Source: Chrysomallon squamiferum (lineage: Eukaryota > Animalia > Mollusca). Taken from it: DNA of 64,000 nucleotides. The stretch is taken from contig CM022672.1 in the NCBI GenBank assembly GCA_012295275.1, positions 27,528,001-27,592,000 of the forward strand. The letters run 5' to 3'. Below are positions 1-64,000 of this stretch, in pieces. A program made the translations under genes and the position numbers. Position 1 is the first letter of the stretch. Each line of letters starts with the position of its first letter. Under the pieces are notes generated by a model. That model was not told the origin of the DNA and ran no database searches. It saw only the letters and a list, made by a program, of their open reading frames with translations.

Positions 1-272
1 TACACTAATTACATTGTCTGCTCGAACACAATTTTGTCAGTCTCTTGTCTCTTACACCAAGAATAATTTGAAAATAAGGGAACATGTTTGAAGATTCAGT
101 AAACTATCTACTTCACCTCTTCTGACAGTTATATTTCACTGGATCAGTTGAATCATCAGTACTGTAGTTTTATTTCAGTGAATATTCAGCTGTGTAGATT
201 TGGTGTCTGGTAACACTGATACCTGTTTAAAACTGTAATATGTATCATATTTCATTTTGGTTTGTCTTGTAG

Positions 273-373
273 AATTCCATCACACTGAGAGCAATGATAA
301 TATTCAGAATTCTGTTTGTTCTTATGATAATACGGATAGTATGAATTGTAATACAAGTTCTACGTCAAAATAA
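273..373 (+). CDS. Possible phase-1 terminal exon without the BEN helix motif (EFHHTESNDNIQNSVCSYDNTDSMNCNTSSTSK*)
   Basis: tttgtcttgtag acceptor, open in the same phase as the array and starts E-F, but lacks W12/K23/K27/R32. Confidence 0.3.
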
Positions 374-2466
374 CATGTTTGTCATTGGTTCCAAGTGAAT
401 TGCTGTAAGTTAATAAAACAAACATGACTAAAGTGAAAGAAATATTAATTTTAAAAAAAGCTGGAACGTTAATAAGCAAGCTGCTGGCAAAATTTACAAC
501 AGCAAATACTAAATCTTTTCTGATGATTAAGAAGATTGTAACATTTTACTGTTTCTTTACTAAATGAAAAATGTATATTAGTCACTTTTGTAATATTACT
601 CCAGTGAACATTTGTCTTTGCCTTGACACAGTCAGCCATGAACTGAAGGTTCCTGTTTTTAAAATTAGAATGTTCACAGCTGAAGTTATCTGATGATAAT
701 TTTTGTGTATTAAATTTTATTTCTGAGATTAGCTCAAATTAATGAAAATGTTTTGATTATGTAGGTGGCACTATGTTTTGATCAGGCCTACAAGTGATTA
801 TGTGAAAGAACTTTACAGTGTAATTGCCCATGATGTTTATATTTGCCTCAAATGTATATGTTTGTAACCTTTTTTCTATTATAATGTAGCATTTCTTTTC
901 AGCAGTTCAATAGCTTTATATTCTGAAGTGATTAATACCATTACTCTTCAAATACACTTCTTAATATTAATAAGTGTAATTAGACAAAATAAATTGAAAT
1001 GCATACGTATACATGTATGCACATGCACATCAGCCAATTCATTTTCATCTCATCTATTCACATTTCTGGGCTTGAACACATTCACATTTGTCATTTAATT
1101 CAATATTTCTTTACTATAGCCATTTGTAATATTGTACTACTAATAAAATAATGTTGACCAAAAATACAAATTAGTTTAAACAGACAAAATGATTATATTC
1201 TTATTATGTTTCTTTATTTTGTTGATATCTTATTTTTATGTGTTTTTATTGGAGAGGGGTTTGAGAATCTTGTACAAATACCTGAAAAAAAATAATAACT
1301 GGAGGGAACTTGCGTGTCTGTATTTTGTCAAAATCAGTGTTTCACCACTGGTAATTCTGATGGTGGTAATTATGACACTGTTTGATTTATTTGTTCATGC
1401 TGCTCTTCTTGTTGGTGATAACTGCAAGGTTCTTTATTAATTTTGTTCAAAGAAAATGGTATCAGTGGCTTTGGTGGATTATTTAGTAATCTATAATGCT
1501 TTGGAAACACTGAAGGCATGGATTAACATATTAGATAATCTATGATGAATTATTATTATTATGTCATCTTGATTATTTAAAAAAAAAAAAAAAATGTTGA
1601 ATCCATCAGTCTGTGGGGATAAAGTTGTCTTAAGACTTTGTGTTTCTATAACATATAGTTTGTGTGTGAATAATTGTTAAACAGAACACACACATACAAA
1701 AATGAAAATTAATATCTTTGTTAATTAGATGTAAGAAAAGACTAACAATATTTATTTTCATACTGAGAAAATATTGTAAAAGCTGTTTGAACCTAATTGT
1801 TTTGCATCTTCTTCCTTGGTGTACCTAAATGGAATTACAGGAGGCAAAAAAACCCAACAACAACAACAATAACAATAATTAAATAATAAATAAAACCATA
1901 TATGATTGTTTTTAATAACATGCTATATCTGGCTATTTATCTCAGAACGATTTACAGAACTTTACTGTTTCATATAATACATGTATAGAAATACGAGTAT
2001 TTAGATATCAATATCTTTCAATAATACTATCTAGATTAATGTTGTTATCCCTTGGTTGATTATTTATTTTGTTTATTTATTTATTTATTTATTTTTATTT
2101 TTATTTTTATTTTTTCTATTTTTTGTTTTAAATTAATGTTTAATAGTCATCATGTCCTGTGAAATCATGGTAACATTAAATGAATGCTGTGAAATGCTGA
2201 CTGTGTTAATTGCATGTAATTTATTACTTGATTAAAACTTCTTTGAGTTGTTAGATAAATTAGGGAGGGAATTTAAAAAAAAAATAAAACAGTATTTCAT
2301 CCTGATATCCCCCAAAAACATATTTGTGAATTTCAGTCTTTGGATTAAATTATTTAAAAAAACAACAACAAAAAACCATAACTAAAATGAGCTGGTTGTA
2401 AATTTAATATTGAAAACAAATGTTGGCAAACTGCGTCAGTATTACAGTAGACCTTGTTTGTTTCAG

Positions 2467-2603
2467 ATTATATCGAGACTGTGGTCTTTAAAAAGAGGTG
2501 GAATCAGCTGTCAAGATATGACTTTGCCAGAAAGTTCCTCTGCAAAAGTGGATATGCTCGTCTTAAACAAGGAACTTCAAAGAAACGAAAAAAAATATTT
2601 TAA
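2467..2603 (+). CDS. BEN C-terminal variable exon P1: DYIETVVFKKRWNQLSRYDFARKFLCKSGYARLKQGTSKKRKKIF*
   Basis: tttgtttcag acceptor, phase 1, full motif. Confidence 0.8.
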
Positions 2604-3927
2604 CATAAGGAATCTAAAAATAATTATTTTAAAAAGTAATGTTGTTTTGAAATGAGGTACAATAAATATATTGGATATTGATTGTTTCACAGAATAAATT
2701 TAATTATAGACTGTCACTGGATTTCAAAAATATCATATGCTGAAGAAGTATTGAAATTAGTGTTTTGATCCAGCTTTGGTGTTTGATTGTTGATGAAGTA
2801 TTTCAGTATTATCAGTGAATATCATTTTGCTAATTAAAATCTGTAGTTGATTTTTAATCTCTTTTCTTTATTATTAACCCATCATGTTGACACAGCTGAT
2901 TCTGTGACAAAGTCATTAAAATATGTTAGTCAAACATGTATCAAAACAATGGTTTTTAAAAATCACCTGATATTTTGACTTTTGGGGGTTTTGTTGTTGT
3001 TGTTGTTGTTGTTGTTGTGAGGTGTTTGTCTTTGTTTTTTGTTTTTTTTACCAATTGTCAAATTTGGTGACCGAAAGGATAATACAGCATATAACCAAAA
3101 CATGTTTGCTGTTGAAGGTTCTTGATTTTTAATACAGTAACATCATTTATAGGGTCCATAAATGTGACAGGTCACAGTTTATGTAAAATTTGAGAAGACA
3201 AACAGCCTGATAAAACCAGTATTGTTTTTATCTGCATTACATAGTTGTAAAAGGAAGACATTAAAAACCTATAATATCTTTTAATAAGAAAAACCCAAAG
3301 ATAATAATGCACATTACACAAGTAATGTACTAGCATATCAACTGAACATAAAATATATTAATAGCTAATATTGTAACATCATTTCAATTTTTGATCCTTT
3401 CAAGACAATCTAAGCACATAAACACACACACACATACATATAAAGATAATTATTGTTCAGTCCCCCAAAAAGAACAAATAAAATAAAATAAAATAAATAA
3501 ATAAAATTAAGAAAGAAAGAAAAAAAAGATTTTTTAATAAACAAAATACATTTTAAAGGATTAATATAAAATATATTTGATTAGAAATGAATTATATTTA
3601 GTATTATACAGTAAAATTCGACTGTATATATATATATATAAAATATAAACAACCGAATAGCAATATACATATATACTACTATGATTTCCAGAAGTTCTTA
3701 TGTATTAAATTATCAAAGGAAATAGTCTTTATTAGTTTAGCATCTTGAATATTGCAATAAACAGCTTTAGAATTATCTCAGTGTAAAATACCATCGATAA
3801 ATAAAATTAATAATAATATTTATTCCTCTCTGTAATCAAATTTTTCCTGGTAAAGCATTTACTGACTTTTTTGTTGTAATTTCAAGGTTGTAGTTAAAAT
3901 ATTACTCAGTATTATAATTTGTTTCAG

Positions 3928-4067
3928 ATTATATCAGGGCTGTGGCCTCTAAACTTGAATGGCACATATTATCCAAGTCTGAATTTGCGAAAAAGTTCTT
4001 CAACAAACGTGCTTATGCTCGACAAAAACAAGGATTTCCAACTCAGAAGCGAGTACAGATAACATGA
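3928..4067 (+). CDS. BEN C-terminal variable exon P2: DYIRAVASKLEWHILSKSEFAKKFFNKRAYARQKQGFPTQKRVQIT*
   Basis: tttgtttcag acceptor, phase 1, full motif. Confidence 0.8.
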
Positions 4068-5326
4068 GTATGGGTAGAAAGCAGTTTGTCACTAGTACTT
4101 TGTAGTTCGTTGAAAAGACAGAAGCAGCATGCTGCCTTAATGTGCCATACTTTTACCAAGAAAAACAAAATATACATTTATAATATAAATTAAAAAAGAA
4201 GATATTTTAGAAATGTCTCTAATACGTTTGTTACTTAATCACTGTGTTAAAAACACTGGACACGAGTATTATTAAGGAAACTGTTATTGTGTGAATATAC
4301 AAATTATATGTTGTTGCTTTTGGTTTTGGAATCATTGTTAGAATGTGCTTCCTGTTATTGTTCTGCTGTTGGCAAATTTACAAAAATACAATTCTCACTG
4401 GTTCTGGTGAGAGATGACAAGACAGTTTGAAAATTTAATCTATTAATAAACTTTTATTTTTTATTATTATTTTTTTTTTAAATTTAATTTAACTTTTTAT
4501 TTTATAAGTTACATTATTTTTAAACTGTTTAATCTGATGTAAAATAGTTTTAAACGCTATTTTTTTAATTATTACAGTTTTATTGTCAAAACATATATAA
4601 TAATTAATATATCTATCTGACAGTCATTATGTAGTGTTCATCTACTGTAAATGGTTGTTTTCTAACTATTGACTTTGTTATTCCATGTGCGTTTATCCAA
4701 GGCTGAACAAGTTAGTGTTACAAGAGCAACACTTCATATTTCTCATATTAAAAATACCTGTCACAAATCATATAACAGAGAGCATTCATGGTTTAGAGCA
4801 TTCCTGACTTTGTTTCTGATCATACTATTTTCTGCACTATTTTCAACATTGTTATTCAGAGCAGACTATCACTCTGTGGTATTTTGCAAATTTAATGAGG
4901 TGTTGAATCTTTGTTTTTGTATTTTTTCATATTCCTTTTTCAGTGTTGTTTTTTGAATTATTTGTTTCCATAGGATGAAATATGTTTGGCTTTAATGCTT
5001 TCTTTGAATGGAAGGAACATAGTTTTATTTTAATTTTAATTTTTTTTCAAGTTCAGACTATTATTTCTGTGATTTCTCAAAATCTGAACTAACCTCTTGC
5101 ATTATTTCCTATTCAAAAATCTAAGTTAGCGGTTATCGTAACAAGGAAGAAAATGGTTAATTCTAATTTTTGAAAATATCTGTTATATCATATCTGCTTG
5201 TAGTTACAGTGTTAGCAGAATTGTAAGGTTTAGTTTTTAGATAATTACTCAGCATGGAGATTAAATTCTAAACACAGATGAAATAATGCCAAAGATTAAA
5301 ACAGGAAATTTTACAATTTATTTCAG

Positions 5327-5484
5327 ATTTTGTGAACTTGGTGATCGATATCAAAGGATGGCAGCACTTGCTACCTACTGATTTTTCAAGAAAGTTGATC
5401 AACAAACGTGCCTACGCTCGTATTAAACAAGGGCTCCAAACATTCAGCATAGGAATGGACATAAAAAATCTGTCTTTTTCTTGA
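5327..5484 (+). CDS. BEN C-terminal variable exon P3: DFVNLVIDIKGWQHLLPTDFSRKLINKRAYARIKQGLQTFSIGMDIKNLSFS*
   Basis: tttatttcag acceptor, phase 1, full motif. Confidence 0.8.
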
Positions 5485-7017
5485 TATTTGATTTCTTTTT
5501 ATTACTATATTTGTTAAAAGATTTTTAAAAAATCATAAATCTTTCATTATGAGAACTTTATTATTTGTTGGTGTTAATTTGAAATTTGACATTTTTTTCA
5601 AAAACTTATTTTGGATTTTATGGGTTTTTGGGGGGTTTTTGTTTTTGTTTTAATGAATCGAAATGTATGTGTCTGAAACTTACAACCTTAATGTTTGTTG
5701 ATGGATATTGTTTGTTTATTTGTTTGATTTTAAAAAACCAAAGAAGTAAACTGTTTACTTGAAACCAATTTTTAGTTCAACATTTTTCTATCAGATAGTC
5801 TTGAATGTGAAGAAAACTCATTATAAGCTCTGATTTACTGTTAGTGGCAAGATCAAGAATAAAAATCACAAAGTGAAGTGGTTAAATGTTACTGTTTAAG
5901 TGAAAACATTTTCTTTTTCTACATGATGGATGGTCTGCTTGAGATGTGGTGGGTCACTAGATCAGTTGCTCTTGATACCATTCACAACTAGTTAAACATT
6001 CTAACATTAACTGTATTATATACCATCCTGCTGTGAGATGGCACATATAAACAAGTGTTTGCTGTTTATCAGGAAGGTGTCCTTAAACAAGTCTGATATT
6101 GTATAACCATAATTACAGTGTGTTGTGTTTCATCTTCCTTTTTTCCATCTTGTCAAAGATGAATGTACTCTGTGAGATTCTTGTTATTGTTTTGTTAAAA
6201 TGGTTTCTCTGGTTTGACACTGCACACCTTCATATTTGAAAATAAAAAATCTCCAAGTACTATATCTTCATCTAAAAGGCAAATAAAGAAAGGTTACTTG
6301 AACAGATGATCACCATCCAAAACTTTCCTCTGAGAGAGATCGTGTGAGATTTAAAGTATTTATTTTCATGAACCAAAGACATTTTATAGTAGAATTAAAA
6401 ATTACAGTTATGTTCAGTTATTAGATATTTTAATGTGCAGATACATACATTTAAAGAAAATAAAATCTATATTTTGTTTCTTGTTTTAAAACTTTTGTTT
6501 TATTTATACTGTTGTTATTTTTATATAAATATGCAAGGAGTGTTATCAAATGGTTCATTATCCTATCTTTATCAAAAGTGTTAGTGTAGTGCAAAAGTTC
6601 CAGTTTTGCCAGTTATCAAGCATTTAAAATATTATTAACCAGTAGCTGTCCACATGTACTTCATCAGTATAAAAATAATTGCAATAATTATGGTCTTGTA
6701 AAACAGAATTCCACATACACTGCAAACAACAGAACTATTTTATTATACTGAGACTGTCAGATAAACCTGGACACCAATAGAATCACAAAACTGTTAACTA
6801 TGCAACAATGCACCAAAATAATTACCAAAAAATATTACACACTTTACTGTAACGGTTTAAAGTTTTTATAATGGAATACATGTACAGTGACAATTAAGTA
6901 AAAATATCTTCTGGTAATTAAACATTCATTTAGAAAAGAAATATTAAAATTCATTTAATTTAGTAAAAGTATAGCTCATTTTGTCACAATGCTGTTTAAA
7001 ACCCCACTTCTTTACAG

Positions 7018-7136
7018 ATTATTATTCAAGAGTGTGTCATTTGAAAACATGGAGGACATTAGACAGAAAAGAACTTATGAAGAAGTTTTACAACAAATGC
7101 ACTTCTGCAAAGCAATCTCTGCTTCTTCTTGTGTAG
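7018..7136 (+). CDS. BEN C-terminal variable exon P4: DYYSRVCHLKTWRTLDRKELMKKFYNKCTSAKQSLLLLV*
   Basis: cttctttacag acceptor, phase 1, motif with K at position 32. Confidence 0.8.
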
Positions 7137-7414
7137 CTGACTTGTGGACAAAAGAATTTTAAAAAAAAAAAAATGCATACAGAGAGCCTTTCATTTTGTT
7201 TTTACTCTGTTCATGGCTGAGATACATTTCAGAATTTCAAAAACATTCTTACAGGAAGGTGGAATAAAAGAAATTTAAAACGTCGGACAATTATGTTTGT
7301 TCCGGGTTGAATTTAAAAAAATAAGAAAAAAAAAAAAAAAGACATTTTAGATATTTGTTAACATATTGCTTATCCTATTGGTCATGAATTTTTGGTTTCA
7401 CCAGTTTGATAATA

Positions 7415-7456
<42 letters not shown>

Positions 7457-7460
<4 letters not shown>

Positions 7461-7816
7461 TTCACACCAAATGTCACATTTTTGTTGCACTGGGCATTTA
7501 GTTACCCACAGAGAACATGTAACATTCATTCAAATGTATATATATATAATATATATTAATTTGTATCAAATCCACTGTGGATATTTTCCACTGAATATCC
7601 CACAGCTGGTTTATGTACCTTCCTACCTATTGGGAAAATGCATGTCCTGTCCTTTTATAAGTTTATCTTACAACAGCTGCTGTGTAGTAAAGCAGGTTTA
7701 CACTCACATTCTCTCATCATCAAGATAGCTAAACACCATATTCTTCACACCAAACGTCACATTTTTGTTCACTGGGCATTTAGTTACCCACAGAGAACAT
7801 GTAACATTCATTCAAA
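7457..7816. repeat. Direct duplication of ~79 bp (7457-7535 and 7738-7816)
   Basis: ATTCTTCACACCAAAYGTCACATTTTTGTT..CACTGGGCATTTAGTTACCCACAGAGAACATGTAACATTCATTCAAAT occurs twice. Confidence 0.85.
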
Positions 7817-8440
7817 TTTAATTCAAACAGCTTAAGATAATTAATACGGACTTAACTTGAGTTCATCTCAGTGTACAGATTAAAAATACAAGTTTCTTCT
7901 ATATATTTTTATAGATTTATTATTGGGTTTTTTCTCTTCCATTTTTTCCAATTAAGTTACTGTTAAGAATTAAACTGAAAATATTCTTACTGGTTCAATG
8001 AATGTAGTAATTTGATTATTACATTTATATCAGATTTTAACACGGAAATGAATTATTACTTACAGCAGTATGATTCATTAATAAATCAGTTTTGTACGTT
8101 AGACAAGTTTTGAATGTGTGAAATTTTAATGTTAGTCATAATTATATCCATGTTAAAATAATTGTGGACTAGACACAGGTATTTAAAAAAAATAATAGTA
8201 AATTTAAAAATAAATTAAGAAATTTCAGTAAAACAGAACAACAACTAATGTTTAAGAAATCGTATACTTTAATTTTATTATGTACTGTTACATCTAATAA
8301 AGGTAATTTATTATTCATCAGCAAAACTGAAACAAACATTCATTTAAATATTTTAAACTGATTTTTTGCATATATTCGAGATCAGTCAACCTCTCATTGT
8401 TACTTATTAAATCCAGCTAATTTTTTATGATTTATTTCAG

Positions 8441-8571
8441 AATACATTGAATCTGTGTGTGCCATTAAAGGATTGGAAACATTAAATCATGCAAGGTTTA
8501 ACAGAAAGGTCATTGACAAATGTGCATATGCTAGAAGGGCAGTGAATTTGAAGATACAAATTCCAAAGTAA
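8441..8571 (+). CDS. BEN C-terminal variable exon P5: EYIESVCAIKGLETLNHARFNRKVIDKCAYARRAVNLKIQIPK*
   Basis: tttatttcag acceptor, phase 1, motif with L at position 12. Confidence 0.8.
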
Positions 8572-10831
8572 CTATATACTGATATCTCAAATGCTTGAGA
8601 TATTTGAACAGTAAAAGCAACAGCGAAGACATGGATGTTTTGATTATGGCCATATATTCCTTTCAAATAAAATAAGAATTTAAGATACATAATGACATTA
8701 GCCACTAAGGCAGTAATGTTGCTCATGCTCTATATCTGCAAATATAAAATAAAATTAATTAGCATATCGCAATCTTTTAAAAAAAAAAAAAAAAATGTTC
8801 TTTATTATAATATGAAACACATTTATTGTAATCTACTATAAACAGAAAAAAAAACATTCATCTTGAACTTCATTTTGTATTCCAGTTTGTATAATGAACT
8901 GTGAAATAGTGTGGGTATAAAGTCAGGGGATGGGAGTTGGTGAGCTAATTATTGTTGTTTATATACAAACTGACTGATGCATGTTAAAGCTGGATTGTCA
9001 TTTAATTTTAATTATTTCATGAATGGAGAGGAATTTCAAGAATTCATAAATAAATGTTTTGCATTTATTTTTTCTAAACAAGACTAGTAAATGTATTCCT
9101 GAGAATAAAAATTGTTTAAAGTCTGTGATTTAGTGTTTCATTATTGATCTGTGTTTCCAAAAGGATTTTGTGTTTCAGTGGCTATTTTACTCAGCATCTA
9201 CACTCCTAATATTTTTAGCTTCAGTGTATGTAGAGAGTAATTTTACTAAAACTGAGAAATCATGCTTGTAATCTTTATGCTATCATCTCTAAAAATACTG
9301 AATGAAACAAAAGTAAAAATGAATAGTGATTCTAACTTTAACTGTATATTTTGCAGAAAGTACCATTTATATTGCCATTGCATAATGTTGTTGTTTGTGT
9401 GGGGGGGTGTTTTTGCATGCAATAGTTCAAATAGATCCGGGAAGAAGTATTCCAACTACAAACAAAAAGTTGTTAATCTTTGTGTAGAAGCAGAAGCATT
9501 GGATGGATGAACTCCTTTCCAGGACAGCCAAAGTTTGCAGTCTCAGGAGGCAGATTTCAGTCCGTTTCTGCAACATTTTGCCTCATCCAAAACAGCCTTG
9601 GAACCTACAAGTATATTCACCTCTGTCACACAGCAAGAACCTTGATACCAAACCCTGTCCTTTTCAAAACGTGGGCTTTGCCTATCTAAGTTCACAAGAG
9701 CTTTCACAGGAGCAAATTCTTCATGTTTTTATTATAGTTTTCTGCAATGCTGAGAGCAACAGAAAATATGTTGATTTAAGACATTATATGGTACATTGCA
9801 CAGCACTGATGTGTCATGAATTTTGGACATATGTTGTTTGAATACTGCACAGTCATTTAATCAAAATCTAAAACAATTTATTTATTTCTTACCATTTTTG
9901 TTATTCTTGCTGTCATTGGATAATGAATTAAACTATGTGAGAAAACAAGCCAAAAAAAAAAAAAAAAAATGCACCACCAACAAAAACAATTGTGAGAGTT
10001 GTTTCAACTACTGTTGCATTTAATTCTCTAATATCACATCATAATTCTATTTTAACTGTTGTGTTACATATTCAAAATATTTTTGTTTGTGAAAACAATT
10101 TTTTCATCTGATGATAATACTGTGCAGTGATATCTTAAACACTGGGTTCAGTTAACATAATGTAAAAAATTTAAAAGAAAAAGAGTCATTTCAGGATATA
10201 TATTGATTAAATCAGTTCTTTGTGAGAACAATGGTAATCATATTACAAGTCAGCTATTTCACTGAATGTTATTTTAAAACATTTTATGATACAGCTGGCC
10301 ACTGATTTCATGTGGTTATAAATTAATTATTTTATGTTATTTAGATCTTCAAATATTTTATCTTACTTTTATATTATCTGATCTAGTGTTAATCTGATCT
10401 TATTTTATTTTGTAATTGTGTATTTTAATAAACTGTGTTTATTTTACCCATTTGATAGTGTAATGATACAAAGTGCATTCAATACAGAATTTTGTTACCA
10501 ACTAATCCTCTACATATGGTGCAAGACTGTTTTTAAGTTTAAATTGTGATTATCAGAGAAACCCCACCCCCCAAAACCAACAAATATTTCAAAACAGTTG
10601 TGCTGAGGAAATGTCAAGATGACATCTTCAAAAATAATAACCAAGTTTTAATTGCAAGATGACTTGTGGTTGGTAATATCTTTTAATGCATTATGTTTCC
10701 ATAGCAGGTTAAAAATTTGACACAATGTGCTTTCAGAATTTCTTTCATTAAATTATGAATCAGAAAAAGGAGATGAGATTATTGCCTGTTTCTCTGGAGG
10801 CTGTAACTGATGTGATGTAATTTGTTTTCAG

Positions 10832-10977
10832 ATTTCCTTGAATTGGTGAGCTTGAAGGAACAGTGGCAGCAAATGACTCGCAAACTATTTATTAGAAAGT
10901 TTATTAACAAAAGTGCAAAATCTAGACTGAAGCAAAAAACACGACTCTTAAAACTGGTAATGACAAATATACAGTGA
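10832..10977 (+). CDS. BEN C-terminal variable exon P6: DFLELVSLKEQWQQMTRKLFIRKFINKSAKSRLKQKTRLLKLVMTNIQ*
   Basis: tttgttttcag acceptor, phase 1, full motif. Confidence 0.8.
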
Positions 10978-11618
10978 ATTCACCAAACACTGTCATCTGT
11001 ATCTATATTTAATCAAGTATTCTGACTGTTAAACTTCTCAAGATTGATGTAATTATGTCACTCATATAATCAAAAAGATTTAGAAATGATAATTTTGTCA
11101 CAGAAATAGAATTTGTAGTTAATGATACTTTATAAATATTAAAAGCAATTTATTTTTTATTTTTCAAATTTAATAGTATTATTTATTTATTTTATTTTAT
11201 TATTATTACTATTATTATTTTTTTTATTTTTTTTATGCTTGTAAGAAAAGTAGAAACCTAATTTTTCTAGGTTGAAAATATATTTTTAAAATGATATTAT
11301 GGAACAGCAGCTGAAAGCTCTTATTCTTGTGGAGGAGAAGGAAAAAAAAACTTTTGATTCTTTTTAAACTTAAAGCATAATCATATAATAATATGACACA
11401 ATTAATCTCTGTAAATATCTACCAGTATACATAACATTTTCTGGGTTTTATTTAATTTTATTATTATTAATATTCTTTTAATTATTTTAATTTTTATTTA
11501 ATTAATTTTTTTATTCTATTTTATAGATTTTATCAGGATTAATAATAGTGTTATTATTAAATTACATTTGTTTAAATAGCAAAGCTGCTTTTCAAATACT
11601 ATAATGGTTTTCTTTCAG

Positions 11619-11830
11619 AATTCATCAAATGTGTGAATAGTAAGAATGGATGGCAGCCTATGAGTTTCCAACATTTTCTGCGGAAAGTCATAAACAAATG
11701 TACTTATTCTAGAACGAAGACAAAACGATGTGAATTCTTTGGATCACAAAGAGTTCACAAAAGGCAGACAACTAGCTCATTTGAAAGAGACACCAAATAT
11801 GGATCCCCTTTTGATGAACAACAAGATTAA
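11619..11830 (+). CDS. BEN C-terminal variable exon P7: EFIKCVNSKNGWQPMSFQHFLRKVINKCTYSRTKTKRCEFFGSQRVHKRQTTSSFERDTKYGSPFDEQQD*
   Basis: ttttctttcag acceptor, phase 1, full motif. Confidence 0.8.
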
Positions 11831-13392
11831 ATATTACAAAAAATAAACAGTCTAACTGTTGTTGCATATTATTAAATCTGTGATGCAGAAAATAAAATTA
11901 CTTGAATACTAATCAAAATGAGTTGGAAATGATAATGTTGTGACAGTAATAGAATTTATAGTCTATATGATACTTTCAGAATGTTATGTGGCAGTTGGTA
12001 CAATTTATGTGGCATTAAAACTTATTAATGGATTTTTTCACAGAAATCTTTTTCATCTTTAGGGTTCAGTCTTGTGTTTTATGAAAAGGTTATTGGTTTT
12101 CTGGAATTTCCTTTTTGTGATGATCTGTAGCATGCATTATATAGAGCCATATGTAATATCATTTCTACAATATATGCATATGTATATACAAACAAGCACA
12201 CTTTCACAGAAACAAATAAATGTAAAATTAATGTATTATCTTGTTAATTTTGATATAACTATAGCTTTTGTGTATTTAATTAAATATTATTTAGTTCACT
12301 TTTTCATTAGACTTTTGTACCTTTCAAAGGTTTTATTAGTTTCAGCTTTTGAAAATCCAGTGAAATTAGAAATGTTTGTGTTCTGCATTTATTTGTTTGT
12401 TGATAACATTCCTCTCTGATGATTAAATTTATCTGAAAACAAATTTTGATTTTGTGTGATATGTTAAACCAGTGGGGCCAATGAAAGTGCACACAGTAAA
12501 TTTAAAAAAAATAAAATAAATTAAAAAATTAAAATAATAATAAATAAAATGACAGTGATAGTTTGTGATGCAGAATAAAAATGGGTTGTTGTGTGTATGA
12601 TTTAGAACTGATAAATTAGAATGCTATGTGAGTGTATGTGTTAAATACTTACAATGAACATTCCTACTGTACAGGAAGACTTAATATTCTTAGCAGTAGA
12701 CATATCTTTATAATTACAGGCTATAAAGAATGGCTCATCATAACTTGTTTTGTTTTTTCTACTTTTTTTTTATATTTGTAATATTTTTATTTATTTCTGT
12801 TGGAATGAAGTGGATTTAAATTTTTTATTTTTTTTCAAATTTATTTTACTGTTTTTATTTATATTTGAATATATTTATGAGAACACTCATCAAAAACAGC
12901 TGGAAATGATAATTCTGTTACAACAACAGGACTTATAGTGTATGTGTGTGTATATATATATATATAAAAAAACTAAAGTTGTTAGAACTTGTAATTCATT
13001 TAACCACAATCATTATTCATTAACACGTTAATAGTAATCTTGACTGCTTTAAAATCTTGATTTATGGTTGCCTTAGAAAATGTTCTAGAAATGCTGTTTC
13101 AAAACAGGAAAACGGATCCCTGTTTGTGAGGAAATGTTTAGTATTGTTTGGGGTTTCTTGGTCTAAAAAACATGTATTCTCTTGTGTGATTTCTTCAGAG
13201 TGCATGCTGTTAATCCCAATCTGTGAGGAAATGTTTAGTATAATGTATGTTGTTTGCTCTGTTTTCTTGTGAATGTATGTGTCTAAAATGCATTATTTAG
13301 AGCAAAAATTAATTTAAAGAAAGAAAATGAATGTTTAGCAGTCGAATACAAAAATTGATAATGACTATTAATAATGTGGTTTTGATTTTCAG

Positions 13393-13574
13393 GTTTCCTG
13401 GTATTCTCCTGTGCCAAGAAAGGATGGATAGATGTTCATCATAAAATATTTGTCAAGAAATTCATAGACAAATGCAAATATGCAAGGAATAAACTTGCTA
13501 AATCCTATCACACTTCTGATGACAGCAGATTGCCTGTTAAATGTGTGCACAGGACTTATTGGATGCCCATGTAA
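13393..13574 (+). CDS. BEN C-terminal variable exon P8: GFLVFSCAKKGWIDVHHKIFVKKFIDKCKYARNKLAKSYHTSDDSRLPVKCVHRTYWMPM*
   Basis: tttgattttcag acceptor, phase 1, full motif. Confidence 0.8.
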
Positions 13575-14389
13575 CAACTTCAGAGGGCATAGTTGATGCA
13601 AGACTGTCTGGATATACACATAACCTCTTCAAAAAGAATAGTAATATACAAAAGAAAGAGTAATCAACTAATTCAAAATTTTATGTTGAACTTGAGTAGA
13701 AAAAAAACTTGGACATCTCTATATGTGTTGGTTTTAAAGATGAAAAGATTTCTTAACTAGAAGAAAATAATAAATCTGACATGTTTTGAACTATCAGTTT
13801 TGTTTGCAACACCATTCTACAAACACTGAAAAACTAGCTGAATGAAATGATTACTTGTTTATGATAGAAAAATGTAAAGAATGGCACAAAAATAACAGAT
13901 TTAAAAAAAAAATTCTTAACAATACTATTTGTGTAAAACTGTTGAGAAAGTTATTATAAAATATTAGGTTTCTTTGATCTACACTGTAATTGTAGGTCTT
14001 TATTAAGGCTTTTTAAACTGAAGATTTAGTTTGTCTATTTGTGACTGCAGTTGTTTGCTGTATTTGTTTATATGTGGCTGTTTTTGAATTGATCTTTATA
14101 GCAATCATTCAATCAGTCTTAGGTACAGAATACAGAAGACACCGTGCAGGTTCATAAGTGAGAATTCTATTTGAAATATTTGCAGTCACACTGCAAATAA
14201 CACCAAATAGTCCCAGTTATGCAAATAGCATGTTGATCTTGTCACTTTATGTAATGCTTGGTGATTATAACTCGTTATTATTTCAGATTTATTGATATAT
14301 GTCACACTTTTTATATGAACAGTTATTACGTTTTACTCATTTGTTTGTGTGTGTATAATGATGATGATATGACAAAGACAATCTTTCAG

Positions 14390-16660
14390 TAAACTCTTTG
14401 TATGGCATTGGCTTATGATGATGTTTATAGTAAACTATTTGTAGGGCGTTGTCTAACAGTGTTCTTTATAATAACTCTTTGTAGGGCATTGTCTAATTGT
14501 CTTCTTTATATTAAACTATTTGCACTTGTTACTGGTGTAACAATAATAAATTATTTGTATGGCATTGGCTAATGGTGATGTTTATAATAAATTATTTGTG
14601 TGGCACTTGTTACTGGTGTTCTTTATGATAAACTATTTGTATGGCACTTGTTCCTGGTATTCTTTATAATAAACTGTGGCATTGGCTAATGGTGTTCTTT
14701 ATAATAAACTGTGTGGCACTTGTTACTGGTGTTCTTTATGATAAACTATTTGTGTGGCATTGGCTAATGGTATTCTTTATGATAAACTATTTGTGTGGCA
14801 CTTGTTACTGGTGTTCTTTATGATAAACTATTTGTGTGGCACTTGTTACTGGTGTTCTTTATGATAAACTATTTGTGTGGCATTGGCTAATGTTCTTTAT
14901 GATAAACTATTTGTGTGGCATTGGCTAATGGTGTTTATAATAAACTATTTGTGTGGCACTTGTTCCTGGTGTTCTTTATGATAAACTATTTGTATGGCAT
15001 TTGTTCCTGGTATTCTTTATAATAAACTGTGTGGCATTGGCTAATGGTGTTTATAATAAACTATTTGTGTGGCACTTGTTCCTGGTGTTCTTTATGATAA
15101 ACTATTTGTATGGCATTTGTTCCTGGTATTCTTTATAATAAACTGTGTGGCATTGGCTAATGGTGTTTATAATAAACTATTTGTGTGGCACTTGTTCCTG
15201 GTGTTCTTTATGATAAACTATTTGTATGGCATTTGTTCCTGGTATTCTTTATAATAATCTGTGTGGCATTGGCTAATGGTGTTTATAATGAACTATTTGT
15301 GTGGCACTTGTTCCTGGTGTTCTTTATAATAAACTATTTGTGTGGCACTTGTTACTGGTATTCTTTATAATAAACTATTTGTGTGGCACTTGTTCCTGGT
15401 GTTCTTTATGATAAACTATTTGTGTGGCATTGGCTAATGTTCTTTATAATAAGCTATTTGTGTGGCACTTGTTACTGGTGTTCTTTATAATGAACTATTT
15501 GTGTGGCATTGGCTAATATTCTTTATAATGAACTATTTGTGTGGCACTTGTTCCTGGTGTTCTTTATGATAAACTATTTGTGTGGCATTGGCTAATGGTG
15601 TTTATAATAAACTATTTGTATGGCACTTGTTACTGGTGTTCTTTATAATGAACTATTTGTGTGGCACTTGTTCCTGGTGTTCTTTATAATAAACTATTTA
15701 TGTGGCATTGGCTAATGGTGTTCTTTATAATAAACTATTTGTGTGGCACTTGTTACTGGTGTTCTTTATAATAAACTATTTATGTGGCATTGGCTAATGG
15801 TGTTCTTTATAATAAACTATTTGTGTGGCACTTGTTCCTGGTGTTCTTTATAATAAACTATTTATGTGGCATTGGCTAATGGTGTTCTTTATAATAAACT
15901 GTGTGGCATTGGCTAATGATGTTTATAATAAACTATTTGTGTGGCACTTGTTACTGGTGTTCTTTATGATAAACTATTTGTGTGGCATTGGCTAATGGTG
16001 TTCTTTATAATAAACTGTGTGGCACTTGTTACTGGTGTTCTTTATGATAAACTATTTGTGTGGCATTGGCTAATGGTGTTCTTTATAATAAACTATTTGT
16101 GTGGCATTGGCTAATATTCTTTATAATAAACTATTTGCAAGGCACTTGTTACTGGTGTTCTTTATAATAAACTATTTGTGTGGCATTTGTTACTGGTATT
16201 CTTTATAATAAACTATTTGTGTGGCATTGGCTAATGGTTTCTTTATAATAAACTATTTGTGTGGCATTGGCTAATGTTCTTTATAATAAACTATTTGTGT
16301 GGCACTTGTTCCTGGTGTTCTTTATGATAAACTATTTGTGTGGCATTGGCTAATGTTCTTTATAATAAACTATTTGTGTGGCACTTGTTCCTGGTGTTCT
16401 TTATGATAAACTATTTGTATGGCACTTGTTACTGGTGTTCTTTACAATAAACTATATGTGTGGCACTTGTTACTGGTGTTCTTTATGATAAACTATTTGT
16501 GTGGCATTGGCTAATATTCTTTATAATAAACTATTTGTGTGGCACTTGTTCCTGGTGTTCTTTATAATAAACTATTTGTGTGGCACTTGTTCCTGGTGTT
16601 CTTTATAATAAACTATTTGTAGGGCATTGGCTAATGGTGTTCTTTATAATAAGCTATTTG
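14390..16660. repeat. Minisatellite, ~37-41-bp unit (AAACTATTTGTGTGGCAC/TT...GGTGTTCTTTATRAT), roughly 55 copies
   Basis: Directly visible tandem array with two interspersed unit variants (CACTTGTTMCTGGTG and CATTGGCTAATGGTG) and degenerate copies at the left edge. Confidence 0.95.
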
Positions 16661-17080
16661 TTGCTTATGGTTAATTATTTGTATTCAAAATCAAATTTTG
16701 GTTTAAGGATAGCTGTGACATGTATATATTGAGAAAACAACAACAAAAAAGAAATTATCTGAAATTCTGTAATTCACAGTAGTGGATTGAATATTACAAT
16801 CATTTGTTAAGTGATTTCTACTAATTTGTATGCATTTGATTCAGGTTTTGCCTCTTTCTTTTGTTGTTAAAGATGATCATAAAAATTAAAGTCGTTGCAT
16901 TTTGGTGGCATTTTTGTTTAAATTTTATTTATCTGTTTATTTGTTTTATTTTTATTTTATTATTATTATTTTTTTAAATAGTTGGCTCTGATTAAATACA
17001 TTGTAGATGTTAAAAACTGAATCAGAACATTTAGCAATATATATTTAAATGTTTCTACAAGTAGACATTTTGCTTTGCAG

Positions 17081-17196
17081 CGTACTTCAAATCTGTTTGC
17101 AGGAGATGTGGTTGGAATGACATCTGTCCAAAACTGGTGCCTAAGAAATTACAAGCCAAAATGACTAACTCACGGAGGAAATACTGTAACCAGTGA
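17081..17196 (+). CDS. BEN C-terminal variable exon P9: AYFKSVCRRCGWNDICPKLVPKKLQAKMTNSRRKYCNQ*
   Basis: ttttgctttgcag acceptor (identical to that of P10), phase 1, full motif. Confidence 0.8.
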
Positions 17197-18624
17197 TTTA
17201 TTCCGAGGAAACTTCATCAGTTTGAAAATCAGGAATAAGACATCTGTGGCATTCTAAAAGAAAAATATCTTCTGAAAAACAATTAATGCCATATCATTTG
17301 TCTTATTGTGTTAAATTGCATTTACTGGAGGCTCTTAAAAATAATGTAAAATAATTAAAAATATAATTTTGCTAGCTGACATCTTCTGAAGTTTATTAAA
17401 GGTGTGTGGATAATCTCAGTGATAAGTTTAAGATGTAGGACTGAAAATTTGTTTCTCTTCCTTGTAAATGATCAGAAGATTGGATTTTAGTGCGAGCTGA
17501 TTTGTATACAGTTACTAATCCTTTCAGTGAATAATTATAAATAGCTCCCAGCCAAATCAACAAGACTAGTTAATTCACTAGTACTTGCACTGCACACATT
17601 AGGGGTGAGTCCACTTCTTACAGCATAATGATAAAAAAATAAAAAATTCAAGTTGCTGGATAAATCTGCTTTCTGCAGTAAATGTAATTCTGAGAGGATA
17701 TACCTGCTTATCACAAGGAAAGGGTCAGTGTTAATTATTTAAATAGCAATGTTCAAGGATAAAGCTAAAATGTTTTAGTATTTGCAACTGATAATGAGAG
17801 TTTAGTGTTATTTTGTGTGTCCTTGTATGTTTACTAATTGGATAATAATATGTATGATAAATGTAAACATTTACATTTTTTGTTTTATTGTTTTGTTTTA
17901 GTTCAGTTCTGGTTTGCAGATCTAAATACTGAATGATGTATGTGACACAGTGTTGTGACAGTAGTAGTGATTGTTTTAAGCTTTTGAAAGGATCTTCATG
18001 TTTTATTGGGATGTGAAATACCAGAAAAAGGGGAAAAGGTTGTTGTAATTTTAAGTAAAGCTTCTTAAATATAATAAGTGAGTAATAAATAAAAAAAGAA
18101 ATTTAAAAAAAATTTAAAATATCTTTTTAAAAATTAGTTATTATTCTTTTTTTATTTTTTTTATTTTTAGCTTTATTTTTATTATTCTTTTTTTTTTTGG
18201 TAAAACTTCAGTAACATTTTATTTTCAGTTTTTTGTCAAACATTTTCAGTATTTTGAAGTCTGAATTGTGGATGTAAAAAGTCTAAATGTATTGACGAAC
18301 CATTTACATGATATGATAAATATATTTTTGTATATTTTAATAGGAATTTGTTGTTTAATTTACAAGTTTCAGAAAGACACTTATGGAAGATTAATTTGGT
18401 AGCAAATTAGTTATTTTCAGTAAATAAATAAATAAATAAATAATAATTTACCATCATTATTCTTCATTAATGCTGAACAAATTTCCACACATCAACTATT
18501 TTTCACCTATCAATCCATATCTATCCAGCCATTGTTTGCCACATATTTTACTAAAGACGTATTCTTCTTAGAACATTCAAAAATATCCAGACACCAACTT
18601 GACTGAAGTTGTTTTGCTTTGCAG

Positions 18625-18761
18625 ACTTCTTCCATTCTGCATGCAAGACAAAAGGATGGACAGACATGGACTCAAGACAGGTGCATAAGAAATTTCAGGA
18701 CAAAATCACAAATACTCGGAGGAAGTATGCTATTCAGAATGACACTCAGCAGTTTGACTAA
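18625..18761 (+). CDS. BEN C-terminal variable exon P10: DFFHSACKTKGWTDMDSRQVHKKFQDKITNTRRKYAIQNDTQQFD*
   Basis: ttttgctttgcag acceptor, phase 1, full motif. Confidence 0.8.
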
Positions 18762-20916
18762 AGTATATTTTCTTTTCTCTTCTCTGTGAAATGAATATAA
18801 AGAAATGCTGCAGTATTTTCTTAATAAGAAATTAGGAATGTAATGTAATGTGAAATTTAAAAAGAGCTGTTAATGCCATTCTGCATATTATAATTAAATT
18901 TTGGGTAGATTATTACAGGATGTGTTAAATTATTATATGGATGTTATCATTTTTCAATACTAAATCTATCATTTTCAGTGTAACATTTGTCACCACCATG
19001 GTCTGTTATTTTGACTGTTACAGAATTTGTCAGTACTCCAGATCTATCATTTTGACTGAATTACAACATTTGTCACCACATAAAAAGTTAAATCATTTTG
19101 ACTATATTGGTCACCATTGGTATGTTTCATTTTGACTGTTGCAGCTTAACCTCAGTAGCTTAATATATACCAATCAAGTTGGCCACTAACAATATTAAAA
19201 TTAAAAATTCCTTTAATTTAAACATGTTAATGTAATTAGGATACAGACTTTTCTGAAAAGAATATAGTCACAAAAATTTACGTTGACTACAATTCATGAA
19301 AAGTCCTGTTAGTCATTTTTGAGGCTGTTATTTAATGAGCATTCTAAACTGAAGAAGAAAATGTGTTTGAGAAGCTTCTGGTAATAATTGTGAAAGCATG
19401 TAAATTCATATCAGTGTGTGTATATAACTATTATACATATGTTTATTTTCATTATTCACCAGTTAATTCACAAGTAGTTGAATTTGGTTGTTGAGAACAG
19501 TAATGGGCGATTATTTTTTGTTGGTTTAATATTAATTTGCAAGATGGACGCTTGATGAAGAAAGGAAGACACTGAATGAAAGTTTATCTTTTAAAATGTA
19601 TTTTCATTTATATACGTTTTTGTTTTATGCTTCTTTCACACCATTTTTTATTGAATATTGTTTTGTTTTTTACTTCATAAGTGGACATTTGAAATAAACT
19701 GAAATGTTTATCAACTTTACCTTTTGTTTTGTTATATAATTCAGATGCTCTGTTTAATTTCTGGTTTCTAAACACGCCCTCAAAAAATTGTAGAAAATGA
19801 CCAGAATCCCAAACAAATAAAACAGTCTCTTCCAAAGCTTGTATTCTTTTTAATTTCTGATTTGTAAACACCCACCACAAAAACAAAAAACAAAAAAAAT
19901 AAATAAATAAAACAATTCTAATAATAATAATAAAAATAGTAATAATAATAACAATAATAATAATAACAATGATGATGATGATAAATGAATAAATATAATG
20001 AACAAAACCCCCAAACAAATAAAACAGGATTTATCTTCCAAAGTTTGTCAGTGATGTATCATTTATGTGTTACATATAAAAAATCTTTAGCAGCTAAATG
20101 ATAAATATAACCTACAGAATTAATATTGTACAAAAACAACATGTCTGACACCTAATAAATGTGTTGATAAAAATGACATTCTTGTTCATTATTTAAATTT
20201 CCTTTTTCTTTTTTCTTTCCATTTTTCTTTCTTTTCTTTTCTTTTTCTTATTTTTTGGTTTCTGTATTTAATTTGTTAGGATTATAATTATTCTGACTTT
20301 GTGATGAAATATTCAGATATTACTTTACAGAAATAACTGAGAAAAGATTTTAAAATATTTATTTGTAATAACAAAAAGAAACTCTTTGACTTCCACTCAA
20401 ACAACTCATCCTTAAAGAATCCTACAACTAATGGATTATTTTAAATAAAATTCTTAGTGTTTTTTTGTGTCGCTTATTTATTTGTTTATGTTTAATAATG
20501 AATGGTTTTATCTAGAATTGAGAACTTAATGATGAATTATTTTTATTATGTCTATCTTAACTTGAGTTATCCCAGTATTCCTTGAAGTTTATTTGATTTA
20601 CTTTTTTTACAAGTCTCTAAAAAACAGCTACCTATAAATTCAATTATTTTTATTTTGTCTCTACATAAACTAGAATTATACCCAGCATACCTTGAAGTTT
20701 ATTTGACTTAAATGAGTCTGTAGATAATAATCAGTATAAAATCAAATGGGATAATGGATGGATGAAATAAAAATTGGACTGTAGTGAATTTAGTTCTATA
20801 AATATTTTTAATAAGTAACAACACACACAGTTATATAATTTCCAGAGAAAATATCTGGGTTTTTTAATATCATCATCACCAGGTGTTAAGTGTGCATCTG
20901 TTATTTTTTGTTTCAG

Positions 20917-21071
20917 CCTTTCTGAAGGAAGTAACCGTGCAGACGAAGTGGACTTTATTGAATCCAAGACAAATCATAAAGAAATTCCAAGATAAAGTGA
21001 CAAACACACGCAAGAAACTGATTATGTCAGGATACCCTCTGCTCGACAGTTCTTCACTGTCTTCTAGCTAG
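20917..21071 (+). CDS. BEN C-terminal variable exon P11: AFLKEVTVQTKWTLLNPRQIIKKFQDKVTNTRKKLIMSGYPLLDSSSLSSS*
   Basis: tttttgtttcag acceptor, phase 1, full motif. Confidence 0.8.
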
Positions 21072-21099
21072 AAATTTTAATTTTAATTTTATATATAAC

Positions 21100-21435
21100 A
21101 TAAACAGTTCATGTTTAAAAATAAAAACAACAAAACAGAACAAAAAATAGTTCATTTTGTTAAAAAGAAAAGAAAAACATTTCATGTTGTAAAAAGAAAA
21201 AACACAAAAAACAACAACAAAAAACCCAGTTTATTTTGTTAAAAATCAAAAAAGATAAAACAATAAAAACATTCATTTTGTAAAAATAAAAACAATAACG
21301 ACACAAAAAAACTCTTCATTTTGTGAAAATAAATTAGAAAAACAAAAAACATTTCATTTTATGAAAATAAAAAAGACAAATGAAAAAACAGTTCATTTTG
21401 TAAAAGTAAAAAACACAAAAAACACTTCATGCTAT
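21100..21435. repeat. Degenerate A-rich tandem repeat (AAAACA.TTCATTTTGT.AAAA)
   Basis: About 9 imperfect copies just 3' of exon P11. Confidence 0.6.
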
Positions 21436-22882
21436 AAAAATGTTTTTAAAAAAATCTTTGGAAAAAACGTAGTTGACTAAAAGTAACAAATAGCTGGAAT
21501 GATGTGTTGTATCTCATTTCATTCAAGGTGCCATTATTTGTCTAAGACAAAGAAAAACATTTTAAAGATTTGTTGTTCAAACCTGATAAAAGTCTTGAAA
21601 AAACACTTTTGGTATCTAATAATTCCTAACATATGTTAAAATTTTATTTGCCTTTGTTTGCCTAATCCCAGACTTCTGTATATAGAAAATTTAGTTCTTG
21701 TTTTTTTGTTTGTTTTTTTTAAACTATGTTTTAACTATGCATGGTTTCTCAATAATTGATACCAATTTTGTTATATTTTCCAATATAAATACTTTGGAGC
21801 AAGTTCATTTTTGTTATTATTATTATTATTTTTTTTTTTTTAGATGAACTGTTTATAACTAACTTTTTCACACAAGTTGTTGTCTACTATATATAGTAGT
21901 TGAAAAAAATCATATTTCTCATGATGGAAAGTGCTGTGAACAATATATCTACACTAGCTGTACAAACACTGTAAACACAGAGTCAAACACACCACACTCT
22001 GTATTTCTGCATGTTGTCTGGATAATGTTTTTATCACACGAATCATTTGCTTTCCCTGGGATACATAATAAATATACAGTATATCAACAATAATGCTCAA
22101 TCAATACTTAATACATTTATATGAAAACTGTTACTTGCTGTAGTTCATATATTAATATATTACATCTTGAATATATTGTATATCAATGATAATGGTATAA
22201 TCAATACTAAATACATTTATACAAAACTTATTAACTGCTATAGTTCATATAAATATATAATATCTTAAGTATATAGTATATGAATGATAATGCTATAATC
22301 AATACTTCTTAATACATGTATATGTAAATCTGCAATTTTTTTATGTAATGTGTTATATGCCTTATGCAACATCTGTTTATGTAATATTTGCTCTGTTCTT
22401 GAATGCAGTGTAATATAACACTTATAATGTGAAAATACATTTATCTGCTGTAGCCAAAACACATTATAAGCATTACTTGCTATGTACAAAGCCTAGTAAG
22501 GACAAATATTTATTGAATCTTTGGTGTCAGTAATATTTAGTAAATATGTTCAAGACTGATTAAAAACAGAATTTAGTATGTATAATATGTATCAAGACTT
22601 TGGTGCATGTAATATTTACTAGACATATTCAGTATATAGTATGTACAAGACTGATAAAAGCTGAATTTTGTTTGTGATATATTTATCGAGTCACTGGAAT
22701 GTGTTATATTTAATACAAACACATTTTTTAAAAATAAACAGTACAATTAAAGGGAAGGGAACAAAATAATAATAATAATAATACAAATTTTTAAAATGTT
22801 TTAACCTGGCCCCAAAACCCCATTCCATAAAGTTAATGATTAAAACAATATAAGTGTTGACTCAATGTTATTCTATTTGCAG

Positions 22883-23013
22883 AATTTGTCCTGTTGTTAA
22901 GCAAGATGGCAGGTTGGCCTGTAATGGAATCAAAACAAATGCATGCAAAATTCAAGGACAAGATAACAAACGCTCGGAAGAAGTCCTTCATTGCAGCTAA
23001 TCTCAACAAATAA
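22883..23013 (+). CDS. BEN C-terminal variable exon P12: EFVLLLSKMAGWPVMESKQMHAKFKDKITNARKKSFIAANLNK*
   Basis: ttctatttgcag acceptor, phase 1, full motif. Confidence 0.8.
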
Positions 23014-23607
23014 AAAATTTGATAACAAAGGTTGTGTCAGAAAAAAAGAAAAAAAAAGAATGTAAAACAAGAAGAGTGAAAAAAAGAAAAAGGCCACTGT
23101 ACAGTAAACTCTTATAATGGCATACAGTGTGCTACAATATTGTAGTCAGTATGACTTATTTGGATTTTACAGTAAACAGTTTTCTGATAGTTGCAGTTTT
23201 AACAATTGTTAATAGTATCTGTAGGACAGGTTTTAACACAAATAGGTAAAATCACAAGTGTCCTGAAAATCTGGTTTGTACAGAAGATTGGGAATACTGG
23301 AAGCATATGTCTGCCAACAAGCAGTTAATAAACAGTGCAGGAAGAACCAATAAGTACATGATAGTAACACTGCTGTCATTCAGATCTGTGAAGAAAAGTA
23401 TTTAATACTCCATAACATATAGCATTTACTTAACACAAAACCCCCAAAATATAATTTTGCACTGCCTGACAGATGTCACCCATCACATGGAGCAAAGACC
23501 AAAGTTGCATTTTGGCTACTTGGAATTATGGACATTTTCAGATTTCTGACCCCATAAGCTTCATTTTGATACCCAGTTCTTCCAAATATATTGCCTAATA
23601 TATCCAG

Positions 23608-23645
<38 letters not shown>

Positions 23646-23978
23646 TTTTTTAACTAAATATCAAAATTAAAAAGTTTTGTGTTACTTCTCTGTTGCTGCT
23701 AAAGATCAGTACTTGCTGTGCCGCCTAAGACCTGGTTCCATGTAACAGATCACATATACAATACTAACATGCAGAATTACTGTGTGTAACGTACAGATGC
23801 AGTATTACTGTGTATAACACAGATACAGTAATTGGTGTTATATAATTTTATATAATATTACTGTATACAAATATTTGTACATGTGTTTGTAAAGTTATTA
23901 CACAGTTAAATATTTTACTATGTTGGCATTTTTGTTTTTTAGGGGTTTTTGGTGAGCTGTTTTGTTGTGGGGGTTGTG

Positions 23979-24009
<31 letters not shown>

Positions 24010-25665
24010 TTTAAATTTGAATTGGATTTATTATTGTTTTTAAGTTTTACTCATCTAAATGAAAGTTCCTGTCACATAAAAAAATTATGTTTTCATTTGT
24101 AATTGGACTGTTTTTGCAATTTATTTGGTTTGTTTGCATAACAGATCATAATTATAATTATATAAATACCCATATTTGTTGCTTAACTGAATACATTATA
24201 GTTGAATACAAATAAACAAACAAACAATAAATAAATAAATAAATAAAAAAATAAAAAAAAACAACAGTGACAACAACACCAAACAAACAAACAAACAAAT
24301 GAAAAAAGATAAAATGAATCAGGACATATACAAAATGTTGAAAACTTTTACATATTCCCAGATGAATTGCTGGTTTGAGGAAATTGAAAAATGAAAAAAG
24401 AACACAAAACAAATAAAAATCACCAAAGAAGAAGAAGATTTTTCAGATTAGGACTGGAAAAAGAAATCAGACATGGAGAAGATTTATATTACTGTTTTAC
24501 TTAGCAGTGGTTTTACACATTCAGAGATTCAAATATTTATTTATCCTTCCTGCAATTGCTGTAATAGTTGCAAAATATGATGACTAGGCACATTTCTGTA
24601 TCTTCAAGCATTAACCAAAAATATAGTTTTTATTTTTTTTTTTTTTTTTTTTTTTTTTGAACTTCAATAAATTACTTGTTATTATATATATTGTTAAAAG
24701 TTTCTTCTTTAGTGTTTGGTTAAAAAAAAATTTCATTTAATAAATCATTGTTATTTTTTAAGAATTGCTTTGTTTTGATGGGTAGGCAACGATGAAGTAA
24801 ATACTGGTCAATCCAGTGATGAACATTTAGAACTGAAGGATAAAAAGAAAAATAACTGTTTGCTGTCTTAACACATCTGTTTTATCCTGTTCATGTCAAA
24901 TGACTAAAGTTGATAAACTGAAGACTCTAAGCAGTTACATCCTGTTTGTTTACATAAATGCATGCACACACACAAATACATAATTTAAAAAAAAAAGTTT
25001 GTGGATGAAGAATAAACAAATAAATCATCACTGTAGTTACATTTCACAAACCAAGTTTTTATTTTTCTAAGTATGTGTTGGTTCCGCAGTGTGGTGACAT
25101 TATTTTCAAACAGCTGCTGGTTGTCTGATGTGAGAGTTGGTGAAAGGATGAGGTGTTGAAGAATTAGTTTTGGAAGCAATTGGAGAATAGATAAATCTTG
25201 TAGAGCCTTAATTTACAAATGACTGAACGGTTTCAAATGATAAAACAGTGATGATGGTGATGATAATCATAATAATAATAAATGAAAATAATTTAATGCA
25301 TCTACAAGGATGCAATGTCTAAATCAAAAATCTTTCAGAATAATACATTAGTTGTTCAAGTGCATCCATTAAAGAAAATAATTTATCACTTTTTGTTTAT
25401 AGTGTTCTTCAAATCGGAGTGTTTCTTACTTATTTAGTGATGTGGTTTATTTATTTATTTATTTATTTTAAACCTGATTTTATTTTGTTTTTTTTGTCTG
25501 AATAAATAGTAAATAATGAGGTCTGAATGTGATACTGTGTATATAGCTACCTGAACTGGGGGAATAAAAAAGATAATTGTATGTCAGATGTCATGAATGT
25601 GTTTTTTCAGTAAAGTTACCACTGCTTTGGCAAATGGCATTTATGATGGTTGTTTTACTTTACAG

Positions 25666-25808
25666 TGTTCATAGAATCCAGCAGCAAAGTTCAAGGCTGG
25701 GATGCACTGGATCAAAGGCGGCTGCAAAAGAAAATTTTAGACAAAATGGCCAACAAAAGGAGGAAAACAGTACACATGAACAAAACTTTCGTAGACATAA
25801 ATGGCTGA
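25666..25808 (+). CDS. BEN C-terminal variable exon P13: VFIESSSKVQGWDALDQRRLQKKILDKMANKRRKTVHMNKTFVDING*
   Basis: ttactttacag acceptor, phase 1, full motif. Confidence 0.8.
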
Positions 25809-25884
25809 ACATCAGAAATTAAAAAAAAGCTTTAGTATAATTAAAATATGTATAGAAAATAGAAGTAGTTATTTTTATTATTTA

Positions 25885-25922
25885 TTATTATTATCATTAT
25901 TATAATTATCATTATCATTATC

Positions 25923-25982
<60 letters not shown>
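25885..25982. repeat. (ATCATT)n/(ATT)n microsatellite
   Basis: Visible simple repeat. Confidence 0.9.
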
Positions 25983-26276
25983 TTAATGTTAAACTAGAAG
26001 TCAGCTTGTATCATCACAAAGCAGCATAAAATTTCAGGATGCCAAAATAACATTTACTGTAAATAAATTATAAGTATTTTCACTGGTGGTGTGTGCTTAC
26101 AATTGACAGTGATTTTTTGCATTGTAGGTGCTTCTTTGATTGTAAGTTAAAACTCAGATTTGATCTATTCTCCAATTATTTCCAAAAATAATTAACTTAA
26201 CCACCCATTATTTTTCACATTCTTTTAAATCAAATTGACAACAGCTGTTTGAAAACAATGCTACCACTATGTGAAC

Positions 26277-26278
<2 letters not shown>

Positions 26279-26332
<54 letters not shown>
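26279..26332. repeat. (CA)n microsatellite
   Basis: Visible simple repeat; similar (TG)n/(CA)n tracts at ~23611, 28633, 32384, 47977, 50581, 60331. Confidence 0.9.
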
Positions 26333-26334
<2 letters not shown>

Positions 26335-27315
26335 GGATATAAATACATATGCTTTTTTTTTCTCTCAAATATTGATAGTGTTTGAATTGCAGATTTATGT
26401 TTAGACATATCTGATCATCATTAATAAATGAATAAAACAAAATTAAAGAAAAAAAAGAAGTAAAAATTTCACTTCAATTAATATTACCTTTTGGATTGTT
26501 TATTCAGTCAGCCAGTTTGTATTTATTTCATTCTTTTAAACATTTCATCTGTGCCATTCATTTTCCTCACTTCTGCTGTTTCTATAGAAACATTCAGCTT
26601 GTTATAAAGTCATCTTCTGCCTTCAAATACTTTAAATCTGTTTCTGACATTTTCCCCCACTTTCCAATACTGAGAAGCAGGCTTTCACTTGGTGATGCAT
26701 CAAAGATAGTAGCTGTCAGTTATACATCAGAAATGGTGTCAGTTATGCATTAGAGACAGTTACTGTCAGATATACATCAGAGACAACTGTTGTCAGGAAT
26801 ACATCAGAAATGTTTGTTGTTGCTGATACATCAGAGATAGTTGTTGAGATAGGCTTTTTCCTATTCCAGGTGATATCTCTTGACAAGATGCATCAGTGGT
26901 ATTAGTATCAGTGTGAGAGTGCACATAAAAGAGTTCTTGCTGTTGGTTGTTAACATTATTAAACTTTGGTTTAGTCGCAGTGGTTTCTTTCTTAACCAGT
27001 AGGTTTTACCAAGTAACCATTAAATGACTAACATAAATATATTTTCAGATTTCATTAAACATAAATTTATTTTTAATTTATTCAGAATGTGTGTCTAAGA
27101 ATTATTTTACTCTAGTTAATGTTACTGGATTAAAAACATTAAACATCACATACCTTTCTTTTGTTAGTTTTATTTAAGGGTTCACATACATCATTATTTT
27201 TATTTTTATTGATTGCTATATAGTTTTTGTGATCCCAGTGAATGTCATTCTAGGGGACTGCACACAGTAATGAATAATCTCTTTAGTTTGACTGTTGCTT
27301 CATGTTTTATTTCAG

Positions 27316-27443
27316 AGTTTATACACTTAGTTTGCAAGGTCAATGGGCATCCACCACTACAAAGCAAGGATATCCACCGAAGATTCACCAATAAATGTTC
27401 ATATGCAAGACTGTTGAAGAACAATCGTGCTGCTATGACATAA
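27316..27443 (+). CDS. BEN C-terminal variable exon P14: EFIHLVCKVNGHPPLQSKDIHRRFTNKCSYARLLKNNRAAMT*
   Basis: ttttatttcag acceptor, phase 1, motif with H at position 12. Confidence 0.8.
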
Positions 27444-28166
27444 ACTAAATGAGTGTCTTCATGTTTTAAATAAGTGTAAATTTACAACTATTTGTAGTTT
27501 TAGTGACAATTCAAACACTGGATAATGTTCAGGTGGGTCTAGATCACTGATTCCCAATGTTTTCAGCACCAGAATCTTCAAAGTTTGATACTGTATTGTT
27601 TTTTTATCTTATGAATGAAAACAGATTTATAATTAGAATAGTTCCCTAATTTTTTTAATAATTTTTTAAATTTAAATAATTATACAAATATACATCAAGT
27701 AAATTAAAAGGAAATAAAGATTATGTAAACGAATGATGCTATACTTTGACTGCTACAAGTTGACCCATAGTGTTGTGAATTAAGATCATCTTAAATCTAG
27801 ACATAATTTAAATGCAGCTCAATATCACTTTCTTTAAAATTCATACCAGATTTAATATCAAACAGTTAATGTTTCAAAATAAAATAATTCTCAAGGCACA
27901 TGATGCCAATTGTAATGTTTATTTTAATGAAAATGAAACAAATGTGATTGCTCAGTTCAGTTTTTACAAACTACCACCTGAGGCTATAAATCTAGCATTT
28001 TTTAAAGTGCAAAACTCCAACCATTAATTTATCATTTTCATATTCTAAATTTGTCAAAAGTGGTGGAAAAAAATCATTGATGTTTCTTTTAAAATACTTG
28101 GACCCTACCACAGAGTGCTGACTTCTGAAAGCTGACAAGACAAAGCCAGCAGCCAAGTTTTAAAAA

Positions 28167-28309
28167 ACTTTAACATTCTTTATCTGCTGTAGATATAGTC
28201 CTGATGAACAGTAAGACTTTAACATTCTTTATCTGCTGTAGATATAGTCCTGATGAACAGTAAGACTTTAACATTATTTATCTGCTGTAGATATAGTCCT
28301 GATGAACAG
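28167..28309. repeat. Tandem repeat, 49-bp unit x ~3
   Basis: ACTTTAACATTCTTTATCTGCTGTAGATATAGTCCTGATGAACAGTAAG repeated nearly perfectly. Confidence 0.9.
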
Positions 28310-28627
28310 TCTTACTAACAGGTTTTACTGACATGAAGGTTTAATACAGAGGCTGTGCTTCACAGCAGTTTGAATCTCATGCCTAGAGACAGTTTATTAC
28401 TTTTTTCTTTTTCTCCATGAAATTTCATGACACCCTTTGCTGATTTTGTGCCAGTTGGGAATCTGTGCTCTAGATCCTGCTAATTTCTGTATGAAAGTAT
28501 CTGTTATAAATATTTCTAAATTAACTTCAGATTCTGCATGTCATATTAAGTATGTAATAATGATTAATTATATCTTATAGAAATCATTAAACTGTCAGCT
28601 GGTGAAATCCTAATATGTGTAATGTGC

Positions 28628-28671
<44 letters not shown>

Positions 28672-29706
28672 TTTTGTTTTTGTTTTTTGTTAATTTTATT
28701 TCTGAAGTTTAAAACATGTTTATCAAGTATTTGTATATGTCAGTTTATATAACTAACATTTTGTTAAAATTTGTTGAAAATAAACTTTCAAAATAAGAAA
28801 GTGTTGATGTTTTATTTGTTATATATATCCATAGTATGTAAAATTTGTAGCACTAATCTATTGTATTAATAAAAATGTTAATAATAAATCAGCATATATA
28901 ACACAGGTTTCTTGCAAAGAGACCGAAAATATGTGTAAATGGTACTTACATAAATTGAATATTAAAATTACTGTATTAGTTCATTTATTTTTATTATGGA
29001 AAATTATGAAACATTTAGAGTGCATTAATAATAACAAGCAAGCTAAAATGCAGAACATCAGAATATTGATACTAGACATCTTTTTCATTGCTTTATTGGA
29101 CTGTATTTCAGTACAAAGCAATACCTTTTAGCATACCGGTATATATTCTTTAAATCAAAATCATGTAATACATTAATTCACAGCCTATGAATATAGGTCA
29201 GTAGAACTGTATTGTATTTATGATGTCTTAAACACTAAATCTGTAGGCTGTGCATTAATAAAATTGTATCAAACATATTTTACAAATGTCCTGAATTAAA
29301 AGAAATCATTTGGGCTGTTACTTGACATAATTCCTTTATTACTACTGTTCCTTGTTTTATTATAAAATAAGAAGTTTTAAAGCTATTTCCATTTAGTGTT
29401 ACCAGATTATTCTAGTCAATCTAAACAAAATAAAATTTTAAAACTTACTCAAAACCATTTGCTCCTTGAACTCTAGACAAGTTACTGGACCATGATGCTC
29501 ATGGATTTTGAATCAAAATTCTTCTTCAGATTCATGAATATCAATTAAAACTGCATGTACATTATTGTAAAGAGATGAAAACTGGATGTAAATGTATGAG
29601 ATTACGGCAGAAACAAATTATTTTCCTTTTTAATGTTAAACAAGACATCAACGAGAACAAAAGTCTTCTTGCAATTTGCTGATTATGTTTCCTTGGTTTG
29701 TTTCAG

Positions 29707-29843
29707 AATATTTCAAATCCATCTGTCAGAAGTTGGCTTGGCAAGAACTTTCAACCAGCAGTTATAACAGCAAATTTCACCAAAAGTGCTTTCAAGCAAG
29801 GCACTCCAGAAGTTACATGAAACATAAAAAGCTGACTTTCTGA
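29707..29843 (+). CDS. BEN C-terminal variable exon P15: EYFKSICQKLAWQELSTSSYNSKFHQKCFQARHSRSYMKHKKLTF*
   Basis: tttgtttcag acceptor, phase 1, full motif. Confidence 0.8.
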
Positions 29844-31335
29844 TCAAAATATTTCTAATAGATATATTAATGGATCTGAAGTTAAAAAAAATCAAAAATG
29901 GATCAAAAGATACTGACAGATCTTGGAACGTTATGTATAAAGGTTATCATTTATATTATGATATGTTGAAATAATCATGTAATTTTTTTTTTTTTACTAT
30001 GTTATTATATGTTAAGATAATAATAAAATTTTAATTCTAATAGATAATAACAGTGATGTATGTGAAGAGGATTGAAACAGTATTTGAAGACTCAGAAACA
30101 CGTATTATAGAATTTTCATCAGTGTTGAGATGAGTTAACATAATAGTAATACAATTCTTGGCTGTCTATGAATAACTGCTGTATAAATATGCTCATACAA
30201 TTGTGAAAAATGAAATATTTATGAAAAATAATTATAGTGATCATAAAATGCAAAGGTAGAAACTTGTGATGATAAAGATGGCAATTTGATAAACTATACA
30301 AATAATTTTAAAACTATAGGTTGTGAGTTGTGATCAAAATGATGCAGACTATGTGGACATAAGAGTTTTAAAAATGATCGATTATCAAGTTAACAAAATT
30401 TTATTGTTGAAAATCATTTCTGGTTTTGGAAAGTTCTTTTTTTTTGCATTAATTGTTGTGATATGTTCATTTAAATATTTTAATAATTAATTTTTTAAAG
30501 TTGTAAGTGTTGTTCTAGATAATTGTGACACAGTTATTAAAATGTTTTTAAAAATTACATGTCTTGTGTTTTGATTTAAATGAGAGCAATAATCTGATGT
30601 TTGTTCATAGCTACACAGTCCCCTTCACTTCATAACATCAGAAAAAACATTTAATAAGCAGCTAAATTTTAAAACGTGATTTCTTTATTTATTTTTTTAT
30701 AAGACTTTGATTATTATTAATTTGGTGTTTTGAAACAGGTTTTGGTAAGAGGATCAGTCCTACTGGGTTATTTTGAATTTCAGCCATTGTCTTGTATATC
30801 TGTTTGTGAATTGTATTTTTCCCTTTCTGTGGGAAGGTGCACTTAAAAAATTTCTTGTGCTAATGATAGTCATTACAAAGTGCATCACAAAATGATTTTA
30901 AAAAATTGAAAACAAGCAGTGTACTCTCTAAATAAAATAATATATTTATTTTTTCTCTGTAAATAGTTTTTATATATTATTATTTTATCTTTTGTTATTT
31001 TTTATATTTACCATATAATTATTTTATATTACATGATATTTGCACTTGTATATATTCATTTCATATACACCCACTGAAAATTAACAATAATGTTAAGCAT
31101 AATCCGATGCAGAAATATGCATCCATGGGTTTTTTGGCATATTGTATTTTGTATTGGAGTCTTCCAGTATTTTGTTTTAATTGCAAGATAAAATTCAGCA
31201 AAAATTAAGTCAAATCTGTAAAATTAAATTTGCCCGAGTATTCAAATAAAACACTCTTTATAAAACCCTGTTTACAAATTTAGTTTTAAGAAAAAAAAAA
31301 CCAAAACCTCCCAAATGCCTAAACAAACATATATA

Positions 31336-31628
31336 CAGGTACCGGACCAATTATCTAGATTCCTTTGGGGCCTGAGGCATTCAGTACCAAGACACCTAAA
31401 TCATTCTAAAATTAAAAACATAAAAAAAATTGAAGATATGGAACTCTGGCGACTCAACACGTAAAAAATGTGGCGAGTGAATGAATGCCATGTGGCTTGA
31501 AAGAGTAGTTTCAGTCTGGTGAGGACAACAGCTGCACATGCAAACTATGAAAATAGTGTCGGGGCAAAAAACTTCCAGTTTTCTAGTCTTTCTGGATTTC
31601 AGGAACCGGATAATTGGTCCACTACCTG
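31336..31628. mobile_element. MITE / non-autonomous DNA transposon with ~29-bp imperfect TIRs and TA target-site duplication (Tc1/mariner-type ends)
   Basis: Left TA|CAGGTACCGGACCAATTATCTAGATTCCT; right AGGAACCGGATAATTGGTCCACTACCTG|TA (reverse complement CAGGTAGTGGACCAATTATCCGGTTCCT); no transposase ORF. Confidence 0.8.
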
Positions 31629-32044
31629 TAAATACACTTACTGTTTTATGTTGTAAGCTTAGGTAAAATTCATCAGCAGCATCTATAAACTAAAATTCCT
31701 CCCAAATAGTCCTACAAAAAACTGGTTACATACAGTTTACTAAATTTACCTTTTTCTCTTCAGCCAGTTGTTTGAGTTATTATGGCACAGTCTGAGAAGA
31801 TTACAGTTAATATGGACATATTTCCAATCAGAAGGTTGTTTTTCAGTTTCTGTTTTATTTAGTTTGGTTTGACTCATTCAGGTTTTAGTGAGAATATATT
31901 TTCAGAATTTTTTTTATTAATAATGTGTCCTCTCCTTTTCATTAGAAATCTTTTCCTATTTTTTCTTTCAGTTCTTAATTTCAGCCCTAAACCACACAAA
32001 CATGGATCTGTTGATGCTAAAAGAGTTTTGTGTTTTGTTTTCAG

Positions 32045-32190
32045 AATATTTTTACAAATCATGCTTCAAGAACAACTGGTCTCCTCTCCATCGTGCACTG
32101 TTTGTGAAAAAGTTCAGTAACAAGTGCACGAAGGCGCGACTCAAAGTGCAGGACAAAGGCAAACAAAGGTTAAACACGGGACTCTGTTGA
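32045..32190 (+). CDS. BEN C-terminal variable exon P16: EYFYKSCFKNNWSPLHRALFVKKFSNKCTKARLKVQDKGKQRLNTGLC*
   Basis: tttgttttcag acceptor, phase 1, full motif. Confidence 0.8.
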
Positions 32191-32380
32191 AAAATGAATT
32201 TGTAGTACTTGGACATGGGCATCTGATTAAAAACAAAAAATAATTAATAATAACAATGAAAGTAATAATATAAATAATAATAACAATAATAATATGTAAT
32301 AAATAATAAATAATAATAATAAAATAATTATAATAATTAAAAAATAATAATAATAGTAAACAATAATATTAAATAAATAT

Positions 32381-32411
<31 letters not shown>

Positions 32412-33339
32412 ATGTACACACATTTCTGAAATACTTGTATTCTAAAGAGAAAATTTCAGCTAGATGTGCATTAAATTAAAGTAAAAATATCAAATTTGCA
32501 TGGAGGACTTAAGGATTTTTTTTTAATCCTTCCCCACAACCTTATTCTGGTTTTTCTCAGCATTCATGACTAGTTCCCAGTGACCAAGATTTGAATGGTT
32601 TTGAAAGCATATTGTGTTTTATTTTTGAAATATTGTCATATGATGAGTATTTTATATACATGCCCACTGAGTGTGATGTAGGCCATTTACCAGTGCAAGT
32701 ATCTACATACACATCCACCTTCTAATAGGATCAGTTTATAATTCTTAGTGTAAGTACTAATTTATTCTGTAACATGGTCCAGTTTTTTAGTTTGTCTTTT
32801 TAATGTGTGCAGTCATGATGTCAGGTGTTATTTAGAATTCTTAGCAGTGTAAGATATTTGTATTCTGTAAGCAGTTTTTTATTTTTTTTACTTTTATTTT
32901 TTATGTGTACAATCACGTCTGCATACTGAGTAGCATCTTTGATTTCATCTGAACTGTTTAAATTATCAGTCAGTCACACAATCAGAAAAGGTATCTTGAA
33001 ATGAGACAGTCATTTTTACTTTAAAGTAAACAAATAAATAAATAGTTATTTGTATATTTTATTTTTTTTATGTTACTAGAAGTTATTTATAATTAAAGTA
33101 AAAAAATAAAAAAATATAAAAAATCAAACAGAGAAGCAAAAATATCATAATAAAAAAGAAAATAAAAAAAATGTTTGGCAAATAAAAATAACATCACACT
33201 GTTTAGCTTAGAGTACAAGTACTTGAAAACCTGTTACGTTTAACATGGTCTGTTATTATTTTTATTTTTTATTTTGAAGGTCTGTTATTTCTACAGTGCA
33301 TTTTATAAGATGTTTCTTTTTTTATTTTGTTTTTTTCAG

Positions 33340-33485
33340 AATACTGCCAGTGGGTGTGCAGCGGACAGACATGGAGTGAATTACCTCCGTCCATCTTCTA
33401 CAAGAAATTTCACAAAAAGTGTTTCCAAGCAAGACATTCCTTGGGTTTTGCACACAAAACATACTGCCGGAGGGTGCCTTTTTAG
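33340..33485 (+). CDS. BEN C-terminal variable exon P17: EYCQWVCSGQTWSELPPSIFYKKFHKKCFQARHSLGFAHKTYCRRVPF*
   Basis: ttttttcag acceptor, phase 1, full motif. Confidence 0.8.
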
Positions 33486-34735
33486 TTTCTGCAACCTAAA
33501 CCTTTTAGCTCAGATATTAACACAGCTAACACACTTTTAACTGAAAGCAGGATTACCACAAACATTGCTTCAGTCAGATGGTTAATTATGAAAGTCTCCA
33601 TTTTCACAGAAGTCATGATTTCTGTCCAGCCACTGGATTGGTTCTATTTAGACAACTACAAATGTTACAATCATTCTGACTGGTAGAAATGAAAATCTTT
33701 ATTTTTATTATTTTATTTATTATGTGAAACATTATCACAATGTCTGATAAGTTTGTAATTATAGAAAAAACAAAGTGAAAGGGATTCAAATGTTTCACCA
33801 GATTGATCAAGACTTTCAGAAAACAAGGTGAACAAATGAGGTGATGTGATGCAACATGCATGAATAATCATTCCAGAGTTATGTCAGATCTTTGTTGTTT
33901 TAGTTTACTTTTTCTTTTATTATTATTAATATTATTTATTTATGTATTTATTTTATTTATTTTAACATTAAAATACCAAAGAAAAAGGAGAAAAAAAGAT
34001 CAGTAGAGAAATAAATATTTATATCTTTAACTGAATTTTTCCCTCTCCTTCATAACAATATACCAGTATTTTTATTATGTTTTTTTAATTTGAAACCAAA
34101 AATCTCTATGGTTTTCCCATGTTACTTTAAGAAAATGACTTAAATATGTTCTGATAACCAAACTGAATGTTTGTTTTTACTTTGTTTAGGGCTTTGTTCT
34201 GTATGTATGAGTGTGTGTGTGTGTGTGTTTACATTTATTGTAGATGTTAAGACACAATTTTATATCATGTTTCTCAATCCAATAAATGTGGATTTAGTTG
34301 TCAGTTGTTGTTTTTTATGGGTTTTTTTTGTTTTTTTGACAGTTTTTTATTTTATTTTTTTATTGTTCTATGTTGATATAAAAAATAACAAACACTCTAC
34401 TTTGGTCTAACAAAGAACAATAAATGTTTTTATTAAATGTTAATGATAAAATATTATAAAACGATTTAAAATACAGTCAAAAAACAAGAAATGGATATTA
34501 TACTTTAACTCTTTGAATACCCTTACTGAGAGTATCCAGGCAAAATGGCCAATATTTGCAATATCCATTGTCAGTATCTACAGTTTGACTGGAGTTATTA
34601 ATTAAAAACAACACTTCAGTCAATATGGATAGAAAAAAAACAAAAAAAACATTTAATTATTTTTCTGTGAAAGAAACAATTCATTCAATACCGTTAGTAA
34701 AAACCATTCCAGGTTTTTTCCATGAATGATACAGT

Positions 34736-34869
34736 TCAGTCAATACAGATAGGATAAAACATTCCAGGTTTTTTCCGAGAATTTGTTATTTTATTCCATA
34801 CTTTCTTCACAAACTCTTTATGCTCCATTTGTGGCCAGTCTTGTCGCTGACACGTCAGACTGATGTATT
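34736..34869 (-). CDS. BEN C-terminal variable exon (cis) M2: EYISLTCQRQDWPQMEHKEFVKKVWNKITNSRKKPGMFYPICID*
   Basis: tctttgcag acceptor, phase 1, full motif. Confidence 0.85.
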
Positions 34870-34939
34870 CTGCAAAGATCAAGAAAACATGGTCTCAGTG
34901 TGAGCAAAAATAATTCATTTTTATACTGAGAAACCATCC

Positions 34940-35385
34940 AAATAGCACCAGCATTGATTCACTCATAAATAAATAGCATCTCCAGTATCAATTCACTCAT
35001 AAATAAATAGCATCTCCAGTATCAATTCACTCATAAATAAACAGCACCTCCAGTATCAATTCACTCATAAATTAATAGTTTCACTATCATTAACTCATAA
35101 ACAAATAGTTCCAGCACCAATTGACTCATAAATAGTTCCAGTATTAATTGACTTATAAATAAATAGCACCAGTATCAATTCACTCATAAATTAAGTTCCA
35201 GTATCAATTCACTCATAAATAAATAGTTCAAATATCAATTTATTCATAAATAAATAGCACCTCCAGTAACAATTCACTCATGAATAAATAGTTCCAGCAT
35301 CAATTAACTCATAAATAGTACCAGTATCAATCCATTCATAAATAAATAGCAGAACCAGTTTCAAGTCCCTAATAAATAAATAGTA
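34940..35385. repeat. Minisatellite, ~28-34-bp unit (CCAGTATCAATTCACTCATAAATAAATAGCA..)
   Basis: About 14 degenerate tandem copies immediately upstream (minus-strand sense) of exon M2. Confidence 0.85.
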
Positions 35386-36077
35386 ATAAAATGTATATAT
35401 AAATAAACTATATTGTCAATGTTATATTTAAAACAACACTGACAATAAAGTTTATTTATATTTTTTATATTATAGTAAAATTTGCCAAATGTAAGTTCAA
35501 GTCATATATTTTAATGTACTATAAATCACGTTAGTTTGTATAGGCTATCCCAACAAACCAAATAGGAATGTGCTCTGGTTCACTTCCGCTACAACTGTTG
35601 AACACAGTTTCATGTTAAGGTATGTTTTAGTCATGTGGAAACAAGATAAATCTAATCTGATTTCATTTCTGAAGAAGGTTATCATAGATCATGACTGACA
35701 CACTGCTAAATGTTAACATTTAAAAATAGTTTTATTTCCTTGTCACAGTCTTTGTTTCATTCTTCATGTTTTAAATGCTTTCACAGAAAATCCATCCCTG
35801 AATTAACATTATATTTTATTTAAATACTGTTTTTCACTTTTAGTATAGAAATAAATAATAAATTTAAAAAAAAGAAATAAGAAAAAGAACAAAATCTAGG
35901 GTCTAAAAAAAAATAATAATAATAATAAAAATTAATAAAAGAATTCAGGAAGTATCAAAGTTTGTGGTTCTTAACCCTTTTTTCAGTGCCCCCCCTTTTT
36001 TTTCTTTTACATTTTATACTGATCGTAGAAATACAATGACAATGAATGATGTAGTGAAGTTATAACATATATTATTA

Positions 36078-36229
36078 TCAACATTTCAAATCTTTAGATA
36101 CATTAAACTGGGAAGCTTGAACACTCTTCCGGGATCTTTTGTGTGAACATTTATTGGTGAATTTTCGGTTGAGTTCTTTTGCTAAAAGTTGTTGGTATCC
36201 TTTCTTTTTGCAAACTAAGCGGGTATATT
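36078..36229 (-). CDS. BEN C-terminal variable exon (cis, same strand) M1: EYTRLVCKKKGYQQLLAKELNRKFTNKCSHKRSRKSVQASQFNVSKDLKC*
   Basis: ttttatttcag acceptor, phase 1, motif Y2/C7/K23-F24/N26-K27/R32. Confidence 0.85.
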
Positions 36230-36515
36230 CTGAAATAAAACATGAAGCAACAGTCAAACTAAGTTATTGAGCTACTCTTAAAAGGGTTTCCCCAGTAACC
36301 CAGCACAAACAAATTTAAAAATGGGATGCTGAAATAATGACAAAATAAAAAATATATATCTGACTTACTAAATAAATGAAGAAAGTGATATTCTGATAAA
36401 AGCTCATTCAATGTGAAATCTGATTATGTTAAAATAATTTATTATTAATATTATTATTTGTTTGTTTTTTTACAAAGAATTATGTTGGCTTTATAATCTA
36501 ACAACAACGGTTTAA

Positions 36516-36560
<45 letters not shown>

Positions 36561-36906
36561 GCCCCCAAAATTAAACTAACCCTGACAATATTATCACAAT
36601 AAAGATAAAATATTCAGTTTATTTTTTTCACTATATTATCAGTAACATCATCATCATCATCACAATTACAAGATAAAATAAATATAGTCTTAGACTTGCA
36701 CTTAATTTCAGTTGAATGGTCAACCAAGCAAACACACACAAATAAATTAATGTAAAAAACCCCCAAAACTACTACCACAACTACTTCTATTACAACTACT
36801 CCTACTATTATTGCTGCTAATACTACTGCTACAACTGCTATTACTACTACTACTAATAATAATAATTTAAAAAATGAAGGTAAAAGAAAAACAGAATTGT
36901 ATTGAC

Positions 36907-37165
36907 CTCGTATTGCGTCCACCCTGACTGGGTCTAATGGTCGCTGCTGTTCAGATTCTCGTTTCCTTGGTTTCATTCCTAGACCGGTGGAGCTGGCTAG
37001 TTCACTGGGTGAAAAGAGGAGATCAATGACCAGGTTGAGGAGGGCGCTGGAAGGGTCGCGACTGTGAATAGCTCGGATTTCAGCTTCCACCAAAGCATTT
37101 CTGTTCACTTTGACTGATGCATATTTTTTGGCAATTTCAGGTTCTGGATCAAGAATTTTTGAGGC
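36907..37165 (-). CDS. Shared exon encoding the N-terminal part of a BEN domain
   Basis: ttatttttag acceptor (phase 0), 259 nt, phase-1 donor CGAG|GTCAAT. Peptide ...SALLNLVIDLLFSPSELASSTGLGMKPRKRESEQQRPLDPVRVDAIR matches the BEN pattern (L..LF...EL...S..G.....LDP..V.AI) but lacks the C-terminal helix. Confidence 0.85.
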
Positions 37166-38251
37166 CTAAAAATAACAGGAGATGTGCAGTTTGCTTGACA
37201 ATGTCACTGACTGGACTGATTGCAGTGCAATACGATATAAATTTGGTAACTGAACTGTTGAAACATTCATGGTTTTAGTGAAAAAACTATCCTTTTAGTA
37301 GTATTTTAAGGTATGATTTACTTAATTATAATAAACGACTTTAGCACCTTACCATTGATATAAGATATTCTAAAGAGAATCTGAACTATGATGATGACTT
37401 AATTTTAACTGTTATGTTAGTTTATAAAATAAAATTGATACATTTATACACTAATTTTAAGTCCATTTATTTTCAGTGTAAATATCCAATAAATATATTT
37501 GTGGTGTTCTGTATATCTGATTAATTGATTAACTAATTAAATTATTATTATTATTATTATTTGAAATAAAAAATAAATAAAATCTTGAACACTTATAAGT
37601 TTAGATTTCAGACAGTCTAGAAAACAATGTTTAATCATGTATTAAGTCTATTCTGGCTTAAATTAAACACTCAAATACACCTTTTCCTAATGTTTAAATA
37701 ATTATGATACTTCAGAAAACTGTGCATCGTACAAGATGACAAATTATAATTATTCTGATATTATTTTTACTGTGTGGGTGGTTTATGCAATTTTATTAAT
37801 ATTAAAGTAGCATCCCTCACAGATAAAAAACAATAAAACATAAAAAAAAAATAAATAAACAATAATAACAATAAATAAAGAAATAATAATAATAATAAAA
37901 AAAAAATTAAATAAATAAATAAAAAATTAAAAAAACATAAAGTAAAAAAAAAAAAAAAAAAAAAAAAATAATTAATTATATTTTGCTATCGATGCAAAAG
38001 AAAATGCTGCATACATTATTGTAATATAATGAAATGTTTATGTTTTCAAAAAGCTTGACTGGTCAAATGAAAGAACATTTTATATACACACACTGCTTAA
38101 AGAACAAAATCTACTTTCAAATGTCCGTAATTTGTTTTTAAATGTTAAGACTGATCTAGAAACTATCTGTGCCGATTTCATTTTGATGTAGAAAAAAAAT
38201 AATAAAAGCTAAAAACTATTTACCTTGATTTATATCAACAGCAGCAAAATA

Positions 38252-38294
<43 letters not shown>

Positions 38295-40964
38295 ACAAAG
38301 GTACGTGTGTGTGTCTGTGTGTGTGTGTGTGATATCAATAAAAATAAATGTTAATTATAGTATTCTGTGTATGAAAATTGAAAAATATAGTTCTTTCTGA
38401 GAACACATATTTAACAAAAAATTTCCAATTTAAAAAACAACAGTACTCATCAAAAAATGTTTTGCCAAAACTGAACTGATTATTTATTCCAAATAGAGTA
38501 CATTACATGATGAAATTAGGCTTACAACTTCAAAGGTTTTTTTTTAATTCATAATAAGAAATATTAGGGAAGGACTTAAATTGTTAAATGGAATGGGTAC
38601 ATATATCCAATAAATTTATGTCATATTATTATTACTCAAAGCAACTACAGAATGACTCAAGCTAAATCAGGCATTGGTCAAACAGTTGTTATTCAAAAAT
38701 GTATAGAAAATTAAAAACCTCCACAACCACACAAACATTTAATTTTTTTCTAGAAGTCATACAATTTGAATAGCTATAATTACACTAAAGTTTATAAAGT
38801 AGGCATTTTACATTTTCCAATGAGATGGAGTAAGTTAATTTCTAAAACAAATTTTTTGTTGTTGTAAAATGCAGATTTGATTACCAGTTGGCTAATGCTT
38901 TAGAATTGTATTTTTCAGTTTTTATAATGCAAATCAAGACCAAATTTTTATATTCAGTACAGATGGAACTATGAAGTACACTGGGTTTGCAAGCAATTCC
39001 ATTTTACTCGATACTGGTCTCCCTTTATATCAGTTCTCTGAGCCACAATCCATTAATGAAAAGCCATTATGTAACTGATCTTTTTATTATAAACTACAAC
39101 ATTATTTCACAGACAAACTGAGGATAATTTAGCCTGTATGCTGAATTTTAAAGCTTAAGGTATAAATAAACTGTGAAAATGTTAGACAATGAAGGCAAAT
39201 GCTGCACCGAGTAAAGACGTATTAACATTTATTACATCTACATATGTGTGTTTGTGCATAAACGTCCCCATTTATGTATTCAAATGTCTGTAGGCATGGG
39301 TATGATAAATTCCAACAAATACTACTGTACATAAATAATAATAAAAAAATATAATAATAAAGCAAAAAAAAAAAAAATGTCTCCATTTAAAAATCTGCTG
39401 TTTAGAAAGCCACAAACATAAGTAGTTTTAAAAGCATATAAAGTTCTTTAAAAGCATTTCATTTTCCACCTGTGTTATTTATATCATACCAACTTACTAT
39501 GTATTAAACATCTGTAGTTTCAAGTGCACAATAAATAATTTTCTTTAAAAGGTTTTCATATGCCACATATGTTATCTACATTATGTCAACTTACTACACA
39601 TTCACTATAAATCTAAGAATTTATGATTTCATGTGGTTAATGATGTCTGGGTCAAAGAATGACAAACCAGTTAATAAATCTAAATAATAAACTATCCTTG
39701 CCAGTTTGATGCAGAAAATACAAAAATAATAGCCATCAAAAAATAAAGCAGAATAAAATAAAACAAAAACTGTTTAACCTTGATTTATATCTACAGTAGC
39801 AAAATAATATATATATATTTTTTTATATAATTAAGATCATTGTATAGAGGTATTGGTGTGTGTGTGTGTTAATTATGGTATACCACGTACCAAAACAACA
39901 GCTCTCTAAGAATTTATTTCATATCCTTATTTCTTTTCCTCAGAAGTATTTATTTATTTATTATTTTTGACACAAAACAGAAAGAATGTAATTTCCATTG
40001 ATTTTATTTTCTATTCCACTAGCAGAAAATTTGCAATATACAAATACAGACTAATATATAAATGAATATATTAATCAATTCTAACAACAACAGAAGGAAA
40101 AAGTGAAAAGATTGTATTCATAATAATGCAAAACATGTTCTAACAATATAAAAATGTTCAGCATGCAACATGTAAGCCTTACTGAGATGCCAATTGAGTC
40201 CAAAAAATAAATAAGGATAATCATAGATAATTCACCATTTTCTGGATAACTAAATGAACAAATCTTTGTATTTCTGGATTACAGTTTAAGAATACCGAAG
40301 AAAAAACAACACCAAAATTGATAATAGTCACTTCATTATTATTGATAAAAACTTCATGAATAGTTTTCAGTTAAAATACACTACAAAAAGAAAATAGAAG
40401 AAAAAAAAAGAGAATAATTTAAAAAAAACAGAAGCTGTAGAGGTCATAGACACACATTTTACTTGTAGAAGTTGTATGATTGTTAATCGTCTACATAAAG
40501 GTAATGTAACATCACCTGACAGTTTATCTCATCTGTACTGACATGATGACATGACATCCTCAGCAGCTGTCAGTTACAGTTAACTGTACTCATGATCACA
40601 TTTTACCTTCACAGATTTCAGTGACTTTTTAATATTATTCACAGGAAATTAGACCAAAAGAGAACAATGCATTGCTTGCATTCAGTTTCATCATTTAAGT
40701 AACTTCCACTGTTCTCAGCTGTCATTAACAACTACTTATGTATTTTCAGACATATTTCTCTGTCTACAGTTTTACACACTGTTTACTGAACATTTCATCA
40801 TCTTTGATGAATATTTTAACCCATTTTACTGTTGCTATACAGATATCTATAGGGTTAGCAAAGATATTATATACTGATTAAAGAAACGGGCTATATTTTC
40901 TGATTTCACAACAATTAAAGCACAGATCATCTCTTATGGAATTTTAACATTTCTATAAAGCTGT

Positions 40965-41185
40965 GGTGTTAACAAAGATTTTTACCATCAGCATTAAAGA
41001 AACATATTACATTTTCTGCTTTCTCAAACATTTTATTAAAACCATAAACCACAGTTTACTGAATTTTATCATTTCTTAAAACTGGTATTAACAAAGATTT
41101 TTACCATCAACATTATATTTTCTGCTTTCTCAAACATTTTATTAAAACCATAAAACAATAGTTGACTGAATTTTACCATTTCTGT
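40965..41185. repeat. Tandem duplication of ~110-120 bp in the 3' region of ZnF exon B
   Basis: TTAACAAAGATTTTTACCATCA...TTTTCTGCTTTCTCAAACATTTTATTAAAACCATAAA...ACTGAATTTTA repeated, with more degenerate copies on either side. Confidence 0.75.
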
Positions 41186-41280
41186 AAAAATATAGAAATC
41201 TTCATTAAAAAAGCACTATATTTTCTGTACTGCTTTTCCAAACAATTCATTAACAAATAAACCATCTTTGTGTCACTGCC

Positions 41281-41796
41281 TCAATCACCCTGATCATCAT
41301 TAGTTGAACTTGTATATTCTGTGAGATCATTTGCTGACTGGGAAAAAGCTGGCTGATCGCTGGTGGAACATTCAGAATCAGCATGAACATCGGCTGTATG
41401 GGCAAAATGTGTTTGATCACCTGCCGATCTTGTCACGTTTGTTTGATTACTGGCTGAATGAGCAATTTCTGCAGTGACCAAGCTCAACACCTCAGACTCG
41501 TTATTGCTACTGTTCCAAGACATGGTCATCACCTGGTTGCTCTGGTGTCTGTATTTGAGATGCTGGGTCATTGCAGTCTTGGACGAGAACTTGGCACCAC
41601 AGATCTCACAGGAGTATGGCTTCAGTGGACTGTGGACAGCTTGATGTCTCTTCATGCTCTGCCGATTGTAGAAGGTTTTTGAACAAAGTGGACATTTGAC
41701 ACTACCCTTGCCACTGGAGTTACTGCGGCATTTGTGAAACATAAGACCTGCCTCTGATAGGTACTTCATGCCACATGTGCTGCATTGCAGGAGCTT
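41281..41796 (-). CDS. Alternative terminal exon B: zinc-finger array (one C-x2-C-x12-H-x-C finger plus two C2H2 fingers) with Ser/Thr-rich tail
   Basis: tctcatttacag acceptor, phase 0; CSTCGMKYLSEAGLMFHKC, CPLCSKTFYNRQSMKRHQAVH, KPYSCEICGAKFSSKTAMTQHLKYRH; TGA. Confidence 0.85.
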   Translation of the reverse strand, partial: KLLQCSTCGMKYLSEAGLMFHKCRSNSSGKGSVKCPLCSKTFYNRQSMKRHQAVHSPLKPYSCEICGAKFSSKTAMTQHLKYRHQSNQVMTMSWNSSNNESEVLSLVTAEIAHSASNQTNVTRSAGDQTHFAHTADVHADSECSTSDQPAFSQSANDLTEYTSSTNDDQGD

Positions 41797-42101
41797 CTGT
41801 AAATGAGACAATTTATCAGCGTTAGGAAAGATTGGTGGATTGTTTACCAGTTAACAGCTTAACAGAAGAAAAAAAAAAAAGGGGGTTTTCTCAGCATATT
41901 TAGGGGTTTTAATTTTTAGAATATTTAAAAAAAAAAAAAAAATTAAACTGGTCAGTCATGGATAAGCATGCATGATGTGTAACTAGGAGGACTCAAGCAG
42001 AAAACAAAACCCAGTAAATTAAAATTTGTAAGACATTTCCTTGGGAAATAATATTTTTAATTCACATTTGTTTTTCAAAAATTATATAACTACGATGGTA
42101 A

Positions 42102-42136
<35 letters not shown>

Positions 42137-42430
42137 TAAAATAAATAAAATATATAAAATAAAATAATAGTAATAAATAAAAATACTAAGTAAAAACCAT
42201 ATCATTAAATGATAAATTACTTCATAAAGATTTTCAAGTTATAAATGTGTACTGGTTTAAAAGAAGCAAGTATTAATTACAATTACTACAATAATCTTCA
42301 AATATTAAGTCTCTGTTTATTATTTATTTATTTTTATTTGCACACATTTTTTAATTAATTAATTTATTAATTTTTTTTTTTTTTTTTTATTTATTTTTTA
42401 TTTTTTATGTTTATTATTATTATTATTATG

Positions 42431-42469
<39 letters not shown>

Positions 42470-43154
42470 AAATTAAATATTAAAAAAAGAAAGAAAAAAT
42501 CCATAACACTCTGATAAATGACTTTAGTGTAACATAACTATAAAAATGTGTAACAAAAAGAATTTATTATAAGATTAGAAATCCTTTTAAATAATAATAA
42601 TAAAATTACATTAAAACAATATATCGTAGTGAAATTAATTTTTTGAAACAACAAAATTTTAATATCATTATATTTTTGGTTATAGTCATCCACATTACAG
42701 ATCTGTAAATTTCTGAAAGTAATTTTGTCTGGATACTGATAATTTCCAACAGATGAGAAGAAATAATATAAGATTTGAATTGTAAATTCTTATTAAATTT
42801 GCTTATGAATATGTTACTTATATTTTAAAATAACAAACAATTTAAAACAGTAATACAGTGAACTTAACACAGGCTTGAAAATGTGAAAGTTTTAAAATAT
42901 CTTTATAAAAAGAAGGAAAAAATTATATGTTAAATACAAGGAAATGGCCAAACAATAATTTGGAATTGTAATATGATTTTATAAGATAATACACTGCAGA
43001 AAGTCAAACTAGAATATGTAATTTGCAATAGAGTTTGTAATGGTTACATCTGGCTCCACATATCATCACATACTTAACCAAATGGAATTATGTACAAGAA
43101 AATGATGATGATAATAGGAAATACTGAATTTATGAAAACTACATGTTAAGATAC

Positions 43155-43292
43155 CTTTGGAATTTGGAACATCGGTCTACCCATTTTCATTAGAAAAGGG
43201 TTTTGTAAATTATATCTTGGAAAGGGTTTCTGATGAACAGATGAAACTTGTGTCTTTGTTTGCAATTGAATAGTAACATCATTTTCCCATTT
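43155..43292 (-). CDS. Possible phase-0/phase-0 cassette exon (KWENDVTIQLQTKTQVSSVHQKPFPRYNLQNPFLMKMGRPMFQIPK)
   Basis: ttttttag acceptor, 138 nt open, AAG|GTATCT donor (weak); no recognisable domain. Confidence 0.25.
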
Positions 43293-44521
43293 CTAAAAAA
43301 AAGCATCATATAAACAAAAAACAAAACAGAACACAATATGATTTCAAAATCCACACAGACATTGTTCAGTAAGTATCTGAAAAGGCTGAGGATATCTGCA
43401 TTGTGTTTTCATCATTAGAGAGAATGTTTGTTAGTGATGAACAATGAGTCACTGAGCTTTTAGATTAAAATCAATGGTTATGCCTCATCCATATATGCAG
43501 TAGACAATATCTATCTAGAATCGGAATGTATAATGTATGATTAAGTACTGAAAGCAAACTGCTGAAAGGATTACATATGCTTCTACTTGTGTATGTAATA
43601 GGTATATTTGTATATTGATTTTTCTGTTGTTGTTTGTGTAAGTGTATGTGTATTTACATTTGTATAATACATATTAATTTTATGTGTGTTTGTGTGTCTG
43701 TTTCTGTTATGAGGAAAATGATACGTCATCAATATTTTTCCCATTAAATTCACGTTACTTCTCATCCATATTAAGCAGGGCACTATCAGACTCAGAATGT
43801 ATAATGTAACAGTAAACAGATACAGCAGACTGTTTAGTAAAATATGCATTATGTATATATACAACAATCCCTGTCTGTGAATAAATGTATGTGTGTGAGT
43901 GTGTGTTACAAACAAATACTTTAAAAACAGCAACACATGTTGAAATAAATTGTTTCATCTTTATTTGAATTGTTCACTACTTATAAATAAAACAGCTTTG
44001 TGAACATCATACAGTTAATATTTGTCACACATGTAAATTTACAAAAATCCTATTTAGTGTATCCATTGGTCTGTTTCCCCATTCTAGGAAGCTGTCTGTA
44101 CTTTGGATATAAAATAGTTCTTTCAGGAACTGATTGCTCCACTCTGTCTGTACTATATATTATTACAGACTTCAGTGAATGAATTAATCAATGTTAAAGA
44201 CAACCCAGCACAAAAAAAAACATATCAGCTATTGGGTGTCAAACAAAGTTAAATATTGATATAACAGATTTGTTAATAATTATTACTTTATCTTGCACCC
44301 AATACACTAACAGTCAAAATGATAGTATATTTAGAGTTGTACAATTTGTTTTTTGTTTTTTAAACCTTTAGCTTTTGCATTCTGGATTAAAGCAGTGAAG
44401 TTATGTCAGAACAATATTTTGAAGATGATTAATGACAAGTGAGTAAATGAGAGTAGAAGCACCCAAATCCCTTCCTTTCTGTGTTCAGTATAATTATACT
44501 GGTTTGGTTCTTGCATTACAT

Positions 44522-44860
44522 TTATCTTTGTTTATTATCATTATGTTCAACAGTCATGTGTCTGTTCAGACGATGCTGGCCTGGAAAACCTTGTCCACAT
44601 TCTACACAGTAGAAACTGAATTCCTTTCTGTGCTGTAGCTTTACGTGTCGGTTGTGAGCGGTCTTTGAGCTAAACGTAACACCACAGGCATCACAGCAGA
44701 ATGGTTTGTGAACACTGTGTGTGTTCCTGTGTCTCTCCATACCCTGCCTACTTCTAAACAGCTTCTCACAAATTGGGCACTGAATACCATAATTTGATTT
44801 CAAGCACAAATGCATCCGTAAATGGGTGTGGGATGGGAAGCTTTGCTGACAAGTACTGCA
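44522..44860 (-). CDS. Alternative terminal exon A: zinc-finger array (one C-x2-C-x12-H-x-C finger plus three C2H2 fingers)
   Basis: ttttctttccag acceptor, phase 0; splicing gives ELFK|CSTCQQSF...; CPICEKLFRSRQGMERHRNTH, KPFCCDACGVTFSSKTAHNRHVKLQH, FYCVECGQGFPGQHRLNRHMTVEH; TAA. Confidence 0.85.
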   Translation of the reverse strand, partial: CSTCQQSFPSHTHLRMHLCLKSNYGIQCPICEKLFRSRQGMERHRNTHSVHKPFCCDACGVTFSSKTAHNRHVKLQHRKEFSFYCVECGQGFPGQHRLNRHMTVEHNDNKQR

Positions 44861-47800
44861 CTGGAAAGAAAAAGATACACACAGTTTGATGACTGACAGC
44901 TTGTGTACAGATGTTTTGTTTTGTTTTTGTTGATTGTTAATTATGATGTTGTGCTTGAATTTCTATTTATTATGTACTGGTAAATATTTATTTATATTTT
45001 ATTTTGGGTTCTGGGTACAACCACAAACACTGAAACTGACGATTTTCTGTGTTTTTATTATCAGCACACATACAGACTTTTAGTAGAATACAACGAGACT
45101 TGTTTTAAAAGAAACATTGCAAATTCTATTCACGATATATTCAGTGTTAAAATATAGATGATATCCTTCAAACATACTTCTTAAAAGCATGGCTTGGCTA
45201 CATTCATTATCAGTGAACAACTCACTGGATGCCACTACAAGTGCACTGAATGTTTGTATTCTACAACTGTCTGTAACCACTGCATGTTTGTAGTAACTGG
45301 TAAGTGTAATTTTCAGCTCACACCCTACAAACCATCTTGCAGAATACAATATCCCCCAAACATGTTAATCAGCAAGAAACAAATTTCCTGGCCAAATCAG
45401 TATTAAAACTTGCACATTTAATTAAATTACATTCTATGGAATGACATCATGGAGCAGCACTGGTTAGGATTCCTGCTGGTATTTCAGGATGAGATGATGT
45501 TTCTGGTATTTAAAAAAAACCTGCTTTTTTCCTGATGGCATATTTTTTACTGCCTTTTTTGAAAATATTAACAATTTTAATAAATTTAGTGATTTAATTT
45601 GTAATTAATGTACTAAAAAAGGCGATGTTCCCTACACCCCACATGCACATTTAATTAATTCATTTTCAGCCAGGTATTTCTTTATCTTTTGATCTCATCA
45701 TTTCAAAATCTATTTTTAACCTTCTTTTCTTTCCCCCTAATTCTGGGTAAATATAGATTTTAATATTTATCACAACAGAATGAGCAAGTAATAAATTTCT
45801 CATATAAAGAAATAATAATAATAAAAATAAATCCAAACTAGGAACCTTACTGCTTAGTAAAGTTATATTAAAAAATCAATGCAAGAATGTGTAAAAAAAA
45901 AAAAAATAAAAAGGATTGTGAAACATATTTTGAATATATTTTGATACATTTTTACTTTTAAAACTGTTCTTACAATCACGAAAATAAAATTCTAAGTTTG
46001 TGGAAAATACTGAATATTCCTCTCAGACCAAAACACAAATTGTGCAGGATGGAAAAATTTCAAATCTTTGAAGATATATTTTAATTAACAAAGAAAATAA
46101 ATCAGCAGAACATCTCAGCTACCTATTAGTTGTAATAAATATTGTTAAAACGAAGGAAAGTACAAACTGAGTACTGCTGTTATTCAGCAGTTGTAAATTT
46201 CTCTAACATATCAAGTTGATAATTTTCTGTTTTATGAGAGAAAAGAAAAAAACGAATAAAAGAAACATTAAATGGACTTTGATGAAAAGTACATTTTGAA
46301 GTCCTTTCATATATAGGTCATATTAAAATTAGCCCACTGAAAAGACCTCAGAAACTAACTGAAAAGAATGAAATCAAAGGAAGACATGCTACATATATGT
46401 ATATATATAAAATATATAATAAAGAATCATTTTAATAATGCAACGTTCACTGCTTCATAAATCATATTTTATTCAATAGACAGGTCCAGATCTCCTGACA
46501 TTCATAAATAAACTAATATTTATGTTCAGGATCTCTAACATTGATATTGTGAACAAAAACTTTCTAATGTTGTGATGCACTGATCAATTTTCTAAACATA
46601 AAATAATATCAGATAATTAAATATTTCGTATATCTCTATTGATATAAATAATATATCAGACAGAGTTTTGGTAAACCAGATGTGTACATACATAAAAGTC
46701 TATTCCTACAGTCAATAGTGGAAAATTTCTTGCATAGACATGTTTCAGTTCATACCAAAGATCAGGTACAAAGATCTAGAGAAAGGAAAAGCCAGTCATG
46801 ACAGTGCTATTTACTATCCACAGTAATTAATTTAGCTCCATGAATATTGGTAGTGGTGGGCTACAAACTACTCTCAAGCATGTGACACTGCATGAATGTT
46901 AACATTAAAGATTTAGTTACATACTATGCCCTCAAAGTCATAGATGATTGAAAAGGTTGAAAAACTGTACATTTATGTCACTCATGTCTGTATATCAGCT
47001 GTACATCGGTATGTACAATCAACTGAGGAACAAACCAGACACTGTGAATATTCAAAATCATTCAGTATAACAACATCTGTGTATATCACTACATGTGAAA
47101 CAAAAATGTGAATCTTACACACTGCCAGTACCACTAACAATGACTTTGAGAGGTAAACAAAGGGCAGTACTTCATTATACCTACACCCACAGTGGCCTAC
47201 AAATAGCCTTCACTAACTTAGGCAAAGAAAATATACTTGAAAACATCATCACTGAGATATGTATGACCTACAATTACATTATAGTACCGGTGATATAAAA
47301 ATTAACATAAAAGGGGTTTTATACATGTTTTAATATTATTTTATGAATAATATGCAACACTGAAAAAATAAAAGAATATAATAAACAACTAAATGAGAAT
47401 AATAAGATGAACATATTTCATGAGCTGTTACTCATCTACAATGGAAAGAAGAGAGAAGCTATCAGTTTCCATAATAACAATAAAAGATAGGATTAATATA
47501 ACAATCAAAGTGAAAATTGTTTCAGAAAAACAAATAGTAATTAGCCATAAAAGAAATTAGGTCCTTTCGCACATCTGAAGATGTGAATGATGTTCCATTT
47601 CTGTAACATTAATAAAATGTCTTGGACTCTGTCTTCTTTACTGCATCATGACAAATCTACTGGGAAGCTGAGTTTGTGATTTCAGAGTGTACAGGCCTTA
47701 TGTATGTAACAAAGAGACAGACAGCACTTTGCCAGCATTAAGTTAAACATGCACACTATGGATGTAACTGTCATTGCAACATCACTGAAGAACTCAGCAA

Positions 47801-47973
47801 CTCAACAACTCCTAACCATAATTTTCAAATAATTACTCAGAATATGTTGTTTAAAAACATGAAGACATATGTACTGAAGTTGTAAGCATTTACAAAAAGT
47901 TAATGTCTACAGTCTCCCTCCTGTTTTTCACAGCACTTTAAGATAAAGTGTTTTTTCTCTATAACATTTAGTC

Positions 47974-48014
<41 letters not shown>

Positions 48015-50079
48015 AAAACAACATATTAAAGATTTTGTTATAGCTATCCAAAGTGTTATCACTTTATTAATTCACTCTATTTACAACCAATACAAACATA
48101 CAATGAATATTAAATGAATGCTTTTAAAAGCATTTATATATTCTGAACATTTAAAAAAAATAAAAATAAAAAAATAAAGAAGAAGAAAAAAACCTTATGG
48201 CTTCAGCACAAAAAAAAAGAGAAAAATATTCATTCCGTTGAAGATTAAGAGTAAAAAGAAATAAATAAACAAACAAAATTTATATTTACATATCAATAGC
48301 CTGACAAATTTGAGCTTTAACAGGAATTCTTTCTACAAGACATCTTAAAACATGATGTAATAGTAAAAATATTTGTTTGTTTTTCTGTTTTAATATTGTG
48401 AATAACTAAAACATTACATTTGTAAGAGTTTGATTCATACTGCTGTGCATTACACTGTTAATATTAATAAATACACTGTAACTTAACTGACACTAAAAAA
48501 TGTATTTAATAAAACTTTCAGTGACTGAACTGTAAGAAAAAATGGACATCTAGGATGGTGATTTAAAATAAATATATTCACTCTCAAAATTTAGCAAAAC
48601 AAAACAAAACTAAGCAACACAAAATTTTCATCCATCATAAAAAACCCTCAGTCATATATTTTAAATAATAACTTTACAATTATCATGAATATAATTTTAC
48701 ATTAAATACTGTTATACAACTGTGTAAGTTATATTAAATATTCTGCAAGGCCAATTCATATTATTCTGTGATTTAAAAAAAAAAAAAAATAAAAAAAAAA
48801 AAAAAAAAAAAAAAATCTATCAGTATTAATTATTAAATTACATAATTATTATAAATATGAAAATATTGATAAGTGATCAATCTGTGTGTTTGTGTGTGTG
48901 TGCATACATATGAGAAGTGAATGAAAGGTGTGTTTGTTATATTAAGCAATTTACCAAAACCTCAAATTATTATTATGTCTGACAATGTGTCTGTGTGTGT
49001 GTGTGTGTGGTGTGTGTGAAAAATAAATGAACATTTGTTATGGTACATAATATTACAAAAATCTGAAATTATTTTTCTAACTGTACATATATGTATTTCT
49101 CAAAAATGCTGCCAGTTTTAAAACAATATTACTGGTCTGTGGAAACATTTACATACAAAATATCTGATAATTTTTTATTCAAGATGGAGAGTATTTGTGA
49201 ATACATCTGTCTTAAACCTTTTCAGGGTTTTAAATATAGCACACATTTATTCTTAAAAAGAAATGTTAGTGCTGGAATGTGGATCATTAACTGATGTAAA
49301 TAAACCCTTCAGATCTGCAAGTTATTATTAGTAAAATCAATTATATGATGACTGAAGTCAAAATTAATGTTCACTTTAATTTGTTTTATTATTTAATAGA
49401 ATAATGTGTACGATTCCAGTGAAAGTTATAAAATTATATAATAATTCTAAAGATGTGTAACTGTTCAGATATGTATCTTTGATTTGGTTTTTGACAAAGC
49501 TATGAAATTATTTAATAATTCTGATGTTAGAAGTGCCAAAAAATATGTGATTAAGTGCATTTGAATACAAAAATCATTAGTTACTTTATTTTATATTAAT
49601 AAGTTTATTTATTTTTTGACAAAAAGCAGTCAATTTACATTATTAAGTCTTTCCTAATGTTACTTTTATGTTGCTCATATTCACATATCAACTAGTTTGT
49701 CTAATCACTGATCAGGTATAACAACCTTTTTTTTTTTTTTTTTGTCATTTCTATTGTTACTGCTTCTTTTTTCCCACCTCTCTGTCCAATTTTTTTTCTC
49801 TTATTTTAATTACCCACTGGTTTATAACATATATATATCTATCTGTATTACATGTATATATCTGTCCCTAATGTCTTGTTTTTTGTGATTGTTTTTTTCT
49901 TTTCTTTTTTGGGGAAAGATCTTTAAATTATTAATTTATTAGTATCAAATTCTTTTTTCTATTGTTTTTTTTCACATATTTTAAAAATAATTTATTGTTA
50001 TTATTATTATTATTATTATTTAAAAAAAAAAAAAAAAAAGAAGATTTTTTAGTATAAAATGCACAAGAAAAATACTCAC

Positions 50080-50432
50080 CTTAAACAGTTCCACAGAATT
50101 TGCATTTGCCTCTTCCCAAGTTGCAGGATTTGTTTGAAAATTTTCATTCATGGATTTGGAATCAGTTCCTGCCAAACCTCTAAAGTGCTGATCATTGCTC
50201 AGGTTTGTTAAGCCACCACCAGCAACACAATCTTCAACATCTTCTACCTGAACAAAGTGCATGGAAGAGTCACTTTCTCTTTTGATATTAGGTAAAGAGG
50301 ACTGAGAATCACTGGTTGTGGAAAACAGAGAGTTTGGCTGTTCATTATGTGAATCAAGATTATTTAACACAGATGATGTTGTCGTTGTTGACAAGAGACA
50401 TTCTGACTTTTCATTACCTGATGATATTTTAC
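50080..50432 (-). CDS. Constant coding exon 2 (low-complexity linker, ...IKRESD...ANSVELFK)
   Basis: tttgttgcag acceptor, 353 nt open (phase 1 in, phase 0 out), strong AAG|GTGAGT donor at 50080/50079. Confidence 0.85.
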
Positions 50433-50578
50433 CTGCAACAAACACAAACATATTTATTCTTTCTTTGTGGTATATATAGTAAAATGTCTAGGATCAAATA
50501 TATTTTTAACTGGCCATTTCTTATTTCTAGTAAGAAAGTCAAATAGAGCTTATGTAATGTTTTACTATGTTTATAAAA

Positions 50579-50611
<33 letters not shown>

Positions 50612-50752
50612 ACAAAATATTTCCAAATTAGATAAAATAACTTTTACTCAAGAATTTTACTGACAAATTTAACATTCTAATGTCTTCAACAAAAGCTCTG
50701 AAAGAATAATCATACGCTATAAAACAAATTATACTAAAACTCAGTTACCTAC

Positions 50753-51398
50753 CCCTTTTAGATTCCCTTGAAGTTGGTAAATGTACACTTTTTCTTTTTG
50801 TTGTGGTTCCTGCTAACCTATCAGAGCTGTTGGATATAGAAGGAGTGATCTGCATCACATCCCTGTTAATGTCTGTAGTTCCACACTGTAATGATGATAA
50901 TTCCCAGTCTGCAGAAGAATATGAGAACTGATCTTGTGGACTCTGTGAAACATCATTTTGATGGTAAGAATTGTTCACTTTTAAATGGTTCTTGTTTCCA
51001 AACAATGCTGTTGATGCATCCTGCCCACCAGATCCAGAAAAAGACTGGTTACTGAACTGTCTGGAATATTCTCCCGTGGATTGTTTTTCCAGTCTGCCAC
51101 TGACTTCACCCAGTCCTTCATACGAAGAAGAGTCCTTTCTTTTAGCAGCATCAGCAGCAACAGCAACACTGGGTACAGTTTTAAAAGCTTTGGTGCAGTA
51201 ACTTTCACTGATGACATTTCCAGAGCTATGCAGAAGTTCGCTGACTACATACCTTTCTTTCTTTGTGTTGTCAATTTCCAGAGAAAGGTAACCACTCAGT
51301 TCCACTACCTGATCAAACTGCAGGTATTCACGACAAACCTTCTGCATGGACTCCACCAAAGAAGTGAAAAATTGAACTGAATATTGTTTTTCCAACAT
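50753..51398 (-). CDS. Constant coding exon 1 of modular DNA-binding-protein gene: globular-looking N-terminal ~75 aa (MLEKQYSVQFFTSLVESMQKVCREYLQFDQVVELSGYLSLEIDNTKKERYVVSELL) followed by a Ser-rich linker
   Basis: 217-codon ORF in AT-rich DNA; acceptor at 51433; phase-1 donor G|GTAGGT at 50753/50752 keeps frame with the next exon. Confidence 0.85.
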
Positions 51399-52444
51399 CT
51401 TCTTACAATTACTAAATGATTAACAAATACATCTGAAATAAAGAAAAATTTAAATTATATCCAAAGTTTTGTCCACATACCTATGGCAGCTTACTTTTTC
51501 TATATCATTAAACTATTAACAATAAAAAATATCTTGTAATGCTACTAAAGTTGCAGTCATTCTGTTATAGATACCTGAATTTGTTAATGTTACTATCAAA
51601 GTTTTGTCTCATTAAGCCTCTATTTTTCTAAATATTTAATATTCTTCTTCTTTTTTTCTCTCTTTTTTATACCATTATTAAAGTTTGGGTTTGTACTTCT
51701 TAAATGGTTACTATATGCTGGCACACTGGATAGACATATTTTTAATACACAAGATTTCTATATGGGATGATTAATCCTTTAAGAACATGGCAGAATTATA
51801 TTATTTAAAACATGGACAAGTGAGGATCATATCAGTGATCAAAGACAGGTACACATTTGTTAATTTACAACAAAAAAATCCCATATTTATTTATATTATT
51901 ATTATTATTACTTTTAAAAAAATAATGAATATGGGAAAAAACAATTATTAGAAAAAATAATTTACATTTTCAATTATGTTTCTGTAATAATATTTTTGTT
52001 CTAATGTTTCAAACAAACTAATAATATCTTTGTCAATTCTACTACACCTGTAATACATCGTTTTGCTATAATATTAACTTACTCAGTTACTGTGACTAAT
52101 ATTAACAGAGAAATTATTAAAACGCATTATTATTTATATATTACTTCTACCATTACTACAACAACTACTACTACTACTGCCGTAACTACTATTATTATTA
52201 CTACTACTAATAATAACAATAATAATACAGTAAATTTGTACATTTTGAATATATCGCCAAGAATCAGAACTCACAGAATCTGAGCAAGTCTATCACCGCT
52301 TTTGTTGGAACAGAATAATTGTTTTGCATAACTGTACAAAATAATATACAAGCCTATGTTTGCCATGAAGATTTTTATGAAAAACCTAACGATACAATTG
52401 CTGGGGAAAAAATTCTTCTACAATATTTTAAAAGAAATACTTAC

Positions 52445-52510
52445 AAAATTTAAAAAAAAAATTAAAAACGTGAAGAAGCACAGCGGAAACACGAACGAAA
52501 TGTATATAAT
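52445..52510 (-). other. Putative non-coding first exon / promoter-proximal region of the modular ZnF/BEN gene
   Basis: GTAAGT donor at 52444-52439 (minus) next to a small CpG-containing patch (cagcggaaacacgaacg). The next exon has a clear acceptor (tatttcag at 51433) upstream of the ATG. The 5' boundary is a guess. Confidence 0.35.
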
Positions 52511-54515
52511 ATTTTGCCATTAATAGTTATTTCCCTTCTCATACAATGAGGCCTTACACGGGTGATATATTTTTAAATATTAATTTTTATTTAAAAAGCG
52601 GTTTGTGTTAATAGTTGAATGAGTTCTGTATCTAACCAGCACACAAAAATATACATACATACATACATACATACATACATACATACACACACAGATGCAT
52701 ATTAATATTTTATTTATTTATTTATTTAATAAGATGAAAGAAAGAAAAATTCATATTTGGAACATATTACTTGTAACAAATTTTAACATCACTGTTATGT
52801 TTTAGAAGATTCACTTAATGTAAATTATCCTATCATCATAATGAACTAATTACACCTATACCTGTTTGTGTTAATTTTCATTAGTATGCAAATAAATATA
52901 AACCAAAAATCATTTAGAACTTTAAAAAGATAATGTTTTATTTATTTATTTATTTATTATTGTAACAAATTACATGAAATATAAAAACAACATCCATTTT
53001 TCAAGATTTCAGCCAGATTATCACAAATAAATGTTTTACTGAATTTGATCATTTGGGTTATCTTTTGATGCACTAAAGACCATGATAAATATAATTTTTA
53101 TTACTCACAATACTGTATCTGCATTCATATTTTTCTAAAATGGCTGCCATGTTTTCACAAAACTTTGTCATTTGGTGCTAGCATTGTGATGACAGGCCTA
53201 ACAGAAGTTCATATGAAGTGCAAGGACATTATGTTCTACAAAATGCCACTGTACCTCCTTACCGAAGAAATCATTTAATACTCTACTTATTTATAATGTG
53301 TCTATTTACACCATGTTTCAGGGTAGTAATTTTCTAACCGGTTAATGTGATGTATGTGGCAATAAATGTTAATCTCTTGCTAAACATATTCAGTCATGAT
53401 CACAAATTACTCTGTAAAGAAACTAAATACTTACAAAATATGCATGCTTAATGGATGAAAGTGTCTGCCTGATGTATTATACTTGCCAATGATGACAACA
53501 TTCACACTGCCTTAAGCATGCAAAGACTGACCCATGGACATGACATTCATAGCGCACAATATACTTTGATTCAGCATATAGGCAATGATATGAAGAAAAT
53601 GTGTACTTGTCTAATAATGAAAAATCTGGTGAATGCTTTCCCTTATATTTCATTTATGTAAGTACCAGAGATGATCTACTATTTTGTCCAGCAATAAAAA
53701 GATTTAACGTACTGATCTAACTCTAATAGTGTATTATTTAATGAAATAGACATATAATTAATGAACTATCAGTGTGAGAAAAATACGTACAAATTAAATG
53801 AAATAAAATTACCTTGTACACAATAACTGAAATGTTTTACTGATGTTGTGAAGCAGATAAAAAAACCAACATATTAATAATAATGAAAATAATTTAAAAT
53901 AATATAAAAGATGCAATAAATAATAATTAAAAAAGCAAACAGTTGTGTATTTTCTGTTTAAATTTTATTTACATAAAGTGAGACTATTTTATTAAAACCA
54001 TAGATGAATCAGCCAAATCAACTTTATTTTTAACTATTGTGTATCAAAAGACATGTAGTTTATTTCTATGTAGCAAGTTGCAACCATGATACTGCATCCT
54101 TAACCAGCATGAAGTGCTGGGTTGTAACAAGTGTAGCTTTTCATTTCATTAAAATATGTTACATTTATATATATTCTGAATGTGAACAAAACTGAACATA
54201 TGAGGTGGAATAATTGTAAATGTTGCCTAAACAATGGCATGAATTTTTGTTCATCCCAACAGAATTTTGTTTTATACAGGAATGGAATTTCAGTTTTGAG
54301 GGTAGTAGTGTTGTATGCACTGATTCATTTGACTATTAAATTCTAGGTCTGGAACCAAATCCATTGTTGAAAATGCCATAAATATATAAATGCTGATTTG
54401 ATTTCTCTGAATCTACTGAGAATAGTGGCTATAAAAATGTTAAAAATATGTACTGTCAGTTGAAAATGTAATAACAACAGGCTTTAAAATGGATATATTG
54501 TCTTTATTGATTCAG

Positions 54516-57500
54516 TTACTCTTTTGGTGGTAATACAGGTGTAGGAAAAAACCTATTAGAACAGCAATGTTCTTTTAAGTAGCCCTCTCCCATCTCTTCG
54601 TAGTCTTTCTTTGTCACGCTGTAGGTCATCAGCTGAGGTGAAAGAGCAAACTTTCTAGCTCCGTGCCATGAGTCTAAACTTGGATTTTCTGGAAAATATA
54701 TAATAAATAAATGTATATTGACATATACGTGCTACTAAAAACTGCATACACACACACCTCTCAGTTACTTTCAAATGTCTTTTGGATTTGGTATTAATCA
54801 AATTATGACAATAAAACAAAAACATAGCTAATGAACAAAGGTATCTGTTAAAACAAAATCACTCTGCTTGAAGTACAATATTATACAAACATTTTAACAG
54901 AGAAAAGAAATCAGTGATTTACCATAGCAACTTATCAAGATTCTTTTTTACAATTTTCTAATTTAATGGGTTTTTTCCTCCTACATCTGGACATATTTTA
55001 CAAATGCTAAAATGGAAAAAATGTGAGGTAGATTCTCACTGATTAAACTCTGCTTTAATGTTAACATTTAAAATCTCTTACTAACTTTTAAAGTTCTAAA
55101 TGCCACAATTTTAAATGAAACTCAAAGAATAAAAAATATTATATTGATATCTGAATGAACTGCAAGGTGGGTAAACTCACTGGCCAAGGATACAGAGTAC
55201 TTAGACTGGAATGGTCTCATTTCACGGAGTTCTTTATCCATTCTTTCTTTAAAACGGGGAATCCAAGCATTGCCACCAGTAAGAAATACATTCTGTAAGA
55301 GATTTTCAAAACAATGGATATAAAAAATATTAAATTAATGAGTTTTGAATGAAAGACTGAGCAACATATTGATATTCTTTGGATTCCAAAACAGGATTAT
55401 GAAAAAATCCAGTCAGAGTTCTTGCCTGTTATATCTAATATAATTAAAATGTTTTCAACATGCTAAACATAATGTCACACCAGTATTAACTAATTAGAAA
55501 TGTATAAAAAAGTTTTTGAGTTTAAATGTGAGCTTTATTTGTAATTCTGAGTATTATCAGGTCTAAAGGAAATCAGCTGGTTAGAGGCAAATCTGCAGCA
55601 GATTCAGCTCTGTTATAAATACATACAATATAGGACTTTCTCCACAGTACTATAAACACCTAAAACAGAATTAGTGACATTCTCCATAGAATCATAAACA
55701 TCAATAAAATAAATAGTGATATATGTAACAGATTTAGGTGCATTAATGACATACTAAATAACATATATACAAGTTTTCAATACCCCAAAATAACATGCAT
55801 AAAACAGAAATGCTACAGCCTATTAGAAAATGTATCAGACATCTGAAAAATTCTGCCTTTTGTACCTCAACAAGACAGTTCTGTTTTTTTGGCTCATATT
55901 TTTTCAAAATGAAGTCAATCGTTTCTGCAATTCCTGCTTGCTCCATGCCTATCATTGAAGGCTGGAAAAGAAGCTCTGGTGCTCTGGTGGCAAAAAACCA
56001 AAAACAAGACAATAATGATAAAAAATTAAATAGTAATAATCTGTAAGAAAAACTACAAGATATTTTTCCAATGTCAGATATAAAAAGTAACAACTGTGAG
56101 TTTTGTATCTAATTAAATGAGTTCTGTTAGCAATATTTTATGTTCAAAATTATTATTCAAAATCAGATCTAGTCCTAGCGTAAGCTGATGTCTTTATTTT
56201 GATCTGAACAGAAACTGCATACTTAAAATATATGATTTTATTTCTTTCTGGGGATACATTATAGCTAACAACAAAGTACAATAAAATAACTAGCTTTGTT
56301 TTATCTCTTTTCATGTGATGTTGTTTCATAGAAATTTTTTAATAAAATATGGAAATGAAAGGTAAAGTGCTTGCCTGTATAAATCAAAATCAGATGTGTA
56401 ATTCATTACTTACCTGATTCTTTCAACAGCTAGGTAAAGCTGGTAGTATTCTGCAATGTTCAAGTCACCTCCAGGAATAGCACCAAAATCCAATTCCCTA
56501 CAAAATTTAAATTTAAAAACAAAAACGTAATAGTAATAATAATAATAATAATCACAGATGCAGAAGAAGAACATTTTAGGAAAAAAGTATTATAAGTATT
56601 TTATTATAACATGCAAATTTTACCCATTTATACACAAATAATGATTATATTAACTGATCACGTAACATCTACACTAGTAAAGAATATATAATAAATAACA
56701 GTTCATGAAACACAATAGTCTTTTCTGACTATTGTGTGACTATAGAACAAGTTAAACATCTCCATTATTTATCATGAAAACGGATCAAATGTTGCTCAAA
56801 TCACTCACCATCAACTACTGCCTGCAACAATGATTCCCTGATATTTTTATAAAATTTAAGATACTGGAGAAAAGTTCTAGCAATAATAACCTTTCACCAA
56901 TGTGCATGCACTGAAAGGATTTTTGTTACTCAGTACCATCCTTTACTACTGATAAAGTAGAATAATAAAATAGCAAGCATGTCAGGAAATATAGAGGTTA
57001 ACAGTTTCCATTGAAGCCTTTTTGATTAATCTGTGTCTTTACCTTTGAAATTCAGGATCATGTTCTCGAAGCATATTGTCAATTTCCTCAAGTCTCTCTT
57101 CTTCAGCTTCTGAATCACTGGTCCCCATTTCTGTATTCTGAATTTAATTGAAAGTAATGATGATGATGATAAAGAAAAAACATCACCTTAGAGAGTAATT
57201 TGAAACAACCAAATTTCTTACCATGACTTGTAAATAAATTCTATTTGAAATGTATCTTTAAATAAAATCTTTTTCTTCACACATTATGTAACACTATCAA
57301 CAACATTTTAATGTACAACAAACAGAAATTTCTTGATAAACATATTTTTTTGATGTTTTTTTGAGGAATAACAGATGAGCAAATCCTCTTTATTTATCTG
57401 CCAGTAACAAATATGAGACAAAGATTAAAGTCTGTCTGCTTAAAACTGTTGTTTATTTCTCACTTTCACTTAATTATAAAAAAAATTGTTTCATAAGTGA

Positions 57501-60026
57501 ACTATTAATTACATTTTACATTTCTGATTTCAAAAATATTGTTGGGTTTTTTCACTTACAATGGATTTATATACATCCCAGTCAGCATCATTCTTTCCAA
57601 ATGTATCTTCCTTCTTTGACTTTTTGGTATCTGAAAACGTCATTTATAAATTTAAGTAAAAATCAACTTCAGTTTTGTTTTAAAAATAACCTTTGCCTTT
57701 TTCTAAATAAACTGTTAAACCAGTGACTCTTTCCTGTTTTAAAATTATATTAATAATCATTAAACTATTATGAATGGATTTTTGATGAATCTGGAAATGT
57801 GCAAATATTATACTAAACCTTTAATGTTTTATTTGTTTGTTTTTTTACACAGAAAAATATTTCTAGAAAAACTATCAGAATCAAAAGGAAAGACAAACAT
57901 TTCAAGGCAAATACAGAAACCTTGTTATAGTGTTCTTCATAATATTTTGGTATACTTGACTGTTAGAGGCCCCAAGAATCTTCTGCAGATCTGATGGGAT
58001 TCACTGACCACATAGCAGTCGTGAATGTAAAATATTTAGCACTAATTTCAAACAAATCAAATTTTATTATTACTCTGAGCCAGCTGTGAGATAATTTTCA
58101 TTCTTTGTTGTGAAGCATACGTTCGTCTCTTTGCCATGTCTGCTTTCCTCTGTCGTCTTTTGTTCCTGGCATCCATTATTTGCTTTAAGCAGAAACATTT
58201 TTTTGAGAAATATACTACGAGAAAGAATGTGAATATATTTAAAATGTTTATATGTTTCCTATTTGTTCAATATAAGTGGCATTCCAAATGGAAATTAAGA
58301 TGGAAACCAAAAAAACTGCAATTAAATAATGTGTGGGAAACAAATATTTACCTCCCCTTTAAAATATAATATTTTCTGAAGAATTTAGATGTAATCATGT
58401 AAAGCTGTGTAAATTGTTAGATGCTAAATGTTATAAATAAACCTTTATCCAAAACATTCATGTAATAACATTTCTGTACTCTGTTCTTAAACTTGCATCT
58501 TCAGTGGTAATACTAAAGCTGCTCTTACAAAAATATTAATTATTTTCTTTACTGTTGATACTGAACAATTCTTCAATAATAAACCAATTTTATTTCAAAC
58601 ATGATTATTCTAATTAATTTTTGAAGCGATGATAATAAATATATTATTTATACAATGGGTAACCAGAATATATTTATACAAATACATTTGTAAATTCTAA
58701 ATGATGTATGTATACATAAAAAGAAATAGTTCTATCAAATTATCCAGCTGTTTCTTACCTGTCGTTTCTGTCTCACTTCATTCAACCATTCCTGAAAGTT
58801 ATTGAGTCTTTTCTCTTCTAACCTTTTCTCATCCTCAAGTTCCTTTGAAAATAAAGATTTCAAAAACTGGAACTATCTTTAAATTCAACTGTATTTAACA
58901 GTATACTGTATTTACAATTTGTATTACATCAATTTATTTATTTCTGTAATTAATTAATTTGATACACAGAACTTTTTATATATTTTATTTTTATTTATTT
59001 TTGTTCAACTGTTAAATTTGTTGATATCGGCACCAGGCTTAATAATTATCTCCACACATTTCAAAATCTGAAGGCAAAAATTAAACATATAGAACACAGC
59101 TAGTAAATTATTTACGATATGGCCACAGTATTATTATTTCAAATCCACTGTCATTTTGCATGTTAAAGAAAACACTGGTTGTGTGTCAAGCTTTTTATAC
59201 CTTTTGTCTTTTAGCTCTCTGGACAGCCTGAGCTCGGACTCTCCCATCTCTAGCACTTTTGAGAATCCGCTGACGTTTTTTTGTGGCTAGCTGTGCAGGA
59301 GTCAGCATTTCATCAGGAATATCCAGCAGATCAAAAATGGGTTCTTTTGTCTGCTAGAGAATTGAGTGGGAAAGACAAAACAATTAAATGTGTATTAATT
59401 GGTTATATACAGCAAAATGTTACAGCAGAGAAAATGAATCATATCAAGAAAAAATATAATCATCATCTAGTACAGTTATGGCCAGACTTTTCATAAAAGA
59501 GCAATGTATGGTACACTTCAGTAGTAAAATTTTACTTTTAATATTGTGGGTAACATTAAATATGAAATAGCTGCATGTGACTCACAAGCCATAGTTTGGT
59601 CACTCTGATCTAGACAAACAATAAGCTTAAAATATAATTTAATTTCTTTCTGTTAATTAGCTTATGGAAATTAGTGATGAAAGGTGGTATGGTAAAGTTA
59701 ACTATGTCCAAATATATACAAAAGGTCTTTTGAAAATTAAGTTATTTGTGATTAAAATCTCACCTCCACTTCTTCAGGTGGTGGTTCAATGCCAAGGATT
59801 TTTGCCTTGGCTCGCTGAATGCTCACAGTTAATTTGTTTATTGTAAGTTGAAGCTCCTGTGGTGTTTTCATGCCCACGTTATACATTGCTTTCTGGAACA
59901 GCCAAATATTATTATATTTAACAGTTCAGCATTAGATCTTTACTAACAACAGAGTAGACATATATAGAGAGAGTGAAAAACAGAGACAGACAGCAAGGGA
60001 GGGAGGGAGGGGGAGAGGGAGAGGGA

Positions 60027-60073
<47 letters not shown>

Positions 60074-63000
60074 TAATATCTAAAATAATTATCCGATAAT
60101 TCTACCAATAATAATTTGTAATATAACATATTAAATCCATGGACAAATGCAATTAAACCAGAATGTTATTTCAGTATCAGTAAACTCCACAAGAGTACAT
60201 TTCAGTTTCATCCTTAACCAGTGTTGGTAAGTGCACACACCTATTTAATGTTTCAGTTTTCTCTACCAATACTGAATTTAGAATTTTTATTTATTTTTAC
60301 TTTTTTTTTTTTTATTATTATCATTTTTGAGTGTGTGTGTGTGTGTGTGTGTGTGTTTGTTTTTATTAACAGTAAATAAATGCTACAAAAAACAAAAACA
60401 GATTTACAGCAAAAGAATCTTCATCGCCATCCACGAGTAGTTCCTGCACATTGACAAGCTGCTGCAGCTGTTTCTCTTCTTCTTGAACCTCAAATATAAC
60501 AAAACAATTACAAAATTTTATTTCTGAACATTATCAATTAACTGTCTGACACATATAGACATTTCAGTAGTGTGTTCCAAATGTATTTGTTCATCTATAG
60601 TTTGTTTTTTATCAGAAAGTAAATACTTGTCATTAATTAACAATATTATAATGTTTTACATAAGTTAAGCTACCAAAACAATGATGTGGAGAGCTTTTTT
60701 TAAAAAACAAATTATAGTAAATGACCGAGATAATTAATCTCTCTACATTTTTAGTTTTTGTACAAGACACAATTATAAGTAAGATCTTTTTCTAAAAGAT
60801 TAACTCTAAAACTGAACCTTTTGTTTTCATATGCATTTTGATTAAAGGCATTTCCCTGAAATTAATTTTTTTTTTATACTTAAACAGAAACTGAAAACAA
60901 ATGTATACATTTAGTAAGAATAAGAGAAGCAGATGGAAGAAGGAACAAATATTTTATTTAATAATATTATTAAAATGCATTTTTAAAATATAGTTACTTA
61001 ACAAATAAGTGTTGTTTTTATTTAATAGTAAGGAACATTTTATATGCATCTTCCTAGATTGTACACAAAAGATTTTCTAGAAAAACCCCAAAGCAAACAG
61101 CATATATATATATATATATATATATTTATAAATATATTGCAGAGCACTAAAGAGAAATGACCCTGCAACCAATTAAGTCTCAGGCTAATTGACCACAGAG
61201 GTAGATTCAGAGTGTGTTGTATAAATCTTACTTTCTGTAGTCTTCGTTTTGCATTTACTTCTTTCAGTCGACTAATTTGTTGTTGTCTTCTCTCTTTTTG
61301 TTGTTCTGCACTTAGCTGATTCCCTTGTAGCTGTAAATATTAAAATACATTAAATGTAATAGCACTTTCAGCCCTCACTCTAAACTGTATCTAAACTATA
61401 TTCCAAGAATAAAGATTTTAACCAGAAGTTTAATTTGGTCAATTCATGTGTTAAAACAGCACATTTTCAATCCATCTACCAAAAGCAAGCAGTTTAGTCT
61501 ATGTTTAATATTTCTTTTAAAAGAATCATTAATTAAAAAAATAGAAAACATTTTATTTAAAATGAATCTACATTATGAATAATTATCTAAATAAATGAAA
61601 CAAACTGTAAAGAACTAATTACAGCTTACACTAGCGTAAGGTAGTTGTATTTTATGAACGTTAGCTTCAAACACTTCTGGCTTAAGCCAGTCTTCCAGTT
61701 CAGCCAGGTAATCGGAAGCCATGTATGAATGCTCACGGATCATTTCCTGAAAAAAATACAAAAATACAAAAATAAAATATTAAAATTTTAATACCACTGA
61801 ACTGTTAATGGTCAGAAAAATATTTTGTGTCTGGATGTGATCAAATTTAAATATGATAACACAATCAAGCAACTTCACTAAATATCTAGAACTTAGAAGC
61901 CAGAAAAACTGAAAAATAACTTTTACATCAAATAAGGCCATGACTGAAGATATCTGGAGCATTAGGGAAACCACTGGAAAGGTAGTAACACAACAGACGA
62001 AATGTTCAGTTCTAAATCTTTTCTTAAACATGCTTCCTACTTTTAATAGCACAAATTGAAGTAAAATATGCAATCCATACCATAAAAGAATAAATAAATA
62101 AATAAATAAATAAATAAAAAATATCAATAAATATTTAAAAATAATAATAATCTTGTAAATACCTCAGCACGAGTTAGTGTTATCTGGGCAAAATGTCCTG
62201 GATATTTGAGCTGCAGTATTCGCTGCAAGAAAGAATCAAGATGGATGCCTCCTAGATTCAATCTTCGACAGTTTACTGAATCAATGCGTCCATTCAGAAA
62301 GGGAAGAACATGTGTTGCCTGATAACCACAGTCAACAATCAGAGCATCTGCTGTGGCTGAAAGACAGAAATAAATTAGCTGAGATTAAAATAACCATAAA
62401 AAAAATAAAATAAAATAAAATAAAATATATAAATAAGGGCAGAAATGAAGCGTATGATAAAGAGAAAAGACAGTTTTAATTAGAATCATTAAATGAAAAA
62501 TATATATATTCTGGCATATTAAAATTCTGTTTAGCTACTTTAATGATTCCAGCCATATCATACTAAAGAGATTATACTTAATAGTAAAATGTTATGATTG
62601 AACACAAATAAAAGTTTCTCATTAAATAACAATGTCGCATTGTCATATTTTTAGTTTTGTTTGCCTGGAGGGTAAGAAATATTTTTTCTTATTTTGGATT
62701 AAGAAAATAGACATGAAAAACAGGTGATATTTAACACATAATCTATAAATAATAAGTGATTAAATATTGTTCTTACATGCATTACTATTGTTGTGATAGA
62801 AACTGAACAGGGAATCCACTCCATATACAATCTGAGGTATGTGGTAACACTCAAACAGCAGCTCAGACATTTCTGAGAAACAAAAGATTATTTTTAATCC
62901 AACATTAAAAAAAACCCCTGAAAACATTGAGTTATTATTTTTTTTTATAATTTGTTGATTGCCTAAATATTGAAACTGAGATCAAACAAAGATGAACTGG

Positions 63001-63695
63001 GCTATACCCATTTATATGCAAAAAAACTACTGTAACTAAAATAATTTCTTTACTTGCTCATTTTTACTAAATACAATATCTCTGACATTAATTTAAAAAT
63101 ATACTGAATTTAATTAAGCAATATTACATTTACTTGAAAAAAATATTAATATCACTGAGTAAACACATACATACAGAGATGATCTATTATGCATACACAT
63201 ATACAAATAAATTTATGAAATGACAATGTTACTAAAGTTTGAAAGCACTCACGCTGGCGGCAGTAGTTTGGATTACAAACTGGTTCTGTGATAACCACAG
63301 GGTGGTCCACACGCCCTTCAGTATTTATTCCAAGATGGCTAAAAATGTAGTCAAATATCTGTTCCTGTACCAGTGAAAATAAAATGCAAATGAACCAAAG
63401 TGAAGTTAGTAACATTTCAAGAATTTATTTCAATAAAAATAATGATTTCAATGACCAGTGCACTGTCCAGCAAAATTTCATTTAGTCAGTGGTAGTAATG
63501 AATGTTAACAAATATGCTCTTCCTTACAAAGATAATTAGAATGGAAATATGTTGTGTCTGGTGCTAAAAATATTTCTGTCATTTACTTGCCTGTACATCA
63601 TAAAGTGTGACCACATTTCTGTCAAACTGTGTTCGAAGAACCCAGCGCACAACTTCAATATTTGAAATGTCATTACCAATCTGAAGGTCAGACTC
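54516..63695 (-). CDS. ACTR5: Actin-related protein 5 (Arp5, INO80 subunit), multi-exon, 5'-partial
   Basis: Phase-consistent exons read by hand: 63695-63591, 63364-63253, 62872-62777, 62356-62163, 61746-61630, 61330-61232, 60488-60408, 59892-59764, 59350-59201, 58842-58759, 58182-58074, 57630-57560, 57137-57043, 56497-56414, 55983-55866, 55292-55181, 54688-54516 (TAA). Peptides [110 protein letters not shown] are recognisable Arp5 motifs, including the long charged insert. Confidence 0.95.
59997..60070. repeat. (GGGA)n/(GA)n purine microsatellite in an ACTR5 intron
   Basis: Visible simple repeat. Confidence 0.9.
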
Positions 63696-64000
63696 CTGAA
63701 ATCAAAATTAACATTTCTTTTTTTTATCTTTCATTTACATTTACTTTTTTGTAATTAATCTATGTTCATAGTTCTTAGACAAAAATATTACTATTCTTAG
63801 GGTATTAATTTCACATTAAATTGATTGCAATATAATCAGTTACGTATTTTAAAATACATTGTGATAATATAAAATAATAAATTAAAGACAAGGAAAACAA
63901 GAATTAGTAGATGATAGAACAGTATTTTCAATCCTTTAACTAACAAATGCATGAACAAATTCAAAATTAATTTACAAAACATTTTCTTGCCTTTTTTTGT

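Follow-up and report, generated by a model that had tools for sequence, protein, structure and literature searches.

Organization of the locus

The window analysed here, a stretch of 64,000 nt from Chrysomallon squamiferum, contains the exons of a minus-strand gene, gene A, and an array of 19 homologous short exons that we refer to as helix exons (Table 1). The first constant exon of gene A encodes a conserved domain of about 78 aa that belongs to no known family and has no Pfam match, including none to BTB. It is 91% identical over 80 aa to the G. aegis proteins P0001-P0003 and is their sister in the tree (support 0.98). Behind this constant N-terminal region, gene A has three alternative exons, two of them encoding C2H2 zinc fingers and the third the N-terminal part of a BEN domain, an arrangement overlooked in the first-pass annotation. 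The BEN exon itself was correctly delimited there: it spans 259 nt and has a phase-0 acceptor and a phase-1 donor, G/GTCAAT. By itself it matches Pfam BEN at E 0.12, and its sequence is present in RNA runs X7 and X8. None of the 3 G. aegis isoforms of gene A that were compared is a BEN isoform.

Table 1. Exons and transcribed pieces in the window. Isoforms and P numbers refer to G. aegis; fractions are identical residues.
Feature	Position	Strand	Remarks
Helix exon B1	2467..2603	+	Isoform X8, P0022; 27/32, reciprocal best hit
Helix exon B2	3928..4067	+	No partner among isoforms compared
Helix exon B3	5327..5484	+	X11, P0032; 29/32, reciprocal best hit
Helix exon B4	7018..7136	+	X12, P0031; 17/32, reciprocal best hit
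Helix exon B5	8441..8571	+	X9, P0092; 22/32, reciprocal best hit
Helix exon B6	10832..10977	+	No partner among isoforms compared
Helix exon B7	11619..11830	+	No clear partner
Helix exon B8	13393..13574	+	No partner among isoforms compared
Stretch 56-85 nt beyond B8 stop, GT after it	13630..13659	+	Spliced onto B9 acceptor in one RNA contig (run X7); exact mapping
Helix exon B9	17081..17196	+	X6, P0036; 20/32, reciprocal best hit; acceptor used in RNA run X7
Non-coding pieces 3' of B9	17542..18038	+	Donor after 17723; small exon 17902-18038; GT-AG onto B10 acceptor; joints in RNA runs X7, X4, X1
Helix exon B10	18625..18761	+	X7, P0028; acceptor used in 3 of 4 RNA runs
Helix exon B11	20917..21071	+	Probably X3, P0034; tree sister (support 0.83), not reciprocal best hit
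Helix exon B12	22883..23013	+	X10, P0094; 23/32, reciprocal best hit
Helix exon B13	25666..25808	+	X5, P0035; 17/32, reciprocal best hit
Helix exon B14	27316..27443	+	33-nt acceptor identical to that of A1
Helix exon B15	29707..29843	+	X2, P0093; 22/32, reciprocal best hit
Helix exon B16	32045..32190	+	X4, P0096; 20/32, reciprocal best hit
Helix exon B17	33340..33485	+	Paralog of B15; final exon of plus array
Helix exon A2	34736..34869	-	Same strand as BEN exon
Helix exon A1	36078..36229	-	Same strand as BEN exon; inverted duplicate of B14
Gene A BEN N-terminal exon	36907..37165	-	Helices 1-3, loop, first half of helix 4
Gene A alternative last exon, C2H2 zinc fingers	41281..41796	-	Phase 0; Pfam zf-C2H2; 81% to P0002, isoform X2
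Gene A alternative last exon, C2H2 zinc fingers	44522..44860	-	Phase 0; Pfam zf-C2H2; 66% to P0003, isoform X1
Gene A constant exon 2	50080..50432	-	Ends ...VELFK, phase 0; splice sites and phase from sequence; tblastn to P0003 residues 274-356
Gene A constant coding exon 1	50753..51398	-	ATG at 51398; phase-1 donor

The helix exons were searched for with a profile derived from 16 seed exons and scored on all 771 AG sites that have an open phase-1 frame of at least 33 aa. Exactly 19 exons are recovered, 3 of them non-seeds, with scores of 43-62 (next best, -2.8), in agreement with the nineteen short exons with polypyrimidine-AG acceptors reported earlier. An ungapped six-frame scan in which stops were allowed found no further copies in the window. 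CAG stands directly before every exon, the 20 nt at the acceptors hold 11-18 pyrimidines (background mean 9.7), and all 19 frames are intact, the phase-1 frame being open for 38-70 aa. The gap-free alignment over 32 residues and its residue counts also hold as first given: Y/F2 in 19/19, W12 in 16/19, K23 in 18/19, K27 in 19/19 and R32 in 18/19. The corresponding motif occurs 19 times in the window and 0 times in each of 30 block shuffles, although this result only sizes chance since the motif was derived from the same 19 exons.

Two probable convergent genes

The claim that all 19 exons continue the BEN exon stands as regards phase, as every helix acceptor is in phase with the donor of 37165-36907, but fails for most of the array as regards strand. 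In the assembly as given, the plus strand carries 17 helix exons (2467-33340), and the BEN exon has only those at 36229 and 34869 beside it on the minus strand; thus, ordinary cis-splicing cannot join these 17 to the window's BEN exon. No second BEN exon is found in the window by tblastn. The plus and minus arrays are convergent, with 1251 nt between their last stops, and the strand switch (~33.5-34.7 kb) is flanked by a 128-nt inverted repeat.

The further claim that one locus makes the whole family is not supported, as the plus-strand exons match isoforms of a different paralog, LOC121383032. G. aegis RefSeq holds BEN helix isoforms with a constant scaffold, 11 from one gene and 3 from a second; these are automated models, in which the junctions from the constant part to the last exons are present. 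Among the isoforms compared, six plus-strand exons have no partner and one is ambiguous. The BEN exon of gene A shares 51 of 86 residues with that of LOC121383032. Over the core the identity is 41/66, no closer than that of two paralogs to each other (46/66). We infer that a gene B, likely the ortholog of LOC121383032, lies to the left of the window, and that the helix exons are spliced similarly in this species; two metagenome scans found no gene B constant exons from this species.

Our best reading, of good though not full confidence, is that two paralogous transcription-factor genes lie tail to tail and use the 19 exons as alternative last exons, each of which is predicted to supply a DNA-recognition helix of its own and so complete a BEN domain. 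Gene A would join its two constant exons to a zinc-finger exon or to the BEN N-terminal exon and, in the latter case, to one of two helix exons. Gene B, on the plus strand, would begin to the left of the window and choose among at least 17. The likely origin of the cassette is that the last exon was duplicated again and again behind an old phase-1 intron in mid-helix 4, and the choice of helix likely takes place in cis, through alternative-last-exon splicing and polyadenylation in the manner of lola.

The helix exons as the predicted end of a BEN domain

The proposal that the BEN scaffold stays constant while its C-terminal recognition helix can be exchanged is supported by the G. aegis isoforms, the predicted fold and the residue pattern. 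Pfam BEN (PF10523) matches all 14 natural G. aegis BEN isoforms, of which 6 are above the gathering score; for the gene B isoforms, 3 of 11 reach the cut-off of 23.2 bits, and one matches at E 0.069. One natural isoform was folded computationally and gives a BEN fold of five helices with a long C-terminal helix 5, the exon border lying in mid-helix 4.

Position 32, which is R in 18 exons and K in one, aligns to NACC1 R468, while positions 26, 29 and 33 align to NACC1 D462, T465 and R469 and vary among the 19 exons, giving 17 distinct residue triples. Several exons are alike at residues 26, 29 and 30, three of them having D26-T29-N30 in common, and B10 carries the same set as NACC1 (D26, T29, N30, R32 and R33). 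B15 and B17, by comparison, have F29 and Q30, and B1 has C26, G29 and Y30; both types are predicted to prefer motifs other than that of B10. The positions equivalent to NACC1 base contacts are variable between exons and kept between species. Variable helix-5 positions are conserved in 79/99 cases vs. 103/209 for the variable positions 2-21. Orthologs could have kept such residues for structural reasons and not for specificity. In the proposed design, the scaffold, the minor-groove loop and the phosphate-binding residues remain constant while the base-reading residues change, and the isoforms are therefore predicted, from their residues, to bind different motifs.

Transcripts at two acceptors

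RNA contigs from 4 runs show splicing at the acceptors 17081 and 18625. Every junction seen there comes from non-coding sequence 3' of the preceding helix exon, and at 17081 the junction from past B8 is the sole spliced entry. The pieces spliced onto B10 contain no AUG that opens the helix frame. No BEN-to-helix junction is found at these 2 acceptors in the 4 runs, where short two-sided junction pieces are probably invisible in contigs; contigs cannot reveal the 5' ends of transcripts either.

Alternative explanations

The strand distribution could also reflect mod(mdg4)-style trans-splicing, in which the BEN exon of gene A is also joined to opposite-strand helix exons, so that two scaffolds share a pool of 19 helices and the plus-strand exons may have their own promoters. 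The common phase of all 19 acceptors with the gene A donor would allow it, as would the 33-nt acceptor identical in one plus and one minus exon and the short non-coding exons spliced onto 18625; in mod(mdg4), as far as the cited text describes, alternative exons occur on both strands with independent promoters (PMC13490949). We nevertheless regard this as unlikely. The cis partner gene accounts for the plus-strand exons in G. aegis, the non-coding pieces follow the 3' end of the preceding exon almost without a break and the donor used for 17081 lies just beyond the preceding stop, both of which fit read-through, and no strand-switching junction was observed, in a stretch that has no BEN exon. 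Less probable still is that all 19 exons serve the window's BEN exon in cis, the strand switch being an assembly inversion or a lineage-specific rearrangement. The single BEN exon in the window and the inverted repeat at the switch speak for it, yet in G. aegis the same exons follow the BEN exon of another gene, to which that of the window has paralog-level identity, and two exons without a LOC121383032 partner are correctly placed behind the window's BEN exon. We give this reading very little weight.

A different doubt concerns function. The exons may be kept while their products recognise identical or similar motifs, or a large number of the exons may be mostly read-through non-coding 3'UTR, so that the array tunes partners, stability or dosage and not the DNA target. 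The non-coding junctions at both acceptors point this way, as do the near-invariance of K23, K27 and R32 and the shared D26-T29-N30; moreover, in the available portions of PMC8887127 and PMC11472053, the constant loop between helices 3 and 4 can supply part of BEN base reading. Against it are the diversity of triples at 26/29/33, the better conservation of variable helix-5 positions and the 19 intact frames, and we rate it as improbable, marginally more so than trans-splicing. Cis choice within two convergent genes remains our preferred interpretation.

Comparison with known systems

According to the portion of PMC10551640 at hand, Drosophila lola, which encodes a BTB protein, has some 20 alternative last exons (17 for zinc fingers), each with its own stop and 3'UTR. 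On that account the snail genes share with lola a constant N-terminal region and many alternative last exons with different DNA-binding ends, and the zinc-finger and BEN endings of gene A form a lola-type arrangement. They differ in that lola swaps whole zinc-finger modules, whereas the snail genes add a nested choice of part of one folded domain, and in that lola has a BTB domain while the snail N-terminal domain has no BTB match. The G. aegis family comprises 11 loci with 2-20 endings each, and there are 122 distinct C-termini among the 124 proteins compared.

Drosophila mod(mdg4), in the excerpts of PMC13490949 and PMC4281564, is a BTB gene with more than 30 trans-spliced variable 3' exons on both strands, and its isoform C is among the BEN proteins. 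It thus resembles the snail locus in its C-terminal exons on both strands and in BEN as one possible ending. Most helix exons lie opposite the window's BEN exon, as in mod(mdg4), but here two convergent genes explain the strands and trans-splicing is only a candidate; as excerpted, mod(mdg4) has BEN in one isoform, in contrast to a set of alternative helices in the snail. The Type I BEN proteins NACC1, BANP, BEND6 and Insv/Bsg25A, in the texts available, have one fixed helix 5 each, whereas that of the snail would be drawn from a set of 17 or 2 exons. Tandem duplicated exon substitutions, as sketched in PMC9741552, likewise exchange one C-terminal region for another through homologous exons (a class that takes in 77 of 236 human events), but in the snail the copy number is high (17) and the swapped part is the DNA-recognition helix inside a globular domain.

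The best non-snail relatives belong to an unnamed BEN subfamily in echinoderms, a hemichordate, sturgeon, lungfish, salamanders and platypus. A K-x-x-N-A-R-R-like helix is present in most members, and 42 of 131 matches are inferred to share the intron position. Among its representatives we found neither the snail N-terminal motif nor isoform pairs that share a scaffold and differ in the helix, the latter being a weak test with one protein per 50% cluster.

Implications

Searches of titles and abstract openings, which covered few subscription papers and included BEN domain with trans-splicing or gastropod, found no papers on snail BEN helix-swap isoforms, and RefSeq names these products 'uncharacterized protein isoform X'. 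The motifs read by BEN domains differ considerably, and only a few structures have so far revealed the residue code. One gene would here provide natural variants of helix 5, numbering at least 11 (G. aegis) to 17, that share an identical scaffold and are conserved between two species. They form a ready series with which SELEX could decipher how BEN domains recognise DNA. Exon 18625 is a built-in control, as its NACC1 contact residues predict a preference for a CATG-like core. The host genes appear to be an undescribed mollusc family with the design of lola and mod(mdg4) and a different N-terminal domain, in which splicing would exchange the recognition helix within a folded domain and not the whole domain. 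If cross-strand trans-splicing were true, it would be a mollusc counterpart of mod(mdg4), with two scaffolds mixed with 19 DNA-reading helices.

Helix exons and the BEN exon

The BEN exon of gene A, a minus-strand gene of the window, ends in phase 1 as the first-pass annotation had described, and no second BEN exon is found elsewhere within the 64-kb window. The second half of helix 4 and helix 5 are predicted to be supplied by short, look-alike exons (helix exons, named here by start and strand). A profile built from 16 seed exons was run over every AG site followed by 33 aa or more of open phase-1 frame (771 sites); it recovered the 19 exons reported previously (scores 43–62) and none beyond them, all other sites scoring −2.8 or less. 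A stop-tolerant six-frame scan of the window added no decayed copies, and the motif count is 19 in the window vs. 0 in 30 shuffles. All 19 exons align without gaps, their acceptors all end in CAG, and the five residue counts given earlier are exact on recount. The helix-exon feature is genuine. The earlier description had placed the whole set behind the BEN exon and omitted strand: 17 of the 19 lie on the opposite strand.

Features of the window
Feature	Position	Strand	Remark
Plus-strand helix exons (17)	2467-33340	plus	
Tandem repeat, ~2.3 kb	14390-16684		inside plus array, between exons 13393 and 17081
Minus-strand helix exons (2)	36229, 34869	minus	same strand as BEN exon
Minisatellite	34940-35407		shorter than the 2.3-kb repeat; between the two minus helix exons
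BEN exon	37165-36907	minus	donor phase 1, G|GTCAAT
Gene A constant exon 2	50432-50080	minus	exon pair ends in phase 0
Gene A constant exon 1	51398-50753	minus	upstream of BEN exon
Conserved N-terminal domain, ~78 aa	51165-51398	minus	no known family
Actin-family gene exons (Pfam Actin)	~54500-64000	minus	upstream of gene A; presumably ARP5-like

Gene A and its family

Downstream of the constant exons are three phase-0 acceptors, namely those of two C2H2 zinc-finger last exons and that of the BEN exon. Over its N-terminal 80 aa, gene A shares 91% identity with the Gigantopelta aegis database proteins P0001-P0003, vs. 56–79% for the other 87 matches (G. aegis, Haliotis); the zinc-finger exons match P0003 at 66% and P0002 at 81%. 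The N-terminal domain has no match in Pfam, in PDB or by fold, the structure model being weak. It is common to many G. aegis loci with alternative endings (zinc finger, Psq helix-turn-helix or BEN), and also occurs in Haliotis proteins carrying PF12012. Among the G. aegis proteins retrieved, 11 loci have more than one isoform, and the 124 proteins have 122 distinct C-termini. Two isoforms of LOC121384041, X11 (P0040) and X6 (P0043), have endings with no precomputed Pfam domain, which by eye are neither BEN nor zinc finger.

Ownership of the plus-strand exons

G. aegis LOC121383032, which matches the window's exon 1 at 72%, has 12 isoforms (automated RefSeq models) sharing one BEN exon; 11 run on into 11 different helix exons, while one stops after five residues. 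Each of these 11 helix exons has a plus-strand exon as its best match in the window. For 10 of the 17 plus exons the hit is reciprocal; exon 20917 (+) finds its partner solely through the tree, and the remaining six lack a counterpart in the retrieved G. aegis isoforms. A third paralog, LOC121383526, has three BEN isoforms, one with a weak reciprocal hit to exon 36229 (−) (score 83). The window's BEN exon was ruled out as the ortholog of that of LOC121383032, because the two share 41 of 66 core residues vs. 46 of 66 between LOC121383032 and LOC121383526; it shares 37 of 66 with the latter.

The initial claim that one locus owns all helix exons is not supported, since the plus exons match a different paralog. 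The simplest reading of the sequences is that two tail-to-tail paralogs are likely: gene A would have two helix exons behind its BEN exon, and gene B, the presumed counterpart of LOC121383032, would start left of the window and carry at least 17 on the plus strand. Two metagenome scans revealed no constant exons of gene B for Chrysomallon squamiferum. That the strand switch is an assembly artefact or a lineage inversion is highly improbable.

Cross-strand trans-splicing is unlikely, though it has a precedent in mod(mdg4), where variable exons occur on both strands under promoters of their own (PMC13490949). It gains something from the longest inverted repeat in 1-40000 (27283-27410 (+) / 36135-36262 (−); 128 nt, 77%), within which one plus and one minus helix exon have an identical 33-nt acceptor (next best pair, 13) but match at only 66 of their first 101 bases. 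Such identity is suggestive of exchange between the two arrays; it could stem from gene conversion, exon transfer or RNA pairing.

Conservation of helix positions

Residues that differ among exons tend to be kept between species. Pairwise identity among the 19 exons is 0.30, 0.23 and 0.09 at positions 26, 29 and 25, vs. 11/11, 10/11 and 10/11 identical species pairs, respectively. At variable positions 24-34 the residue is conserved in 79 of 99 comparisons, vs. 103 of 209 at variable positions 2-21, the positions being non-independent. As a control for circularity, pairs were re-derived from positions 2-21 only, and 10 of 11 were the same as before; positions 26, 29 and 33 then match in 27 of 33 cases vs. 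8.2 when pairs are drawn at random (at most 22 in 20,000). The 19 exons have 17 distinct residue triples at these three positions. Separately maintained DNA specificities would look like this. Against this pattern, we consider it rather improbable, slightly more so than trans-splicing, that the isoforms bind the same motif or that use of the exons is mostly non-coding, the latter touching on the RNA data below.

RNA in Chrysomallon squamiferum

The BEN exon is present in nine sequencing runs, two of them recorded as RNA. Junctions were viewed over 16995-19850, in contigs of four runs. In three of the four, GT-AG splicing links acceptor 18625 to the donors that follow 17723 and 18038; two of these three are labelled ‘DNA?’ and may have been the source of the window itself. 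In run X7, one contig connects acceptor 17081 to 13630-13659, just downstream of the preceding helix exon's stop. The joined upstream pieces have no AUG opening the helix frame. Most simply, these are 3′UTR read-through splices between successive helix exons; the acceptors are therefore functional, and part of the array's expression is non-coding. Read-through RNAs across 13630-18625 (+) could be decay targets or a means of regulating exon choice. No BEN-to-helix junction occurs in these contigs; where either side of a junction has many partners, its piece would probably cover just ~30 nt of the stretch and may go undetected. A contig of run X8 that begins exactly at the acceptor AG fits this.

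Origin and known systems

A search of 1.84 billion protein representatives gave 132 matches, ten of which were traced to their taxa (echinoderms, a hemichordate, sturgeon, lungfish, salamanders and platypus). P0148-P0169 form an unnamed BEN subfamily of those taxa, the closest non-snail relative. Among the 131 non-G. aegis matches, Gly directly follows the junction position in 43, all but one of which (42) end there, as expected from read-through of a G|GT donor; 37 others are full-type and 51 unclassified. We infer that the phase-1 intron in helix 4 is old, which would have left helix 5 as a separate last exon open to duplication. No second helix cassette was found among the matched representatives, a weak test.

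Of the 20 last exons of lola, 17 encode zinc fingers (PMC10551640). A BEN ending is already on record for mod(mdg4) (PMC4281564), and swaps between homologous last exons occur commonly (PMC9741552). The snail cassette works like lola and mod(mdg4), and, as in lola, the snail loci join a constant N-terminal part to many alternative DNA-binding last exons; the ~78-aa domain may be a candidate counterpart of the lola BTB. A search of titles and abstracts found no published account of a large exon cassette that exchanges a BEN domain's recognition helix, nor of the mollusc family of gene A. The swappable-helix idea holds up, not as one gene but likely as two.
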